A DNA stretch of 49,961 nt from a bacterium (GTDB lineage Bacteria > Gemmatimonadota > Gemmatimonadetes > Gemmatimonadales > JACORV01), in contig JAJYLI010000002.1 of NCBI GenBank assembly GCA_021787855.1, forward strand, positions 1 through 49,961. Reading direction: 5' to 3'. Below are positions 1 through 49,961 of this stretch, piece by piece. The translations under genes were made by a program, and so were the position numbers. The notes below the pieces were generated by a model, which worked only from the letters and a program-made list of their open reading frames with translations, did no database searches and was not told the origin of the DNA. The stretch's first letter is position 1. The number at the start of each line of letters is the position of its first letter.

Positions 1-1199
1 CCGCTCCCGCCACGCACTCGAAGCCGGCCGCGGTGATCCTGGGCGAGATCCGCCACCTCGCCTCCGACTCGCTCGACGGCCGGCTCACCGGCTCGCCGGG
101 CAACGACTCGGCGGCCGCGTACCTGGCCCGCCAGTTCGACCGGCTCGGCCTGGCGCCCGGCGGCGACTCGGGCACGTTCCTGCAGCACTGGACCGTCGGC
201 TCGACCAGCGCCACGCGCGAGGCGGGTGTGGCCGACGTCGCCACCGAGAACGTGGTGGCCATCCTGCCCGGCCGCGGCCGGCTCGCGGGCCAGGACGTCG
301 TGATCGGCGCCCACTTCGACCACCTGGGGCGCGGGCCGTTCGGCTCCATGGCGCATGGGGACTCGGCGCACATGATCCATCACGGGGCGGACGACAACGC
401 GTCCGGCGACGCCGCGGTGCTGGAGATCGCGCGCCTGCTCGCCGGGCGCCGCGCGCCCGACGCGCGCACCGTGGTGTTCGTCCTGTTCAGCGGCGAGGAG
501 GAGGGCACGCTGGGCTCGGCGTGGTACGCCGACCACCCGGTCCTGCCGATGGACTCGACCCTCGCCATGCTGAACCTCGACATGGTGGGCCGCATGCGGG
601 AACGGCGCCTGCTGGCGCTCGGCGTCCTCTCGGCGCGGGAGTGGCGGGCGCTCCTCGACTCGGTGAACGGCGACTATCATCTGGCGCTCCACGCTTCGGG
701 CGACGGCTGGGGCCCCTCGGACCAGAACTCGTTCTTCGCCAAGCGGCGCCCCGTGCTGCACTTCTTCACCGACCTGCACGCGGACTATCACACGCCCGCC
801 GACACCTGGGACCGGATCAACGCGGACGGCATCGAGACGATCGCCCGGTTCGTCGCCGACCTGGCGCGGCGGCTCGAGGTCCGCCCCGGCCCCCTGACCT
901 TCGTCAACGCCGCGCCGCCGGTCGTGGCGTCGGGGGAGCGGGCCTGGCTCGGCACCATCCCCGACATGACCGGCGAGCCGGGCGGCGTGCGGCTCACCGG
1001 CGTCACGGCCGGCAGTCCGGCCGAGCAGGCGGGCATCGTGGCGGGCGACGTGCTGGTCGGTATCGACGCCGACACGGTGGCGAACCTCGTGGACTTCCAG
1101 AACGCGCTGGTCAAGCATCACCCGGGCGAGCGGGTCGAGATCCGCGTGCGGCGCGGCGACCGGACGCTCGCGATCCCGGTCACGCTGGGGCGGCGGTAG
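1..1199 (+). CDS. M28-family zinc aminopeptidase with C-terminal PDZ domain (5' end probably outside the window)
   Basis: ORF 33..1199, and the frame stays open back to nt 3. M28 motifs HFDHLGRG, HHGADDNASGDAAVLEIARLL and SGEEEGTLGS are present. The C-terminus has a PDZ-like segment GVRLTGVTAGSPAEQAGIVAGDVLVGID. Confidence 0.85.
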   Translation, partial: APATHSKPAAVILGEIRHLASDSLDGRLTGSPGNDSAAAYLARQFDRLGLAPGGDSGTFLQHWTVGSTSATREAGVADVATENVVAILPGRGRLAGQDVVIGAHFDHLGRGPFGSMAHGDSAHMIHHGADDNASGDAAVLEIARLLAGRRAPDARTVVFVLFSGEEEGTLGSAWYADHPVLPMDSTLAMLNLDMVGRMRERRLLALGVLSAREWRALLDSVNGDYHLALHASGDGWGPSDQNSFFAKRRPVLHFFTDLHADYHTPADTWDRINADGIETIARFVADLARRLEVRPGPLTFVNAAPPVVASGERAWLGTIPDMTGEPGGVRLTGVTAGSPAEQAGIVAGDVLVGIDADTVANLVDFQNALVKHHPGERVEIRVRRGDRTLAIPVTLGRR

Positions 1200-1236
1200 C
1201 CGCGGCCGTTCCGCGCCGCCGGCGGGAGGCGATCCC

Positions 1237-2103
1237 ATGACGGCGCCCGGCGCCGGGGAGCGCACCGGACGGATCGAGGGCGCGGGAGTCGAGCTGTTCG
1301 CCCGCTGGGTGGGCGACGGCGGAGGGGGCTCCACGGTCGTCGCGATCCATGGCGGGCCCGGCGCCTCGCACGACTACCTGCGGCCGCAGTTCGATCTCCT
1401 GGCCCGCGACCGGACCCTGCTCTACTACGACCAGCGCGGCGGCGGGCAGTCGCCCGCGCCGCGCGTCGCGCCGCTGGGCTGGCGCGCGCACGTGGCCGAC
1501 CTCGCCGCGCTCGTCTCCGGCCAGCGGCTGGCCCCCGCCACCCTGCTGGGCTTCTCGTGGGGCGGCCTGCTGGCCCTGCTGTTCGCCATCGAGCACCCGG
1601 AGCTGGTGGAGCGCCTGGCGCTGGTCGCGCCGGCCGGCACCCATGCCGGCGTCCGGGCCGCGTTCGAGCGCGAGTTCGCCGCGCGGCAGGCGGCGCCCGC
1701 GGTCGCCGCGGCCAGGGCAGCGCTGTCGCGGTCCGGCCTCCGGGAGCGCGACCCGGACGCCTTCTGGCGCCGCGCGTTCGAGCTGTCGGTGGCCGGCTAC
1801 TTCAAGGACCCCGCGCGCGCCACGAGCCTCACCCCCTTCCGCGTGAACTCCCGCGCGCAACACGCGGTGTGGGAGAGCCTGGCCGGGATGGACCTGCGGC
1901 CGCGGCTGCCGGGAGTCACCGCGGACACGCTCGTGCTCCACGGGCGCTTCGACCCCATCCCGCTGGCCAGCGCCGAGGAGCTGGTGCGCCTCCTGCCGCG
2001 GGCCCGGCTGGCCGTGTTCGAGGATTCAGGGCACGCGCTCTACGCGGAAGAGACCGCCCGCTTCGTCGAGGTCCTGGACCCGTTCCTGCCGCGAGGCGGA
2101 TGA
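1237..2103 (+). CDS. alpha/beta hydrolase, prolyl aminopeptidase-like (S33)
   Basis: ORF 1237..2103. Motifs: HGGPGASHDYL, YYDQRGGGQS, nucleophile elbow GFSWGG, and C-terminal SGHALY. Confidence 0.85.
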   Translation: MTAPGAGERTGRIEGAGVELFARWVGDGGGGSTVVAIHGGPGASHDYLRPQFDLLARDRTLLYYDQRGGGQSPAPRVAPLGWRAHVADLAALVSGQRLAPATLLGFSWGGLLALLFAIEHPELVERLALVAPAGTHAGVRAAFEREFAARQAAPAVAAARAALSRSGLRERDPDAFWRRAFELSVAGYFKDPARATSLTPFRVNSRAQHAVWESLAGMDLRPRLPGVTADTLVLHGRFDPIPLASAEELVRLLPRARLAVFEDSGHALYAEETARFVEVLDPFLPRGG

Positions 2104-2864
2104 GCGCCGCGCGGCCGTACCCCTGGGCGGCGCTGGTGGACGCGCTGGGCGACGCGCGGCTCGCCGAGATCGAAGCCGCGCTGGCCGCAGCGAAGACCGA
2201 CCCGTTCGACCGCGACGCGTTCGTGCTCGACGGCGCGGTGGGACGCGTGCTGCGCGAGCTGGTGCCGCCCGACGCGCCCGCCGACGCCGTGACGGCGTAC
2301 GCGGCGTTGCTGCAGGCCCTGGTGCTGCATCGCTCCCGCGGCCGGCCGGTCCTGGCCGCGGACCGGGAGCGGCTGCGCGAGCTGCTCACCGAGCCCGCCC
2401 CGCCAGGCCTCGCGGCCGGGCGGACGGCCGCGGAGCCGGCCGGCCCCGCCCCGGCGATCCGCTACGTGCAGCTTCCCGAGCGCATGGTCTGGGCGGAACC
2501 CGCGCCCGGCGCTTTGGCACCCGGGCCGGGCGAGGAACCGGTGGCCGCGACGATCGTCCCGGAACCCGGCCCGCTCCGGACCGGGGCGGCGCACGAGCCG
2601 CTGGACGGCGTGTTCCTTACCACCTGGTCCGGCGGCGTGCGCGTGCTGGCCGTGCTCGGCTTCCGCCCGGAGCGCGACGGCTTCACGACCATCGAGGCCT
2701 CGGCGCGGCCCGTGCCCCTGCCGGCGCCGCCGCCCCGCCCCGACGGCCGGCGGCCCTTCGCGACGGTGCTGCCCGCCGGCGAGCGGATGGGGTTCTTTTC
2801 CGTCACCAGCCAGGCCGAGCTGATCTGGCTGGCCCTGCTCGCCGCGGCCGCCGCGGCGGGTTAG
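2100..2864 (+). CDS. hypothetical protein (Ala/Pro-rich, no family recognised)
   Basis: The internal ATG at 2100 overlaps the upstream stop (ATGA). GC3 is high throughout and the frame matches ORF 1557..2864. The upstream part of that ORF overlaps gene 2 in another frame. Confidence 0.6.
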   Translation: MSAARPYPWAALVDALGDARLAEIEAALAAAKTDPFDRDAFVLDGAVGRVLRELVPPDAPADAVTAYAALLQALVLHRSRGRPVLAADRERLRELLTEPAPPGLAAGRTAAEPAGPAPAIRYVQLPERMVWAEPAPGALAPGPGEEPVAATIVPEPGPLRTGAAHEPLDGVFLTTWSGGVRVLAVLGFRPERDGFTTIEASARPVPLPAPPPRPDGRRPFATVLPAGERMGFFSVTSQAELIWLALLAAAAAAG

Positions 2865-2875
2865 AATCCGGGCGG

Positions 2876-4603
2876 ATGGACAAGCGCGCCGCCGCGCACC
2901 TCCTCGACACCATCGCGACCTACCTGGAGCTGAAGGGCGAGAACCCCTTCAAGGTCCGGGCGTTCGCCAACGCCGCGCGCGCCGTGGAGACCCTGCCCGG
3001 CACGCTCGAGGAGGCGCTCGCGTCGGGCGCGCTGGCCGAAGCCCGGGGCATCGGCCCCGCCACGCTGGAGGTGGTGCGCGAGTACGCCGGGACCGGCCGG
3101 GCCACCGCGCTGGAGGAGCTGCGCCGCGAGGTCCCCCCCGGCCTGCTCGAGATGCGCCGGATCAGCGGCCTCGGGGCGGCCAAGGTCCGCACCCTGCACG
3201 CGCAGCTCCGGATCACGACCCTGGCCGAGCTGGAGGCCGCGGCCCGCGACGGCCGCCTGGCCGCGCTGTCCGGCTTCGGCGAGAAGTCGGCGCAGAAGAT
3301 CCTCCGCGGGATCGAGTTCCTGCGCCGCACCAGCGGCCTCGCGCTGGCGCACCACGCGGCACGCTGGGGCGAGGAGATCCGGCTCGCCGTCGCGGCGCTG
3401 CCGGGCGTGGCGGGGGTGGAGGTGGCCGGGAGCGTCCGCCGCCGGGCGGAGGTGGCGCACGACGCGGACCTGGTGGCCGGCACGGCGCTGGCGCCGGCGG
3501 AGCTGGGGCGGCGCCTCCAGGCCGCCGTTCCGGCGCTCGGCGTCGCGGAGGCGCCCGGCGGCCTCAAGCTCACGCGCGAGGACGGCGCGTCCGCCGACCT
3601 GTACGCGGTCGCGCCCGATCGCTTCGCCGCCGCACTCCTTTGGGCCACCGGGAGCGCCGCGCATCTGGAGCGGCTGGCGGCGCACGCCGCGGACCGGGGG
3701 CTCACGCTCGGGCCCGGCGGCCTCGAGCAGGACGGCGAGGGCGTACGCTGCCGGGACGAGGCGGCGTTGTACGCGGCGCTGGGCCTGCCGTTCGTCCCGC
3801 CCGAGCTGCGCGAGGGCGGGGACGAGGTCGCCCGCGCCGCCGCGGGCACGCTGCCCCGGCTCATCGAGCGCGACGACCTCGCCGGCGGAGGCCTGGTGCA
3901 CTGCCACAGCGTGTACAGCGACGGCGCCAACCCCATCGCGGAGCTGGCGGCCGTGGCGCGGGCGGCCGGGTACGGGTACCTCGGCCTGACGGACCACTCC
4001 GCGGCGGCGGCCTACGCCGGCGGCCTCAGGGAGGACGCGGTGCTCCGGCAGCACGCGGAGATCGAGGAGCTGAACCGCGGGTGGCCGGACTTCCGCATCC
4101 TCAAGGGGATCGAGGCCGACATCCTGGCCGACGGCACGCTGGACTACGGCGCGGAGACGCTCGCCCGGTTCGACTTCGTGATCGGGTCCATCCACTCGCG
4201 CATGGACATGGACCGGGCAACGATGACCGCGCGGGTGCTGCGCGCCATGGACGACCCGCACCTCACGATCCTCGGCCACCCCACGGGGCGGCTGCTGCTC
4301 ACGCGCGATCCCATCGCGCTGGACCTCGATGCCGTCCTCGCGAAGGCGGTGGAGCGCGGGGTGGCGATCGAGATCAACGGCGACCCGCAGCGGCTCGATC
4401 TGGACTGGCGCCGCTGCCGCGGGGCGCGCGACGCGGGCGTCATGCTCAGCATCGGCGCCGACGCCCACAGCCTCCCGGGTCTGGACAACATGGATCTCGG
4501 TGTCGCCGTGGCGCGCAAGGGCTGGCTGGAGAAGACGGACGTGCTCAACACGCGGAACCGGGAGGGCTTTCTGGCTTTCGCGCGCTCCCGGCGGCAGACC
4601 TGA
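2876..4603 (+). CDS. polX: DNA polymerase/3'-5' exonuclease PolX (Pol X core plus C-terminal PHP domain)
   Basis: 575 aa. The N-terminus YLELKGENPFKVRAFANAARAVE is typical of PolX, with HhH motifs. The PHP part carries HCHSVYSDG, LGLTDHS and GADAHS. Confidence 0.92.
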   Translation: MDKRAAAHLLDTIATYLELKGENPFKVRAFANAARAVETLPGTLEEALASGALAEARGIGPATLEVVREYAGTGRATALEELRREVPPGLLEMRRISGLGAAKVRTLHAQLRITTLAELEAAARDGRLAALSGFGEKSAQKILRGIEFLRRTSGLALAHHAARWGEEIRLAVAALPGVAGVEVAGSVRRRAEVAHDADLVAGTALAPAELGRRLQAAVPALGVAEAPGGLKLTREDGASADLYAVAPDRFAAALLWATGSAAHLERLAAHAADRGLTLGPGGLEQDGEGVRCRDEAALYAALGLPFVPPELREGGDEVARAAAGTLPRLIERDDLAGGGLVHCHSVYSDGANPIAELAAVARAAGYGYLGLTDHSAAAAYAGGLREDAVLRQHAEIEELNRGWPDFRILKGIEADILADGTLDYGAETLARFDFVIGSIHSRMDMDRATMTARVLRAMDDPHLTILGHPTGRLLLTRDPIALDLDAVLAKAVERGVAIEINGDPQRLDLDWRRCRGARDAGVMLSIGADAHSLPGLDNMDLGVAVARKGWLEKTDVLNTRNREGFLAFARSRRQT

Positions 4604-4843
4604 CGACAAGGAGGCGTTACGGCTGGCAAGCGCTCAGGTGCAGGACGGCAAGGGAGAAAGAAGAGAGGGGTCGGGCGCGAGGCCGTCGCGCCGGCTCGGA
4701 AGCCCGCGCGCGGCGGCCAGGCGGTCGGCGGCCGCAAGTTTGCGCCGGCCGAAGCGCGCATCGCGGCGATCATCCGCCTGCTGGAGGGCCGCTACCCCGA
4801 GGCGCGCTGCTCGCTGGACCACACCGACCCGCTGGAGCTGCTG

Positions 4844-5374
4844 GTGGCGACCATCCTGTCGGCCCAGTGCACCGACGCGCGGGTCAACCTGGTGACGAAG
4901 GACCTGTTCAGGAAGTACCGCAGCGCCGGCGACTACGCCGCCGCGAACCCCGCGGTCTTCGAGCAGGAGATCCGCAGCACCGGCTTCTTCCGCAACAAGA
5001 CCAAGAGCGTCATCGGCATGGCGCAGGCGCTGGTCGAGCGGTTCGGCGGCCGGGTCCCCGACTCGATGGAGCAACTCACGACGCTCCCCGGGGTGGGGCG
5101 CAAGACCGCGAACGTGGTCCTCGGCAACGCCTTCGGCAAGGACGAGGGGATCGTGGTGGACACCCACGTGACGCGCATCGCGCAACTCCTGGGGCTCACC
5201 CGTCAGAGCGACCCGGTCAGGATCGAGCAGGACCTGATGCGCGTGGTGCCGCGGCCGCGCTGGACGCTGTTCCCGCACCTGCTGATCCATCACGGCCGCC
5301 AGATCTGCATCGCGCGGCGGCCCCGGTGCGAGATCTGCCCCGTCGCCGCGCTCTGCCCGTCGGCGCAGGTGTGA
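4844..5374 (+). CDS. nth: endonuclease III (Nth); the true start is upstream of the first canonical start codon
   Basis: Motifs LLVATILSAQCTD and HhH-GPD LPGVGRKTANVVL, plus a C-terminal 4Fe-4S motif C-x6-C-x2-C-x5-C (CIARRPRCEICPVAALC). Family similarity (AEARIAAIIRLLEGRYPEARCSLDHTDPLE) continues in frame upstream of 4844, where there is no ATG/GTG/TTG back to the stop at 4601. Confidence 0.9.
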   Translation: MATILSAQCTDARVNLVTKDLFRKYRSAGDYAAANPAVFEQEIRSTGFFRNKTKSVIGMAQALVERFGGRVPDSMEQLTTLPGVGRKTANVVLGNAFGKDEGIVVDTHVTRIAQLLGLTRQSDPVRIEQDLMRVVPRPRWTLFPHLLIHHGRQICIARRPRCEICPVAALCPSAQV

Positions 5375-5378
5375 GCCC

Positions 5379-6551
5379 ATGAGCCCACCCCCGCGCGATC
5401 CCGCCGAGCTGGCCGAGCTGGTCGCCACGCGCCGCGACCTCCACGCCCACCCGGAGCTGGGCTACCAGGAGCACCGCACCGCCGCGCTGGTGGCGGAGCG
5501 GCTGAAGCAGATGGGCTGCGAGGTGCGGACCGGCGTGGGGCGCACCGGCGTGGTCGGCACGCTGGCCGGCCACGCGGGCGCCGGCCGCACGGTGCTGCTG
5601 CGCGCCGACATGGACGCGCTCCCCATCCAGGAGGCCGGCGAGACGCCGTACCGCTCCACCGCGCCGGGCGTGATGCACGCGTGCGGCCACGACGGGCACG
5701 TCGCCATCGCCCTCGCGGCGGCGCGGCGACTCGCGGCGAGCCGCCGCGAGTGGCGCGGCACGGTGCGGTTCGCCTTTCAGCCCGCCGAGGAGGGCGGCAA
5801 CGGCGCCGAGGCCATGATCGCCGACGGCGTGCTGGAGGCCCCGCGCGTGGACGCCGTCTTCGGGCTGCATCTCATGAACACCCTGCCCGTGGGCACCATC
5901 GCGGCGACGCCCGGCCCGATCATGGGCGCGGTGGACCTGTTCACGATCCGGATCACGGGCAAGGGTGGCCACGCGGCGATGCCCCACCAGACGGTGGATC
6001 CCGTGGTCGCCGCCGCGCACGTGGTCACGGCGCTGCAGTCGCTGGTGAGCCGCGCCACCGACCCGTTCGACCAGCTGGTGGTGAGCGTGACGCGGATCCG
6101 GGCCGGCGAGGCGTTCAACGTCATCCCGGAGGAGGCCGTGCTCATGGGCACGGTGCGCAGCATGGGCGGGCGGCCCTACGCCGAAGCGCCCGAGCGGCTC
6201 CGGGCCGTGGCGACCGGCGTGGCGGGCGCTCTGGGGTGCGGCGCCACGGTGGACTACGTCCGCCAGACGCCGGCCACGATCAACGACGAGGCCATGACGG
6301 CGCTGGTCGCCCGGGCCGCCGCCGCTCTGGTGGGCGCGGAACGGGTCCTGGCCGGCCAGCGCATGCTCGGCGGCGAGGACTTCGCCTTCTTCCTCCAGAA
6401 GGTGCCGGGCTGCTTCGCCTGGGTGGGATCCGCCAACCCCGCCAGGGGGTACGACGCACCACACCACAGTCCCCGCTTCGACATTGACGAGGACGCGCTG
6501 CCCATCGGCGTGGACCTGCTGGAGCGCGTCGCGAGGGAGTCTCTGCGCTGA
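5379..6551 (+). CDS. M20D-family amidohydrolase (N-acyl-amino-acid / hippurate hydrolase-like)
   Basis: 390 aa. Motifs: RRDLHAHPELGYQEHRT, LLRADMDALP, MHACGHDGH, FQPAEEGGNGA. Confidence 0.9.
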   Translation: MSPPPRDPAELAELVATRRDLHAHPELGYQEHRTAALVAERLKQMGCEVRTGVGRTGVVGTLAGHAGAGRTVLLRADMDALPIQEAGETPYRSTAPGVMHACGHDGHVAIALAAARRLAASRREWRGTVRFAFQPAEEGGNGAEAMIADGVLEAPRVDAVFGLHLMNTLPVGTIAATPGPIMGAVDLFTIRITGKGGHAAMPHQTVDPVVAAAHVVTALQSLVSRATDPFDQLVVSVTRIRAGEAFNVIPEEAVLMGTVRSMGGRPYAEAPERLRAVATGVAGALGCGATVDYVRQTPATINDEAMTALVARAAAALVGAERVLAGQRMLGGEDFAFFLQKVPGCFAWVGSANPARGYDAPHHSPRFDIDEDALPIGVDLLERVARESLR

Positions 6552-8632
6552 ACCGCCTGGCCGGCCAACGCTCCGCCTACCTGACCTCCGCCGCCCACCA
6601 GCCGGTGGACTGGCTGCCCTGGGGCGAGGAGGCGTTCCGCCGCGCCCGCGAGGAGGACAAGCCCATCCTGCTGGACGTGGGCGCGGTGTGGTGCCACTGG
6701 TGCCACGTGATGGACCGGGAGTCGTACGAGAACCCCGAGCTGGCGGCAACCCTCAACCGGCGGTTCGTGTGCGTCAAGGTGGACCGCGACGAGCGGCCCG
6801 ACGTGGACGCCCGCTACCAGGGCGCGGTGCAGGCGCTGACCGGCCAGGGCGGCTGGCCGCTCACCGCGTTCCTGACGCCGGAGGGCGACGTGTTCTTCGG
6901 CGGCACCTACTTCCCGCCGGACGACCGGTTCGGCCGCGAGTCGTTCGGCACCATCCTCCGGCGGGTGGACGAGGTGTTCCGCGCCCGGCGGGAGCAGGTG
7001 GCGGCGAGCGGCGGCGAGCTCAAGGCCCACGTCGCGCGGCTCCTGGCCGGGGCGGCCGCCGGCGAGCCGGCGCCGGAGCTCCTCGAGCGCGGCGCGCGGC
7101 AGATGGATCGCCTGTTCGACGAGCGGCACGGCGGGTTCGGCGCGAGCCCCAAGTTCCCGCACCCGGCCGCGATCGAGTTTCTCCTGGCCCGCTGGTGGGA
7201 CACGGGCGACGCCCGGCTCCGCGAGATGGTCGAGCGCACGCTCACCGGCATGGCCGACGGCGGCGTCCGGGACCAGCTCGGCGGCGGCTTCCACCGCTAC
7301 GCCACCGACGAGCGCTGGATCGTGCCGCACTTCGAGAAGATGTCGTACGACAACGCCGAGCTGCTGAAGGCCTACGTCCACGCGTACGCCGCGCTGCGGA
7401 TCCCGCTGTGGCGCGAGGCGGCGGAGGGCATCGCGGCCTGGTGCCTCGAGATCCTGGCGGACCCGGGCCGCGGCGGCTTCGGCGCGTCCCAGGACGCCGA
7501 CGTCGGGCTCGAGGACGACGGCGACTACTTCACCTGGACGCAGGCCGAGGCGCGGGCGGCGCTCACCGGCGACGAATGGGAGGTGGCACGCCGCCGCTGG
7601 GACATCGGCGAGGCGGGCGAGATGCGCCACGACCCCGCGAGGAACGTGCTGTGGGTCGCGCGGGACGCGGCGGCGATCGCGGCGGAGCTGGGCCTGGACC
7701 CGCCGCGGGTCGAGGAGCTGCTGCGCGGGGCCAGGGCGAAGCTCAAGGCGGCGCGGGACCGGCGGGCCCCGCCCGCGGTGGATCGCGCCGTGTACACCGG
7801 CTGGAACGCCATGCTCGCGGAGGCCTTCCTCGAGGCCGGCGCGGTGCTCGCACGCCCGGACTTGAGCGCGTTCGCGCTCCGGACGCTCGAGCGGCTGTGG
7901 CGGGACGCGCCGGGGAGCGGCGGGCTCCTGCGCCACCGCGCGGACGCCCCGGCCGTCGCGACGGGCGGCGCCGCCGCGGCCGCGGAGGACCAGGCCGGCC
8001 CGTTCTTCCTCGACGACCAGGTGCAGGCCGCCTCCGCCGCGCTCGCGGCTTCGGAGCACACGGGCGACGCCCGCTGGCTCGAGCGCTCCCGCGACCTCAT
8101 GGCGCGCACCCTGGAGCGCTTCGCCGCCGACGGCGGCGGTCTGGTGGACGCCGTCGCGGGCGCCCCGCGTGGCCTCCTGGACCAGCCCGCCCTGCCGATC
8201 CAGGACGCGCCCACGCCGGCGGCCAATGCCGTGGCCGCGCTGGTGCTCCTGCGGCACGCCGCCATCACCGAGGACCCGAGCTGGACCGAGCGCGCGGGGC
8301 GGCTGCTCCAGGTTTTCGCGGGCTCGGCCGAGCAGAGCGGACTCTTCACGGCGACCTACCTGCGCGCGGTGGACTGGCTGCTCAACGGGGCATGCCGGAT
8401 AGTAGTAGCTGATGCTACTACGTCGCCCACGCTGCGGGCCACCGCCCTGGCCGCCTACCGCCCGCGGAAGGTGGTGGTGCCGTCCGCAACCTCTCCCGTG
8501 GGCGGGGTAGCACCACCGGTGGCGCTGGTGTGCGCCGGGACGGCGTGCGCGGCGCCGGTGCGGGACGCGGCCGCGCTGCTCGGTACGATCCAGGCTTTCG
8601 GGCGGCGACCGGCCAGGGTTAGGATAGTGTGA
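6548..8632 (+). CDS. thioredoxin-domain (DUF255 / YyaL-like) protein; probable CTG start at 6548, first canonical start is GTG 6605
   Basis: Motifs DWLPWGEEAF, CHWCHVM and VKVDRDERPDVD, with a C-terminal VCAGTACAAPV. In-frame upstream codons encode NRLAGQRSAYLTSAAHQP, which is the usual N-terminus of this family. Confidence 0.88.
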   Translation: MNRLAGQRSAYLTSAAHQPVDWLPWGEEAFRRAREEDKPILLDVGAVWCHWCHVMDRESYENPELAATLNRRFVCVKVDRDERPDVDARYQGAVQALTGQGGWPLTAFLTPEGDVFFGGTYFPPDDRFGRESFGTILRRVDEVFRARREQVAASGGELKAHVARLLAGAAAGEPAPELLERGARQMDRLFDERHGGFGASPKFPHPAAIEFLLARWWDTGDARLREMVERTLTGMADGGVRDQLGGGFHRYATDERWIVPHFEKMSYDNAELLKAYVHAYAALRIPLWREAAEGIAAWCLEILADPGRGGFGASQDADVGLEDDGDYFTWTQAEARAALTGDEWEVARRRWDIGEAGEMRHDPARNVLWVARDAAAIAAELGLDPPRVEELLRGARAKLKAARDRRAPPAVDRAVYTGWNAMLAEAFLEAGAVLARPDLSAFALRTLERLWRDAPGSGGLLRHRADAPAVATGGAAAAAEDQAGPFFLDDQVQAASAALAASEHTGDARWLERSRDLMARTLERFAADGGGLVDAVAGAPRGLLDQPALPIQDAPTPAANAVAALVLLRHAAITEDPSWTERAGRLLQVFAGSAEQSGLFTATYLRAVDWLLNGACRIVVADATTSPTLRATALAAYRPRKVVVPSATSPVGGVAPPVALVCAGTACAAPVRDAAALLGTIQAFGRRPARVRIV
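8402..8421. other. perfect 8-bp inverted repeat GTAGTAGC-tgat-GCTACTAC inside the DUF255 coding region
   Basis: Read directly from the sequence. It is built from seven consecutive A/T-ending codons (ATA GTA GTA GCT GAT GCT ACT). Confidence 0.9.
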
Positions 8633-9138
8633 TGCTCGACGCGATCCGGCAGAAGCTTTCCGACGAGGTGCAGCGGCTCAACCACGAGCTGTCGGTGACG
8701 CTGCCCGAGACGCTGAAGCGCGCGCTGCAGATGGGCGACCTGCGCGAGAACGGGGATTATCACGCGGCGCTGGAGCGGCAGCAGTTCATCCAGGCGCGGC
8801 TGAGCCATCTGCGGTCGCGGCTGGCCAAGCTCTCGCAGATTGATCTGACGAAGCTCCCGGCGGACAAGGTGGGGCTGGGCTCCCGCGTGGTGGTAGAGGA
8901 CCAGGCCACCCGCGAGAAGGTGCTGTACGAGCTGGTGGTGCCCGACGCGATGGATTTCGACAGCGACGGCGGCGGGACGCAGATCTCGGTGGCCTCGCCT
9001 CTGGGGCGGGGGTTGCTGGACCACAAGGTGGGCGAGGTGGTCGTGATCCAGCTCCCCAGCGGGCCGCGCAAGCTGAAGATCGTGGAGCTCACCACTTTCC
9101 ACCAGCAGCTCGCCGACTCGAGAGGGGTGGCGGAGTGA
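8629..9138 (+). CDS. greA: transcription elongation factor GreA family
   Basis: 169 aa. It has an N-terminal coiled coil with [12 protein letters not shown] and a C-terminal FKBP-like domain ([20 protein letters not shown]). The start is GTG 8629 or ATG 8632, overlapping the upstream stop. Confidence 0.85.
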
Positions 9139-9590
9139 AGAAGCAGGCCGTGTTCGAGACGGTGCGCGGGCGGATCGTGGCCGACCTGTTCCCGAAGGAG
9201 GCGCCGGGCACGGTGGCCAACTTCGAGAAGCTGGCCAACAGCGGGTTCTACGACGGGACGCGGTTCCACCGGGTGATCGAGAACTTCGTGGCGCAGGGCG
9301 GCGACCCGCTGTCGAAGGATCCGGCCAACCCGCGGGTCGGGACGGGCGGCCCGGGCTACACGATCAAGTGCGAGACGCGGGGCAACCCGCACCAGCACGA
9401 GGCGGGCTCCCTCTCGATGGCGCACGCGGGCAAGGACACCGGCGGCTCGCAGTTCTTCATCTGCCACGGCACGCTCAAGCACCTGGACGGCGTGCACACC
9501 GTGTTCGGGAAGGTGGAGACGGGGATGGACACGGTCCTGAAGATCCGGCAGGGCGACGTGGTGAACAGCATCCGCGTGCTGGACGCGTGA
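9135..9590 (+). CDS. cyclophilin-type peptidyl-prolyl cis-trans isomerase
   Basis: 151 aa. Motifs [31 protein letters not shown] and [15 protein letters not shown] overlap with greA. Confidence 0.92.
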
Positions 9591-10039
9591 ACGTCCACCT
9601 CGCGCTGGTGTGCGACCACGCGATCATTGACCAGCACGGGAAGCTCTCCGTGCTGGGCATCTTCGACCGCATCTGGGTGGAGCGGTTCCCGGCCATCCAC
9701 CCCCGCCTGCACCTGGTGCTGCGGCTCAAGGGCCGCCGGACCGAGATCGGCAACCACACCGTCCTGATCCAGTTGGTGGATGCGCAGCTGCAGGAGATCC
9801 TGCGCGGCGAGGGCAATGTGGCCATCGGCGAGCCGCCGGCCGGGGTGGTGGACATCGAGGCGGCGGCGGTGCTGGCCTTCGACGTGCCGCTGGAGCGGCC
9901 GGGCGTCTACACGTTCGAGATCGCGGTGGACGGCGCGCACGCGGCCTCGGTGCCGATCAGCGTCACCCAGATGCCGGCGCCGGCCCACCCGGCCCCCCCC
10001 CAGCCTCCCCTTCCCCCGACCCCCCCGCTCATCAACTAG
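9587..10039 (+). CDS. hypothetical protein with proline-rich C-terminal tail
   Basis: GTG at 9587 overlaps the cyclophilin stop (GTGA). GC3 is high. The protein starts [29 protein letters not shown] and ends [21 protein letters not shown]. No family is assigned with confidence. Confidence 0.6.
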
Positions 10040-10053
10040 CGACCCGGGGGCCT

Positions 10054-10165
10054 TCATCACCTCATCGCGTCATCACCTCCTCACGTCCCTGTCGCTTTTC
10101 CCGATCACCGTCCCCGCATTAGCTTATGGCTCACGTCATCCCCTCATCCCCTCATCACCTCCTCG
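10054..10165 (+). repeat. pyrimidine-rich intergenic tract with repeated TCATCACCTC(CTC) and CTCACGTC motifs
   Basis: TCATCACCTC at 10054, TCATCACCTCCTCA at 10070 and TCATCACCTCCTCG at 10152. CTCACGTC at 10080 and 10130. CTCATC(CC) is repeated at 10143 and 10151. Confidence 0.7.
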
Positions 10166-10177
10166 TTCGGACGCCCC

Positions 10178-10795
10178 ATGGACCGCACCGAAGCCCTCGC
10201 CTTGATGCACGAGTACACCCCCTCCGACGCGCTGCGGAAGCACATGTACGCGGTCGAGGCCGCCATGCGGGCGTACGCCCGGAAGGTCGGTGAGGACGAG
10301 GAGACCTGGGGCGTGGTCGGGCTGCTGCACGACTTCGACTACGAGCGCTGGCCCAACGCGAACCGCAGCCCCACCGAGGAGCATCCCTCCGAGGGCGCGA
10401 AGATCCTCGCGGCGCGCGGGTACCCGGAGCCGCTGCGACGGGCGATCCTGGCCCACGCATCCTATACGGGAGTGCCCCGCGACACGCCGGTCGCCAGGAC
10501 CCTGTACGCCGTGGACGAGCTGTGCGGGTTCCTGGTCGCCTGCGCCCTGGTGCGGCCGAGCCGCAGCCTGAGCGACCTGGAGGTGCCGTCGGTGAAGAAG
10601 AAGCTCAAGGACAAGGCGTTCGCGCGGAACGTCAACCGGGAGGAGATCCGCGAGGGCGCCCAGGAGCTCGGCGTCCCGCTGGAGGAGCACATCAGCTTTG
10701 TGATCAGCGCGCTGCGGCCGGTGGAGCAGACCCTCGGGCTGGGGGGCGGCGGCGGGGTGGCGGCCCCACCAACGCCCCCTCCGTCCTCTGCGTAA
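10178..10795 (+). CDS. HD-domain phosphohydrolase
   Basis: 205 aa. Motifs HMYAVEAAMRAY, GLLHDFDYE and EHPSEGAKIL. Confidence 0.85.
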   Translation: MDRTEALALMHEYTPSDALRKHMYAVEAAMRAYARKVGEDEETWGVVGLLHDFDYERWPNANRSPTEEHPSEGAKILAARGYPEPLRRAILAHASYTGVPRDTPVARTLYAVDELCGFLVACALVRPSRSLSDLEVPSVKKKLKDKAFARNVNREEIREGAQELGVPLEEHISFVISALRPVEQTLGLGGGGGVAAPPTPPPSSA

Positions 10796-10799
10796 TACA

Positions 10800-11357
10800 G
10801 TGGAACCGGACGGCGCGCTGGCGCTCCGGGCGGTCGCGGGCGACCGGGAGGCCTTCGGCGCGCTGGTCGAGCGGCACCAGGCGGCGGTTCGCCGACTGAC
10901 TCGCTCGGTGACGGGGGACGCGGCGGACGCGGACGACGCGGCGCAGGACGCGTTCCTCTCGGCGCTGGACCGGATCGAGACGTATGATCCGTCCCGGCCG
11001 TTCGGGCCCTGGCTGATGCGGATCGCGACCAACGCCGCGATTGACCTGGTGCGGCGGCGGGCGGTCCGCCGGGCGGCGGCGCTGGACGAGCAGGCGCCGG
11101 CGCGGGGCCCCTCGCCGGCGGGGGACGCGGAGTCGGCCGAGATCCGCGCGCGGCTCACGGCGGCGCTGGCGGCCCTGCCGGAGCGGCAGCGTGTGGCGGT
11201 GACGCTGTTCGACGCGGAAGGCTACTCGCACGCGGAGATCGCGGCCGTCCTGGAGATCCCGGAGGGGACGGTGCGGTCCGACGTGTTCCATGCCCGGCGG
11301 GCGCTGCGGGTTGCGCTCGAGGTCTTCGATCCCGGGCGACAGGTGGAGGAGCGATGA
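10800..11357 (+). CDS. ECF-type RNA polymerase sigma-70 factor
   Basis: 185 aa. Region 2 reads DAAQDAFLSALDRIETYDPSRPFGPWLMRIATNAAIDLVRRR. Region 4 reads LPERQRVAVTLFDAEGYSHAEIAAVLEIPEGTVRSDVFHARRAL. Confidence 0.92.
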   Translation: MEPDGALALRAVAGDREAFGALVERHQAAVRRLTRSVTGDAADADDAAQDAFLSALDRIETYDPSRPFGPWLMRIATNAAIDLVRRRAVRRAAALDEQAPARGPSPAGDAESAEIRARLTAALAALPERQRVAVTLFDAEGYSHAEIAAVLEIPEGTVRSDVFHARRALRVALEVFDPGRQVEER

Positions 11358-11677
11358 ACGAGCAGCTCAAGCGGATGCTCTCCCCGGAGGACGACGGTCG
11401 CGCGTTCACCGACGCCGTGCTGCTCCGGGCGGCCGGGGCGCTGCACCGGCGGCGGGCGGCCGCGACGCGGCGGGCGGATCGCCCGGCGTGGACCTGGCTG
11501 GAGGCGTGGGCGCGGCCGTGGCTCATCGCCGCGATCGTGGGGCTGGCGCTGGCCGTCGCGCTGCCCGCGCTCGAGCGCGCGTGGAGCCAGCCCTCGGCCG
11601 AGCCGAGCCTGACGGCGGATCTGGTGGGCGCCGGCCCCGCCACGTCGTACGTGCTCGCCGAAACGCTGGGGAACTAG
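11354..11677 (+). CDS. putative membrane-anchored anti-sigma factor
   Basis: ATGA overlap with the ECF sigma gene. One predicted TM segment (PWLIAAIVGLALAVALPAL). The call rests on position and topology only. Confidence 0.55.
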   Translation: MNEQLKRMLSPEDDGRAFTDAVLLRAAGALHRRRAAATRRADRPAWTWLEAWARPWLIAAIVGLALAVALPALERAWSQPSAEPSLTADLVGAGPATSYVLAETLGN

Positions 11678-11686
11678 GGCGCGCCG

Positions 11687-12094
11687 ATGTTCAACCGGTC
11701 GAAGGTCTGGGCGATCACGCTGCTGGTGGCGGTGGCCCTGGCGGGCCTGGTGGCCGGGGCCGCGCTGGAGGGCTGGGCGGCCGGCCGGCACCGCCACCAC
11801 GACGCCCACGAGACGTACTCGGGCTACCTCGCCCGCAAGCTGGGGCTGAGCCCGGCGCAGCACGACTCGGTGGTGGCCATCCTGCGCCGCCACCGGCCGG
11901 AGATCCGGGCGCTGTTCCTGACCATTCGCCCGGCGCTCGACACGGCCCGCGCCAGGGTCGCCGACGAGATCCGCCTCATCCTGACTCCCGCGCAGCGGGA
12001 GACGTACCAGCGGCTGCTGGATCGCGACCGGGCGGAGCGCGCCCGGGCCGACAGCGTGGCGGCCGCGCAAGCGCACGAGAACCTGAAGCCATGA
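11687..12094 (+). CDS. periplasmic Spy/CpxP-like ('heavy-metal sensor' type) protein
   Basis: Signal/TM N-terminus, a His-rich patch HRHHDAHE, and repeated L(S/T)PAQ motifs (LGLSPAQHD, LTPAQRETYQRLL). Confidence 0.65.
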   Translation: MFNRSKVWAITLLVAVALAGLVAGAALEGWAAGRHRHHDAHETYSGYLARKLGLSPAQHDSVVAILRRHRPEIRALFLTIRPALDTARARVADEIRLILTPAQRETYQRLLDRDRAERARADSVAAAQAHENLKP

Positions 12095-13524
12095 TGAGTG
12101 TTCGCACCTGGATGACGACCTGCGCGCTGGCCGCCGGCCTGGCGGCGCCCGCACTCGCGCAGCAGCCCACGCAGCCGGCGGCGCCGGCTCCCGCCCAGCC
12201 CACCCCCGCGGCCGCGGCCGCGGCCGACAGCGGCGTGCTCTCGTCCGAGGGCTGGAACGCGCAGCGGGTCACGCTGGCCCAGGCGCTCGAGATGGCGCGG
12301 GCGAACAACCCGCTGCAGGTGCAGGCCCAGGAGAACGTGCGCGTCGCCAACATGGGGCGGCTGCAGGCCATCGGCTCCTACCTGCCGACGATCAATGCCA
12401 ACGCCAGCTCGTCGAAGAGCAGCAGCCAGCGGCCGGACTACACGGGCGCCATTGTCAGCGCGCCGTCCGACGTCTCGTCGCTCGGCATCAGCGCCAATCT
12501 CAACCTGTTCACGGGCTTCCAGCGGGGGGCGCAGCGCCGGCTGGCGAACGCGACGGCCGACCTCGACCGGGCGGCCCTGGTGGGGCAGACCTACGCGACC
12601 GACCTGGCGACCAAGCAGGCGTTCTTCAACGCGCTGGCCACGCAGGAGCTGGTGGGCGTGTCCCAGGCCAACGTGGCGCAGACCGAGCAGCAACTCAAGC
12701 TGACCGCGGAGAAGCTGCGGCTGGGCGCGACCACGCGCTCCGATTCGCTCACGGCGAGCGTGGCCTACGGCACCGCGGAGGTGCAGCTCATCCAGGCGCG
12801 CGCCAACGCGCTCACGGCCCAGGCCAACCTGGCGCGCGCCATCGGGGCGGCGGGCCTGGCCGCCCCCGTGCGGGACCCCACGCTGGAGATCCGGCTGGTG
12901 AGCCTGGATACCGCCGCGCTGCGGCGGGAGGCCGAAGCCAACGCCCCCTCGGTGCTCCAGGCCACGGCGAGCGTGGCCGCGGCCCGCGCCTCGCAGTCGG
13001 CGAGCCGGTCCTCCCTGTGGCCGACGATCTCGCTGTCGGCGAGCGACCGGTGGAGCGGCCAGCTGCTGTTTCCGTGGAGCGCGGCGCCCATCAACACGAC
13101 GACCGGCCTGCCCACGCAGAAGTATCTCGGGTCCTGGAACGTCGGCCTGAGCGTCTCCTACCCCCTGTTCAACGGGTTCCAGCGCGAGGCCGGCATGGTC
13201 GTGGCGGACGCCAACGTGCGCACGTCCGAGGCCAGGCTGCGCGACGCGCAGCTGGCGCTGGACGCGAGTCTCACGCAGGACCTGACCGCGCTGCAGGCCG
13301 CGGGCGCGCAGATTGACGTGTCCCGCACGTCGGTCGCCGCCGCCGAGGAGGCGCTGCGGATGCAGCAGGAGCGCTACCGCCTCGGCGCCGCGACCATCGT
13401 GGACCTGCTCACCGCGGAGACGGCCTTGAACCAGGCCCAGGTGAGCCTGGTCCAGTCGCGCTACAGCTATCTCATCGCCCGGGCGCAGCTCGAGGCGCTG
13501 GTGGGACACGCGCTGGCGGAGTGA
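12091..13524 (+). CDS. TolC-family outer-membrane efflux protein
   Basis: ATG 12091 overlaps the upstream stop (ATGATGA). Signal peptide ...AAPALAQQ. Two tandem OEP repeats with typical coiled-coil Q/A/L-rich segments. Same frame as ORF 11290..13524. Confidence 0.85.
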   Translation: MMSVRTWMTTCALAAGLAAPALAQQPTQPAAPAPAQPTPAAAAAADSGVLSSEGWNAQRVTLAQALEMARANNPLQVQAQENVRVANMGRLQAIGSYLPTINANASSSKSSSQRPDYTGAIVSAPSDVSSLGISANLNLFTGFQRGAQRRLANATADLDRAALVGQTYATDLATKQAFFNALATQELVGVSQANVAQTEQQLKLTAEKLRLGATTRSDSLTASVAYGTAEVQLIQARANALTAQANLARAIGAAGLAAPVRDPTLEIRLVSLDTAALRREAEANAPSVLQATASVAAARASQSASRSSLWPTISLSASDRWSGQLLFPWSAAPINTTTGLPTQKYLGSWNVGLSVSYPLFNGFQREAGMVVADANVRTSEARLRDAQLALDASLTQDLTALQAAGAQIDVSRTSVAAAEEALRMQQERYRLGAATIVDLLTAETALNQAQVSLVQSRYSYLIARAQLEALVGHALAE

Positions 13525-13561
13525 GGCGCCGCGGGCCGGCAGGCGCTAAATTCTCCCGCCC

Positions 13562-15943
13562 ATGCTCGTTGCCCTCGCGCTGGCCCTCGCCGTACAGGCT
13601 CCCGCCGCGCCGCGCGTCCCCGCCAACTCGGGCCCGCGCTACGACGGCCGCGAGCACCAGCTCCATGTCGAGATTCCCCGCGTGGACACCACCATCACCA
13701 TTGATGGCGTCCTCGACGAGCCGGTGTGGCGGCGGGCCGCGCGCCTGGTGGGCTTCTCCCAGTACCAGCCGCAGGACGGCGTGCCCGCCGTGGAGCCCAC
13801 CGAGGTCCTGGTGTGGTATTCGCCCACCGCCATCTACTTCGGCATCATCGCGCGCTCGCTCCACGGCCCGGTCCACGCCACCCACGCCGAGCGCGACAAC
13901 ATTGACGCCGACGACTACGTCCAGATCCTGCTCGACACCTACGACGACCGGCGGCGCGCCTTCCTGTTCGGCGTGAACCCGTTCGGCGTGCAGCAGGACG
14001 GCGTCCGCAGCGACGCCTACGCCGGCGGCGCGGGCGGCGCCTCGGGGCTGGGCGGCGGGCTCGGCGCGATGGACATCCTCAACGGCAACGTGGACCTGAA
14101 CCCCGACTACATCTGGCAGTCGCGCGGGCGGCTGCTGCCGGGCGGCACCGGCTACGAGGTCGAGGTCCGCATTCCGTTCAAGAGCCTGCGCTACGCCGGC
14201 GGCAAGGTGCAGACCTGGGGCATCAACATCCTGCGGCGGGTGCAGTACTCGGGCTACCAGGACTCCTGGGCCCCGGTCGTCCGGGCCAGCGCCAGTTTCC
14301 TCAACCAGTCGGGATGGCTGGAGGGGCTCACCGGCCTCCACCGCGGCCTGGTCCTGAACGTCACCCCCGAAGCGACCGAGCGCGTGAACGGCGCGCCGGA
14401 CAGCGGCGGCACGGGCTATCACTACGGGCACGACGAGGAGCTGGGCGCGGACGTGCATTACGGCGTCACGCCGAACCTCTCGCTCGACGGCACGATCAAC
14501 CCCGACTTCTCCCAGGTCGAGGCCGACGTCGCCCAGGTGACGCTGAACCAGCGGTTCGCGCTGTTCTACCCGGAGAAGCGGCCCTTCTTCCTCGACGGGC
14601 TGGAGCTGTTCGACACGCCCAACCAGCTCATCTACACGCGGCGCATGGCGAGCCTGCGCGCCGGCGCCAAGCTCGCCGGCAAGGTGGGCCCCTGGACCAT
14701 CGCGTCCATCGTCACCTCCGATTCGCGCTCCGAGTCCGCCACCGGCAGCCACCCGCTGTTCGGCGTCACCCGCCTCCGCTACGATCTCGGCCCGACCTCC
14801 AACGCCGGGCTCGTGGCCACCACCCGCGAGGACGGCGGACAGTTCTCGCGCCTGTTCGGCGCCGACGTGCACATCGTCCACAACCGGCTCTACTACGTGG
14901 AGCTGCAGGAAGTGGGCTCCTGGACCCACGACTCGACGGGATTCCACCGCGGCACGCTGAGCCAGGCCACCTGGGACCGCACCGGGCGCGCGTGGGGCTT
15001 TCACCTGGACATGCACGCCATCGCGCCGGACTTCGAGGCCGCGGCGGGCTTCGTGAACCGGACCGGCATCGCGCAGGCCAGCTACTTCAACCGCCTCACC
15101 GCCTACGGCAAGCCCGGGGCGTGGCTGGAGACGGTCTCCAGCTTCCAGGACATCAACCGCATCTGGTCGTACGACAGCATCGGGAAGCAGGCCATCGAGG
15201 GCGGCGAGCGCGTCAACCTGCAGGGCACGCTGCGCGGCTGGTGGCAGCCCAGCCTGAGCGTGAGCCGGAACTTCTACCGCTTCGACGCCACCTCGCCCGG
15301 GTACCTCGGCACGCCGTACGGCGCGTACCGCGTGCTGCGGGCGCCGGGGGACACCGTCGCGTTCACCGTGCCGGCGCTGCTCGACAACCTCTTCGAGGTG
15401 GGCGCGAGCCTCACCACGCCCGCGTGGCAGCAGCTCACCGCGTCGGCCACCATCCAGTACGGCGCCACGGCCAACTTCGCCGAGGCCGCGCGCGCCACCA
15501 GCACGTCGCTCGCGGCCGAAGTGGACCTCCGGCCCACCCGCGCGGTCCGGGTCACGGCGCAGTACTCGCGGCTGGTGATCTACCGCCAGAACCGGAGCTG
15601 GTTCTCCAGCGAGGACATCCCGCGGCTCAAGGTCGAGTACCAGGCCAGCCGCTCGATCTTCTTCCGGGTCGTGGGCCAGTACACCAGCCTGCGGAGCGAC
15701 GCGCTCCGGGACCCCGCGACCGGCCTGCCGATCGTCATCGGCTCGGCGGTGGCGGCGCCTTCCAGCAGCGAGGACTTCCGGGTGGACTGGCTGTTCTCCT
15801 ACCGGCCCAGCCCGGGCACGCTGCTGTACCTGGGCTACGGCGCCTCGTGCTCCGCGTTCGACGTGGCGTGCGCCGTGGGCCGGCAGCAGGGCCGCACCGC
15901 CGACGGCTTCTTCGCCAAGATCTCCTACTTGTTCGGGACCTGA
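13562..15943 (+). CDS. CBM9-like / DUF5916-type outer-membrane-associated protein
   Basis: 793 aa with a signal peptide. The N-terminus ITIDGVLDEPVWRRA...FSQYQPQDG is typical of the CBM9/DUF5916 family as I recall it. The rest is long and beta-rich, ending ...KISYLFGT. Confidence 0.75.
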   Translation: MLVALALALAVQAPAAPRVPANSGPRYDGREHQLHVEIPRVDTTITIDGVLDEPVWRRAARLVGFSQYQPQDGVPAVEPTEVLVWYSPTAIYFGIIARSLHGPVHATHAERDNIDADDYVQILLDTYDDRRRAFLFGVNPFGVQQDGVRSDAYAGGAGGASGLGGGLGAMDILNGNVDLNPDYIWQSRGRLLPGGTGYEVEVRIPFKSLRYAGGKVQTWGINILRRVQYSGYQDSWAPVVRASASFLNQSGWLEGLTGLHRGLVLNVTPEATERVNGAPDSGGTGYHYGHDEELGADVHYGVTPNLSLDGTINPDFSQVEADVAQVTLNQRFALFYPEKRPFFLDGLELFDTPNQLIYTRRMASLRAGAKLAGKVGPWTIASIVTSDSRSESATGSHPLFGVTRLRYDLGPTSNAGLVATTREDGGQFSRLFGADVHIVHNRLYYVELQEVGSWTHDSTGFHRGTLSQATWDRTGRAWGFHLDMHAIAPDFEAAAGFVNRTGIAQASYFNRLTAYGKPGAWLETVSSFQDINRIWSYDSIGKQAIEGGERVNLQGTLRGWWQPSLSVSRNFYRFDATSPGYLGTPYGAYRVLRAPGDTVAFTVPALLDNLFEVGASLTTPAWQQLTASATIQYGATANFAEAARATSTSLAAEVDLRPTRAVRVTAQYSRLVIYRQNRSWFSSEDIPRLKVEYQASRSIFFRVVGQYTSLRSDALRDPATGLPIVIGSAVAAPSSSEDFRVDWLFSYRPSPGTLLYLGYGASCSAFDVACAVGRQQGRTADGFFAKISYLFGT

Positions 15944-16887
15944 GCCGCGGCCGCGCCGGCCGCCGGCCAGGTCCGCGCGACGCCGTCCTCCAGCTCGGCC
16001 ATGGGCCGCGTGTAGCCCGCAGCCCGGAGCGCCGTGAGGTCCGCCTCCGTGAAGCTCTGGTACCTGGCCGCCAGGCCGGGCGGGAAGGGGATGTAGGTCA
16101 CCCGGCCGCCGCTCTTCATCCCGCCCAGGATCCGCGCGATGTCGTTGAAGCTCCGGCTCTTGCCGGTGCCGACGTTGTAGATGCCGACGCGGGCCGGCGC
16201 GCGGAGGAAGTGCAGGTTGACGGCGGCGACGTCCTCCACCCACACGAAGTCGCGGCGCTGCTCGCCGGCGCCGTAGCCGCCCGAGCCCTCGAACAGCCGC
16301 ATCTCGCCCCGCGACGCGAGCTGACCCGCGAGCTGCCAGACCATCGAGGCCATCCGCCCTTTGTGCGCCTCGCCCGCGCCGTACACGTTGTAGTAGCGCA
16401 ACCCCACGACCGTGCTCGTGGCCGCGGCCGCCACGCGGCGGACGTAGCGGTCGAACAGCGCCTTCGAGAAGGCGTACAGGTTGAGCGGCTCCTCGTTGGC
16501 CGGAGCCTCGGTGCACCGGCCGCGGTTCCCGTACACCGAGGCGCTGGAGGCGTACACGAAGGGGATGCCGCGCTCCAGGGCGAAGCGCAGCAGCGCCTTG
16601 GAGTAGGCGTAGTTGACCTGCATGACGTACGCGCCGTCGGTGGCCGTGGTATCGGTGCACGCGCCCTGGTGGAGGATGCCGCTGATCCCGTCCACCTTCC
16701 CGGCCTCGAGGGCGGCCAGGAACGCGTCCCGCTCGAGGTAGTCGGCGATCCCGGCCGTCCTCAGGTTGGCCCACTTGTCGCCGCCGCCCAGGTGGTCCAC
16801 GACCAGGATGTCGGTGAAGCCCTCCCGGTTGAGCGCCGCGACGAGATTGCTCCCCACGAACCCGGCCCCGCCCGTCACCACGAGCAT
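15925..16887 (-). CDS. hldD: ADP-L-glycero-D-manno-heptose 6-epimerase
   Basis: MLVVTGGAGFVGSNLVAALNREGFTDILVVDHL...GDKWANL matches the HldD N-terminus, and the SDR catalytic YAFSK is present. The internal ATG at 16887 is preferred over the ORF start at 16944. Confidence 0.9.
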   Translation of the reverse strand: MLVVTGGAGFVGSNLVAALNREGFTDILVVDHLGGGDKWANLRTAGIADYLERDAFLAALEAGKVDGISGILHQGACTDTTATDGAYVMQVNYAYSKALLRFALERGIPFVYASSASVYGNRGRCTEAPANEEPLNLYAFSKALFDRYVRRVAAAATSTVVGLRYYNVYGAGEAHKGRMASMVWQLAGQLASRGEMRLFEGSGGYGAGEQRRDFVWVEDVAAVNLHFLRAPARVGIYNVGTGKSRSFNDIARILGGMKSGGRVTYIPFPPGLAARYQSFTEADLTALRAAGYTRPMAELEDGVARTWPAAGAAAAQVPNK

Positions 16888-16933
16888 GCAGTCCCCGTTG
16901 TCTGGTGTGGAGGCTAATTTGCCTAGGACGCCC

Positions 16934-18487
16934 ATGTCACGCACCTCCCCGCCCGGCGCCCGGGCGCTCCGCGCCCCCGGGGCGATCCTGCTCGTCTCCT
17001 GCTACGAGCTGGGCCACCAGCCCCTGGGCCTGGCCTTCCCGCTGGCGTTCCTGGAGCGGGCCGGCTTCCGGCCGTCCACCGTGGACCTGGCGGTGAGCCG
17101 GCTGGACGCCGAAGCCGTGCGGCGGGCCCGGCTGGTCGCGATCTCGGTTCCGATGCACACGGCGCTCCGCATCGGCGTGGAAGCCGCCGCGGAGATCCGG
17201 CGCCTCAACTCCGGCTGCACCATCTGCTTCTACGGCCTCTACGCCGCGCTCAACCGCGCGTACCTGCTCGCGGGCGCAGCGGGGGGGGGCGGGGGGGAGG
17301 GCGGGGGCGGGCGCGGGACCGCCGACGTCGTGCTGGCGGGAGAGATCGAGGAGCCGCTGGTGGCCCTGGCTGAGCGGCTGGATCGCGGGGAGGACGCGGC
17401 GGGCGGGCGGGCGCCGGGAACGCGCCCGGCGGAGGACGCGCCGGCCGCGGACGCCCGCGCGGTGACGCGCCTCGCGCGCCAGGACTTCCCCGTGCCCAGC
17501 CGCGGCGCGCTCCCCGTCCTGGGCCGCTACGCCGCCCTGGATCGGGACGGCGAGCGCCGGGTCGCCGGGGTCACCGAGGCCAGCCGGGGATGCCTGCACC
17601 TCTGCCGCCACTGCCCCATCCCGCCCGTGTACGGCGGCCGCTTCTTCGTCGTCCCGGCGGCGGTCGTGCTGGAGGACGTGCGCCGCCAGGCGGCGGCGGG
17701 CGCGCGCCACATCACCTTCGCCGACCCGGACTTCCTGAACGGCCCGACCCACGCGCTCCGGATCGTGGAGGCCCTGCACGCGGAGCTTCCGGATCTGACC
17801 TTCGACTTCACGGCCAAGGTGGAACACCTGCTCCGCCACCGCGGGCTCCTGCCGCGATTCGCCCGCGCCGGCTGCGCGTTCATCGTCACCGCCGTCGAGT
17901 CGCTGAGCGACGAAGTCCTGCGGAAGCTCGACAAGGGCCACAGCCGCGCGGATGCGATGGGCGCCCTGGACGCCGTCCGCGGGGCGGGCATGACGTTGCG
18001 CCCCTCGTTCGTGCCGTTCACGCCCTGGACCACCCTGGGCGACTACATCGAGCTGGTGGACTGGCTCGAGGCGGCGGACCTCGTTCCCTGCGTGGAGCCC
18101 GTGCAGCTGGCCATCCGGCTGCTCGTGCCGCCGGGCTCGGGCCTGCTGGAGTCCGGGGACCTGACGCCTTACCTGAGGGGCCTGGACGCCGCCGCGTTCA
18201 CGTGGCGCTGGGAGCATCCGGATCCGCGGATGGAGCGGCTGCACGCGCAGGTGAGCGACATCGTACACCGCGCCAGCCACGCCGGCACGCCGGCGGCGGA
18301 GGTGCACGCCGCCGTGCGCCGGGCGGCCCGCGAGGCGCGCGGAGACGCCGTACGGCCGCCCGAGGCGGCCGCCACGCTCTCCGAGCGGCGGCCGGTGCCG
18401 CCCCGGCTCACCGAGCCGTGGTTCTGCTGAGCGGAGCCCACCGCGGACCAGTTGGGTCCGGCGATCGCGCCGCCCGGCGCCATCTGA
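16934..18487 (+). CDS. B12-binding-domain radical SAM protein with CUAEP tail; TGA 18428-18430 read as selenocysteine
   Basis: ATG at 16934 (the ORF part upstream is antisense to hldD). Radical SAM motif CLHLCRHC. The ORF caller stops at ...LTEPWFC-TGA. Read-through gives U-AEPTADQLGPAIAPPGAI and a stop at 18485-18487. A SECIS-like hairpin sits at 18442-18463. Confidence 0.8.
17281..17317 (+). repeat. G-tract G9-C-G7-A-G3-C-G5-C-G3-CGC-G3 inside the radical SAM gene
   Basis: Read directly from the sequence. It encodes AGGGGGEGGGGRG. Confidence 0.9.
18442..18463 (+). promoter_or_regulatory. putative bacterial SECIS hairpin
   Basis: Begins 11 nt after UGA 18428-18430. Stem CGGACC/GGUCCG (18444-18449 / 18455-18460) with apical loop AGUUG, extended by 2 bp across a one-nucleotide G bulge. 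Confidence 0.6.
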
Positions 18488-18519
18488 CGGGTCACGGGCC
18501 GGCCTGTCCCCGAACGACG

Positions 18520-18554
18520 AGGCGCCGTCCCCGCGCGACGCGGAGACGGCGCCT
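18520..18554. terminator. GC-rich hairpin between convergent genes (possible bidirectional terminator)
   Basis: AGGCGCCGTCCCCGCG-cga-CGCGGAGACGGCGCCT forms a 16-position stem with one mismatch and a 3-nt loop. It is followed by TT on the + strand only, so there is no strong U-tract. Confidence 0.5.
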
Positions 18555-18590
18555 TGCCGGAACGCGGCCTCGAGCGGCCGGCCGGAGCGG

Positions 18591-19628
18591 TCAGGAGCCG
18601 GCGGTCTGTCCCGCGGCCGGAGCGGCGATGTAGCTCGCCGGCACCTCGCCGGTCAGCGCGTTCAGGTACGCCACGATCCGGTTCACGTCCTCGGGCGACA
18701 GCGTCTTGCCGAGCTGGTGCTTCGCCATCAGGGCGACGGCCTGTGGCAGCGTCGCCACCGAGCCGTTGTGGAAGTACGGCGCCGTGCGCGCGACGTTGCG
18801 CAGCATCGGGACCTTGAACACCAGCGTGTCGGACGCCTCGTGCGTGATGGCCGCGCGGCCGATGTCCGACTTGTCGGGCCACGGCTCCACCGCGCCGAGC
18901 TTCTGGTACATCCCGCCGCCCACCAGCATCCCGTTGTGGCAGGCCTGGCAGCCGGTCGCGACGAAGGTGTTGAAGCCTATCCGCTCCTCGGGGGTGAGCG
19001 CCGTGGTGTCACCGTCCAGGAACCGGTCCCACGCACCCGGGGTCACGAGCTTGCGCTCGAACGCGCCGATCGCCAGCCCCACGTTGTCGTACGTCATGGG
19101 GTCCCTCGCGTCGGGGAACGCCGCGCGGAACGCCGCACGGTAGGCCGGGACCGCCTTGAGCCGCGCGATCACGGCCGCGGCGCTGGGCATCCCCATCTCG
19201 ACCGGGTTCAGCACCGGACCCTTGGCCTGCTCCTCGACCGTGGCGGCGCGCCCGTCCCAGAATTGCGCGATCTGGCCCGCCGCGTTGTACACGGTGGGCG
19301 AGTTGCGCCCGCCGAGCTGCCCCTTGGTGCCCACGCTGAACCGGCGGCCGTCCACGCCGTACGCCGCGAGGTTGTGGCAGGTGTTGCACGATTCGTTGTT
19401 GTTGAGCGAGAGCCGGGTGTCGTAGTACAGCGTCCGGCCGAGATTCACCTTCGCGTCGGTCAGCGGATTGGCCGGCGACTCCAGCGCCGCCGCCAGGGGC
19501 GAAAAGGCCGCCAGCGACGCCTGATCCACCTTCGCGCTCGGCCCACGCTGGCACGCCGGCACGAGTACCGCCACGAGGGCGGCCGAACAGAGGACCGTGG
19601 AGCGGCGGAGCACGCGACGCGACGACAT
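18591..19628 (-). CDS. di-heme cytochrome c peroxidase (CCP/MauG family), lipoprotein
   Basis: Internal ATG at 19628 preceded by GGGAGG. Lipobox LVPAC. Heme motifs CNTCH and CQACH, plus GGRNSPTVYNA, FWDGRA and PYFHNGS. Confidence 0.92.
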   Translation of the reverse strand: MSSRRVLRRSTVLCSAALVAVLVPACQRGPSAKVDQASLAAFSPLAAALESPANPLTDAKVNLGRTLYYDTRLSLNNNESCNTCHNLAAYGVDGRRFSVGTKGQLGGRNSPTVYNAAGQIAQFWDGRAATVEEQAKGPVLNPVEMGMPSAAAVIARLKAVPAYRAAFRAAFPDARDPMTYDNVGLAIGAFERKLVTPGAWDRFLDGDTTALTPEERIGFNTFVATGCQACHNGMLVGGGMYQKLGAVEPWPDKSDIGRAAITHEASDTLVFKVPMLRNVARTAPYFHNGSVATLPQAVALMAKHQLGKTLSPEDVNRIVAYLNALTGEVPASYIAAPAAGQTAGS

Positions 19629-19768
19629 GGAGCCTCCCGAGTGGTTGCTCGACAATAGGCCCGGGCGGCGCGCCCCGCAACGTTGGAGAGACCCGGATTT
19701 CCGGCGCAGACACTCGGCTTTCGGCACCCCGCTCGCCATTCGCGGGCGGCCGGGTGCGGCGCGGCGGC

Positions 19769-20575
19769 TCAGCGCTCGAGCACGAACCGGAGCGCCTGGG
19801 CGAAGACCCGAAGCGGGGCGGGGCCGTGGCCCAGGCGCGGGATCACCTCGAAGCGGTGCGGCACGCCCCAGCGCTGGAGCTCGTCCGCGGCGGCCGTGGC
19901 CATGCGGCGGCGCGTGCCGATGTCGCGGCTGCCCATGGTGAGGAAGAAGCGCGTGCCGCGGCGATCGAGGTCGCCGGCGCCGTCGGGCGTCGGGCGGTAG
20001 CTCGCGCGGCTGGCCATGACGATGGCGCCGTGCAGCCGGTCCGGGTTGCGCAGGGTGATGGCCCATGCGAGGTCGCCGCCTAGGGAGAAGCCGGCCAGGA
20101 CCAGACGCGAGCGATCAATGCGATAGTGGTCGGCGGCGGCGGCGAGATCCGCGAGCACCCGGCGCTCGTAGCGCTCGATGGTGCCGGTCCACGCCGCCTC
20201 GGTGCGGTAATCCGACGCGCGGCCGCGGCCGCGGGCGAGGATCAGGAGGAAGCCGGGACCCGATCCTTCGCGCGGAAACAGGTAAGGCCACAGCGCCTCG
20301 AGCTGGCGCTGCGGCGGCTCGCGGTACAGCGCGCCGAGCCCGGCCTGGGCCAGATAGATCTGCAGGATGGCCTCGGCCGTGCTGCCCGTGGGCGGCAGCA
20401 GCTCGACCACGGGATACGCGCGGCGCGAATCGTAGTCGGGCGGGAGCACGACCACGCCGGCCGCTTCCGGCGCGGGCGCCAGGCGTTCCGGATGGGGCGC
20501 GCACGCCGTGGCCAGGAGGGCGGCCGCGGCCAGCGCCGGAACCGCGCTCCCTGCGCGCCGGCGGAGCGTCATCAC
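19769..20575 (-). CDS. alpha/beta-hydrolase esterase-like lipoprotein
   Basis: 268 aa. Lipobox LLATAC and nucleophile elbow GFSLGG. Confidence 0.7.
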   Translation of the reverse strand: MMTLRRRAGSAVPALAAAALLATACAPHPERLAPAPEAAGVVVLPPDYDSRRAYPVVELLPPTGSTAEAILQIYLAQAGLGALYREPPQRQLEALWPYLFPREGSGPGFLLILARGRGRASDYRTEAAWTGTIERYERRVLADLAAAADHYRIDRSRLVLAGFSLGGDLAWAITLRNPDRLHGAIVMASRASYRPTPDGAGDLDRRGTRFFLTMGSRDIGTRRRMATAAADELQRWGVPHRFEVIPRLGHGPAPLRVFAQALRFVLER

Positions 20576-20725
20576 GGGTCGGAGTCTAGCCGCCGCCGCG
20601 GCGCCGGGGAAGCGCTACGCCGCGGGATGCGCTACGCGGAAGGGGCCGGGCGTGGCGGCGTCAGGGCAGAGGGCCACCGGGAAGCGCGGCGATCGCCAGC
20701 ATCGCGGGAATCGCGCTCCGGGGGT

Positions 20726-21121
20726 TCACAGGCAGAGGAGGCGGACCGGGGGCCCGTTGCGCACCAGGTCGAGCGGCCCGACCGTCTCGCCGAGGTCGGG
20801 GACGGTGATGGTCAGCGTCAAGTGGTCGCCGGCGACCTCGCCCACGTAGTGCGCGGGGTGCGGCGCGGGCCCGCCCGCGGGCACGGGACCGGCCTCGATG
20901 AAGTACGTCCCGCCCGCGGCGAACCGGCCCTCGGAGGTCAGCGTCCAGGCCGAGTCAATCTTCCCGCCGGCGCACGGGAGCTGGAGCGCGCCGCCGGAGT
21001 CGGCGAGCACGAGGCTCGCCTGCGTGCCGCCCCAGCTCCCGACGACGACGGGTGCGGGAGCCGTGGCGGACGCGCAACCAGCGACCAGCGCGAGCAGGGG
21101 AAGCCGTGCGAGGCGCATCAT
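20726..21121 (-). CDS. hypothetical lipoprotein
   Basis: 131 aa. Signal plus lipobox LLALVAGC. High GC3. Confidence 0.6.
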   Translation of the reverse strand: MMRLARLPLLALVAGCASATAPAPVVVGSWGGTQASLVLADSGGALQLPCAGGKIDSAWTLTSEGRFAAGGTYFIEAGPVPAGGPAPHPAHYVGEVAGDHLTLTITVPDLGETVGPLDLVRNGPPVRLLCL

Positions 21122-21412
21122 GGAGGTCTACAGCCACAGACCCCGGCAGGTTCCGCCGGGTCACACCGCCGGAGACCGGCCCTCCGCGTCGAGCGAGCGA
21201 TCACGTGCCCTCCGGCACGGGACCGGGTTCGGGGACGACATCCCTCGGCCGCTGAGGTCGCGGCGCCGTTCATGACCGCGAAGACTGCGGCCGGCGGCGA
21301 TCGGCGCAGGCAACACAAACCAGACAAGGGTGGTCGGTATTCGCGCGCGCGGCGGGTGCCCGAGGCGCGGGATATGCGCTACGTTCGGGCGGGATCAGAA
21401 GGCGGGGCGGCC

Positions 21413-21727
21413 ATGCTGCATCTCGCGTTGTGGATCATCCTGGCGGTGTGGGTGGGCATCGCGCTGCTGGTGCTCGTCGCGATCGTGGCGACGATCGGCG
21501 TCGGCACCATCCGCATGCTGCTGGATCGGCGCGGCGTCACGGGCTCGGTGTGGTGTCCGCTGCTCCAGCGAACCATGGAAGTGCTGGGGCCTCCGGCGGC
21601 GTTCGTGGGTGAGCCGAGCGGGTTCGAGGACGTGCGGCGCTGCGAGCGGTTCGGCAAGGGGCGCATCCAGTGCCACAGGTGGTGCGTCCGGACCCAGGAA
21701 CTCGCCGGGGCGGCGCCGACCAACTAG
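21413..21727 (+). CDS. small membrane protein with Cys-rich C-terminal tail
   Basis: ATG 21413 (alternative ATG 21374). One long TM segment (LALWIILAVWVGIALLVLVAIVATIGVG). Tail carries C-x10-C-x3-C (CERFGKGRIQCHRWC). High GC3. Confidence 0.55.
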   Translation: MLHLALWIILAVWVGIALLVLVAIVATIGVGTIRMLLDRRGVTGSVWCPLLQRTMEVLGPPAAFVGEPSGFEDVRRCERFGKGRIQCHRWCVRTQELAGAAPTN

Positions 21728-21738
21728 GCGCCCAGCAC

Positions 21739-22182
21739 TCAGTAGAGCTGCCCGTCGGGCCCCCGCCACCGTCCGCGGCCGAGGCTCTCGAAGACCAGCA
21801 CCCCCACGACGTCCCGCTGGTCTCCCCGCATCACGTGCACCCGGGTGCAATCGTCGAGGGAGCTCCCGGCCGCCGGAAGGCCGGCCGCGTCGTACCGCGG
21901 CGGGCGATAGGCGTGGGCCGACAGCCCACCTCCGTAGCAGGCGTCCCCGAGGAACTGGATCTCGGCGTCGTAGCGCAGCGTGACGAGCGTGGCGCCGAGC
22001 AGGGTCGAGCGCTGGCGTCCCGTCGCGCGGAACCGCACCAGCCGCACGAGACCGTGGCCCTCCTGTCCCACTTCGCGGCCGAGCACGCGCTCGGCGTCTG
22101 CGGCATCCGGATGTGCGCGCGCGCAACCGCTCCCCGCCGCCACGGCGGCGGCGAGCAGCCAGGGAGACAGCCGCGGGCGCAT
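21739..22182 (-). CDS. hypothetical lipoprotein (last gene of the cytochrome c operon)
   Basis: The internal ATG at 22182 overlaps the upstream stop by 1 nt (TGATG). Lipobox AAGSGC. Confidence 0.6.
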   Translation of the reverse strand: MRPRLSPWLLAAAVAAGSGCARAHPDAADAERVLGREVGQEGHGLVRLVRFRATGRQRSTLLGATLVTLRYDAEIQFLGDACYGGGLSAHAYRPPRYDAAGLPAAGSSLDDCTRVHVMRGDQRDVVGVLVFESLGRGRWRGPDGQLY

Positions 22183-22856
22183 CAGCGCCGCACCACCGCG
22201 GAGACGGTCTGCAGGTAGCCGAGGATCTGCGACGCGTCGGCCCGGCTGATCTGCTGCATCTTCATGCGCTGCATGTTCTCCGTCATCCGCAGCACCACCA
22301 CCGGCCAGTCGGGGGGCGAGTGCATCCGGGGATCGGGCAGCACGTGGCAGCGCGAGCACGCGGTGGCGAACAGATCGCGGCCCACGCCGGGCGGCAGCGA
22401 GCCGGCGACCGGCAGCGCGTGGCCTTGCAGGTAGGCGAGGAGCTCGGCCCGTTCCGCCGTGCTCGGAACACGCAGCCCCAGGTCTCCGGCCATCATGTCA
22501 ATCCGTACCCACATGCGGCGGGTCACCGCCGGCCAGTCCATCGCTCCGTGCATCGCCGGCGACGGCAGGGCGTGGCACTGCGTACAGTACTGCTGCAGCA
22601 CCCTGGCTCCGGGCGCAGCCGGATCGGGCAGGCTCTCCGCCGCGATGCCGGGCGGCAGGGCGATGGTGGCCGCTTCGAGCAGCCGCTGCCGTCGCACCGC
22701 CAGCGGGGCGGAAGGGGAAGGGGAGGCGGGGGGTGCGGGCGGGGGGAGCGTAGCGGCCTCGGCCGTGCCGGGCGATGCCGGCGCCCGCCCGGTGGGGGTG
22801 GGTGTTCCGCAGCCAACCAGCACGACGACCGCCGTCAGCAGCGCCCGCACGCTCAT
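22182..22856 (-). CDS. di-heme c-type cytochrome lipoprotein (two atypical repeated heme modules)
   Basis: Lipobox VLVGC followed by a Pro/Ala-rich linker. Two CXXCH motifs (CTQCH, CSRCH), each followed by LP-x-P-x-MH-x3-DWP-x-V-x2-RM. Confidence 0.8.
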   Translation of the reverse strand: MSVRALLTAVVVLVGCGTPTPTGRAPASPGTAEAATLPPPAPPASPSPSAPLAVRRQRLLEAATIALPPGIAAESLPDPAAPGARVLQQYCTQCHALPSPAMHGAMDWPAVTRRMWVRIDMMAGDLGLRVPSTAERAELLAYLQGHALPVAGSLPPGVGRDLFATACSRCHVLPDPRMHSPPDWPVVVLRMTENMQRMKMQQISRADASQILGYLQTVSAVVRR

Positions 22857-22875
22857 GGCATCCTCCCCGCGACGA

Positions 22876-23640
22876 CTATCGGCCGGCGGTCAGGACCGGC
22901 AAGTAGGCGATCACATCCCAGAGCTGCTGGTCCCCGAACAGCCGGCCCCATTCAGGCATGAGACCGCGGTGCCGGGTGGGTCCACGCGTCTTGAGCAAGG
23001 CGAACACCTGCTCGGCCTGCCGCGGCAGGTCGAGCGCCCGCAGGTCCGCAGGCGGGGGCGACTGCTCCGCCGCGAGCGCGCCGTCTCCGGCGCCCCGCAG
23101 GCCGTGGCAGTGCACGCAGTATGTGCCGTAAATGAGACGGCCCGCCGCCGGGTTGCCGCGCGCGCCGGGCTCGGCGAAGGTCGCGATGTAGGCGATGGCG
23201 GCGCGAAGCTCGGGCTCGCGCAGGCCGTGCCAGGCGGCCCCCTCCACCGCGGTCGCACCGGCGGCCGGCGGCGCGCGCCGCACCCGCCGCACCAGGGCCC
23301 CGACCGAACTGCCCCCCACCGCCCGCGCCAGGTCCGGCAGGTCCTCGCGGAAGCCCCGGGCGAGCGGGCCGTCGCCGTGGCCGTACCACCCGTGGCAGCT
23401 CCAGCAGTAGGTGTCGTATACCTCCCGCCCGCGCCGCTCGCCGGCCGTGAGCTGCGGGGCCGCCACCGGCGGCAGGGAGTCCTCGGCCGCAAGCGGCGCC
23501 TCAGGGCGAACGGCCGCCGCGGCGTTCTCCCCGCCGCCCGCGGCCGAAGGCGGTGCCTCGGCGGCACACGCCCCCAACCCCAGCGCGGCGCTCCACAGCG
23601 CGAGGCGCCAGGCCGCCGCGAGTCCGCGCGAGCCGCTCAC
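22876..23640 (-). CDS. di-heme class I c-type cytochrome
   Basis: GTG at 23640 lies 17 nt after the upstream stop (the ORF start at 23721 would overlap). Signal peptide present. Heme motifs CWSCHGWYGHGDG and CVHCHGLRGAGDG. Confidence 0.8.
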   Translation of the reverse strand: MSGSRGLAAAWRLALWSAALGLGACAAEAPPSAAGGGENAAAAVRPEAPLAAEDSLPPVAAPQLTAGERRGREVYDTYCWSCHGWYGHGDGPLARGFREDLPDLARAVGGSSVGALVRRVRRAPPAAGATAVEGAAWHGLREPELRAAIAYIATFAEPGARGNPAAGRLIYGTYCVHCHGLRGAGDGALAAEQSPPPADLRALDLPRQAEQVFALLKTRGPTRHRGLMPEWGRLFGDQQLWDVIAYLPVLTAGR

Positions 23641-23656
23641 GCCGGCGCGCCCCCGC

Positions 23657-23992
23657 TCAGCGATGCAGCGTCTTGATGTAGGCCGCGACGGAGTCCACCT
23701 GCGCCGGCGAGAGCTGTCCACTGAAGGCGGGCATGCTCCGGCGGCCGTGGCGGATCACCTGGCGCACGGCGGAGTCGGTCGTCGCCAGCCGCTTGGCCGG
23801 GTTGGTGAAATCAATCGGCCGCGGGTTCAAGGCCATGGCCATCGGGCCGTTGCCGCGCCCCTCCGCCCCGTGGCACATGGCGCACCGGACGTGGAAGACC
23901 GCCGCCCCGGTGACCTCCTGCGCTCTGACGACGCCCGGGGCTCCGACCGCGAGCACCGCCACGGCGGCGCAGCACCACAGTCCTGTCCGCAT
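23657..23992 (-). CDS. mono-heme class I c-type cytochrome
   Basis: ATG at 23992 preceded by GGGAGGAACAGG. Signal peptide ...VVRAQE. Motifs CAMCHGAEGRGNG and distal MPAF. Confidence 0.85.
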   Translation of the reverse strand: MRTGLWCCAAVAVLAVGAPGVVRAQEVTGAAVFHVRCAMCHGAEGRGNGPMAMALNPRPIDFTNPAKRLATTDSAVRQVIRHGRRSMPAFSGQLSPAQVDSVAAYIKTLHR

Positions 23993-24081
23993 CCTGTTCC
24001 TCCCGCCTTGGGATCGTGAGCCGCCGCGCTCCCCCTCCCCGGGCCCTTCGGCCCGTGGCGCGCCGGTGCTCTTTCCGCTCT

Positions 24082-24098
24082 TGGCAGTAGCCGGGCCA
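24082..24098 (-). promoter_or_regulatory. sigma54 (-24/-12) promoter candidate for the cytochrome c operon
   Basis: The minus strand reads TGGCCCggctaCTGCCA. GG and GC have the canonical 10-nt separation. It lies about 92 nt upstream of ATG 23992. Confidence 0.6.
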
Positions 24099-24191
24099 GC
24101 GCCGCGCGAGCGGCGAAATCCTTCCGCCTCGCGGGCTTCGGGGATCGGGGCCCGCGCCGCTTCCGGCGGGCCGGGTGGGATGCCGCACGCC

Positions 24192-24211
24192 GGCGGGGGA
24201 TTTCCCCCGCC
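24192..24211. promoter_or_regulatory. palindrome GGCGGGGGA-tt-TCCCCCGCC (candidate enhancer/UAS; could also be the terminator hairpin of the regulator gene)
   Basis: Perfect 9-bp inverted arms. It sits 6 nt after the response-regulator stop (24217) and about 105 bp upstream of the -24 element at 24093-24098. Confidence 0.45.
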
Positions 24212-24216
24212 CCGGC

Positions 24217-25611
24217 CTACCCCGCGTCCAGGCCGTACTTCTCGAGCCGGTAGCGCAGCGTGTCCCGGGTCAGGCGCAGCAGCCTCGCCGCGCGCGTCTT
24301 GTTGCCGCGCGCCGCGTCGAGTGCCTGAGCGATGAGCGTCCGCTCGACCTGCTCCAGATCCACGCCCCCGGCGGGCAGCGCGAAGCCGGCACCGTCGCCA
24401 CACGGGGCCGCGGGGTCGGCCGCGCCGAGGAGCCGGACCTCGAGGGGCAGCTGCTCGACGGTGATTTCCCCGCCCTCCTCCAGCAGCAGCAGCCGCTCGA
24501 CCACGTTCCGCAGCTCGCGCGCATTGCCCGGCCAGCGGTACGCCTCCAGGCAGGCGAGCGTCTCGGCCGCCAGGCGCGGCGGCGCGCGGTGGAATTCACG
24601 GCTCAGCTCGTCGAGGAAGTGCAGGGCGAGGGGCGCGACGTCCTCGGGACGCTCCCGGAGCGGCGGCAGGACCTGCGGGAGCACGTTGATCCGGTAGTAC
24701 AGGTCGGGCCGGAAGGCGTTCTGGCGCGCGGCGAGCGCCAGGTCGCGGTTGGTCGCGGCGATGATCCGCACGTCCACCTCGAGATCCGCCAGCCCGCCGA
24801 CGCGCCGGAAGGTGCGCGTCTCCAGGAAGCTCAGCAGCTTGGCCTGGACGCCCAGGGGGATGTCGCCGATCTCGTCCAGCAGGACCGTCCCGCCGTCGGC
24901 CAGCTCCAGGAGACCGCGCTTCTTCTCGCGGGCGTCGGAGAAGGCGCCCCGTTCGTGGCCGAACAGCTCCGACTCGTAGAGGTTCTCGGGGATCGCCGTG
25001 CAGGTCACGCGCAGGAACGGCGCATCGCGCCGCGGGCTGCGGTCGTGGATGGTCCGGGCGATCACGTCCTTGCCGGTGCCGCTCTCCCCCTGCAGCAGCA
25101 CCGTCGCCGGATCGGCGCCGGCGACCTTCTCGACCCAGTCCAACACGGCGCGCATCGCCGCCGACCGCGCGACCACGGTCGCCGACGCCGAGTCCCAGCG
25201 ATGCATCTCGCGCAGGCCGTCCACCTGGTGGCGCAGCCGCCAGGCTTCCAGCGCCTTGTCCAGGATGACGAGCAGCTGCTCGAACGACAGTGGCTTCTGC
25301 AGGAACTGGTAGGCGCCCGCCTTGACCGCGGCGACGGCGGTCTCGATCTCGCCGTAGGCCGTCATGATGATGACCGGCATCTCGCGGTCGAATCGGTGCA
25401 GCTGCTCCAGCGCGTCGAGGCCGTTGGTGTCGGGAAGCCGGAGGTCGAGCAGCACCAGCGAGGGCGCCTCCGCGGCGGCCAGCCGCAGCGCTTCCGCGCG
25501 GGAGCCCGCGACGCACACCTCGAAGCCCGCCCCCCGGAGCTGCTCCCCCAGCCACAGGCGCAGCAGCTCCTCGTCGTCCACGACCAGGATCTTCGCCCGC
25601 CGCATCTTCAC
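24217..25611 (-). CDS. sigma54-dependent response regulator (NtrC family: REC, AAA+, Fis-type HTH)
   Basis: 464 aa. Motifs ILVVDDE...LVLLDLRLPD, Walker A GESGTGKD, GAFSDA (a GAFTGA variant) and LLDEIGD. C-terminal HTH GNKTRAARLLRLTRDTLRYRL. Confidence 0.93.
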   Translation of the reverse strand: MKMRRAKILVVDDEELLRLWLGEQLRGAGFEVCVAGSRAEALRLAAAEAPSLVLLDLRLPDTNGLDALEQLHRFDREMPVIIMTAYGEIETAVAAVKAGAYQFLQKPLSFEQLLVILDKALEAWRLRHQVDGLREMHRWDSASATVVARSAAMRAVLDWVEKVAGADPATVLLQGESGTGKDVIARTIHDRSPRRDAPFLRVTCTAIPENLYESELFGHERGAFSDAREKKRGLLELADGGTVLLDEIGDIPLGVQAKLLSFLETRTFRRVGGLADLEVDVRIIAATNRDLALAARQNAFRPDLYYRINVLPQVLPPLRERPEDVAPLALHFLDELSREFHRAPPRLAAETLACLEAYRWPGNARELRNVVERLLLLEEGGEITVEQLPLEVRLLGAADPAAPCGDGAGFALPAGGVDLEQVERTLIAQALDAARGNKTRAARLLRLTRDTLRYRLEKYGLDAG

Positions 25612-27470
25612 GCCTCACCTCCGTTGCCCCCGGGGGCCGCGGCCACCGGCAGGAACACCACGAACTCCGCCCCGGTCGCGCCCGGCCCGTCGGCCAGCGC
25701 CACGCGCCCGCCGTGCAGGTCCACGATCTGGCGCACGATGGCCAGCCCCAGGCCGGTCCCCGCGTGCTTCGTGGTGTAGAACGGCCGGAAAATCCGCTCG
25801 CGCTCCTCGGCCGCCACGCCCGGCCCCGTGTCGCGCACCGACAGCTCCACGCCGCCCTCCGCGCGCCGGGTCGCGACCACCAGCTCGCCGCCGTTCCGCA
25901 TCGCCTCGACGGCGTTGAGAACCAGGTTGACGACCACCTGGCCCATCTGGTCCGGATCGGCGAGCACCGGTGGCAGCGCGTCCGCCAGCGCGCGCCGCAC
26001 CCGCACCGCCGACCGTTCCGCCCGCGGAGCGGCGAGCGCGAGGGCGCGCTCCACGATGGCGTTGAGGTCGAGGCGCGACGGCCGCGCCGGCGACGGGCGG
26101 GCGTAGCTCAGCAGCCCCTGCACCGCCGCCTCCATCCGCCCGACCCGCTCCCGCAGCTCGTGCAGCAACCGGCGGCCCTCCGCGTCGGCGGCCCCGACGT
26201 GGCTGCCCAGCAGCTCGACGCCGCCGGCGATCCCCAGCAGCGGGGACTTCAGCTCGTGCGCCACCCCCGCCGCCAGCTCGCCGACCGTCGCCAGCTGCTC
26301 CGCCCGGCGCATGTGCTCCCGGTGCAGGTCCCGGAGGCGGGCGGCCGATTCCCGCAGCTGCGCCGCCATGGCGTTGAAGCGCCCGGCCAGGAGCCCCAGC
26401 TCGTCGTGCTGCGCGACCGCCACCGACGCCTCAAGATCGCCGCTCGCGATCCGCTCCGTCGCGCCGACCAGCGCGTAGACCGGCCGCACCAGACCGCGCG
26501 AGACGATCCAGGCCGCCGCGATCACCACCAGCACGAAGACCGCGCCCAGCAGCACCGACAGCCGCCGCAGCCCCCGCAGCCCCCCGACGGCCGCCTGCAC
26601 CGGGATCTCGGCGACAAACCGCAGCGGGTAGCCCGGCACGGCGTGCTCGCCGCCGATGACCTCCGTTCCGTCGCCGCTGCGGTAGCGCACGATCCCCGCC
26701 GCCAGCGCGCGGTACGACGGCAGCGCCTGGCCGTAGTCCACCGGCCCCCCGGGCGACGACACCAGGACCGGCAGGCCCGACGAATCCACGATGGACCCCT
26801 CCACGGCCCCCGCGAGCAGCGCCGGGATCTGGAGCGCGGGGCCGATGGCCGCCGTGGCCACCACGCCCACCACCACCACCGGCCGCGTCGCGTCCGGCGC
26901 GAACAGGTCGGCCGCGAAGAGCAGCCGCGGTGCCGGCGGCGCGCCGACACGCTCCACGGCGAACGCCTGCCCGCCGGCCGCGCGCGCCAGGACCTCGGCG
27001 TCCCGCCACCGCACCCCCGAGGCGAACCGCGGCGAGGCGGCGACGACGATCCGCGCGGGATCCACCAGTTCCAGGGCCGTGAACACCTGAAGCTGCCGGC
27101 GCAGCACTTCCAGCTCCTCGGCGGCGAGCGCGCTGGCCCCGCTCAGCGCCAGCGGCCGAATCGTCGAATCCCGGAGCGCGGACGCGCTCGCGATCAGCAG
27201 CCGGTCGTTCCGCGCCGCCGACGTGAGCCCCAACAGCAATCGCTCGATCTCGTCGCGCACGTGATGCGCCTGCACCGCCGCGAGCGCGTCCAGGTCGCGC
27301 TCCGCCAGCCGGTGGATGATCCGGCTGCTCGCCAGGTACCCGATGGTGTTGGAAGCGAACAGCGGAACGAGCGAGAGCAGCAGCAGCCAGGCCAGCATCC
27401 GCTGGCCCAGCGCGCTCAACAGCGGGTTCTCACGCCACAGCATCCGCCAGCCGGAACCGCCACGCCCCAT
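25608..27470 (-). CDS. sensor histidine kinase (2 TM, roughly 270-aa periplasmic domain, HAMP, HisKA, HATPase_c)
   Basis: H-box AAGVAHELKSPL, N-box VVNLVLNAVEAM, G-boxes RDTGPGV and GTGLGLAIV. The stop overlaps the regulator start. ATG 27470 has GGGAG upstream, 27443 is an alternative, and 27569 is the ORF-caller start. Confidence 0.88.
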   Translation of the reverse strand: MGRGGSGWRMLWRENPLLSALGQRMLAWLLLLSLVPLFASNTIGYLASSRIIHRLAERDLDALAAVQAHHVRDEIERLLLGLTSAARNDRLLIASASALRDSTIRPLALSGASALAAEELEVLRRQLQVFTALELVDPARIVVAASPRFASGVRWRDAEVLARAAGGQAFAVERVGAPPAPRLLFAADLFAPDATRPVVVVGVVATAAIGPALQIPALLAGAVEGSIVDSSGLPVLVSSPGGPVDYGQALPSYRALAAGIVRYRSGDGTEVIGGEHAVPGYPLRFVAEIPVQAAVGGLRGLRRLSVLLGAVFVLVVIAAAWIVSRGLVRPVYALVGATERIASGDLEASVAVAQHDELGLLAGRFNAMAAQLRESAARLRDLHREHMRRAEQLATVGELAAGVAHELKSPLLGIAGGVELLGSHVGAADAEGRRLLHELRERVGRMEAAVQGLLSYARPSPARPSRLDLNAIVERALALAAPRAERSAVRVRRALADALPPVLADPDQMGQVVVNLVLNAVEAMRNGGELVVATRRAEGGVELSVRDTGPGVAAEERERIFRPFYTTKHAGTGLGLAIVRQIVDLHGGRVALADGPGATGAEFVVFLPVAAAPGGNGGEA

Positions 27471-27553
27471 GCCACCGCTCCCTGTGCGGCCGGTGAATTC
27501 CCCCGCATCACATGGGCCATTAAAACAGTCGGGTTTGGATTCCCGCCCACACC

Positions 27554-27567
27554 GGGGGTTTTCCCCC
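27554..27567. promoter_or_regulatory. palindrome GGGGGTTTTCCCCC (candidate enhancer/UAS), with related half-sites at 27495-27506 and 27537-27548
   Basis: Lies about 85-90 bp upstream of the TGGCAC at 27645. Its core is the same as the 24195-24208 palindrome GGGGGATTTCCCCC. Confidence 0.45.
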
Positions 27568-27644
27568 ACCAGGATCCGGCATCACGTCCGGCCTCGGCTC
27601 GCCTAATCACCGACGCCGCAACGGGTTCGTGATGTGCAGAACGC

Positions 27645-27660
27645 TGGCACCCAACCTGCC
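27645..27660 (+). promoter_or_regulatory. sigma54 (-24/-12) promoter candidate for the pentaheme-MopB-FeS-NrfD-tetraheme operon
   Basis: TGGCACccaacCTGCC has a perfect -24 hexamer and canonical GG/GC spacing. It lies 140 nt upstream of GTG 27790. Confidence 0.7.
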
Positions 27661-27789
27661 AAGGGGCCGTCGCGGCGGGCAGATGCGGTGGTGATCCTGG
27701 CCAGGACCGAGCGGACGGGTGGGGCATAGTGCCCGGATGAGGAACCCAGCTCCGCCAAGGCCATCTCCGGACGGACGGAGGGCGGGCGC

Positions 27790-28293
27790 GTGAGGGCGTG
27801 GTTGACGGGTGGCGCGGCGGGAATCGCGATCGGGATCGCCGTGGCGGTCACCGCGGCGCGGTGGGCGGGCGCGGTGACGCAGCCCGTCGCCTTCGACCAC
27901 CGGAAGCACACCCAGGATCTGAAGCTCGACTGCGCGCTGTGTCACCCGAACGTCGCGGTCGGGCAGCATCCCGGGCTGCCGTCGGTGGAGATCTGCGCGA
28001 TGTGCCACCAGACCAGGCTGGGGACGTCCAGCGCGTCGGCACAGGTGACCGGGTACGTCACGAGCGGGCGGCCGCTGGTCTTCCGCAAGCTGTTCGGCCT
28101 GCCGCCGTACGTGTTCTTCACGCACCGCCGGCACGTGGCGATCGCGAAGCTGCCGTGCGCCGACTGCCACGGCGACATCGCCCTGACCACCACGCCGCCG
28201 CGCCGCCCTCTGGTCACGATCACGATGAACTTCTGTCTCCACTGTCACCTCAAGATGCATCAGAGCACCGACTGCATCGCCTGCCACCGCTGA
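27790..28293 (+). CDS. membrane-anchored pentaheme cytochrome c (c3/c7-class; ActA/QrcA-like)
   Basis: GGAGGG lies 8 nt upstream of the GTG. N-terminal TM segment. Five CXXCH motifs (CALCH, CAMCH, CADCH, CLHCH, CIACH) plus distal His motifs (FDHRKH, FTHRRH). Confidence 0.9.
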   Translation: MRAWLTGGAAGIAIGIAVAVTAARWAGAVTQPVAFDHRKHTQDLKLDCALCHPNVAVGQHPGLPSVEICAMCHQTRLGTSSASAQVTGYVTSGRPLVFRKLFGLPPYVFFTHRRHVAIAKLPCADCHGDIALTTTPPRRPLVTITMNFCLHCHLKMHQSTDCIACHR

Positions 28294-28301
28294 GGCCGCG
28301 C

Positions 28302-30713
28302 GTGAGCTTCGATCGTCGCCAGTTCCTGTTCGCCCTCGGCGGCGGCGTCGTAGCCGGGGCCGGTCTGTCCGAGATCGCGGCCGGCCTGGCCGCGCCCACC
28401 GGCCTGCTCGGTCCCGTGCCCGTGCCGCATCCGGCCTGGGCCCCGGGGGTGGAGCAGCGCGTCGCTTCCGCGTGCCTCGTCTGCCCGTCGCGCTGCGGCA
28501 TCCGCGGCCGGATCGTGGACGGGCGCCTGGTCCGGATTGACGGCAACCCGCTGCACCCCCTGAGCCAGGGGGGCCTCTGCCCGCGGGGCGCCGCGGGGGT
28601 CCAGATGCAGTACTCCCCCGGCCGGCTGACGGCGCCGCTGCTGCGGGCGGGGCCGCGGGGCGCGGGCCGGTGGCGCCCGCTGTCGTGGGATGGCGCGGTG
28701 AGCCTGCTGGTGGAGCGGCTGGGGCGGCTGCGCGCGGCGGGCGGGCCGCAGGCGGCGGCGGTGCTCGCCGGCTACTGCGCCGGCTCGATGGAGGACCTGT
28801 GGCGGCAGTTCCTCCGGGCCTACGGCTCGGCGAACTACGCCGCGGACGCGTACGCGGACGGCGGCGACGCGGTCATGGCCGCCATGCACGGCGTCGCGCG
28901 GCGCCCGGCCTACGACCTCGACCGCGCCACGCTGGTCCTGTCGTTCGGCGCGCCGCTGTTCGAGGCGTGGTGGTCCCCGGTGCAGGCGGCGGTCGCGTAC
29001 GGACGCACCGAGCGCATCCGGGAGGGGGCACCGCGCCCGCGCTTCGTCCAGGTGGATACCCGGTTCTCCCGCACCGCGGCGCGGTCGTCCGAGTGGATCG
29101 GCGTGCGGCCGCGGACCCACGCGATCCTGGCGCTGGGCATCGCCTACGTGCTGATCCGCGAGGCGCTGGTGGACGCCGATTTCCTCGCGGCGCACGTGTC
29201 CGGCTACGAGGACTGGAGCGACGCCGCGGGCGGTCACGAGGGCTACCGCACGGCCGTGCTGCGCCGCTATCGCACCGAGGAAGTCTCCGCCGCCACCGGC
29301 GTCAGCGTGGAGCGGATCGTCGGGCTGGCGCGGGCCTTCGCGGCGGGCCCGCGGTCGCTGGCCATCTGCGGCCCCGATGTCACGCTGGCCCCCGACGGCC
29401 TGCTCGCGGGGCTGGCCGTGCACAGTCTCAATGTGCTGGTGGGGAGCGTCAGCCGCCCGGGCGGCGTGCTGGTGGGCGAGGATCCGCCGCTCGCGCCGAT
29501 CGCCGCGGTCACGCTGGACGACGTCGCGCGGCGCGGCCTGGCCCACGGGCCCCTGGCGGCGGGCGCGCCGTTCGGGGAGGGAGGGGGGGAAACCGGGGCC
29601 GAGCGAGGCGCCGCGCTCGCCGAGGCCATCGCCGCGCGGAGCCCGGGGAGCGTACAGGCGCTGCTGCTCTACTACGCCAACCCGCTCGCCTCCGCCACCC
29701 GCCCGGAGCGCTGGGCCGCCGCGCTCGCGCGCGTGCCGCTGGTGGTGAGCTTCTCGCCGTTCCACGACGAGACCACGCGCCAGGCGGACCTGATCATCCC
29801 GGACCTCCTGCCGTACGAGCGCTGGCAGGACGCGCCGGCGCCGGCCTCGTACCCCTACCCGGCGTGGGCCGTCGTGCGCCCGCTGGTGGCGCCGCCCACC
29901 GGCGCGCTCGGCACCGCGGACGTGCTGCTCGCGGTGGCCAACCGCCTGGGCGGCACCGTGGCCGCGAGCCTGCCTCATCCCGACATGCACGCGCTGCTCA
30001 AGGCCCGCGCCCGCGGCCTGTTCGCGGCGCGGCGCGGGATGCCGTTCGGCGACGCCTTCGCCACCGAGTACCAGCGCCAGATGGAGGAGCGCGGCTGGTG
30101 GCTGGGCGGCGGCGCGCCGGCCGGGGGCGGGGGCGGCTTCGACGCCTTCTGGACCCGCGTGGTCGAAAGCGGCGGCTGGGCGGACCCGTTCTACGACTAC
30201 ACGGACGGCGGCCGGATGCGCCGCACGCCGAGCGGCAGGATCGAGCTGATGCCCGCCGACGTGCGGCGCCGCCTCCAGCCGGACGCCGGCCCGTACGACT
30301 TCATCGCGCGCGCCGAGCCGCCCGCGCCGGCCGGATACCCGCTGCGCCTTCAGCCGTACCGCGTCTCCACGCTCGCGTCGGGCACCATCGGGCTCGAGCC
30401 GTGGCTCGCCGAGCGGCCGGCGCTGTTCCCCGACGTGTACTGGGTACCGTGGGTGGAGGTGAACCCCGCCACGGCCCGCTCCCTCGGCCTCGAGGACGGC
30501 GCGCCGGCCTGGGTGACTTCGGCCCACGGCCGCTACCGGGCCCGGGTCAAGCACTTCCCCGGCGCCGCCCGCGACGTGGTGAACGCGCCGTACGGCCTGC
30601 GGCACCCGGACGGCGAGCTGGCCAATCCGCTCCAGCTCCTCGACGGGGCGGCCGATCCGCTCACGGGGCTGTCCTCGTGGGCCACCACGTTCGTCCACCT
30701 CGAGCGGGCCTGA
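28302..30713 (+). CDS. Tat-exported molybdopterin-oxidoreductase-family (MopB) large subunit
   Basis: GTG at 28302. Tat motif DRRQFLF. FS0 motif C-x2-C-x3-C-x27-C (CLVCPSRCG...GGLCPRG). About 800 aa. The upstream part of ORF 27798..30713 overlaps the pentaheme gene out of frame. Confidence 0.88.
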   Translation: MSFDRRQFLFALGGGVVAGAGLSEIAAGLAAPTGLLGPVPVPHPAWAPGVEQRVASACLVCPSRCGIRGRIVDGRLVRIDGNPLHPLSQGGLCPRGAAGVQMQYSPGRLTAPLLRAGPRGAGRWRPLSWDGAVSLLVERLGRLRAAGGPQAAAVLAGYCAGSMEDLWRQFLRAYGSANYAADAYADGGDAVMAAMHGVARRPAYDLDRATLVLSFGAPLFEAWWSPVQAAVAYGRTERIREGAPRPRFVQVDTRFSRTAARSSEWIGVRPRTHAILALGIAYVLIREALVDADFLAAHVSGYEDWSDAAGGHEGYRTAVLRRYRTEEVSAATGVSVERIVGLARAFAAGPRSLAICGPDVTLAPDGLLAGLAVHSLNVLVGSVSRPGGVLVGEDPPLAPIAAVTLDDVARRGLAHGPLAAGAPFGEGGGETGAERGAALAEAIAARSPGSVQALLLYYANPLASATRPERWAAALARVPLVVSFSPFHDETTRQADLIIPDLLPYERWQDAPAPASYPYPAWAVVRPLVAPPTGALGTADVLLAVANRLGGTVAASLPHPDMHALLKARARGLFAARRGMPFGDAFATEYQRQMEERGWWLGGGAPAGGGGGFDAFWTRVVESGGWADPFYDYTDGGRMRRTPSGRIELMPADVRRRLQPDAGPYDFIARAEPPAPAGYPLRLQPYRVSTLASGTIGLEPWLAERPALFPDVYWVPWVEVNPATARSLGLEDGAPAWVTSAHGRYRARVKHFPGAARDVVNAPYGLRHPDGELANPLQLLDGAADPLTGLSSWATTFVHLERA

Positions 30714-30734
30714 GCCCGGGGAGGAAAGCCGCCG

Positions 30735-31418
30735 ATGCCACGCTGGGGGATGGTGATTGACCTCGACCGCTGCACCGGCTGCGCCGCGTGCGAGGTCGCC
30801 TGCAAGAGCGAGAACAACATCGCCACGGTGCGGCCCGATCAGGCCGACATGGGGCGCGCCATGAGCTGGATGAAGGTGGAGACGAAGATCGAGGGCGACT
30901 TCCCCGACACCCGCCTCAGCTTCGCGCCCCGGCCGTGCATGCAGTGCGACAACCCCCCGTGCGTGAAGGTCTGCCCCGTGTCGGCGACCTACCTGAGCCC
31001 GGAGGGCATCGTCGGCCAGATCTACCCGCGCTGCATCGGCTGCCGGTACTGCGCCAACGCCTGCCCCTACACCGCCAAGTACTTCAACTGGTTCGCCCCC
31101 GCGTGGCCCGACAGCGAGCGCGCGCACCTGGACCCCGATGTCTCCGTCCGGCCCAGGGGTGTCATGGAGAAGTGCACGTTCTGCGACCACCGGCTCCAGC
31201 AGGCGAAGGAGAACGCGCGCGCCGCGGGCCGGCCCCTGCGCGAATCGGACTTCCAGCCGGCCTGCGCGGACGCGTGCCCCACGCGCGCCATCGTGTTCGG
31301 GGACCTGGACAACCCGGCGCACCGGGTGAGCACGCTCAAGAACGACCCGCGCGCGACGCGCCTCATGGAATCGCTGGGTACCGAGCCCAAGGTCTACTAC
31401 CTCACCCAGAAGGCCTGA
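30735..31418 (+). CDS. 4Fe-4S ferredoxin-type subunit (NrfC/PsrB/QrcC/ActB2-like)
   Basis: GGAGG upstream. Motifs MVIDLDRCTGCAACEVACKSEN, CMQCDNPPCVKVCP, CIGCRYCANACP, CTFCDHR and CADACP. Confidence 0.92.
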   Translation: MPRWGMVIDLDRCTGCAACEVACKSENNIATVRPDQADMGRAMSWMKVETKIEGDFPDTRLSFAPRPCMQCDNPPCVKVCPVSATYLSPEGIVGQIYPRCIGCRYCANACPYTAKYFNWFAPAWPDSERAHLDPDVSVRPRGVMEKCTFCDHRLQQAKENARAAGRPLRESDFQPACADACPTRAIVFGDLDNPAHRVSTLKNDPRATRLMESLGTEPKVYYLTQKA

Positions 31419-31419
31419 C

Positions 31420-32775
31420 GTGGACGACGCCGAAACCAAGCTCCGCGCGCTCCCCGAGGACGCCCGCACCCTGCTGCGGCCGCTGATCCACACGACCTGG
31501 CGGTTCTATCTCGCCGCCAGCCTGCTGGGCGCCGTGACCCTGTGGGGCATCGGCGCCTACGTCCTGCAGTTCCGCCACGGCCTGGGCGAGACCGGCCTCA
31601 ACCGGCCGGAGTACTGGGGCATCTACATCATTGATTTCGTCTTCTTCATCGGCATCAGCCACGCCGGGACGCTGATCAGCGCCATCCTCAGGATCAGCAA
31701 GGCGGAGTGGCGCCGCGCGATCACCCGCTCCGCCGAGTTCATCACCGTGCTGGTGATCGGCTTCGGGGCCATCCAGCCCATCGTGGACCTCGGGCGCCCC
31801 GACCGGCTGCTGAACATCTTCGCCCACGCGCACCTGCGCTCGCCGCTGCTGTGGGACGTCATGAGCATCTGCTTCTACCTGACCGCCAGCACGATCTACC
31901 TCTACCTGCCGATGCTGCCCGACCTGGCCATCATCCGGGACGCCGAGATCAAGGCGCCGCGGTTCTACCGCTTCCTGGCGGCCGGCTACCGCGACACGCC
32001 GGAGCAGCGGCGGCGGCTGGAGAAGGTGATCGGCGTCCTGGCCATCGTGGTGATCCCCATCGCCGTCTCGGTGCACACGGTGATCGGGTGGATCTTCGCG
32101 ATGACCCTGCGACCGATGTGGCACTCGACCATCTTCGGCCCGTACTTCGTGGTCGGCGCCATCTACTCCGGCATCGCGGCGCTGCTGGTGGCCATGGTCA
32201 TCCTGCGCCGCGTCTATCACCTCGAGCGCTACTTCAAGCCGGTGCACTTCGACTACATGGGCCGGCTGCTGCTGCTGTTCAGCCTGCTGTGGCTGTACTT
32301 CACGTTCGCCGAGTACCTCACGGCCTTCTACGGCAGCGAGCCCGCCGAGATGCGCACGTTCTGGGCGCGCATCTCGGGGCCGTTCGCCGTGCCGTTCTGG
32401 CTGATGGCCTTCTGCTGCTTCGTCCTGCCCTTCGCCCTGATGTGCCGGAAGGCGATGCGCGCGCCCACCGGCACCCTGATCGCGGGGATCGCGGTGGTGA
32501 TCGGCATGTGGCTGGAGCGGTTCAACATCGTGGTGCCGACCTCGGTGAACCCGCGGTTCGACCTCGAGCCGGTGGCCCACTACTTCCCCTCGGGGGTGGA
32601 GCTGTCCATCCTGGCCGCCACGTTCAGCGGGTTCATCCTGCTGTACATGGTCGCCACGAAGTTCTTCCCGATCATCTCCATCTGGGAGATCCGCGAGGGG
32701 CGGGAGGTGTCGGTGCGCGAGGTGGCCGAGCGCGTGGCCGACTACCTGCCGACCGAGTCCGCGGAGGCGGCCTGA
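31420..32775 (+). CDS. NrfD/PsrC-family quinone-interacting membrane subunit (long ActC/QrcD-like form)
   Basis: 451 aa and polytopic. The motif WGIYIIDFVFFIGISHAGTLISAILRISKAEWRR is typical of the NrfD family. Confidence 0.9.
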   Translation: MDDAETKLRALPEDARTLLRPLIHTTWRFYLAASLLGAVTLWGIGAYVLQFRHGLGETGLNRPEYWGIYIIDFVFFIGISHAGTLISAILRISKAEWRRAITRSAEFITVLVIGFGAIQPIVDLGRPDRLLNIFAHAHLRSPLLWDVMSICFYLTASTIYLYLPMLPDLAIIRDAEIKAPRFYRFLAAGYRDTPEQRRRLEKVIGVLAIVVIPIAVSVHTVIGWIFAMTLRPMWHSTIFGPYFVVGAIYSGIAALLVAMVILRRVYHLERYFKPVHFDYMGRLLLLFSLLWLYFTFAEYLTAFYGSEPAEMRTFWARISGPFAVPFWLMAFCCFVLPFALMCRKAMRAPTGTLIAGIAVVIGMWLERFNIVVPTSVNPRFDLEPVAHYFPSGVELSILAATFSGFILLYMVATKFFPIISIWEIREGREVSVREVAERVADYLPTESAEAA

Positions 32776-33959
32776 TGCCCGGCCGCGCGGGGCTCCTCGC
32801 GCTGCTGTGCGCCGCGGCCCTGGCGCCCGTCCCGGCGCGGGGCCAGGTCGCCGGCGCGAGCGGCGACCCGGCCGCCGGACGCGGCATCTTCGTCGAGCGC
32901 GGCTGCGTCCGCTGCCACGCCATCTGGGGCAACGGCGGCACCCTCGGGCCCGACCTCGCGACCGCCGGCTCCGGCGCGAGCATGCAGCAGCTCGCCGGGC
33001 TGCTGTGGAATCACACGCCGCGCATGATGGTCGCGATGCGCCAGCGCGGCTACGCGTGGCCGGCGCTCTCCGAGCCGGAGCTGGCCGACGTCATCAGCTA
33101 CATCTACTACGTGAAGCTGTTCGGCGAGCCGGGCGACCCGGACGCGGGCCGGCAGTGGTTCCGCGACAAGCGCTGCGTCGAGTGCCACCAGGTGGGCGAC
33201 GCCGGCGGGCGCGTCGGCGCGCCGCTGGACGGTTACGCGCGGTACGTGGCGCCGATCATGCTGGCCCAGGGGATGTGGGACCACGGGCCGGCGATGCAGG
33301 CCGCGCAACAGGCCCGGGGGGTCCCCATCCCGGCGTTCGAGGGCCGGGAGATGGCCGACATCCAGGCCTACATCCGCCGCGCGTCCGCGCAAAGCCCGCG
33401 CCAGGCGGTGCTGCTGGAGCCGCCGCAGCCGGAGCGCGGCCGGCGCCTGTTCGCCGCCAAGGGGTGCCCGCGGTGCCACGGCCCCGAGGGGCGCGGCACC
33501 GCCGCGGGCCCCGACCTCCGGGCCGCCACCCTGAACCTGAGCGTCTCCCAGATCGCCGGCGTGCTGTGGAACCACTCGTTCCAGATGGTGGCGCGCATGC
33601 GCCAGCACGGCGTCGGATTCCCCCAGTTCGCGGGAAACGACATGGCCGATCTCATCGCGTACCTCTACTTCCTGCGGTTCAACGACCCGGACGGCGACCG
33701 CGCCAACGGCGCGCGGATCTTCCGGGACAAGGGGTGCGCCGGATGCCACCGTCCGGCGCACGGCCCGCCCGTCGGCCCGGACCTGGCGCGCTCCGCGGCC
33801 GTCACGACGCCGCTGGGGCTCGTGGCCGCGATGTGGAACCACGCCCCGGCCATGTTCTCGGCGATGCAGGGCCACGCCGTCGCGTGGCCGCGGTTCGAGG
33901 GGAACGAGATGCGCGACCTGGCCTTCTACCTGCGGAGCCTCGCCCGCCCGGCGCGCTAG
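32775..33959 (+). CDS. periplasmic tetraheme c-type cytochrome built from four tandem modules of about 90-97 aa
   Basis: The ATG overlaps the NrfD stop (TGATG). Signal peptide present. CXXCH at residues 44, 134, 231 and 321 (CVRCH, CVECH, CPRCH, CAGCH), each followed by GPDL...(L/M)W(N/D)H...M...EM(A/R)D. Confidence 0.88.
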   Translation: MPGRAGLLALLCAAALAPVPARGQVAGASGDPAAGRGIFVERGCVRCHAIWGNGGTLGPDLATAGSGASMQQLAGLLWNHTPRMMVAMRQRGYAWPALSEPELADVISYIYYVKLFGEPGDPDAGRQWFRDKRCVECHQVGDAGGRVGAPLDGYARYVAPIMLAQGMWDHGPAMQAAQQARGVPIPAFEGREMADIQAYIRRASAQSPRQAVLLEPPQPERGRRLFAAKGCPRCHGPEGRGTAAGPDLRAATLNLSVSQIAGVLWNHSFQMVARMRQHGVGFPQFAGNDMADLIAYLYFLRFNDPDGDRANGARIFRDKGCAGCHRPAHGPPVGPDLARSAAVTTPLGLVAAMWNHAPAMFSAMQGHAVAWPRFEGNEMRDLAFYLRSLARPAR

Positions 33960-33993
33960 CGCCCCGCGCCCGCCGCGGCGAGGGGCGGGGCGC
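33959..33993. terminator. GC-rich hairpin between convergent genes
   Basis: GCGCCCCGC (33959-33967) pairs with GCGGGGCGC (33985-33993), leaving a 17-nt GC-rich loop. There is no U-tract. Confidence 0.35.
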
Positions 33994-33994
33994 G

Positions 33995-34791
33995 CTACAG
34001 GTCGCGCCGGGCGAAAGCGGCGAAGGCGACGAGCAGCGCCGCGGCGGCCACCGCGCCGAACACCGCGGCGTCGCGCCCGTCGAGCCCGGCGCGGATCACC
34101 TGCTGCGGATCGTAATACCGGAACAGCGAGACGGGACGGAGCGAGGCGATCGCGGGCCACACCCGCGCCGCGTAGTCCAGCACGTAGGAGCCGGCCATCA
34201 GTCCGGCCGTCCACGCGATCGCGTGCCCGGCTTCGCGGGCGAGGGCGGAGGCGGCGATCGCGACCGCGCCCCAGGCCGCGAACAGCAGCCACATGGCGCC
34301 CGCGACGGGGAGATAGGCCAGCGCGGACGCGCCGGCCACCGGGCCGAAGAGCAGCCCCACGAGGGTGCCGGCCCACGCCGCCAGGCCGAGGACCGCCAGG
34401 CCCCCCAGGAGCGCCACCAGGGCCGCCGTCACCTGCGCCGGCCGCGAGACCGGCCGCGCGGCGATCAGGTCCATGGTGCCCCGCCCGATCTCGCCCGCCA
34501 GCGCCGCGCACGGCACGCGCACCGCCCAAACGGCCATCATCAGCAGCACGAAGGGGTGGGTGTACCCGATGCCCAGGATCCCGCGCGCGCTCACGCTGCC
34601 CGCCAGGTCCGGGTTCACCAGGGCGAGCAGCTCGGGCGGCGCCGCCGCCAGAGCGGTCGCGAGGAAGTGCGACACAACGGGCTGCCGCGCCACGAACGTC
34701 ATGACCCACTCGAACAGGGCCAGCCCCAGCGCCAGCGGCACCAGCGGCACGCGATGCACTCGCGTGTGGTGTCCGAGCAGCACGCGCACGC

Positions 34792-34795
<4 letters not shown>
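33995..34795 (-). CDS. ABC-2-type transporter permease
   Basis: GTG at 34795 overlaps the ATPase stop (GTGA). About 6 hydrophobic segments. It is the C-terminal part of the chimeric ORF 33995..35722. Confidence 0.8.
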
Positions 34796-35683
<888 letters not shown>

Positions 35684-35837
35684 CGCCGTCAGGCCGCCGG
35701 AGCGCCGCGCGCCGCGCGGCACGGCGCCGCCGCGATGATGCGGATCGGCCCCCGTCTTCGTATCCTTGGCATCGGACGAGTGTGGCCCCGAACCCCCGGG
35801 GCGTCAAGCAGGCCGCGCCGCGCGCAAGGAGGTGCTC

Positions 35838-37106
35838 GTGCAGATCCGGGTCGCTTGGGCTCTGGCGGCGGCGCTGGGCGCCGCCGCGCCGCGGCTGCCG
35901 GCCCAGTCCACGCGGGACACGCTGGCGCCGCGCGTCGTCCCGGCCCCGCACGCCACCTGGGCGCGCCGTCGGCCGGCGGCACCCGGCGGCCAGCCGTCCG
36001 CGGAGCCGCCCCGCCGGGTGGAGATCCACGGGCTGATCCTGGTCAACGGCTTCTACGACGGCGCGACGTTCGACGACCCCGACGTGCCGCGGTGGCTCGC
36101 CGCCACGCAGGATACCAGCGGCCTGCCCAACAGCCGCATCGGCGGCCTGCTGCGGCAGACCCTGGTGGGCATCACCGCGCGGCCGGGCCGGGTCCTGGGC
36201 GCCGATCTCGAGGCGCAGGCGCAGCTGGACTTCTTCGGCGCCGCGCCCGGCACGAGCCCGTCCCGGCTCCTCACGCCCCGCGTCCGGACCGCGCACGTCC
36301 GCCTGGCGTGGAGCCATGTCCGGCTGCTGGTGGGGCAGGAGAAGCCGCTCGTCTCGCCCCAGTCGCCCGTCTCGTTCGCGGCCGTGGGGCGCGCCGAGTT
36401 CGCGGGCTCCGGCAACCTGCGGGCCTGGATTCCGCAGGCGCGGCTGACGCTCGAGGTGGGGAGCGCCCTGAGGATGGGCGTGCAGGCCGCGGCGCTCGAC
36501 CCGCTGCAGGATTCCGCGGCCGACCTCGCGTCGCCGGCCCAGAGCGGCCTGGGGGAGAAGAGCGGCCGGCCCAGCGCGGAGGGCCGGCTGTACGTCGCGT
36601 GGGGTCCGGGCGACCACGCCAGCAGCATCGGTTTCGGCGCGCACCGCGGCTGGCTCGCGACCGCCACGGCGGCGACCCTGTCGAGCGAAGCGCTCACCGC
36701 GGACTTCCACATCGTCCTGGGCCCGGTGGCGCTCACGGGCGAGGGCTTCACCGGCCAGGCACTGGCGGGGCTCGGCGACGGCGGGATCGGGCAGGACATC
36801 GGACCGCAGGGACAGCTGGTCCGGACCACGGGCGGCTGGGCTCAGCTCGACATCCGCCCCGCGCGCTCGTGGGAATTCGGCGGCGGGTACGGCGTGGACG
36901 ACCCCGACGACGCGGATCTCGCCACCGCCGCGGGCGCGTTCCCGCCCGGGGCCCGGCTCCGCAACGAGACCTGGGAGGGCCACCTGCACCTCTTCCCGGG
37001 CGCCGGGCTGCTGCTGGGCGCCGAGGTGCGAGGCCTGCGGACCACCTATCCCGCCGAGGTAATGTCCGCCACGCAGGTCAACGGGTTCGTGGGGATGTTC
37101 TTCTGA
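35838..37106 (+). CDS. putative outer-membrane beta-barrel (porin-like) protein
   Basis: AAGGAGG lies 5 nt upstream of GTG 35838. Signal peptide ...APRLPAQS. Alternating beta-strand pattern and a C-terminal aromatic signature ...VNGFVGMFF. Confidence 0.65.
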   Translation: MQIRVAWALAAALGAAAPRLPAQSTRDTLAPRVVPAPHATWARRRPAAPGGQPSAEPPRRVEIHGLILVNGFYDGATFDDPDVPRWLAATQDTSGLPNSRIGGLLRQTLVGITARPGRVLGADLEAQAQLDFFGAAPGTSPSRLLTPRVRTAHVRLAWSHVRLLVGQEKPLVSPQSPVSFAAVGRAEFAGSGNLRAWIPQARLTLEVGSALRMGVQAAALDPLQDSAADLASPAQSGLGEKSGRPSAEGRLYVAWGPGDHASSIGFGAHRGWLATATAATLSSEALTADFHIVLGPVALTGEGFTGQALAGLGDGGIGQDIGPQGQLVRTTGGWAQLDIRPARSWEFGGGYGVDDPDDADLATAAGAFPPGARLRNETWEGHLHLFPGAGLLLGAEVRGLRTTYPAEVMSATQVNGFVGMFF

Positions 37107-37113
37107 GAACCCC

Positions 37114-37653
37114 TCACCTCTTGCGCTTCACGGCCCGGAACGCGCCCACCTGGTACGATGAACCGGAGCTCGGGCTGGTATACCACACCTCGCCGGTGAT
37201 CGTGTCGGCCTGGAACACGCCCTTGAGCTCCATGAAGCCGCCGGAGCGCGGCGTCGGGAAGTGCACCACCAGGCTCTCGCCGGGCACCGGCCACCAGGCG
37301 GCCGCCTCCCCCACGCGCCCCCGCGGGGCCCGGGTGTAGCCGGGGACGCTCACCGTGGCGTCGAGCTGGGTGCCCGAGGCGGCGCTGGAGAACGGCAAGG
37401 CGAGCTGCTGGTAGCCCAGGCGCAGCATCCCCGGCGCGGGCCGCGCGGGGCGCCGGAAGCGCGGCGAGCCGCGCACGGCCAGCGTGGTCGTCAGCGTGTA
37501 CGCGCCCACCGCGTGCCGCGGCCCGATCACGGGCGCGGCGGGATTCGACACCGGGGCCGGGGGCGGCGCGGGACGCGAGCAACTCACCAGCAGCGCCGCG
37601 CCGAGGCCCCCCACCCACGCGAGCCGGGCGCCGTTCCTGGCGCGGTGGGCCAC
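37114..37653 (-). CDS. hypothetical lipoprotein
   Basis: High GC3 and lipobox ALLVSC. GTG 37653 is chosen so the gene does not overlap the upstream gene; the ORF-caller start is 37722. Confidence 0.55.
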   Translation of the reverse strand: MAHRARNGARLAWVGGLGAALLVSCSRPAPPPAPVSNPAAPVIGPRHAVGAYTLTTTLAVRGSPRFRRPARPAPGMLRLGYQQLALPFSSAASGTQLDATVSVPGYTRAPRGRVGEAAAWWPVPGESLVVHFPTPRSGGFMELKGVFQADTITGEVWYTSPSSGSSYQVGAFRAVKRKR

Positions 37654-37714
37654 CCCCCGATACGCGACGGGCGGCCGGTGGCCGCCCGTCGCGCGAACCG
37701 GGCCGTGCGCGCGC

Positions 37715-38803
37715 TCAGCCAAAGAGCAGGATCCCCGGCGCGAACACGAGATAGGTCCCCGCCCAGTACACGGAATAGAACCCGACCACGATCTGGTACA
37801 ACGCGAGCGTCTCCGTGGCGGTGAGCGCGTTGCCGTTGGCGTCGGTGATCGTGGGCGCGTTGGGTGTGCCCGAGATCTTCGCGAACAGAGTGCCGTTGAG
37901 CTTGACCTGGGCGTCGAACGTCGTGTCGGTCCCGCTGCCCACCAGCTCCACGGTGCCGTTCTTGCTGAAGGTCCAGTCGAACACCTCCGCGCCGGAGGCG
38001 GACACGGTCGTCATCATCGTCACGGTGGCGCCGTTGCCGCTGAGGTCGAACGTGTCGGCGAGGCTGCTGTCCGCCAGCGTGAACGCGTGGTTCAGGTCGA
38101 AGTTGATCTGAGGCCCGCCGATCAGCACATCCTGGACGTACCCCGTCGTGGAGAGCGTCAAGGTCGTCGTGGTCCGGACTTCGGAGATCGTGTAGTCGGC
38201 CGCGGTCCCGGAGGCGACGTGCACCACGATGTGCAGCGCGTTGGCGGCCGCGGTGCTCACATCCGCCAGATCCACGTAGCCGGTGGTCTGGAGGCCCGGG
38301 TTGGGCATCCCGCTCGCCGTGTCCACCTGGTAGAGGATGAAGCGCACGCCGTTCGAGGGCACCGCCGGCGCGCCGGGCAGGGTATAGGTGGAATCCTTGA
38401 TCCGGTACCCGGGCGGCACGGTGGTGGCGTCCCACTGGAACGTCTTGCCCAGGATGTTGGCCGGGAACAGGGCCTGGAGCGCCGCGGGCCGGGCCAGCGC
38501 CATGCTCCGCATGAGGCTCGCCGTCCGCAGCGCGGCCGTGGCCCCGCCCCCGCCCCCCGCGGTACCGGGCTGGGCCGCGGGCGCGGTGGCCGCGACCATC
38601 GCCGCCCCGGCGAAGCCCGGCGTGTACAGCAGCGCGTTCAGGCTGATGAGGGCGGAGTTCTGCATCAGGGTCGAGGACATCCCCGACACCGCGGTCGCCA
38701 TCGTCGTGGGGTCCGTCGTCGTGGGGGCGGTGCTCTTCTCGCACGCCCCGACCAGCAGCGCCGCCGCCAGGGCGCCCGGAACCAGCCGTCTCATCGCCGC
38801 CAT
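37715..38803 (-). CDS. hypothetical Thr/Ala-rich lipoprotein
   Basis: 362 aa. GGAGGCAGGGCG upstream of the ATG, lipobox LLVGAC, and a C-terminal hydrophobic segment. Confidence 0.65.
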   Translation of the reverse strand: MAAMRRLVPGALAAALLVGACEKSTAPTTTDPTTMATAVSGMSSTLMQNSALISLNALLYTPGFAGAAMVAATAPAAQPGTAGGGGGATAALRTASLMRSMALARPAALQALFPANILGKTFQWDATTVPPGYRIKDSTYTLPGAPAVPSNGVRFILYQVDTASGMPNPGLQTTGYVDLADVSTAAANALHIVVHVASGTAADYTISEVRTTTTLTLSTTGYVQDVLIGGPQINFDLNHAFTLADSSLADTFDLSGNGATVTMMTTVSASGAEVFDWTFSKNGTVELVGSGTDTTFDAQVKLNGTLFAKISGTPNAPTITDANGNALTATETLALYQIVVGFYSVYWAGTYLVFAPGILLFG

Positions 38804-38930
38804 CGCCCTGCCTCCGTCGCTCGACCAGGTCCTGCGAAGGGTACCGCGCCGCCGGGAGGCCGCGCGGTGACTCTCCGCACATTACACCGCCTGCCTTCCG
38901 GGCGCCATCCGCGGCGCGGCGCCGGCCCGC

Positions 38931-40973
38931 TCACGCCTCGATCACGAACCCCAGCCGCTCGCCGAGCGGGGCGAGCCGCCGCGCCTCCGCCTCCGGCAAT
39001 CCCGCGCGGACCTCGTGGAACAGCGTCTGCGCGTCGAACGGAACGGTCCGCCCCGCGAGCTCGAGCACGTCGAGGAGGTCGAGGGCGGCCGCGCACGCGG
39101 CGTCGGAGCGGTCCGCGGCCAGCGCGGCCACGCGCGCCACCAGGCTTCGCTCCGCCGCGTCGCCCAGGGTGGTCTCCCCCTCGCACAGCGCGCGCCGGTC
39201 CTCGGGCGAGAGCGCGCGCTCGGCGATCCCCGCGAGCAGCGCCTCGCGCACCGCGTCGCGCTCGCGCTCGGTCAACGCGTCGGAGGCGAACCGCGCCGCC
39301 GCGCCCGGGCCATCCCCGGGTGCGCGCGCCCAGGCGGTGAACCGCCAGCCGTCCTTCCCCTCCACGCCGGTCTCGAAGTCGGACGCGCCGCCGGTGCGCC
39401 GGTGCACCAGGCGCACCCGGCCGGCGTCGCCGGTGGCGTCGTAGCCGCACACGGGGCCGTCCGGCGCGCCCGGCGCGAAGGCGCGTCGCGCGGCCCAGCT
39501 CGCGGCCACGCGCGCGGCCGGCGGCGCCGCCGGCCGTGCCCGCTCCAGGTAGGCCCGCTGGCCGTCGCCCACCGCCGCCTCGTTGCTCGGCGCGGCGGCC
39601 AGGCGCCCGGAGAACCCGGGCTCCAGCCGGTCCCGGTCGCCGGACAGCTCGATGGCGTGCGCGGCGTAGCGCAGCACCTGCAGCGCCTCCAGGCCGCCGA
39701 TGTCGTCGAAGAACCAGGCGCACGAGGTGAACAGCGCCAGCGCGTCGAACTCCATGAGCAGCAGCTCGCGCGCGCGCACCGACGCCGCCGGGCTCAACGG
39801 CCGCTTCGCGTGCGCGGCGACCAGCGCGGCCGGCGCCGCGGGGTCCGGGCCGAGCGCGCCGCCGTACGCGTCGCGCACCGCCCAGGGATCGTCCAGCAGC
39901 GCCCCGGCCTCCCGCTCGTACACGGCGTGCAGCTCCCCCGCGAGCCAGTCCATGGCCGCGCGGAGCGGGGCGCGCCACCGCTGCTGCCAGCCGCGCTCCG
40001 GCGCCGCCTTGCAGCCGCAGTCGCTCCGCCAGCGCTCCACGCCGTGCGCGCAGCTCCACGAGGTCGGCGCCACCAGCCCGGCCGCCTGCCCGGGCGGGTG
40101 GGCGGCCAGAAACGCGGCGTAGTTCGTCACCGCGGCGGGCTCCGCGCCGGCGGCCGGCTCGCGCAGGATCTCCAGCACCCGGGCCAGCGCCATCTCCCCG
40201 AAACGGTGGTGGTGCCCGAAGGTCTCCCCGTCCACGGCCAGCGACGCGAGCCGCACGGGGGCCGCGCGGTCGCCGGTCCCGAGCAGCCGGCGCGCCCACA
40301 CGAACGCGTCTTCGAGCAGCTCGCCGAAGGCCACGTCGTGCGACAGCGGCCCGTCGTACACGCACAGCGCGATGTCGCGGCCGCCGCGGGTCCGGTATCG
40401 GAGCGGCAGCCCGGCCGGCGACGGGCGCGTGACCTGGTGCGGGCCCAGCACGGTGAACGCGATGCCCTCCTGCGCCAGCACGTCCAGGGTCTCGTCGTCC
40501 ACCGCCGTCTCGGGCAGCCACAGGCCCTCGGGCTCGCGGCGGAAGCGGCGGCGGAAGTCCGCGATCCCCCAGCGCACCTCCGTGACCTTGTCGCGCCGGG
40601 TGGCGAGGGGAAGGATGATGTGATGGTACGGCGCGGCGATCGCGTTGCCGTGGCCCGTGCGCCGCCTGCTCTCGGCGTCCGCCTCCAGCACCGCGCCGTA
40701 GGTGCGGGGCGCCTCGCGCTCCAGCCACTCCAGCAGCGTCGGGCCGAAATCGAAGCTGATCCACGCCAGGGTGTTCACGATCCGCGCGATGCGCCCGCCG
40801 GCGCCGGGGACCCTGGCCGCCGCCACCGCGCGGTAGCATTCCTGCTCCACCCGGCGGTTCCAGTCGTGGTACGGCGCCGCCGAAGGCTCGGTCTCGACCA
40901 TGTCCAGCCACGGGTTCTCGCGCGGCGGCTGGTAGAAGTGACCGTGCAGCACCACCGACGCCGCGGGCGTCAT
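38931..40973 (-). CDS. glycoside hydrolase family 57 protein with DUF3536-type C-terminal region
   Basis: The ATG at 40973 overlaps the upstream stop (ATGA). The protein starts MTPAASVVLHGHFYQPPRENPW, with YHHIILPL and EGLWLPETAVD. The upstream 549 codons of ORF 38931..42620 are an artefact. Confidence 0.88.
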   Translation of the reverse strand: MTPAASVVLHGHFYQPPRENPWLDMVETEPSAAPYHDWNRRVEQECYRAVAAARVPGAGGRIARIVNTLAWISFDFGPTLLEWLEREAPRTYGAVLEADAESRRRTGHGNAIAAPYHHIILPLATRRDKVTEVRWGIADFRRRFRREPEGLWLPETAVDDETLDVLAQEGIAFTVLGPHQVTRPSPAGLPLRYRTRGGRDIALCVYDGPLSHDVAFGELLEDAFVWARRLLGTGDRAAPVRLASLAVDGETFGHHHRFGEMALARVLEILREPAAGAEPAAVTNYAAFLAAHPPGQAAGLVAPTSWSCAHGVERWRSDCGCKAAPERGWQQRWRAPLRAAMDWLAGELHAVYEREAGALLDDPWAVRDAYGGALGPDPAAPAALVAAHAKRPLSPAASVRARELLLMEFDALALFTSCAWFFDDIGGLEALQVLRYAAHAIELSGDRDRLEPGFSGRLAAAPSNEAAVGDGQRAYLERARPAAPPAARVAASWAARRAFAPGAPDGPVCGYDATGDAGRVRLVHRRTGGASDFETGVEGKDGWRFTAWARAPGDGPGAAARFASDALTERERDAVREALLAGIAERALSPEDRRALCEGETTLGDAAERSLVARVAALAADRSDAACAAALDLLDVLELAGRTVPFDAQTLFHEVRAGLPEAEARRLAPLGERLGFVIEA

Positions 40974-42700
40974 ACGCGCGCCAGGGCGCCCCGCGCCCCC
41001 TTCCCCCCCGGGACCGCGGCCGCGATCTGGGCCAGCACGTCGGGGAACACGGGGTCCCGCCCCTGAAGCTCTTCCGCCAGGCGCACCGCCCCGTCCGGCA
41101 GCGCGCCGCTCGAGGCCGCCTCCTCCAGCGGCCCCAGCAGCCGTTCCAGGTCGTCCGCGTGGAGGGTGAAGCGCCGCTGCGCGTAGTCCTTCACCGCGCC
41201 GGTGGAGATCAGGAACTGCCAGTCCGACGCCTGCGCGAGCAGCAGCTCGCGCGCGGCCTGCGCCAGCACGGGCCGCGCGTCGAGAGCGCCCAGGAGTCGC
41301 GGCGCCACCTCCCAGAACCGGTCCTCGAGCCGCCACAGCCGCTGCCAGGTCCACGCCGTCGCGTCGTTCATCCACATCCGGTCGTCGCCGCCCGTGCCCC
41401 ACGAGCCCGAGCCGAGCTGGATCGCGATGCGCGGCGGGTGCGCGTCGAGGTGTTCCGACGCCGTCACCGGGCGCACGGCGCCGCCGTCGGCCAGGTTCCG
41501 ATAGACGGCCGCCAGGAAGTCCACGCCCTCGAACCACCAGTGGCCGAACAGCTCCGTGTCGAACGGGGCGGCGACCACGCCGTCGCTGCCCACCGCGGCG
41601 GTGGCCTGCGCGCCCGCCAGCAGCGAGGTGAAGTGCGAGGCGTGCAGCGCCGCCTGCGCCAGCGCGGCCGAGGGATCGTAGGGGCGCTTGGCGCCGAGGT
41701 CGGTGTGGGGCGCGCTCACGCGCCACAGCTTGAGCCCGCCCGGCCAGCGGATCTTGTGGAACTCCAGGTACCACTCGTCGCCCGGGTAGCCGAGCTGGCG
41801 GCTCCACACCTGCATCGAGGTGCGGGGGTCGCGCACCAGCGCGCCGACGCGGCGCTCCGCGCCCGCGCCGGCGGCCAGCGACCCCGCCAGGTAGGCGCGG
41901 TAGGGGGAGCGCCGCGCGCCGCCGCCCGCGCGGGGCGCGTCGCCGCTCGCCGCGCCGAGCCCCCCGCCTGGGACGCCCGGCACCTCGGCGTAGCCGCCGA
42001 GCGCGCTGCCGGCTTCCGCCAGGTGCGCGTCGGTGAAGGTGTAGCGGAACCCGGCCGCCGCGAGATGCTCCTCGATCCCGGCGCGCGGTCCGGGATGCGG
42101 CGCGCCCGCGGGGCCCCACCAGCCGCGGGGCCGGTAGGCGCACTCGGGCAGCCAGCAGCCGGTCGCGTCGCGATGGAACAGGCGGCGGTGCTCCGCGCGC
42201 GCCACCGCGAGCTGCAACCGGATCGAGGCGTCCCGCCCCAGCAGGGGCAGGTAGCCGTGGGTGGCCGCGCAGGTCATCAGCTCGATGTGGCCGGCCGCCG
42301 CCAGCCGCGCGAACGCGCCCACGATGTCGCGGCCCTCCGCCTCGAACCGCGCCTTGAGCCGCTCGAGCCGCGCCTGCCAGAAGTCCACCAGCGGCAGCAG
42401 CGCGCGCTCGCCGTTCGCGGGCAGCGTCCGCCGGGCCTCCTCGCACGAGGCCAGGCGCTGCCCGAGAAAAAAGTCGAACTCGGCGCCGAAGAAGGGGTCC
42501 GCGAGCTGATTGGCCAGCACCGGCGAGAAGCCGATGGTGAGCGGAGCGCGCACCCCGCGGCCGGCCAGCTCCCCCACCGTCTCGACCAGCGGCAGGTAGG
42601 AATCCAGCGCCGCCTCGCACACCCAGTCGCTGCCGTGCGGCCAGCGCCCGTGGCGGAGGACGTACGGCAGGTGGCTGTGGAGGCCGAGGACGAACTCCAT
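40970..42700 (-). CDS. GH57-type 1,4-alpha-glucan branching enzyme (DUF1957 C-terminal domain)
   Basis: 576 aa. Motifs MEFVLGLHSHLPYV, GCWLPECAY and TELFGHWWFEG. Confidence 0.88.
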   Translation of the reverse strand: MEFVLGLHSHLPYVLRHGRWPHGSDWVCEAALDSYLPLVETVGELAGRGVRAPLTIGFSPVLANQLADPFFGAEFDFFLGQRLASCEEARRTLPANGERALLPLVDFWQARLERLKARFEAEGRDIVGAFARLAAAGHIELMTCAATHGYLPLLGRDASIRLQLAVARAEHRRLFHRDATGCWLPECAYRPRGWWGPAGAPHPGPRAGIEEHLAAAGFRYTFTDAHLAEAGSALGGYAEVPGVPGGGLGAASGDAPRAGGGARRSPYRAYLAGSLAAGAGAERRVGALVRDPRTSMQVWSRQLGYPGDEWYLEFHKIRWPGGLKLWRVSAPHTDLGAKRPYDPSAALAQAALHASHFTSLLAGAQATAAVGSDGVVAAPFDTELFGHWWFEGVDFLAAVYRNLADGGAVRPVTASEHLDAHPPRIAIQLGSGSWGTGGDDRMWMNDATAWTWQRLWRLEDRFWEVAPRLLGALDARPVLAQAARELLLAQASDWQFLISTGAVKDYAQRRFTLHADDLERLLGPLEEAASSGALPDGAVRLAEELQGRDPVFPDVLAQIAAAVPGGKGARGALARV

Positions 42701-42707
42701 CCGGCGG

Positions 42708-44345
42708 CTACCGCCCCCCCCCGCCTGCCACCGGGGCGGCGGTCAGCGCGCGGCGATACACGCCGGCGTACTCCACGGCGGAGCGCGCCCAGCCGAAGTC
42801 GCGCTCGACGGCGTGCTCGACCATCCACGCCCAGTGCGGCGTGTGGTAGGTGTCCACGGCCAGCTCCAGCGCCTGCCGGAGGGCCGCGGGCGTGTAGGCG
42901 TCGAACAGGAAGCCGGTGCCGCCGTTCTCGATGGTATCCGCCAGGCCGCCCACGCGGCGCGCCACCGGCAGCGTCCCGTAGCGCTGCGCGGTCATCTGGG
43001 TGAGGCCGCACGGCTCGTACAGCGACGGCACCAGGAAGATGTCGGCGCCGGCCATGATGCGCCGCGCCACCCGGTCGCTCCAGCCCAGCCGCACCGCGAC
43101 CCGCTGGTGCGAGCTCGCCGCGACACCCATCAGGGCCGTCTCGTAGCGCGCCTCGCCGCGGCCCTCGAACACGAACTGCGCGCCGTTGCGGAACACCGAC
43201 GGGTCGCCGATGAGCAGGTCCAGGCCCTTCTGCGCCACCAGCCGCGCGGTCATCGCGACCAGCGGCACGCTGAGGCGCTGCGGCAGGCCGAACTGCCGCT
43301 GCAGCGCCGCCTTGCAGCGCCGCTTGCCCGAGAGGTCGTTGGCCGAGAAGTTCGCCGTGAGGCTGGGGTCGGTGGCCGGATCCCACGAGTCGGCGTCAAT
43401 CCCGTTGACGATGCCCGTGAGCCGCTCGCCCAGCGCCTCGAACGCCTGGTGCAGCCCGAACCCGCCCTCCGGCGTCACCAGCTCGCGGGCGTGCGTCGGG
43501 CTCACCGTGGTCACCCAGTCGGCGAAGGCCATCCCGCCCTTGAGGAAGTTCGCGCGGCCGTACCACTCCATCAGCCGCCAGTCGTACAGCCACCCCGGCA
43601 GGCCGATCGCCTCCAGGGTCTCCGGCGGGAAGTGCCCCTGGAACGCGGCGTTGTGGATGGTGAGCACCACGCGGACCCGGTCGTAGAACGCCTCGCGCGC
43701 CGGCGCGCCGACCCGCAGGTACACGGGCAGCAGCGCCGTGTGCCAGTCGTGCACGTGCACCACCACGGGGGCGCCGCACACCCGCGGCAGGGCCTCCAGG
43801 GCCGCGCGCGCGAAGAAGGCGAACCGCAGCGCGTTGTCGCCGAAGTCCCCGCCGGCGACGCCGTACAGCCCCGGGCGGTCGAAGTAGCCGTCGTGCTCGA
43901 TGAAGAACAGCCGCGGCTCGCCGGCCGTGGGGGGGACGCGGAACAGCCGCGCGGACTCCAGGCGCGGCCCCACCTGCACGGTGAACCGCCGCCCCACCGG
44001 CAGCAGCTCCTTCGCCGCGTGGCGCACCGAGCGGTGCAGCGGCAGGATCACCGCGGTCGGCACGCCCGCCCGGGCCTGGAGGCGGGAGAGGCCGGCCACG
44101 GCGTCGGCCAGGCCGCCGCTGTGCGCGTAGGGCGTGTACTCGGCGCACACGTGCACGACCCCGACGGGACCGTCGCCGCTGGTCCCGAGCAGCAGCGGCG
44201 GCGCCGGCGCCGGCGCGCGCCACCGGCTCCCCGGCCCGGCTCCGCCTCCCGGATGCTCCGGCGGCGAGGGAGACGGCGAGGAGGGAGAAGGCACGGTCAC
44301 CGGCCGCTCCGGGTCGCTAGGGTCGTTCCGGCGTCGCTCCAGCAT
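42708..44345 (-). CDS. glgA: glycogen synthase (GT5) with Pro/Ser-rich N-terminal extension
   Basis: ATG at 44345 lies 23 nt after the glgP stop. The core begins VHVCAEYTPYAHSGGLADAV, with HDWHTAL and PSLYEPCGLTQM. A later GTG start is possible. Confidence 0.88.
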   Translation of the reverse strand: MLERRRNDPSDPERPVTVPSPSSPSPSPPEHPGGGAGPGSRWRAPAPAPPLLLGTSGDGPVGVVHVCAEYTPYAHSGGLADAVAGLSRLQARAGVPTAVILPLHRSVRHAAKELLPVGRRFTVQVGPRLESARLFRVPPTAGEPRLFFIEHDGYFDRPGLYGVAGGDFGDNALRFAFFARAALEALPRVCGAPVVVHVHDWHTALLPVYLRVGAPAREAFYDRVRVVLTIHNAAFQGHFPPETLEAIGLPGWLYDWRLMEWYGRANFLKGGMAFADWVTTVSPTHARELVTPEGGFGLHQAFEALGERLTGIVNGIDADSWDPATDPSLTANFSANDLSGKRRCKAALQRQFGLPQRLSVPLVAMTARLVAQKGLDLLIGDPSVFRNGAQFVFEGRGEARYETALMGVAASSHQRVAVRLGWSDRVARRIMAGADIFLVPSLYEPCGLTQMTAQRYGTLPVARRVGGLADTIENGGTGFLFDAYTPAALRQALELAVDTYHTPHWAWMVEHAVERDFGWARSAVEYAGVYRRALTAAPVAGGGGR

Positions 44346-44368
44346 CGTCGTCGGCCACCGGCTCCGTC

Positions 44369-46525
44369 CTACGCGGTCGGAGGATCGTCGCCCGCGCCCT
44401 CGGACCGCAGCGCCGGCAGGTAGTAGCCGCGCACGTACTCCTGGATCATCCGGTGGGCGGTGAACCGCTCGCCGACGGACTTCAGCGCGTGCTTCATCTT
44501 CGCCACCCAGCCCAGCGGCACGCCCTGGGCGTCGCGCTCGTAGAACAGCGGCACCACCTCGTCCTCCAGCAGCCGGTACAGCTCGCCCGCGTCCCACGCG
44601 TCCTCGTCCACGCCCTCGGTCCCGGCCTTGATGGCCCAGCCATTGAGCCCGTCGTAGCCCTCGAACCACCAGCCGTCCAGCGTGCTGAGCTGCGGCACCG
44701 CGTTCAGCGCCGCCTTCATGCCGCTGGTGCCGCAGGCCTCCATCGGCGGGCGCGGCAGGTTGAGCCACAGGTCCACGCCCTGGACCATGCGGTGCGCCAG
44801 GTGCAGCTCGTAGTCCTCGAGGAAGGCGACCCGGCCCTCGAGCTGCGGGTCCCGCGAGAACTGGTACACCTCCTGGAGCATCTTCTTGCCCGGCTCGTCC
44901 TCCGGGTGCGCCTTGCCCGAAAAGATGATCTGGACCGGGCGCCACGGATCCACCAGCAGCTTCCGCAGCCGGTCCAGGTCGCGGAAGATCAGGGTCGAGC
45001 GCTTGTAGGTGGCGAAGCGGCGGCCGAACCCGATGGTGAGCACGTCCGGATCCAGCAGCGTGCCGGCGCCCACCACGTGGGCGGCTTCCTTCCACTCGTC
45101 GGCCCAGCGGCGCCGCGCCTGCTCGCGCACGAAGTGGATCAGGATGGCCTTCAGCTCCTTGTGGACGAACCACAGCACTTCGTCGTCCAGGGTGAGCACC
45201 TTGGCCCAGGCCGCCGGGTCCTCGAGCAGGTTGCCCCAGTCGGCCCCGAGGTGGTTGTCGAGCAGGGCCATCATGCGGTGCGACATCCAGGTGGCCAGGT
45301 GCACCCCGTTGGTCACGTGCCCGATCGGGATCTCGGCCGTGCGGCGGCCCGGCCACAGGTCGCGCCAGATGCGCCGCGACTCGGCGCCGTGCGGCTTGGA
45401 GACGCCGTTCGCGTGTCCCGAGAGCCGCATCGCGAGCGCCGGCATGTGGAACTGCCCGTGGTCGCGGGTGGGGATGTAGCCCAGGCGCATGAACGCGGCC
45501 CGGTCAATCCCCATCTCCTCCCACACCGGCCCCGTGCACGCCTCCACCTGCTCCAGCGAGAAGGCGTCGTGGCCGGCGGGCACCGGCGTGTGCGTGGTGA
45601 ACAGGCTGGTTCCCCGCACCCGCCGGCAGGCCTCGTCGTACGGCACGCCCGCCGCCACCAGCTCGCGCACCCGCTCCACCAGCATGAAGGAGGCGTGGCC
45701 CTCGTTGGCGTGCCACGCCCCGGGGTCGAGCTTCACCGCGCGCAGCACCCGGACCCCGCCCACGCCCAGCACCCACTCCTGCCTGAGCCGCATCTCCGGG
45801 CCGCCGGCGTACAGCCGGCTCGCCAGCGCGCGGTCGGCCGGATCGTTCTCCTCGAGGTTGGTGTCGAGCAGGTAGATCGGCACGCGGCCGACGCGCATGC
45901 GCCACACGCCGATGTGGATCGGCCGGCCGGCGGTGCGCACCACGGCCAGATAGGGCTCGCCCCCCGACCCCAGCAGCGGCTCCAGCGGCGCCTGCACCGG
46001 ATCGAACCGCTCGTCGGTATCCTCCTGCCAGCCGTCGAGCCGGATCCGCTGGTCGAAGTAGCCCTGCGTGTACAGCAGCCCCACCGCGACCAGCGGCACG
46101 CCGAGGTCCGAGCACGCCTTGCAGTGGTCCCCGGCCAGCACGCCGAGGCCGCCGGAGTAGATCGGCACCGAGTTGTGCAGGCCGAACTCCGCGCAGAAAT
46201 ACGCGATGGGCCGGCCGTCGAGGCCGGGCTGCGTGCGCGCCCACCAGGTGAACGCGTTCGAGCCGGTCGCGCGCAGGTTGGCCAGCACGTGGTCGTAGAG
46301 CTGCAGGAACTTGGGGTCGCGCGCGCAGGCCGCCAGCCGGCCGGGATCCACGGTCCGGAGCTGCGCCAGCGGGTTGTGGCGCGTCAGGTGCCACAGCGGC
46401 CGGTCCAGCAGCCGGAACAGGGCGCGGGCCTCGCGATCCCAGCTCCACGCGAGGTTGGTCGCGATCTCGAACAGCCCGTCAATGCGCTCGGGAAGGTACG
46501 GCGTCGCCACCTGAGACCGTCTCAT
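44369..46525 (-). CDS. glgP: alpha-glucan (glycogen) phosphorylase, GT35
   Basis: ATG at 46525 sits next to an AT-rich upstream region. Motifs LAWSWD, YFCAEFG, GGLGVLAGDH and EACGTSGMKAALNAV (PLP lysine region). Confidence 0.9.
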   Translation of the reverse strand: MRRSQVATPYLPERIDGLFEIATNLAWSWDREARALFRLLDRPLWHLTRHNPLAQLRTVDPGRLAACARDPKFLQLYDHVLANLRATGSNAFTWWARTQPGLDGRPIAYFCAEFGLHNSVPIYSGGLGVLAGDHCKACSDLGVPLVAVGLLYTQGYFDQRIRLDGWQEDTDERFDPVQAPLEPLLGSGGEPYLAVVRTAGRPIHIGVWRMRVGRVPIYLLDTNLEENDPADRALASRLYAGGPEMRLRQEWVLGVGGVRVLRAVKLDPGAWHANEGHASFMLVERVRELVAAGVPYDEACRRVRGTSLFTTHTPVPAGHDAFSLEQVEACTGPVWEEMGIDRAAFMRLGYIPTRDHGQFHMPALAMRLSGHANGVSKPHGAESRRIWRDLWPGRRTAEIPIGHVTNGVHLATWMSHRMMALLDNHLGADWGNLLEDPAAWAKVLTLDDEVLWFVHKELKAILIHFVREQARRRWADEWKEAAHVVGAGTLLDPDVLTIGFGRRFATYKRSTLIFRDLDRLRKLLVDPWRPVQIIFSGKAHPEDEPGKKMLQEVYQFSRDPQLEGRVAFLEDYELHLAHRMVQGVDLWLNLPRPPMEACGTSGMKAALNAVPQLSTLDGWWFEGYDGLNGWAIKAGTEGVDEDAWDAGELYRLLEDEVVPLFYERDAQGVPLGWVAKMKHALKSVGERFTAHRMIQEYVRGYYLPALRSEGAGDDPPTA

Positions 46526-46705
46526 ATGCGGTAAGCAAATAACCGGTGCCGGGCGTTTCACGCCAGCGTCCGCGAACGCGCGGCGGCACCAAGCCGAGTG
46601 TGCGGGTGCCGATTCGGCGGCTGCGTCGGACTGCGCCGGCCTCCGGGGCTCCACCGGGGCACGCCGGCGCGGCGTGTCGCGGCGGCGCCACGGCGAATCG
46701 CGCGG

Positions 46706-47764
46706 TCAGGACGGGGTGTCGCGCAGCTCGCGGAGCGCGCCGGCCACGTAGTGGCGCACCATCTTCTTGCGCCAGGCCAGCGCGAAGTCGGTGTTGTCGA
46801 GCGGGGTCGCCAGCGCGGCGGCCGCTTCGGCCACCGGCTCGATCGCCTCGTCCGTGAGGCGGGATCCCGCCAGCGTCGCCGCTTCGGGCACCACCAGGGG
46901 CCGCGAGGCGACGGCGCCAAGCACCACGCGCGCGTCGGCGACCGCACCGCCCGTGGCGAACCGCACCGCCGCCGCGACCCCCAGCACCGGGAAATCGAAC
47001 GACCCGCGGCGCCGCAGCTTCCAGTAGGTCGAGCGCCACCCCGCCGCCGCCGGCAGGTGGACGGCGGTGAGGATCTCGCCCGGCTCCCTGGTGAGATACG
47101 CCATGCCGTCGTCGCGATACAGCTTCTCCAACGGCAGGCGGCGCCGGCCGGCGACCCGCGCCAGCGTGACCGTGGCGCCCAGCGCGATCAGGGCGGGCGC
47201 GGTGTCGGTGCTGCTCACGGCCCAGCAGCGCGGGCTGCTGGTGGCGACCCAGCAGAGGCTCGCGCCGTCCGGAGTCCCACAGGCATGGCCGCCGTTGGAG
47301 CCGGGCGCCTTCATGCACCAGTTGATCGCGCGGCGCCACTCCTCCGACTGGTCGTAGTAGGTGCAGCGCGTGTCGAGGCACAGGTTGCCACCGAGCGTGC
47401 CCATGTTGCGGAGCTGCGGCGTCGCCACCTGGCCCGCCGCGAGCGCCAGCGCGCGGTACCGGCGGCCGACGGCGGGGGCCGCGGCCACCTCGGCCAGCGT
47501 CGTGCAGGCGCCCAGCGTGAGGCCGCCCGCCCTGCGGCCGCCTCCACCCCCGCCCCCACCCCCGCCCGCGCGGACGCCGCGCAGCTCGCCGATCCCCCGG
47601 AGGCCGATGACCAGCGCCGGCGTCTGGGTGCGGCGCTTCATGTTGGGCACCAGGTCGGTGCCGCCGGCCAGCAGCATCGCGGCGTTGCCGCCGTCCTCCA
47701 GGGCCGCCGCCGCGTCGCGGACGCTGCGCGCCGCGTAGTACCGGAAATCCGGCGCGCGCATCAT
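46706..47764 (-). CDS. FAD-binding subunit of a xanthine-dehydrogenase-family enzyme, with Cys-rich insertion (HcrB-like)
   Basis: The ATG at 47764 overlaps the large-subunit stop (ATGA). Motifs LLAGGTDLVPNMK and ATPQLRNMGTLGGNLC. There is an insertion of about 50 aa with 6 Cys before TAPALIALGA, and a poly-Gly run G10. Confidence 0.85.
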   Translation of the reverse strand: MMRAPDFRYYAARSVRDAAAALEDGGNAAMLLAGGTDLVPNMKRRTQTPALVIGLRGIGELRGVRAGGGGGGGGGGRRAGGLTLGACTTLAEVAAAPAVGRRYRALALAAGQVATPQLRNMGTLGGNLCLDTRCTYYDQSEEWRRAINWCMKAPGSNGGHACGTPDGASLCWVATSSPRCWAVSSTDTAPALIALGATVTLARVAGRRRLPLEKLYRDDGMAYLTREPGEILTAVHLPAAAGWRSTYWKLRRRGSFDFPVLGVAAAVRFATGGAVADARVVLGAVASRPLVVPEAATLAGSRLTDEAIEPVAEAAAALATPLDNTDFALAWRKKMVRHYVAGALRELRDTPS

Positions 47765-49961
47765 ACCCGCACCCCCGCCGTGCCCGAGCGGTGCGTGGGC
47801 AGCGCGCCGCTCCCTCCCGTCGCGCCCTCCGGCCGGTTGACCGCGTCGCCGTCGCCGCCCTCCCAGGGCGGCGGCACCACCAGCGGCTCCGGCCACGGGA
47901 CGTCGGGGAACGCGGCCGGCCCCACCCGCGGCTCCTTGCCCTTCGCCTTCGCCTCGAGACCGGCCAGCACCAGCTCCGGCGTGATCGGCACGCGGTCCAC
48001 CCGCACGCCCACCGCGTCGAACACGGCATTGGCCACGGCCGGCGCGATCGGGAGCAGCGGGCCCTGCCCGACTTCCTTGGCGCCGAACGGGCCGTTGGGA
48101 TCGGGCGACTCGACGAAGTAGGTCTCGACCTCCGGCATCTCCAGCGTGGTCGGGCTCTTGTACTCCAGGATCGAGGGGATCCGGTGCACCAGCGCGCCCG
48201 AGAGGCGCGCCGGCAGCCGCCGGAACGCCTGTTCCTCCATCAGCGCCTCGCCCAGGCCCATATAGACGCCGCCCTCGACCTGCCCGCGCGCCAGCACGGG
48301 GTTCAAGACGCGGCCGATGTCGTGCGCGATCCAGACTCTGGGCACGCGCACCAGCCCGGTCGCGGAGTCCACGTCCACTTCCACCACCGAGGCCGTATAG
48401 GAATAGGCGGGCGACGGGCCCACGCCGCCCCCGCGGTAGCGCGCCGCGCTCCGCGGCGGGCGGTAGGAGCCGGTGGTGCCCAGGGTGCCGTGCTCGACCT
48501 CCGCCGCCACCACCGCCTCCTGGAAGGTCAGGCCCGTCCCGGGCGCCTCGACGTCGAACACGCGGCGGTCCGCGAAGCCCAGGCGCGCGGCCGGTACGCC
48601 GAGCTTCCGGGCGGCGGCGTCCGCCAGCAGCGCCCGCGCGCGCTCAGCCGCCTGGATCGCCGCCTGGCCCATCATCAGCGTGACGCGGCTCGAGTAGGAG
48701 CCCAGGTCCACCGGCGTGAGATCGGTGTCGCCCGTGACCAGCCGCACGTCTCCCGCCTCGAGCCCCAGCACCTCGGCCACGATCGCCGCGAGCACGTCGT
48801 CGGAGCCCTGGCCGATCTCGGTCGCGCCGCAGAAGGCCGTCACCCGGCCCGAGCGGTCGAGCTGGAGCTGCACGCCCGAGTGCGGCATCTCGTTCCAGTA
48901 GATCGGCAGGCCCGCGCCCGTCAGGTACGACGAGCAGGCGAGGCCGAGCCCGCGGCCCGTACCCAGGCGTCCGCGGCGCTCGCGCCAGGCGGAGCCCGCA
49001 ACCACGCGCTCGATGCAGGGGCCGAGGCCCATCGAGCCGATCCTGAGCCAGTTCGCCGTCAGCGAGCCGGCGGGCGCGAGCTGCTGGAGCCGCAGGTCCG
49101 CCGGGTCCTTGCCCAGCGCCACCGCGATCTTGTCGAGCTGCACCTCCTGCGCGAACCGCGGCTGCGGCGTGCCGTGGCCGCGCTTGGGCCCGCAGGGCGG
49201 CTTGTTGGTGAAGGCGCGGCAGGCGCGGAACCGGTAGCGCGGCACGTGGTAGGTGACGGTCTGGAGCTGGCCCGTGTAGAGCGTCGAGGCCGCGCCGTAG
49301 CTGCCGTAGGCCCCGCCGTCCAGCAGCGTCTCCAGGTCCATCGCCTCGATGCCGCCGTCCGCGCGAACGGCGGTCCGCAGCCGCATCAGCACCGGGTGCC
49401 GGCCGCGGTGCGCGTAGAAGACCTCCTCCCGGGTCAGCGTGATCTTGACCGGGCGGCCCAGCACCAGCGCCGCCTTCGCCACGACGATCTCGTGATGGAA
49501 CGGGTCCGACTTCCCGCCGAAGCCGCCGCCGTTGGGCGTCGCGATGACGCGCAGCCGGCGCGCGGGCAGGTCCAGCGCGCGGGCCAGCTCGCGATGCACG
49601 TAGTGCGGCGTCTGGGTCGAGGACCACAGCGTGAGCCGGCCGTCGGCATCCAGCGCGGCCACGGCCGCGTGCTGCTCCAGGGGCAGGTGGGTGTTGCCCT
49701 GGTAGAAGAACACGTCGTCGAAGACGCGGTGCGCGCCGGCCCCGCCGGCCAGAACGGGCTCGACGTCGCCGAAGGCGAAGTGCGCGAGGCGGTGGAGGTT
49801 GCCGCCCTCGCCGTAGTCGTGGATGCGGGGCTCCGGCGTGGCCAGCGCCTGCTCCGGCGTGGCGATCGTGGCCAGCGGCTCGTACTCGACACCGATGAGG
49901 GCGAGGGCGTCGGCGGCCTGTCGCTCGCTCGTCGCGACCACCGCCGCCACGGGGTCGCCCA
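47761..49961 (-). CDS. molybdopterin-binding large subunit of a xanthine-dehydrogenase/aldehyde-oxidase-family enzyme (5' end outside the window)
   Basis: Motifs GGGFGGKSD, TGAGLPIYWN, EIGQGSDDVL and GAKEVGQGPLLP. The reading frame stays open to the window edge. Confidence 0.9.
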   Translation of the reverse strand, partial: GDPVAAVVATSERQAADALALIGVEYEPLATIATPEQALATPEPRIHDYGEGGNLHRLAHFAFGDVEPVLAGGAGAHRVFDDVFFYQGNTHLPLEQHAAVAALDADGRLTLWSSTQTPHYVHRELARALDLPARRLRVIATPNGGGFGGKSDPFHHEIVVAKAALVLGRPVKITLTREEVFYAHRGRHPVLMRLRTAVRADGGIEAMDLETLLDGGAYGSYGAASTLYTGQLQTVTYHVPRYRFRACRAFTNKPPCGPKRGHGTPQPRFAQEVQLDKIAVALGKDPADLRLQQLAPAGSLTANWLRIGSMGLGPCIERVVAGSAWRERRGRLGTGRGLGLACSSYLTGAGLPIYWNEMPHSGVQLQLDRSGRVTAFCGATEIGQGSDDVLAAIVAEVLGLEAGDVRLVTGDTDLTPVDLGSYSSRVTLMMGQAAIQAAERARALLADAAARKLGVPAARLGFADRRVFDVEAPGTGLTFQEAVVAAEVEHGTLGTTGSYRPPRSAARYRGGGVGPSPAYSYTASVVEVDVDSATGLVRVPRVWIAHDIGRVLNPVLARGQVEGGVYMGLGEALMEEQAFRRLPARLSGALVHRIPSILEYKSPTTLEMPEVETYFVESPDPNGPFGAKEVGQGPLLPIAPAVANAVFDAVGVRVDRVPITPELVLAGLEAKAKGKEPRVGPAAFPDVPWPEPLVVPPPWEGGDGDAVNRPEGATGGSGALPTHRSGTAGVRV

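Follow-up and report, generated by a model that had tools for sequence, protein, structure and literature searches.

A radical SAM gene of the CUAEP/CCAEP-tail family in a Gemmatimonadales bacterium, with an in-frame UGA that is almost certainly a selenocysteine codon

Does the TGA at positions 18428-18430 end a radical SAM gene, or does it stand for a selenocysteine (Sec) within one? In the window, by which we mean the whole stretch of 49,961 nucleotides analysed here, a mechanical open reading frame (16766..18430, +) terminates at this TGA. Translation from the ATG at 16934 yields 498 residues ending ...PRLTEPWFC, followed by the UGA, by AEPTADQLGPAIAPPGAI and by a further stop, TGA, at 18485-18487; an earlier reading of the locus, made from the sequence only, had described the same early end and the same read-through. 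TGA is the terminator of most called genes in the window, and thus the genetic code is not reassigned here. A scan of the window for other selenoprotein candidates (in-frame TGA followed by coding-like sequence) returned only adjacent genes in the same frame.

We conclude, with a probability of about 0.9, that the gene at 16934-18487 (+) encodes a 517-residue selenoprotein of the NCBIfam family NF040546 (CUAEP/CCAEP-tail radical SAM (seleno)protein), and that its in-frame UGA is almost certainly read as selenocysteine. With the UGA so decoded, the gene caller has removed 19 residues from a radical SAM enzyme. The gene is thereby correctly re-annotated within a selenoprotein family that is already catalogued, and does not represent a new kind of system. 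The features on which this account draws are listed in Table 1.

Table 1. Positions of the selenoprotein gene, its domains and the downstream hairpin in the window
Feature	Position	Strand	Basis
Radical SAM selenoprotein, coding part Met1-Cys498 (the portion given by gene callers)	16934..18427	+	Translation; GC3 0.94; NF040546; Radical_SAM
N-terminal Rossmann-like ('B12-binding-like') domain, residues ~20-112	16991..17269	+	Sub-threshold Pfam match; fold of AlphaFold2 model
Radical SAM motif CLHLCRHC, C220-x3-C224-x2-C227	17591..17614	+	Sequence; invariant in homologue alignment
UGA codon, almost certainly decoded as Sec499	18428..18430	+	TGA/TGC/TGT alternation in homologous loci; NF040546 match across the codon
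Tail Ala500-Ile517 (AEPTADQLGPAIAPPGAI) and true stop	18431..18487	+	Translation; AEPTxxQ[L/F] in Sec and Cys homologues
Bacterial SECIS hairpin	18444..18460	+	MFE structure; Sec-only occurrence; covariation; bSECIS criteria
Hairpin 5' arm, CGGACC	18444-18449	+	
Hairpin loop, AGUUG	18450-18454	+	
Hairpin 3' arm, GGUCCG	18455-18460	+	

Family membership and the residue at the UGA codon

With Sec entered as Cys, the read-through protein scored 654.3 bits against NF040546 (E = 9.7e-197), an equivalog model whose curated NCBIfam cutoff is 500 bits. The alignment joins protein residues 18-508 to model positions 1-467 of 468, its last 9 residues lying beyond the Sec codon, so that nearly the whole model is covered and the family assignment made in the sequence-only reading is confirmed. 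The C-terminal C-(U/C)-A-E-P tail, here ...PRLTEPWFC-UGA-AEPTADQL..., is common to 80 loci, and Pfam Radical_SAM (PF04055) was matched at 48.7 bits, above its cutoff of 29.5. The protein agrees with the other members in its full-length HMM match, its CxxxCxxC motif, its WFC-U-AEPT tail and the alternation of Sec and Cys, and no family-defining feature differs; the window copy does lack the Nfu, DUF169 and ATP-grasp neighbours that are common in other members. It also carries two low-complexity insertions, one of them a G-rich tract, and is ~45-60 residues longer than most members.

NF040546 occurs in at least 597 species-representative genomes. The family is mentioned as uncharacterised in a preprint by Haft (bioRxiv 10.1101/2022.07.06.499078), and our literature searches on it found no functional characterisation, protein-level evidence or selenium report.

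The body architecture proposed earlier, a CxxxCxxC cluster motif behind an N-terminal B12-binding-like domain, stood in its first part. The second part is backed mainly by fold, as the Pfam B12-binding match (PF02310) reached 20.3 bits, under the threshold of 32.1. An AlphaFold2 model of a natural Cys homologue gave AprD4 (6fd2), OxsB (5ul2-4) and TsrM (6wte) as best structural matches (TM-scores 0.63-0.68); in all of them a Rossmann-like N-domain precedes a partial TIM barrel, although sequence identity to them is just 14-20%. A sequence search of the PDB likewise returned only remote B12-type radical SAM enzymes. The tail of the Cys-homologue model is predicted with moderate confidence (pLDDT 49-69).

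We then compared the codon itself among 80 species-representative homologous loci, where it is TGA in 60, TGC in 15 and TGT in 5. In nearly all 80, AEPTxxQ[L/F] follows in frame, with a few variants (AEPL, SEPT, AEPS, TEPT). Aligning the read-through protein with its homologues, as had been suggested, therefore shows the position to be occupied by Cys in 20 loci and by UGA in 60, and the tail behind it to be conserved. Among the 120 closest database homologues, about 85 stop exactly at ...PRLTEPWFC and about 35 run on as ...WFCCAEPTxxQ.... In a 99.6%-identical ENA contig the gene (P0001) was given the same start as here and was also ended at the TGA by the caller, and the RefSeq record of the cultured Thermomicrobium roseum (DSM 5159) likewise ends the gene at the UGA, across which its read-through product would run WFC-U-AEPLEDPSGP.

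The hairpin behind the UGA and its decoding

The hairpin that had been described at 18442-18463 was recovered in every detail of stem, loop, bulge and offset. It has a 6-bp stem and a 5-nt loop, AGUUG, with G and U at loop positions 2-3; the distance from UGA to loop is 19 nt and the folding energy is -12.8 kcal/mol. An optional 2-bp extension, in which C18442 and G18443 pair with C18462 and G18463 over a bulged G18461, begins 11 nt past the UGA. These values lie within all of the published bSECIS criteria quoted in PMC13188914, namely a loop of 3-9 nt, an upper stem of 4-16 bp, a UGA-to-loop distance of 16-37 nt, an MFE of at most -7.5 kcal/mol, and a G at loop position 1 or 2 with G or U after it.

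Taken alone, the single-sequence fold of the window hairpin is indistinguishable from chance (z = -0.38 against shuffles, in a sequence of 74% GC); it is the comparison across species that raises it far above chance. At least five contiguous base pairs at the fixed offset were found in 56 of 61 Sec genes and in none of 20 Cys genes, and the median local folding energy was -12.0 kcal/mol in the former and -3.25 kcal/mol in the latter (P = 2e-10, Mann-Whitney test). Compensatory changes occur in five of the six stem pairs. In the stem alignment 95.6% of cells are paired, compared with 79% after shuffling, and none of 500 shuffles equalled the observed values. The hairpins of the family fall into two structural registers, one with loop AGUUN on a 6-bp stem and the other with loop AGUU on a 7-bp stem. 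The proposal that this is a SECIS element thus gains a hairpin that is present in UGA genes only, covaries and sits within the published bSECIS model.

With the E. coli fdhF SECIS and the bSECISearch consensus the window hairpin shares its place right after the UGA inside the coding region, a small loop with G then U, and a stable upper stem. Its sequence, by contrast, is family-specific and missed by Rfam models: no SECIS family was matched in the whole window at gathering thresholds, or in 18380-18560 under a permissive E-value. The only near Rfam match was a sub-threshold Guanidine-III, downstream of the gene. A terminator and promoter scan around the gene found none, and no U-run accompanies the hairpin.

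Under the mechanism established for bacteria, the hairpin in the mRNA would recruit SelB and Sec-tRNA(Sec) to the ribosome, selenocysteine would enter at position 499, and translation would stop 18 codons later; ordinary gene callers would consequently give a protein cut at Cys498. The source organism would then possess SelA, SelB, SelD and tRNA-Sec. Our scans agree with the earlier remark that selA, selB, selD and tRNA-Sec are not to be seen within the 50-kb window, where no tRNA gene was found, and tRNA scans of the 60 Sec-type loci detected no tRNA-Sec near the gene. In the cultured Gemmatirosa kalamazoonensis, also of the Gemmatimonadales, genes for tRNA-SeC, selD and selB adjoin one another. 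When selD was sought among plasmids, T. roseum was absent among the 40 matches listed of 168.

The lack of visible Sec machinery in the window would also suit a decaying relic, in which that machinery has been lost or a TGC has recently mutated to TGA, leaving a truncated and perhaps inactive protein. We regard this as very improbable, for the SECIS hairpin is intact, extension included, and the 18-codon frame of the tail is open with a GC3 of 0.94. In addition, TGA, hairpin and tail are all kept in the 99.6%-identical strain, the nearest Gemmatimonadales relatives (two loci at 65-68% identity) are TGA forms with the hairpin, and Sec decoders exist in the Gemmatimonadales. That the UGA is a genuine stop, with a protein ending at Cys498 and with tail and hairpin untranslated (for example as a transcript-stabilising or terminator hairpin), is scarcely credible: callers do place the end of the gene at this codon in the window, the ENA contig and the T. 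roseum record, and the window hairpin alone does not stand out from shuffles, but AEPTxxQ[L/F] continues in frame past TGA across many phyla and is the same motif that follows Cys in TGC and TGT genes, the NF040546 profile match extends beyond the UGA, and the hairpin is confined to TGA genes and has nothing terminator-like about it.

Relation to ArsL and gene neighbourhood

The nearest characterised relative is ArsL, by a wide margin (271 bits, the next family reaching 44 bits). Against the ArsL model NF040542 the protein scored 271.4 bits over model positions 1-407 of 423; as this falls under the cutoff of 450, we place the window protein in a sister family and not within ArsL. Identity to an RCCLKC-tail/ArsL-family protein is 35% over 426 residues (E = 2e-81). 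In ArsL, SAM is split at its C-gamma-S bond into MTA and a 3-amino-3-carboxypropyl (ACP) species, and the ACP group is transferred to As(III) held by the Cys-rich tail; the tail is the substrate-binding site for As(III) and binds no cluster. To our knowledge, ArsL is one of just two enzymes known to form an ACP radical or organometallic species from SAM.

Common to ArsL and the CUAEP proteins are the catalytic body, a vicinal Cys-Cys(Sec) pair on the C-terminal tail and, in some loci, a nearby ATP-grasp ligase of the BacD/DdaF-like class. The tails differ: RCCLKC stands at the very end of ArsL (...FKRCCLKC in the B. cereus member) and offers three As-binding Cys, whereas WFC[U/C]AEPT follows an extra linker of ~50 residues and offers two chalcogen ligands. 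Two cysteines that are invariant in NF040546 are also missing from the ArsL family: Cys23, which lies in the loop SCYELGHQP of the N-terminal domain and is replaced by Asn in ArsL, and Cys314. Finally, the arsenic-resistance gene context of ArsL is missing around the CUAEP loci compared. BLAST with proteins of the B. cereus ars island (arsM was not queried) found no homologues in the 974 proteins encoded next to the gene at 81 loci, and an arsenic role is therefore not supported by context.

What does recur, across many phyla, is an operon with Nfu, a DUF169 protein and a BacD-like ATP-grasp ligase. Nfu/NifU is the commonest immediate neighbour (28 of 80 loci) and, together with CDGSH and bacilliredoxin-like proteins, makes up a recurrent set of Fe-S and redox partners. 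In the window the gene is flanked instead by a heptose epimerase, a DUF5916 protein and a MauG-like peroxidase, and tblastn found none of the partners Nfu, ATP-grasp ligase, DUF169 and CDGSH there.

Adjacent Cys and Sec residues are also found in SAO-locus proteins, some HgcA, MerT variants and the GCUG tail of thioredoxin reductase, in the last of which the pair lies near the C-terminus as it does here. These other selenoproteins have an unrelated fold and catalytic domain, and metal-handling genes are not found near CUAEP loci. The CU motif is rare and has been tied to heavy-metal or organometallic chemistry (Haft, bioRxiv 10.1101/2022.07.06.499078).

Possible enzyme function

Because its catalytic body is sister to that of ArsL, reductive cleavage of SAM at the [4Fe-4S] cluster is the most likely activity of the enzyme, and the bond broken may be C-gamma-S, as in ArsL. 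The Cys498-Sec499 pair on its flexible C-terminus would then hold a soft atom, for which the As(III)-holding RCCLKC tail of ArsL is the model, or would act in the active site as an arm of redox or nucleophilic character. As a whole, this ArsL-like function is a tentative proposal drawn from sequence comparison.

It is also possible, though we would not call it probable, that the enzyme performs canonical 5'-deoxyadenosyl radical chemistry and that the Cys-Sec tail is a redox arm and not a holder of a soft-atom substrate. Such an arm may form a selenenylsulfide like that of the GCUG tail, or may act as a selenol hydrogen-atom donor that quenches a product radical. The CxxxCxxC motif and the class-B-like fold shared with AprD4, OxsB and TsrM are typical of 5'-deoxyadenosyl radical enzymes, thioredoxin reductase is an established case of a vicinal Cys-Sec pair serving as a redox tail, the recurrent Nfu, CDGSH and bacilliredoxin-like partners suit a redox role, and no arsenic or metal-resistance context was seen at the loci. 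Against this stands ArsL, the nearest characterised relative, with its cleavage at C-gamma-S and its binding of substrate by a Cys-rich tail.

An unlikely alternative is that Cys23, Cys314, Cys498 and Sec499 jointly ligate an auxiliary Fe-S cluster or metal centre that is consumed or remodelled in turnover. The adjacent Nfu scaffold, frequent as it is, would be explained by such a centre, since Nfu-type proteins rebuild sacrificial clusters in lipoyl synthase, and Cys23 and Cys314 are invariant in this family but absent from the ArsL family; however, vicinal Cys-Cys pairs rarely ligate one cluster, and the tail of ArsL binds none.

Returning to the ArsL-like function, a more far-reaching and rather doubtful form of it would make the CUAEP/CCAEP family a second, far more widespread ArsL-type branch. 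The ACP group would here be passed to selenium, sulfur or a metalloid presented on the Cys-Sec tail, with Cys23 and Cys314 taking part, and an unusual amino acid would result. The BacD-like L-amino-acid ligase would join this to a second amino acid, and the Atg22-type MFS protein would export the dipeptide. The ligase and Atg22-type MFS step is placed in Acidobacteriota, Methylomirabilota, Nitrospirota and Planctomycetota.

Among the closest 80 species-representative loci the Sec forms exceed the Cys forms by 60 to 20, and, with the gene cut short in the ORF track, in the ENA contig and in the RefSeq record of T. roseum, a catalytically interesting residue is missing from most database entries of the family. 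The present work extends what was catalogued by proof of the SECIS element from comparison across loci, by a conserved operon of Nfu, DUF169, ATP-grasp ligase and exporter, and by a cultured host; together these open the function of NF040546 to direct experiments. If the family does prove to be a widespread ArsL-type branch, it would mean undiscovered organo-element dipeptide metabolites from common soil and freshwater bacteria.

The UGA codon and the peptide beyond it

In the window gene, the TGA at 18428-18430 closes the mechanical ORF (16766..18430, forward strand). The frame that starts at ATG 16934 encodes 498 residues, ending in ...RRPVPPRLTEPWFC, before the UGA; read-through past this codon yields AEPTADQLGPAIAPPGAI, and the next stop is TGA 18485-18487. 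The ORF end, read-through tail, radical SAM motif and hairpin positions given in the sequence-only reading are all identical to the window sequence. The genetic code is standard, since most of the other window genes end in TGA.

We compared the 517-residue read-through product, with Sec entered as Cys, with the NCBIfam profiles. The product scores 654.3 bits against NF040546, titled 'CUAEP/CCAEP-tail radical SAM (seleno)protein' (cutoff 500). The alignment spans model positions 1-467 of 468 and extends through the UGA to product residue 508; the family first named from the sequence is thereby confirmed. Pfam identifies a Radical_SAM domain and, below threshold, a B12-binding domain. NF040546 is described as uncharacterised, with a rare Cys-Sec dipeptide, in the Haft 2022 preprint (bioRxiv 10.1101/2022.07.06.499078). 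Our literature search found no mention of the family besides that preprint, and it is absent from the main text of a 2026 review of prokaryotic selenoproteomes (PMC13188914).

Among the 120 closest database proteins, about 85 stop exactly at ...PRLTEPWFC and about 35 go on as ...WFCCAEPTxxQ[L/F]... A scan using one genome per species found a relative in at least 597 genomes, from which the top 80 loci were retrieved; at the homologous codon these have TGA (60 loci), TGC (15) or TGT (5). Downstream of the TGA the frame is open and encodes AEPTxxQ[L/F] in nearly all cases (AEPL, SEPT, AEPS or TEPT in a few), the same motif as is found after Cys-Cys in Cys forms. The peptide is kept beyond the TGA in Gemmatimonadota, Methylomirabilota, Acidobacteriota, Planctomycetota, Poribacteria, Chloroflexota and others, while the Cys forms include all 14 Nitrospirota-labelled loci and one Nitrospira-like locus labelled Enterobacteriaceae (L032). 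Neither a genuine stop nor a sporadic nonsense mutation is compatible with conservation of the peptide across the 'stop' in so many phyla. The alignment thus places Cys or Sec at this position ahead of a conserved AEPT tail, as the sequence-only reading had anticipated. The window gene adds a member to a curated selenoprotein family without assigned function, and what is 'hidden' in it is an annotation artefact.

The same gene contains a G-rich tract, GCGGGGGGGGGCGGGGGGGAGGGCGGGGGCGGGCGCGGG (17278-17320), which encodes GGGGGEGGGGRG, a low-complexity insertion missing from homologues and from ArsL (NF040542, a radical SAM family with a C-terminal RCCLKC tail). A 90-kb ENA metagenome contig with 99.6% identity to the window over 5.5 kb, in which TGA, hairpin and tail are unchanged, is 12 nt shorter precisely at this tract, which is therefore an indel hot spot. 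The tract could form a G-quadruplex.

Coordinates of features in the window and at three separately examined loci
Feature	Sequence or locus	Coordinates	Strand	Basis or host
Radical SAM motif CLHLCRHC	window	17591-17614	+	window sequence
Hairpin CGGACC/AGUUG/GGUCCG	window	18444-18460	+	window sequence and fold
MbnH/MauG-like di-haem cytochrome c peroxidase	window	18591-20066	-	CCP_MauG, E 3e-53
CUAEP gene	L081	7926-9460		Thermomicrobium roseum DSM 5159 megaplasmid NC_011961.1
Arsenic island of RCCLKC-tail (ArsL-family) gene	L082	243227-256435		Bacillus cereus pAH820_272
Adjoining tRNA-SeC (anticodon UCA), selD and convergent selB	L085	8873-12449		Gemmatirosa kalamazoonensis plasmid 2, NZ_CP007130.1

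The SECIS hairpin in Sec genes compared with Cys genes

Two more pairs over a bulged G can extend the window hairpin to 18442-18463, beginning 11 nt past the UGA. Its fold, taken alone, is no better than that of shuffled sequence (z = -0.38; the window is 74% GC); thus, the single-sequence hairpin is real, yet not significant by itself. No Rfam model recognises it.

We made an ungapped alignment of 61 Sec genes and 20 Cys genes with the UGA as anchor. At one fixed position, at least five contiguous pairs are found in 56 of the 61 Sec genes, against at most three in all 20 Cys genes. Two registers occur: a 6-bp stem with a 5-nt AGUUN loop (45 loci, the window among them) and a 7-bp stem with a 4-nt AGUU loop (15 loci, which have 'QLAL' tails). 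The first register was tested for covariation in 43 of its 45 loci: pairing reaches 95.6% of cells (79% when shuffled), both-side changes occur in five of six pairs, and double-change cells number 53 against 16.3 expected; none of 500 shuffles and no slid register came near these values. Median folding energy over nt +9 to +36 is -12.0 kcal/mol in Sec genes and -3.25 kcal/mol in Cys genes (P = 2e-10), and -12.8 kcal/mol in the window. Protein coding does not account for the stem, because Cys genes retain the peptide motif without the pairing.

The published bacterial SECIS model, as quoted from PMC13188914, has a loop of 3-9 nt with G among its first two positions and then G or U, a stem of 4-16 bp, a UGA-to-loop distance of 16-37 nt and an MFE at or below -7.5 kcal/mol; the window hairpin agrees with every criterion so quoted. 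The SECIS element suspected from the sequence is thus borne out as a covarying hairpin restricted to Sec genes.

Three of the 20 Cys-form genes (among L005-L068) still reach a folding energy of -7.5 kcal/mol or lower across the SECIS stretch; these folds may be decaying relics left after Sec-to-Cys replacement. Separately, a long GC-rich inverted repeat (18521-18553; GGCGCCGTC...GACGGCGCC, inner CCGCG/CGCGG, without a U-run) separates the radical SAM gene from the MauG-like gene convergent with it, and may be a terminator-like hairpin acting in both directions. An Rfam Guanidine-III match that overlaps the repeat falls below threshold (20.2 bits vs 36) and is probably chance.

Sec machinery and gene neighbourhoods

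A tRNA scan of the window found no tRNA gene, and none of its called genes is selA, selB or selD, as previously noted. The nearest relatives of the window gene, in Gemmatimonadales MAGs (65-68% identity), likewise have TGA. The cultured Gemmatimonadales species Gemmatirosa kalamazoonensis carries Sec genes on plasmid 2, a 1.04-Mb replicon, so the Sec trait exists in the window's lineage; this indirectly supports Sec machinery in the window organism. In Thermomicrobium roseum the CUAEP gene is flanked by PLP aminotransferase and MFS transporter genes, and its RefSeq CDS is likewise cut short at Cys; AEPLEDPSGP... follows, and then a hairpin, GGACCC-GUC-GGGUCC.

We clustered crude gene calls around the 80 loci by BLAST. 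Several neighbours recur, mostly in the orientation of the CUAEP gene and most often immediately downstream of it: an ATP-grasp ligase with a LAL_C2 domain, closest among named proteins to BacD and DdaF (30 loci), Nfu/NifU (28) and DUF169 (11). An Atg22-like MFS protein is found at 8 loci and a divergent CDGSH protein at 7. Several phyla have a conserved same-strand operon of CUAEP radical SAM, Nfu/NifU, sometimes DUF169, and the BacD/DdaF-like L-amino-acid ligase (loci L007, L012, L017-L019, L022, L026, L030, L034, L037, L042-L045, L049, L061, L064-L066, L070 and others), with the Atg22-like exporter added in some loci; Methylomirabilota have the divergent CDGSH Fe-S protein.

By tblastn, no Nfu, ATP-grasp ligase, DUF169 or CDGSH gene was found in the window, and this operon is likewise missing from its closest Gemmatimonadales relatives. 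The window gene stands alone, with a heptose epimerase gene divergent from it on one side and the convergent peroxidase gene on the other. The peroxidase gene is also present in the ENA contig, but its position next to the CUAEP gene is not conserved in the family. Elsewhere in the window, three same-strand genes (27798-32775) encode a QrcB/ActB-like molybdopterin-family subunit, a QrcC/DsrO-like Fe-S subunit and an NrfD/DsrP-like membrane subunit, which by sequence resemble a quinone-interacting module of the alternative-complex-III or Qrc type; genes for c-type cytochromes (22182-23721) lie on the opposite strand.

Relationship to ArsL and possible function

ArsL is the second-best NCBIfam match of the product (271 bits, model positions 1-407 of 423; the third-ranked family scores 44 bits), and the Bacillus cereus RCCLKC-tail protein is 35% identical to the product over 426 residues (E 2e-81). 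ArsL cuts the C-gamma-S bond of SAM to give MTA and a 3-amino-3-carboxypropyl species, and its RCCLKC motif binds the substrate As(III); without the motif, product formation is abolished and SAM cleavage persists. The CUAEP family therefore has its catalytic body in common with ArsL, along with the principle of a C-terminal tail rich in Cys. The CUAEP tail differs in being WFC[U/C]AEPT behind an extra linker of about 50 residues, and C23 and C314, invariant in the CUAEP family, are missing from ArsL. AlphaFold2 modelling of a natural Cys form gave a confident body (pLDDT 90.6) and an only moderately confident tail; the model resembles AprD4, OxsB and TsrM.

The B. cereus island comprises ArsR, an MIP channel, GNAT, ACR3, ArsC, ArsD and ArsA; BLAST with its proteins, a query set without arsM, found no arsenic genes near CUAEP loci. 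Its ATP-grasp ligase belongs to the same broad class as the CUAEP-adjoining ligases (25% identity, E 3e-28).

The CUAEP enzyme may thus be an ArsL-like transferase that would build an unusual amino acid, with the Cys-Sec tail holding the soft atom on which it is made; in many phyla this amino acid would then be ligated and exported. Instead of holding a soft atom, the tail may act as a redox arm, or the enzyme may have an auxiliary metal site. The present analysis contributes the comparative proof of the SECIS element, the sister relationship to ArsL, the conserved operon and a cultured, genome-complete host, T. roseum DSM 5159, in which Sec insertion is testable.

What the first reader, a model, noticed from the sequence alone, without database searches (positions are those of the whole stretch)
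21739..33959. Sigma54 two-component system flanked by two multiheme/MopB operons: a candidate uncharacterised periplasmic electron-transfer system
A histidine kinase with a periplasmic domain of about 270 aa (25608-27470) and an NtrC-type enhancer-binding response regulator (24217-25611) sit between two operons.

- Divergent operon (+ strand): pentaheme c3-type cytochrome, Tat-exported MopB subunit, 4Fe-4S subunit, long NrfD-type quinone subunit, then a tetraheme cytochrome (27790-33959).
- Downstream operon (- strand): mono-heme cytochrome c, di-heme cytochrome c, di-heme lipoprotein cytochrome, then a lipoprotein (23992-21739).

Together they carry 14 CXXCH sites. Each operon has its own -24/-12 promoter candidate and a related G5-WTTT-C5 palindrome about 85-105 bp upstream. 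This is the geometry expected for a single enhancer-dependent regulon.

The cyt c3 / MopB / FeS / NrfD order is that of Qrc and of split-ActB alternative complex III. However, ActD, ActE and ActF are absent and extra soluble cytochromes are attached. The substrate and the direction of electron flow cannot be read from the sequence.
Basis: partly seen in the sequence, partly recalled or inferred. Interest (0 to 1): 0.78.

Follow-up and report, generated by a model that had tools for sequence, protein, structure and literature searches.

The report
Sigma-54-controlled variant of alternative complex III
This soil-bacterium (Gemmatimonadota) locus encodes an uncharacterised but very widespread membrane respiratory complex, a relative of alternative complex III and Qrc with a rebuilt quinone site, which is switched on by its own neighbouring sensor and sigma-54 activator through a conserved DNA palindrome.

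Summary

The + operon (27790-33959) encodes five proteins:
- an ActA-like pentaheme cytochrome;
- a Tat-exported MopB-like protein;
- a four-cluster FeS protein;
- a 10-helix ActC-type NrfD protein;
- a His/Met tetraheme class I cytochrome.

This five-gene core is syntenic in the Gemmatimonadota loci fetched that reach far enough (413 species genomes matched) and in single Acidobacteriota and Zixibacteria loci.

It is not canonical ACIII, Qrc or Psr/Phs/Arr:
- ActD, ActE and ActF are absent.
- Two of ActC's quinol-site residues are replaced (His139→Asp, Asp253→Ile, 71/71 orthologues).
- The membrane-proximal cluster has four Cys, not the ACIII [3Fe-4S] motif.
- The MopB-like subunit keeps the FS0 cysteines but has no conserved Mo ligand, and is far less conserved than FeS and NrfD.
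- Canonical ACIII lies next to it in five genomes, so it is a paralogue.

The regulon idea holds. A sigma-54 site with palindromes at about -111 and -89 recurs in 18 of 19 related loci.

Most likely function (inferred): a menaquinol:cytochrome c oxidoreductase feeding dedicated periplasmic cytochromes. Direction of electron flow and Mo content remain unproven.

Verdict: a new variant of a known kind.

The parts
27790..28293 (+). cytA: membrane-anchored pentaheme c7/c3-type cytochrome (ActA/QrcA-like), 167 aa
   Evidence: - It carries 5 CXXCH; all 73 orthologues have exactly 5, with conserved distal His residues.
- Best PDB sequence matches are ACIII ActA chains (8k9e_A 74 bits, 6btm_A, 6lod_A, 6f0k_A).
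- NCBIfam QrcA scores 79 bits, below the 180 cut-off.
28302..30713 (+). MopB-like subunit, 803 aa, Tat signal. FS0 [4Fe-4S] cysteines are kept; no conserved Mo ligand
   Evidence: - Pfam PF04879, PF00384 and PF01568 match.
- NCBIfam QrcB scores 283 (cut-off 440), PhsA 206 and ArrA 137.
- HMMER alignments to ArrA and PsrA place Gly187 or a gap opposite the Mo-ligand Cys.
- The only conserved Cys in 77 orthologues are C58, C61, C65 and C93.
- The ligand loop is hypervariable in about 140 distant homologues, while the FS0 pattern is CCCC in 123 of them.
- Mean identity to orthologues is 59%, against 75% for FeS and NrfD.
30735..31418 (+). Four-cluster FeS subunit (ActB2/QrcC-like), 227 aa, no signal peptide
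   Evidence: - PDB match: ActB C-terminal domain, 6f0k_B 214 bits.
- NCBIfam QrcC scores 314, below the 400 cut-off.
- All 16 Cys are conserved.
- The group III motif is CIGCRYC (four Cys). All four solved ACIII ActB chains have CxGTxYC, the [3Fe-4S] motif.
31420..32775 (+). NrfD-family membrane subunit of the ActC clade, 451 aa, with a remodelled quinone pocket
   Evidence: - It matches ActC full-length (6lod_C 220 bits, 6btm_C, 6f0k_C).
- NCBIfam QrcD scores only 37 bits.
- His139→Asp, Asp253→Ile and Tyr323→Thr occur in 71/71 orthologues. Four neighbouring canonical ActC keep H, D and Y.
- Of the other 19 residues compared, 17 are invariant; Ser180 is Cys in 47 of 71 and Glu338 is lost in one.
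32775..33959 (+). cyt4: periplasmic tetraheme class I cytochrome c, 394 aa; takes the place of ActE
   Evidence: - Pfam Cytochrom_C matches in 4 stretches.
- There are 4 CXXCH plus conserved Met residues, four of them taken as axial ligands (M84, M174, M271, M360).
- No ActE or other close PDB relative was found.
- It is present after NrfD in the loci that reach that far; a second paralogue follows in most Gemmatimonadota loci.
27645..27660 (+). Sigma-54 -24/-12 promoter of the + operon (TGGCACCCAACCTGCC)
   Evidence: - It is one of only two matches to TGGCNCNNNNNCTGCC in the window.
- Equivalent sites (TGGCAC-N5-CTGCY or TGGTAC-N5-YTGCT) lie upstream of the first + gene in about 19 related loci with the kinase.
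- No sigma-70-like promoter was found in 21500-34200.
27554..27567 (.). Upstream activating palindrome GGGGGTTTTCCCCC (proximal position, -91 from the -24 element)
   Evidence: - It is one of only two matches to GGGNNWWWWNNCCC in the window (0.10 expected).
- Palindromes occur at -89±2 and -111±3 in 18 of 19 related loci, against 6.6% of control 80-nt windows.
27531..27544 (.). Degenerate distal site GGGTTTGGATTCCC (-114)
   Evidence: It was read from the sequence at the position where relatives carry the distal palindrome. The match is weak and the assignment is tentative.
25608..27470 (-). Sensor histidine kinase, 620 aa, with a periplasmic domain of about 260 aa
   Evidence: - HAMP, HisKA and HATPase_c match.
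- The periplasmic domain gives no Pfam hit by itself.
- That domain is homologous over its full length (29-65% identity, E 1e-15 to 1e-97) to the domain of relatives' kinases, which Pfam calls dCache_1.
24217..25611 (-). NtrC-type sigma-54 enhancer-binding response regulator, 464 aa
   Evidence: - REC, Sigma54_activat (209 bits), AAA_lid_14 and HTH_8 match.
- The sigma-54 contact loop reads GAFSDA. Orthologues have GAFTDA (18), GAYTDA (4), GAFSDA (3) or GAFTGA (2).
24195..24208 (.). Upstream activating palindrome GGGGGAAATCCCCC of the - operon (distal position, -110)
   Evidence: - It is the second of the only two window matches.
- It matches the family consensus GGGKNAWWTNCCCC.
- A degenerate proximal site, GCGGCATCCCACCC, lies at 24173-24186 and resembles the proximal sites of L049 and L072.
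24083..24098 (-). Sigma-54 -24/-12 candidate of the - operon (TGGCCCGGCTACTGCC)
   Evidence: - It shares 16 of 23 positions with the + operon site, including flanks (CGCTGGC.C.....CTGCCAAG).
- It has not been tested in relatives, because this operon arrangement is specific to this organism.
23657..23992 (-). c1: monoheme class I cytochrome c, 111 aa
   Evidence: Pfam Cytochrome_CBB3 and Cytochrom_C match. A homologue sits directly upstream of cytA, on the same strand, in about 22 related loci.
22876..23640 (-). c2: diheme class I cytochrome c, 254 aa
   Evidence: There are two Cytochrome_CBB3 stretches. Homologues lie upstream of cytA in L032 and L081.
22182..22856 (-). c2L: diheme lipoprotein cytochrome, 224 aa; possible co-sensor or electron carrier
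   Evidence: - It carries two CXXCH in an internally repeated motif.
- A homologue follows the EBP gene in 8 related loci and lies within or next to the cluster in about 13 more.
21739..22182 (-). Small lipoprotein, 147 aa, last gene of the - operon, unknown function
   Evidence: It has no Pfam hit and was found only in this organism's contigs (L003, L004).

Best explanation
**What it is.** The + operon encodes a quinone-coupled, periplasm-facing respiratory complex of the ACIII/Qrc ('MFIc') superfamily, in a distinct, widespread form.

**Proposed path of electrons** (inferred from homology to solved ACIII structures):
1. Menaquinol is oxidised in the ActC-type subunit. Its proton half-channels are largely intact, but its quinone pocket has Asp/Ile in place of ACIII's His139/Asp253.
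2. Electrons enter a membrane-proximal cluster that here has four Cys ligands, so it is probably [4Fe-4S] rather than ACIII's [3Fe-4S].
3. From there they pass to the five bis-His hemes of the ActA-like cytochrome.
4. They continue to the four His/Met hemes of the tetraheme cytochrome, which replaces ActE.
5. They end on small periplasmic cytochromes (c1, c2, c2L), which serve terminal enzymes such as cytochrome oxidases or the nearby cytochrome c peroxidase.

**The MopB-like subunit.**
- It carries the Tat signal, so it probably co-exports the signal-less FeS subunit.
- It most likely has no molybdenum centre.
- It keeps the FS0 cluster. The second iron-sulfur wire, which is a dead end in ACIII, is therefore one cluster longer here.

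**Regulation.**
- Expression depends on sigma-54.
- The neighbouring dCache-type kinase phosphorylates the NtrC-type activator.
- The activator binds GGGG-N6-CCCC palindromes about 90 and 110 bp upstream of the -24/-12 promoters of both operons.

**Shown and inferred.**
- Shown: subunit identities, signature residues, synteny, and conservation of promoter and palindrome.
- Inferred: direction of electron flow, absence of Mo, proton coupling, the binding site, and the signal.
For: **Subunit homology**
- NrfD matches ActC at 213-220 bits over its full length.
- The FeS subunit matches the ActB C-terminal domain at 214 bits.
- cytA matches ActA chains.

**Signature residues**
- Among ActC's listed proton-channel residues (PMC8076601, Table 2), 16 of 19 are kept in essentially all 71 orthologues. 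Tyr323 is Thr in all 71, and Ser180 is Cys in 47.
- H139D and D253I are fixed in 71/71, and D/I or D/V is also seen in Acidobacteriota and Zixibacteria.

**Synteny**
- The five-gene order is conserved in the 80 Gemmatimonadota loci wherever they reach far enough, and in two other phyla.

**Conservation pattern**
- It is the ACIII pattern, not that of a catalytic Mo enzyme. Identity is 75% for NrfD and FeS, against 59% for MopB. In Acidobacteriota the values are 71, 63 and 35%.
- No Cys or Sec ligand is present, and the ligand loop is hypervariable.

**Cytochromes**
- The tetraheme has a conserved Met for each heme, implying higher-potential acceptors.
- c1 and c2L recur with the cluster.
- cbb3 (FixO) and Rieske/cytochrome b genes are neighbours in L088 and L087.

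**Regulation**
- The promoter pattern and the palindrome pattern each occur only twice in the window, at the expected places.
- The architecture is conserved in 18 of 19 loci.
- A sigma-54 site and an EBP also accompany the Acidobacteriota cluster.

**Literature**
- Gemmatimonadota genomes mostly lack recognisable bc1 (23%) and ACIII (<10%); the authors suspected unrecognised complex III modules (PMC9426454).
Against: - **Direction is not determined.** Qrc, the other close relative, runs the opposite way (cytochrome c to menaquinone).
- **The quinone end differs from ACIII.** The lost His139/Asp253 and the four-Cys proximal cluster show that the quinone chemistry is not ACIII's. That argues against assuming ACIII's direction and energetics.
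- **Mo cannot be excluded.** The FS0 cysteines and Arg95 are invariant, and an invariant Tyr184-x-Asp186-Gly187 sits at the ligand position within Gemmatimonadota. A Mo/W centre with an unusual ligand is therefore possible.
- **Tight regulation is unexpected.** Control by a two-component system and sigma-54 is not what one expects of a housekeeping complex III. About half of the related loci also have no adjacent regulator.
- **No experiment exists.** There are no expression data, no biochemistry and no binding assay.
- **The model is weak.** The AlphaFold model of the MopB-like subunit is mediocre (pLDDT 67.6) and adds nothing on the cofactor.
Confidence: 0.55

Rival explanations
1. The complex runs in the Qrc direction. 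Periplasmic c-type cytochromes, reduced by some periplasmic oxidation, deliver electrons through the hemes and FeS clusters to menaquinone. Protons are taken up from the cytoplasm, giving an electrogenic redox loop or, with high-potential donors, pmf-driven reverse flow.
For: - The best NCBIfam models for three subunits are QrcA, QrcB and QrcC.
- The residue replacing ActC His139 is Asp, and the quinol-deprotonating Asp253 is lost. The site is therefore not ACIII's quinol-oxidising pocket.
- All N-side channel residues except Ser180 (Cys in 47 of 71 orthologues) are conserved. In Qrc the N-side pathway supplies protons for quinone reduction (PMC6303296, PMC13059093).
Against: - The membrane subunit belongs to the ActC clade, not the QrcD clade (220 bits against 37 bits).
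- The partner cytochromes are His/Met class I types. These are usually too high in potential to reduce menaquinone without energy input.
- Gemmatimonadota are mostly aerobic or denitrifying organotrophs (own knowledge). No hydrogenase, formate dehydrogenase or type I cytochrome c3 is nearby.
Confidence: 0.22
2. The MopB subunit is a working Mo/W-bisPGD enzyme of the Psr/Phs/Arr lineage with an unusual metal ligand (for example Asp186). The complex oxidises or reduces a small periplasmic substrate, which the dCache kinase senses. Electrons are shared between the quinone pool and the cytochromes.
For: - The FS0 cysteines and Arg95 are invariant. QrcB and ActB1 have no cofactors at all (PMC13059093, PMC5928083; the ActB1 of L028 lacks the cysteines).
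- Tyr184, Asp186 and Gly187 are invariant at the ligand position within Gemmatimonadota.
- Pfam Molydop_binding is above its threshold.
- The best PDB sequence and fold matches are ArrA and PsrA.
- A ligand-binding type of sensor domain is linked to the cluster.
Against: - There is no Cys, Sec or conserved Ser at the ligand position.
- The Y-x-D-G motif is not kept in the Zixibacteria orthologue, and the loop is hypervariable across about 140 homologues.
- MopB is far less conserved than FeS and NrfD across phyla (35% against 57-71%).
- All curated Mo-enzyme models score far below their cut-offs.
- Ten-helix NrfD proteins are reported to pair with non-standard 'catalytic' subunits (PMC6303296).
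- The cofactor-less ActB1 also keeps domain IV motifs, so the Pfam hit does not discriminate.
Confidence: 0.15
3. It is simply the organism's canonical ACIII (or a Psr/Phs polysulfide/thiosulfate reductase) with unusual gene order, and is nothing new.
For: The gene order cytochrome-MopB-FeS-NrfD and the strong ActC and ActB2 similarity fit this reading. Public annotation calls the large subunit a generic 'molybdopterin-dependent oxidoreductase'.
Against: - ActD, ActE and ActF are absent. NrfD and cyt4 abut with no gap.
- A canonical fused-ActB ACIII with ActC (H139, D253) and ActF lies directly beside this cluster in L020, L021, L028, L055 and L080.
- The [3Fe-4S] motif is absent.
- The Psr, Phs, Arr and Ttr models are far below their cut-offs, and the Mo-ligand Cys is missing.
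Confidence: 0.03
4. The complex is the inner-membrane quinol dehydrogenase of an extracellular or metal-reducing electron conduit. This was suggested for a similar 'ACIII-like' cluster in candidate phylum MBNT15.
For: - The MBNT15 genome paper describes an ACIII-like cluster with a four-heme ActE-like protein and links it to iron reduction (PMC9386147).
- In L087 the cluster sits among multiheme cytochromes of 427 and 522 aa and Rieske/cytochrome b pairs.
- Cytochromes of 548 and 815 aa precede cytA in L002 and L005.
Against: - The conserved partner cytochromes are His/Met class I types, not bis-His multiheme wires.
- No outer-membrane porin-cytochrome genes were seen in the window.
- The large multiheme neighbours are not conserved across loci.
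Confidence: 0.08

Closest known systems
Alternative complex III (ActABCDEF; Rhodothermus marinus 6F0K, Flavobacterium johnsoniae 6BTM, Roseiflexus castenholzii 6LOD)
   Same: - A pentaheme ActA-like cytochrome with an N-terminal anchor.
- A MopB-like module plus a four-cluster FeS module, here as separate proteins.
- A 10-helix ActC-type subunit in which 17 of the 19 listed proton-channel residues are kept (Tyr323 is Thr; Ser180 is Cys in most other orthologues).
- Periplasmic orientation and a Tat signal on the large subunit.
   Different: - ActD, the monoheme ActE and ActF are absent.
- A tetraheme class I cytochrome replaces ActE.
- The quinol-site residues His139 and Asp253 are Asp and Ile.
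- The proximal cluster motif has four Cys instead of CxGTxYC ([3Fe-4S]).
- The MopB-like part keeps the FS0 cysteines, which ActB1 has lost.
- It is under two-component/sigma-54 control.
- It coexists with canonical ACIII in some genomes.
QrcABCD menaquinone reductase of sulfate-reducing Desulfobacterota
   Same: - The four-gene order is the same: cytochrome, split MopB-like, FeS, NrfD.
- The large subunit probably has no Mo.
- QrcA, QrcB and QrcC are the top NCBIfam models for three subunits.
   Different: - All scores are below the curated cut-offs (79/180, 283/440, 314/400), and QrcD scores only 37/570.
- The membrane subunit is ActC-clade.
- The cytochrome has five hemes, not six.
- QrcB has no redox cofactor, whereas FS0 cysteines are conserved here.
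- QrcC has a [3Fe-4S] cluster.
- An extra tetraheme subunit is present.
- The host phyla are not sulfate reducers, and no hydrogenase or type I cytochrome c3 is in the neighbourhood.
PsrABC / PhsABC / ArrABC periplasmic complex iron-sulfur molybdoenzymes
   Same: - The MopB fold: ArrA is the top sequence and Foldseek match (TM 0.73).
- The FS0 motif CxxCxxxC...CPRG.
- Four [4Fe-4S]-type Cys groups in the FeS subunit, including the proximal one.
- Tat export.
   Different: - No Mo-ligand Cys is present, and the ligand loop is not conserved.
- The NrfD subunit is the 10-helix ActC type, not the 8-helix PsrC type.
- Two cytochrome subunits belong to the operon.
- The curated models are far below their cut-offs.
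'ACIII-like' cluster 4 of candidate phylum MBNT15 (Front Microbiol 2022, PMC9386147)
   Same: It is described as ActABC plus an ActE-like protein with four hemes, located away from oxidase genes. It is known only from genome annotation.
   Different: That cluster is reported to include ActD. No signature residues, regulation or distribution were analysed. I have not compared the sequences directly.

Membership tests
Alternative complex III (ACIII) | Six conserved subunits ActA-F, including ActD, the monoheme ActE and a second NrfD-type subunit, ActF | tested here: not met
   - Only one NrfD gene is present, and NrfD and the tetraheme gene abut at 32775.
- phmmer finds a second, ActF-like NrfD only in the separate canonical clusters of L020, L028 and L055.
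- The tetraheme cytochrome has no detectable ActE match.
Alternative complex III (ACIII) | ActC quinol pocket with His139, Ser164, Asp169 and Asp253 (>95% conserved in 521 ActC; PMC8076601) | tested here: not met
   Ser164 and Asp169 are kept. His139→Asp and Asp253→Ile occur in 71/71 orthologues. Four canonical Gemmatimonadota ActC keep His and Asp.
Alternative complex III (ACIII) | ActB: a B1 domain without cofactors, and a B2 domain with one membrane-proximal [3Fe-4S] and three [4Fe-4S] clusters | tested here: not met
   - The group III motif is CIGCRYC, against CxGTxYC in 6f0k_B, 6lod_B, 8k9e_B and 6btm_B.
- The four FS0 Cys are conserved in the MopB-like subunit, but absent from the canonical ActB1 of L028.
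- Cluster types are inferred from the motifs, not measured.
Alternative complex III (ACIII) | Pentaheme ActA and ActC-type proton half-channels | tested here: met
   All 73 cytA orthologues have 5 CXXCH. Of 19 channel residues, 16 are kept in essentially all 71 orthologues; Tyr323 is Thr in all 71 and Ser180 is Cys in 47.
QrcABCD | Subunits reach the NCBIfam equivalog cut-offs for QrcA, QrcB, QrcC and QrcD | tested here: not met
   Scores against cut-offs are 79/180, 283/440, 314/400 and 37/570.
QrcABCD | QrcB carries no redox cofactor; QrcC has a proximal [3Fe-4S] cluster | tested here: not met
   FS0 cysteines are conserved here, and the proximal motif has four Cys. The Qrc properties are taken from PMC13059093 and PMC6303296. 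I did not align Qrc sequences myself.
Psr/Phs/Arr/Ttr molybdoenzymes | A Cys (or Sec/Ser) ligand to Mo in the conserved active-site loop | tested here: not met
   - Alignments to ArrA and PsrA put a gap or Gly187 opposite the ligand Cys.
- No conserved Cys exists beyond FS0.
- The loop is hypervariable.
- An Asp ligand cannot be excluded.
Psr/Phs/Arr/Ttr molybdoenzymes | The complex actually contains Mo/W-bisPGD | not testable with these tools
   This needs metal analysis or a structure. The AlphaFold model (pLDDT 67.6) carries no cofactor information.
NtrC-type sigma-54 regulon | An EBP with REC, AAA+ (with GAFTGA-type loop) and HTH domains; -24/-12 promoters; upstream activating sites about 80-150 bp upstream | tested here: met
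   - Domains.
- The loop is GAFSDA or GAFTDA.
- Promoters and palindromes are conserved in position in 18 of 19 loci.
- Binding and sigma-54 dependence have not been tested experimentally.

The most novel reading that the evidence does not exclude
This is a third, previously unrecognised branch of the ACIII/Qrc superfamily, and it may be the 'missing' quinol:cytochrome c oxidoreductase of many Gemmatimonadota, Acidobacteriota and Zixibacteria.

On this reading it is an evolutionary intermediate between true Psr/Arr-type molybdoenzymes and the cofactor-less ACIII and Qrc. It has lost the Mo site but still has FS0 and an all-[4Fe-4S] wire. The second iron-sulfur branch, unexplained in ACIII structures, would therefore be functional and would end in the MopB-like subunit.

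Its expression would be set by a periplasmic redox or ligand sensor. In Acidobacteriota that sensor is fused, as a kinase with two periplasmic heme c sites. In Gemmatimonadota it would be split into a dCache kinase plus the diheme lipoprotein c2L.
Probability: 0.3. Interest if true: 0.75.

Novelty: new variant of a known kind. Interest (0 to 1): 0.62.

Why it matters
**An unexplained gap in respiration.** Gemmatimonadota are among the commonest soil phyla. Published genome surveys find bc1 in only 23% and ACIII in under 10% of their genomes, which leaves the link between the quinone pool and cytochrome c unexplained (PMC9426454). The complex studied here matched 413 species-level genomes in one scan and recurs in Acidobacteriota and Zixibacteria. 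Whatever it does, it is therefore a common piece of environmental respiratory chains that current annotation labels only 'molybdopterin-dependent oxidoreductase'.

**A natural experiment on ACIII.** The three fixed differences from ACIII all lie at the quinone end or on the unexplained iron-sulfur branch:
- Asp/Ile in the quinone pocket;
- a four-Cys proximal cluster;
- a retained FS0.

This bears on two open questions about ACIII: how quinol oxidation is coupled to proton movement, and what the [4Fe-4S] wire is for.

**An experimental handle.** The conserved sigma-54 promoter and the GGGG-N6-CCCC palindromes define a regulator, a binding site and a small regulon. That makes the inducing signal directly testable.

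Tried and rejected
- **Canonical ACIII, Qrc and Psr/Phs/Arr membership.** Each was tested and rejected.
- **AlphaFold2 model of the MopB-like subunit.** Built from a 23-sequence alignment, it gave only pLDDT 67.6, with low confidence at FS0 and the ligand loop. Foldseek then returned the generic MopB fold, with ArrA on top (TM 0.73), and cannot address the cofactor.
- **Pfam Molydop_binding hit as evidence for a pterin.** Rejected, because the cofactor-less canonical ActB1 of L028 keeps the same domain IV motifs.
- **NCBIfam labels for distant MopB homologues.** QrcB, PhsA and ArrA models score alike (260-350 bits, all below cut-off), so the wider family cannot be named from profiles.
- **MAFFT alignment of the ligand loop across about 140 homologues.** It is uncertain residue by residue. 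I use only the absence of a conserved Cys, not exact positions.
- **PDB search with the tetraheme cytochrome.** It found nothing informative.
- **Pfam search with the kinase's periplasmic domain alone.** It found nothing. Homology to relatives' dCache_1 domains had to be shown by BLAST.
- **The original Qrc papers (PMC2906268, PMC3119410).** They are not held. Qrc cofactor statements therefore rest on PMC6303296 and PMC13059093.
- **The second palindrome as a terminator hairpin.** It starts 9 nt after the EBP stop. I rejected this as the sole explanation because it matches the family's activating-site consensus at the conserved distance, and no T-run follows.
- **A sigma-54 site facing the kinase operon.** Relatives have one (GGTACCGTTCTTGC), but none is evident in the window.
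- **The rest of the window.** It holds unrelated housekeeping genes.

Full report
**1. The observation**

The window is about 74% G+C. Its proteins match Gemmatimonadota.

On the + strand:
- a 167-aa cytochrome with five CXXCH (27790-28293);
- an 803-aa MopB-like protein with a twin-arginine signal (28302-30713);
- a 227-aa protein with 16 cysteines in four ferredoxin-type groups (30735-31418);
- a 451-aa NrfD protein (31420-32775);
- a 394-aa cytochrome with four class I domains (32775-33959).

On the - strand:
- a kinase with HAMP, HisKA and HATPase_c (25608-27470);
- an activator with REC, Sigma54_activat and HTH_8 (24217-25611);
- a monoheme cytochrome (23657-23992);
- a diheme cytochrome (22876-23640);
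- a diheme lipoprotein cytochrome (22182-22856);
- a small lipoprotein (21739-22182).

The 14 CXXCH sites add up.

The two promoter candidates are the only matches to TGGCNCNNNNNCTGCC in the whole window. The two palindromes are the only matches to GGGNNWWWWNNCCC, against 0.10 expected. No sigma-70-type promoter is found in the region. The rest of the window is unrelated housekeeping.

**2. What the + operon encodes**

Sequence searches against solved structures place three subunits with alternative complex III:
- The NrfD protein aligns end to end with ActC of Roseiflexus, Flavobacterium and Rhodothermus (213-220 bits).
- The FeS protein aligns with the C-terminal domain of ActB (214 bits).
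- The pentaheme cytochrome aligns with ActA.

The large subunit is different. Its best solved relatives are ArrA and PsrA. ActB N-terminal domains score only 30-62 bits.

NCBIfam's best models are QrcA, QrcB and QrcC. All fall below their curated cut-offs, and QrcD scores only 37 bits against a cut-off of 570. The complex is therefore a mosaic by profile: ActC-like in the membrane and Qrc- or Psr-like in the large subunit.

**3. The cluster is a conserved family, not a one-off**

The large subunit has more than 120 database clusters at 57-77% identity. All that carry an organism name are Gemmatimonadota.

A scan of one genome per species found relatives in 413 genomes, and the best 80 loci were fetched. 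A phmmer survey of their ORFs shows the order cytA-MopB-FeS-NrfD-cyt4 in the loci that extend far enough (L060 shows no separate cytA hit). A second cyt4 paralogue usually follows.

An exhaustive search of 1.8 billion representatives found 808 clusters at E ≤ 1e-30. Members at 36-48% identity are named as Acidobacteriota and Zixibacteria. Loci from both phyla show the same five genes in the same order.

**4. It is a paralogue of canonical ACIII**

In L020, L021, L028, L055 and L080 a canonical cluster lies directly beside this one. It has ActA, a fused ActB of about 1,000 aa and, where the contig reaches (all but the truncated L021), ActC; an ActF-like second NrfD gene is detected in L020, L028 and L055. 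This rules out the reading that the operon is merely the organism's ACIII.

**5. Signature differences**

Residue numbering and the residue lists are from Calisto and Pereira (PMC8076601).

*The membrane subunit.*
- All 71 orthologues have Asp for His139, Ile for Asp253 and Thr for Tyr323.
- They keep Ser164 and Asp169. Of the 19 listed N-side and P-side channel residues, 16 are kept in essentially all of them; Ser180 is Cys in 47.
- The four canonical Gemmatimonadota ActC keep His, Asp and Tyr.
- The Acidobacteriota and Zixibacteria proteins have Asp and Ile/Val.
- His139, Asp169 and Asp253 are the residues proposed to bind and deprotonate quinol in ACIII (PMC5928083).

*The FeS subunit.*
- All four solved ActB chains have CxGTxYC in the third cysteine group. 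This gives the membrane-proximal [3Fe-4S] cluster.
- The family here has CIGCRYC with all four Cys conserved, as in ArrB.
- The link between the second position of group III and the proximal cluster type is established knowledge from DmsB and NarH.

*The large subunit.*
- The four FS0 cysteines and the following Arg are invariant.
- The canonical ActB1 of L028 lacks them.
- QrcB and ActB1 are reported to carry no cofactor (PMC13059093; PMC5928083).

**6. Is there molybdenum?**

Several results argue against it:
- HMMER alignments put the ligand Cys of ArrA in an insertion absent from the query, and that of PsrA opposite Gly187.
- The only cysteines conserved in 77 orthologues are the four of FS0. 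The reading frame has no in-frame UGA.
- Within Gemmatimonadota the loop reads Y184-x-D186-G187 invariantly. The motif is not kept in Zixibacteria.
- In about 140 distant full-length homologues the loop is hypervariable, while FS0 is CCCC in 123.
- The large subunit is much less conserved than FeS and NrfD:

| Comparison with the window | NrfD | FeS | MopB-like |
|---|---|---|---|
| Gemmatimonadota orthologues (mean identity) | 75% | 75% | 59% |
| Acidobacteriota locus L089 | 71% | 63% | 35% |

This is the pattern expected of a scaffold and Tat-export partner, not of a catalytic subunit. I conclude that a Mo centre is probably absent (about 0.75). An unusual ligand cannot be excluded in silico. 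The structure model did not help.

**7. Regulation**

About 30 of the related loci have the kinase and the sigma-54 activator divergent from the operon. A small receiver gene often precedes them.

In 19 such loci a -24/-12 site lies upstream of the first + strand gene. Its form is TGGCAC-N5-CTGCY or TGGTAC-N5-YTGCT.

In 18 of the 19, palindromes of consensus GGGKNAWWTNCCCC sit at two fixed positions, -111±3 and -89±2. Only 6.6% of random 80-nt windows have one.

The window's + operon has a perfect proximal site and a degenerate distal one. The - operon has a perfect distal site and a degenerate proximal one. The two promoters share 16 of 23 positions, including flanks.

The activator's sigma-54 contact loop is GAFSDA here and GAFTDA in most orthologues.

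The Acidobacteriota cluster also has a kinase, an EBP (42% identical) and a -24/-12 site, but a different upstream motif.

**8. The second operon belongs with the first**

- Homologues of c1 lie directly upstream of cytA, on the same strand, in about 22 loci.
- Homologues of c2 do so in two loci.
- Homologues of c2L follow the activator gene in eight loci and lie beside the cluster in about 13 more.

The window has simply gathered these recurrent partners into a separate operon with its own copy of the promoter and palindrome.

**9. The signal**

The window kinase's periplasmic domain gives no Pfam hit. It is nevertheless homologous over its full length to the domain that Pfam calls dCache_1 in relatives.

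In the Acidobacteriota locus the kinase instead has two CXXCH motifs, at residues 124 and 160, between its two membrane segments.

The diheme lipoprotein c2L is often co-transcribed with the Gemmatimonadota kinase. Together these facts suggest, as inference only, that the system reads periplasmic redox state or a heme ligand.

**10. Mechanism proposed**

By analogy with the ACIII structures, electrons leave menaquinol in the ActC-type subunit and enter the proximal cluster. There they branch.

- One branch runs through the five bis-His hemes of cytA to the four His/Met hemes of cyt4, and on to c1, c2 and c2L.
- The other runs along the [4Fe-4S] clusters to FS0 in the MopB-like subunit.

The largely conserved half-channels suggest proton coupling.

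Menaquinone as the quinone rests on my own knowledge that Gemmatimonas uses MK-9.

Direction is the weakest step. I give quinol to cytochrome c about 0.55-0.6 and the Qrc direction about 0.2-0.25.

Neighbours such as FixO and Rieske/cytochrome b (L088, L087) and a cytochrome c peroxidase (window 18591-19628; also L040) fit a supply line to high-potential acceptors.

**11. Comparison with what is known, and novelty**

The family fails the defining tests for ACIII, Qrc and the Psr/Phs/Arr enzymes, but plainly belongs to their superfamily.

A genome paper on candidate phylum MBNT15 noted an 'ACIII-like' cluster with a four-heme ActE-like protein (PMC9386147). I found no study of its signatures, distribution, regulation or biochemistry.

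A survey of Gemmatimonadota reported that bc1 and ACIII are mostly undetectable and suspected novel complex III modules (PMC9426454).

I file it as a new variant of a known kind, of moderate to high interest.

Noticed in passing
window 18591-19628 (-): A di-heme cytochrome c peroxidase (CCP_MauG, 183 bits) lies about 2 kb beyond the - operon, separated from it by an esterase and small unknown genes. A CCP homologue also lies immediately upstream of c1-cytA in L040. It is a possible electron acceptor of the system.
   Followed up: partly
L020, L021, L028, L055, L080 (e.g. L028 1099-9084): A canonical ACIII lies directly next to the variant cluster. It has ActA, a fused ActB without FS0 cysteines and with CxGTxYC, an ActC with His139/Asp253, and (detected in L020, L028 and L055) an ActF-like second NrfD gene. 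The two complexes therefore coexist.
   Followed up: yes
L001, L008, L035, L062, L067 and others, intergenic region next to the kinase/receiver gene: A second sigma-54-like site on the opposite strand (GGTACCGTTCTTGC) faces the receiver-kinase-activator genes. A further palindrome-like site (for example TGGGTCATTTCC) lies just beyond it. This suggests autoregulation. It is not evident in the window.
   Followed up: partly
L089 3874-5745 (Acidobacteriota): The kinase beside the orthologous cluster has two CXXCH motifs (residues 124 and 160) in its periplasmic domain, so it is a putative heme c sensor kinase. In Gemmatimonadota the kinase has no Cys there, but a diheme lipoprotein (c2L) is often co-transcribed with it.
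   Followed up: partly
L087 (=L011) 6303-22358: In this locus the cluster sits in a respiratory island. Upstream are a multiheme cytochrome, an FeS protein, a 397-aa NrfD and a 182-aa protein. Downstream are multiheme cytochromes of 427 and 522 aa and two Rieske/cytochrome b pairs.
   Followed up: no
L002 7631-9277; L005 6850-9297: Large cytochromes of 548 and 815 aa, with weak class I and MtrC-like Pfam hints, are inserted between the regulator genes and cytA in some Gemmatimonadota.
   Followed up: no
window 33995-35722 (-): The ABC transporter downstream looks disrupted. The ATPase N-terminal part, a 121-aa ATPase C-terminal piece (34792-35157) and the ABC2 membrane part lie in different frames. 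The gene caller splits them into products of 117 and 266 aa. This is either a frameshift, a pseudogene or an assembly error.
   Followed up: no
L006 13065-15366: In this long-read contig the NrfD gene is broken into pieces by apparent frameshifts, although phmmer still finds it (723 bits). It is probably a sequencing artefact.
   Followed up: no
window 47761-49959 (-): A xanthine dehydrogenase/aldehyde oxidase-type molybdenum-binding subunit (MoCoBD_1/2) lies at the window edge. It is unrelated to the finding, but shows that the organism makes a molybdenum cofactor.
   Followed up: no

Follow-up and report, generated by a model that had tools for sequence, protein, structure and literature searches.

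The window analysed here, a stretch of 49,961 nucleotides from a Gemmatimonadota genome, carries a five-gene operon arranged around a three-gene MopB/FeS/NrfD core. The genes, all on the forward strand, encode in this order a membrane-anchored pentahaem cytochrome c resembling ActA and QrcA (27790..28293; Pfam Cytochrome_C7), a Tat-exported MopB-like subunit (28302..30713), a four-cluster FeS subunit of the ActB2/QrcC kind (30735..31418), an ActC-like, 10-helix NrfD-type quinone-binding membrane subunit (31420..32775; Pfam NrfD, 1.2e-34) and a secreted cytochrome c with four tandem class-I domains (32775..33959; Pfam Cytochrom_C in four stretches). The ATG of the last gene overlaps the stop codon of the NrfD gene (TGATG), and a convergent ABC-transporter gene lies downstream of it. 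On the reverse strand, Pfam searches identified a sigma-54-dependent response regulator with receiver, AAA+ and HTH_8 parts (24217..25611; Sigma54_activat 3.7e-62, Response_reg, HTH_8) and a sensor histidine kinase with HAMP, HisKA and HATPase_c domains (25608..27569). The two genes overlap where the activator gene starts and are therefore probably co-transcribed. A promoter-like site for sigma-54, TGGCAC-N5-CTGC, was read on the forward strand as a consensus match only (27645..27660), about 130 nt upstream of the first operon gene. The five genes are probably under sigma-54 control.

The layout of the cassette is seen again in Gemmatimonadota, as well as in a relative with an Acidobacteriota-named protein in its cluster. 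The order cytochrome, MopB, FeS, NrfD was also found at L010 and at the QrcB-class locus L009, and the full cassette with a downstream cytochrome c of about 400 aa at L008, L011 and L012; there are one or two such downstream genes per locus, and the count of four CxxCH refers to two L008 proteins among them. The kinase and sigma-54 activator pair adjoins the cassette in L011 and L012, its place being taken in L008 by a kinase with a response regulator that consists of a receiver only. No TorD/NarJ-type chaperone gene was found in the cassette in the neighbourhoods of the window, L008, L011 and L012. Neither ActD, ActE nor ActF is encoded with the cassette, in which the NrfD gene is followed only by that of the four-domain cytochrome c. 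A canonical actABCDEF set also exists in this genome, apart from the cassette, on a different contig (C8). Further class-I cytochromes are encoded in a neighbouring operon, together with a di-haem cytochrome c peroxidase. The annotated parts of the window showed neither a hydrogenase nor a formate dehydrogenase gene.

The pentahaem cytochrome shows CxxCH five times and a single hydrophobic segment, at the N-terminus, and its best solved relatives are ActA chains, from 8k9e_A (1.3e-19) through 6btm_A, 6lod_A and 6f0k_A, down to 6.7e-14. The four-domain protein, with CxxCH at residues 44, 134, 231 and 321, is of class I and CcoP/c555-like; class-I cytochromes c are usually high-potential. The FeS subunit contains 16 Cys in four groups, matches the B2 domain of ActB in 6f0k (2.4e-62) and scores 314 bits on the NCBIfam QrcC model, against a cut-off of 400. 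It is 57.7% identical to the FeS protein of the QrcB-class locus versus 49.5% to the ActB2 of its own genome, and has a CRYC motif that puts a conserved Tyr between two Cys at the quinone site. It begins directly at the first cluster motif and lacks a signal peptide, the sole Tat signal among the cassette subunits being that of MopB.

The MopB-like subunit (803 aa) starts with VSFDRRQFLF, a Tat motif, and has six cysteines in all, at residues 58, 61, 65, 93, 159 and 356. The first four make up an exact C-x2-C-x3-C-x27-C motif for the FS0 cluster, so that both N-terminal features claimed in a sequence-only reading of this DNA were borne out. Pfam recognized Molybdop_Fe4S4, Molybdopterin and Molydop_binding. 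The same reading had seen no obvious Cys, Ser or Sec that could serve as Mo ligand, and indeed none stands at or beside the ligand position in phmmer or family-profile alignments to PsrA and ArrA. By phmmer, the PsrA (2vpw) Cys that binds Mo was aligned with Gly187 and its ArrA (6cz7) counterpart with a gap; in a 40-sequence family profile, the ArrA Cys fell on Asp186 and the PsrA Cys on Gly187. Within the segment GSANYAADAYADGGDAVMAAMHGV (residues 175-198), Ser176 belongs to a G-S-P-N motif that is common to PsrA and ArrA, and it is therefore not the ligand. The ligand loop is occupied by an invariant acidic motif, D-x-Y-x-D-G; Asp186 never varies among the 40 orthologues, and Asp182, Tyr184 and Gly187 vary little or not at all. 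The conserved Cys or Ser ligand of an ordinary reductase did not appear.

On curated models, MopB scored 282 bits for NCBIfam QrcB (cut-off 440), which together with QrcC is the best model for the cassette, and far below the cut-offs of catalytic families (PhsA 206/694, ArrA 137/1600, TtrA 85/1750). In an AF2 model (pLDDT 79.3) the predicted fold is complete, with four domains, and its structural match is better with ArrA (Z 35.4, 701 residues) and PsrA (Z 33.1) than with the solved ActB 6lod_B (Z 27.4). Compared with the L008 orthologues, identity was 61% for MopB, 75% for FeS and 76% for NrfD; on these figures MopB changes faster than its two partner subunits.

We compared MopB with 148 representatives of the wider radiation. 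All four FS0 cysteines are kept in 128 of them, while the ligand loop is hypervariable throughout. Nine representatives pass the NCBI cut-off for QrcB, seven of which retain the four cysteines (the exceptions being P0249 and P0255), and an Asp at the ligand column occurs in such QrcB-class proteins too. FS0 is likewise retained in the fused, bona fide ActB of this genome, whereas the four solved ActBs do not have it. Judging from these sequences, an FS0 motif without the usual Mo ligand is a common state in the MopB-like radiation. This bears on two earlier claims. That QrcB and ActB1 have lost the cofactor site holds for the proteins of model organisms but does not extend to their families, because QrcB-class proteins and the genome's own fused ActB keep FS0. 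The description of the module as intermediate between a catalytic molybdoenzyme and a non-catalytic quinone:cytochrome c oxidoreductase holds in part: the ligand is absent, FS0 is present and the fold is nearer to ArrA and PsrA, but FS0 retention is widespread. Split actB1 genes with CX2CX3CX27C inside an "ACIII-Qrc clade" have already been described (PMC4643136).

A FastTree phylogeny of 144 rows, drawn only from the top 150 representatives and without a catalytic outgroup, put the window MopB in a separate five-row clade (support 99), outside the single clade formed by the representatives above the QrcB cut-off (support 99). Membership inside the QrcB clade was rejected on this ground. The tree was rooted on the ActB1 row of this genome, and the placement is thus no evidence on ActB1 membership. 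Nothing supports the latter: MopB is 35.5% identical to the ActB1 domain of the same genome, and no fused ActB-length protein was found among its 150 best representatives.

The NrfD subunit (451 aa) had been taken for the long form typical of ActC and QrcD, with about ten transmembrane helices, and this proved correct. A Kyte-Doolittle scan gave ten hydrophobic segments, at about residues 31-49, 68-86, 100-125, 143-172, 204-222, 244-262, 283-301, 322-340, 354-372 and 395-413, and residues 18-426 align with the four solved 10-helix ActC chains (E = 8e-64 to 1.5e-56), the match to ActF being weaker (3.5e-14). Identity was 36.7% to the ActC of its own genome versus 25% to the QrcD-type protein of L009, and the QrcD model gave 37 bits against a cut-off of 570. 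The quinol site of ActC contains a charged triad, His139/Asp169/Asp253 in R. marinus numbering (PMC5928083). In the window protein, His139 is replaced by Asp123, Asp169 is kept as Asp146 and Asp253 is replaced by Ile225; L008, L010, L011 and L012 share both changes, whereas the ActC of the same genome has the His and both Asp. The QrcD-type protein of L009 has an Asp at the His139 position, as the window NrfD does. The LLWD aspartate of the ActC quinone site is kept. With two of the three charged residues changed, the coupling mechanism proposed for ACIII cannot simply be transferred to this complex.

The cassette was then set against known systems. Like the solved alternative complexes III (ACIII) of Rhodothermus marinus (6F0K), Flavobacterium johnsoniae (6BTM), Roseiflexus castenholzii (6LOD) and Chloroflexus aurantiacus (8K9E), it combines a pentahaem cytochrome anchored by its N-terminus, a MopB-like module that is exported via Tat, a four-cluster FeS module, a 10-helix ActC-type NrfD and a c-type cytochrome as likely electron exit; ACIII chains are the best solved relatives of three of the four core subunits. 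It departs from them in having ActB split over two genes, FS0 cysteines, no ActD or ActF, a four-domain cytochrome c in place of the monohaem ActE, and the altered triad. With QrcABCD, the menaquinone reductase of sulfate-reducing Desulfobacterota, it shares separate genes in the order cytochrome c, MopB-like, FeS, NrfD, the top curated models for MopB and FeS, the Asp at the ligand-equivalent column and the one that NrfD has in place of ActC His139. In contrast to QrcABCD, all three Qrc models stay below their cut-offs, MopB forms its own well-supported clade, the NrfD is distant from the QrcD type, a four-domain class-I cytochrome c is added, and the host is no sulfate reducer. PsrABC, PhsABC and ArrAB resemble the cassette in the Tat signal, the FS0 motif, the four-domain fold and the four-cluster partner, with ArrA and PsrA as best structural matches of MopB; they differ in having a Cys Mo ligand and an NrfD of 8 helices rather than 10, in lacking a pentahaem subunit, and in curated cut-offs that the MopB scores do not approach. 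ACIII-like clusters with split actB1/actB2 are known from iron-oxidising Beta-/Zetaproteobacteria (PMC4643136), Nitrospirales have an actAB1B2CDE in which B1 and B2 are split and ActF is missing (PMC12342949), and an MBNT15 cluster has a four-haem ActE-like protein in place of ActE (PMC9386147). Compared by description, the cassette is like these in its separate B1 and B2, the CX2CX3CX27C of B1, the lack of ActF and the four-haem cytochrome; unlike it, the published clusters keep ActD and usually ActE.

Collectively, the cassette probably encodes an uncharacterised relative of ACIII and Qrc that carries electrons between quinone in the membrane and c-type cytochromes of the periplasm. We favour, with modest confidence, a quinol:cytochrome c oxidoreductase of the ACIII/Qrc type with a non-catalytic MopB-like scaffold. 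By homology to ACIII and Qrc, menaquinol would be bound by the NrfD subunit at the periplasmic face, and its electrons would enter the nearest cluster of the FeS subunit, then pass to the pentahaem cytochrome and on to the four-domain cytochrome c, which would hand them to periplasmic or terminal acceptors. The MopB-like subunit would carry the FeS subunit, which has no signal of its own, through Tat export and would also form a structural cap; it is most likely no catalyst, and its cysteines may still hold the FS0 [4Fe-4S] cluster. Characterised Qrc was reported without Mo/W-pterin (PMC6303296, PMC13059093) and no prosthetic group was seen in domain B1 of a solved ACIII (PMC5928083); by analogy with these relatives, a Mo/W-pterin cofactor is most likely absent from MopB. 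The direction of electron flow, as well as any proton translocation, we infer by analogy rather than from sequence evidence. In ACIII, flow is downhill from menaquinol to cytochrome c (PMC5928083), and the class-I partner, together with the neighbouring class-I cytochromes and peroxidase, fits that direction.

The same architecture with a non-catalytic MopB could run the other way, reduced periplasmic cytochromes c delivering electrons to menaquinone, which we regard as unlikely. Cytochromes would then be fed by periplasmic oxidation, and energy may be conserved via proton uptake from the cytoplasm. QrcABCD itself has been shown to conserve energy by cytoplasmic proton uptake. The best curated matches of MopB and FeS, the closer relation of FeS to the QrcB-class locus than to its own ActB2 and the Asp that NrfD shares with the L009 protein all point this way, and, as the canonical actABCDEF is already available for quinol oxidation, a second complex might serve another purpose. 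However, the NrfD is ActC-like and remote from QrcD, and the partner is a class-I cytochrome rather than a low-potential tetrahaem c3, which would make menaquinone reduction uphill. That neither a hydrogenase nor a formate dehydrogenase gene turned up in the annotated parts of the window counts against this direction as well.

That MopB is a true Mo- or W-bis-pterin enzyme, with Asp186 as metal ligand, seems to us quite improbable; the operon would in that case encode a periplasmic oxidoreductase that links some substrate to the quinone pool and c-type cytochromes. In NarG-type enzymes, an Asp is the metal ligand. What could speak against a non-catalytic MopB is its complete predicted fold, nearer to ArrA and PsrA than to ActB, and the invariant D-x-Y-x-D-G, whose Asp186 the family profile sets exactly on the ArrA ligand Cys; yet the same Asp occurs in QrcB-class proteins, a characterised member of which lacks Mo/W-pterin (PMC6303296). 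The FS0 cysteines are invariant, and so is, in Gemmatimonadota orthologues, Arg95 after the fourth of them (compare CPRG of PsrA). In catalytic enzymes a Lys or Arg at this position connects FS0 with the pterin, but P0128 and P0130, sister representatives of the same clade, have Tyr or Glu here. Similarly, MopB keeps the D-P-R motif in a D-T-R form, but the Asp of P-G-T-D is replaced by His or Tyr in its clade. MoeA and a MobA-like gene in the genome would allow bis-MGD synthesis, which does no more than permit a cofactor. The low scores on catalytic models and the faster change of MopB argue against catalysis, as do the lack of a chaperone gene and the pentahaem ActA-like subunit, both typical of non-catalytic complexes. 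We consider it more doubtful still that MopB binds such a cofactor via Asp186 in a Psr/Arr-like fold as a new kind of periplasmic molybdoenzyme, wired at once to a pentahaem/tetrahaem chain and the quinone pool. If it did, many "cofactor-less" Qrc/ACIII-like proteins with FS0 and Asp might hold a cofactor. In line with a catalytic MopB, three Cys-bearing, catalytic-looking relatives (P0202, P0240 and P0246) are nested in the same radiation.

The five-gene operon on the plus strand at 27790-33959 is, on sequence comparisons, a real and conserved third lineage of the kind represented by alternative complex III (ACIII, ActABCDEF) and Qrc (QrcABCD). The operon was called as a single unit from third-position G+C and ORF inspection, in a window of ~74% G+C. 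It encodes a 167-aa pentahaem cytochrome (27790-28293) with five CxxCH motifs and one N-terminal hydrophobic helix, an 803-aa MopB-like protein (28302-30713), a 227-aa FeS protein (30735-31418) whose 16 cysteines form four ferredoxin-type groups, a 451-aa NrfD protein (31420-32775), and a 394-aa secreted protein (32775-33959) with four CxxCH motifs, whose ATG overlaps the stop codon of the NrfD gene. Close homologues bear Gemmatimonadales or Gemmatimonadota names. In public annotation the cassette goes no further than "molybdopterin-dependent oxidoreductase" or "anaerobic selenocysteine-containing dehydrogenase", labels that can misdirect metabolic reconstructions.

Upstream, on the opposite strand, we found genes for a HAMP histidine kinase and a sigma-54-dependent response regulator, and a TGGCAC-N5-CTGC site lies ~130 nt 5' of the first gene of the operon. 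This regulator pair adjoins a divergent minus-strand operon (18591-23721) that encodes a di-haem class-I cytochrome (22876-23721), a di-haem lipoprotein-like cytochrome (22182-22856), an alpha/beta hydrolase of esterase type (19769-20575), a di-haem cytochrome c peroxidase (18591-19658), and two small ORFs. It contains no MopB gene. Its products are possible downstream partners of the cassette complex.

With curated models, QrcB came top for the MopB-like protein (282 bits vs a cut-off of 440) and QrcC for the FeS protein (314 bits vs a cut-off of 400), the PhsA, ArrA, and TtrA models remaining far under their cut-offs. The QrcD model barely touched the NrfD protein (37 bits). Against solved structures, an ACIII chain ranked first for the NrfD protein (ActC, 8e-64), the FeS protein (B2 domain of ActB, 2.4e-62), and the pentahaem cytochrome (ActA, 1.3e-19). 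The NrfD protein showed ten hydrophobic segments and could be aligned from end to end with ActC, the 10-helix subunit of solved ACIII, which bears out the long, ~10-TM form proposed in the sequence-only reading. Pairwise identities of the subunits to a QrcB-class locus and to the ACIII of the same genome show a mosaic: 36.9% vs 35.5% for MopB, 57.7% vs 49.5% for FeS, and 25.4% vs 36.7% for NrfD. Another contig of this genome (C8) carries a complete canonical actABCDEF cluster, with a fused ActB of 990 aa (5e-138 vs R. marinus ActB); the window operon therefore encodes a second, distinct complex.

We then turn to the MopB-like subunit, for which the sequence-only reading had claimed a Tat motif and a complete N-terminal cluster motif, together with the absence of a Cys or Ser ligand to molybdenum. 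The motif DRRQFLF was found, and Cys58, Cys61, Cys65, and Cys93 make up the CX2CX3CX27C of the [4Fe-4S] site FS0. The loop segment quoted in that reading corresponds to residues 175-198, and its alignment of the ligand region by eye proved essentially right: by phmmer and by family profile, neither Cys, Ser, nor Sec occupies the ligand position. In the phmmer alignment, the PsrA ligand Cys fell on Gly187 and that of ArrA on a gap; when a 40-orthologue profile was used, the ArrA Cys fell on Asp186 and the PsrA Cys again on Gly187. Asp186 is invariant across orthologues, which also show little or no variation at Asp182, Tyr184, and Gly187. The AF2 model (pLDDT 79.3, pTM 0.83) displays the full four-domain MopB fold and matched ArrA (Z 35.4, 701 residues aligned) and PsrA (Z 33.1, 665 residues) ahead of ActB (6lod_B; Z 27.4, 583 residues). 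The window MopB shows less erosion than the solved ActB1 domains do.

When 1.84 billion representatives were searched with a profile, >150 proteins scored 407-1308 bits. All four FS0 cysteines were kept in 128 of the 148 representatives aligned, 7 of the remainder being N-terminally truncated, and the ligand loop varied in both length and sequence. Keeping FS0 without a Mo ligand is not unusual, being the common state of this radiation. Hence, the idea that the module is intermediate between catalytic and non-catalytic enzymes stands in part: the fold match, closer to ArrA and PsrA than to ActB, is its best support, but the retained FS0 does not set the protein apart. Among ten scanned representatives with a P-S-x-x-D loop, eight passed the QrcB equivalog cut-off and two fell just below; an eleventh representative, P0190, was also above it. 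With these QrcB-class representatives standing in for Desulfovibrio QrcB, all four FS0 cysteines were present in 7 of the 9 that passed, P0249 having lost them and P0255 lacking part of the motif. One QrcB-class cluster bears NCBI's QrcB name and others come from 'Deltaproteobacteria' MAGs. A Tat motif and an intact CX2CX3CX27C are also present in the fused ActB of this genome (contig C8, L007:5492-8509, minus strand), unlike the four solved ActBs, in which the aligned positions no longer hold the cluster motif.

QrcB and ActB1 have been described as cofactor-less (PMC13059093, PMC6303296, PMC5928083), in line with the sequence-only reading. That picture rests on a few model proteins, however, and most sequence relatives keep FS0. 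In the window protein an FS0 cluster may be present, and less probably a pterin. The combination flagged here, FS0 kept and Mo ligand gone, has been published before for related clusters: split actB1 genes with exactly CX2CX3CX27C were reported inside an 'ACIII-Qrc clade' (PMC4643136). Published ACIII-like clusters also include some with ActF missing (PMC12342949) and some with a four-haem ActE-like protein (PMC9386147).

Could the MopB-like subunit nevertheless be catalytic and carry a Mo/W cofactor? We consider this improbable. The invariance of FS0 and Arg95, the invariant Asp186 at the ArrA ligand position, and the complete MopB fold of the AF2 model would all suit such an enzyme, but the ligand position holds no Cys, Ser, or Sec, and an Asp in that column is shared with QrcB-class proteins. 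Moreover, two sister representatives of the clade have Tyr or Glu in place of the basic residue after the fourth FS0 Cys, the P-G-T-D motif has His or Tyr instead of its Asp in the clade, MopB is 61% conserved vs 75-76% for FeS and NrfD, the cassette has no chaperone gene, and the architecture is that of the two known non-catalytic complexes. The genome does have MoeA and a MobA-like gene, which would permit the cofactor, yet they are not discriminating, since they are expected from the Sec-type FdhA-like gene carried by contig C98. Nor do D-P-R, P-G-T-D, N-P, and E-T..AD..LP discriminate, as they are partly kept in QrcB-class proteins and ActB too. The C98 gene (L004, minus strand) encodes a formate-dehydrogenase-like MopB protein and carries a probable selenocysteine codon, an in-frame TGA immediately preceding ...HAPSV....

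A FastTree phylogeny of 144 rows was built from the best 150 representatives only, with heterogeneous amino-acid composition and no labelled catalytic outgroup. In it, the window MopB grouped with P0126, P0127, P0128, and P0130 (support 99-100), the P0130 cluster containing one Acidobacteriota-named protein, and the proteins passing the QrcB cut-off formed a separate clade (support 99). Membership in ActB1 is outside the scope of this tree because its root was placed on the single ActB1 row, the domain from the same genome. Three representatives, P0202, P0240, and P0246, have a ligand-loop Cys followed by x4-K, plus CPKG after FS0, and P0240 and P0246 also have the P-G-T-D motif. From their sequences they look catalytic, yet they nest inside a mostly ligand-less radiation, so loss of the Mo ligand may be repeated, or the root may be wrong. 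The idea of an 'ActB1 in disguise' was rejected on other grounds: the protein has 35.5% identity to its own genome's ActB1 domain, against 36.9% to the QrcB-class protein, and no fused ActB-length protein occurs among the best 150 representatives.

By homology, quinol would bind NrfD at the periplasmic face, beneath the conserved tyrosine of CRYC in the FeS subunit. The equivalent tyrosine of Qrc, Tyr113, is essential (PMC13059093). Electrons would then pass along the FeS chain to the pentahaem cytochrome and on to the four-domain class-I cytochrome. Flow from quinol towards cytochrome c is the favoured direction, given the class-I partner, the neighbouring class-I cytochromes, and the cytochrome c peroxidase. 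In NrfD, Asp123 takes the position of ActC His139, the same state as in a QrcD-type protein; Asp146 corresponds to ActC Asp169, the LLWD aspartate, and is kept; and Ile225 is found at the position of ActC Asp253. All three states are conserved across the clade, and the quinone site is a hybrid, a clade-specific mix. As ActD and ActF are absent, the cross-talk mechanism of proton pumping proposed for ACIII (PMC5928083) cannot apply as written. A Tat signal is borne only by the MopB-like subunit; the FeS subunit has none, and its co-export is therefore sufficient reason to retain MopB.

The cassette recurs at three other loci, a Gemmatimonadota chromosome (L008), the contig of P0301, whose cluster contains an Acidobacteriota-named protein (L011), and a metagenome contig (L012). 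They share a C7-type cytochrome, MopB, a 227-aa FeS protein, an NrfD protein of ~450 aa, and one or two cytochromes c of ~400 aa. The histidine kinase and sigma-54 activator are also found in L011 and L012, and L008 has a kinase with a receiver-only regulator. Of 200 Gemmatimonadota species sampled, 11 had an orthologue of at least 59% identity and three more had a relative at 37-39% identity; a search of a complete genome from the same genus (G068) found the cassette absent. This patchy distribution is suggestive of gain and loss, or of lateral transfer, and marks the cassette as an accessory respiratory module, not the general complex III of the phylum. The reading of the cassette as the 'missing complex III of Gemmatimonadota' was rejected on the same distribution. 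A genomic survey that found bc1 and ACIII in few Gemmatimonadota genomes raised the possibility of further complex III modules that have escaped recognition (PMC9426454), a suggestion on which the cassette bears. In a more distant relative (L010:10859-12604), precomputed Pfam assignments place a C-terminal CBS domain on an NrfD protein of 581 aa.
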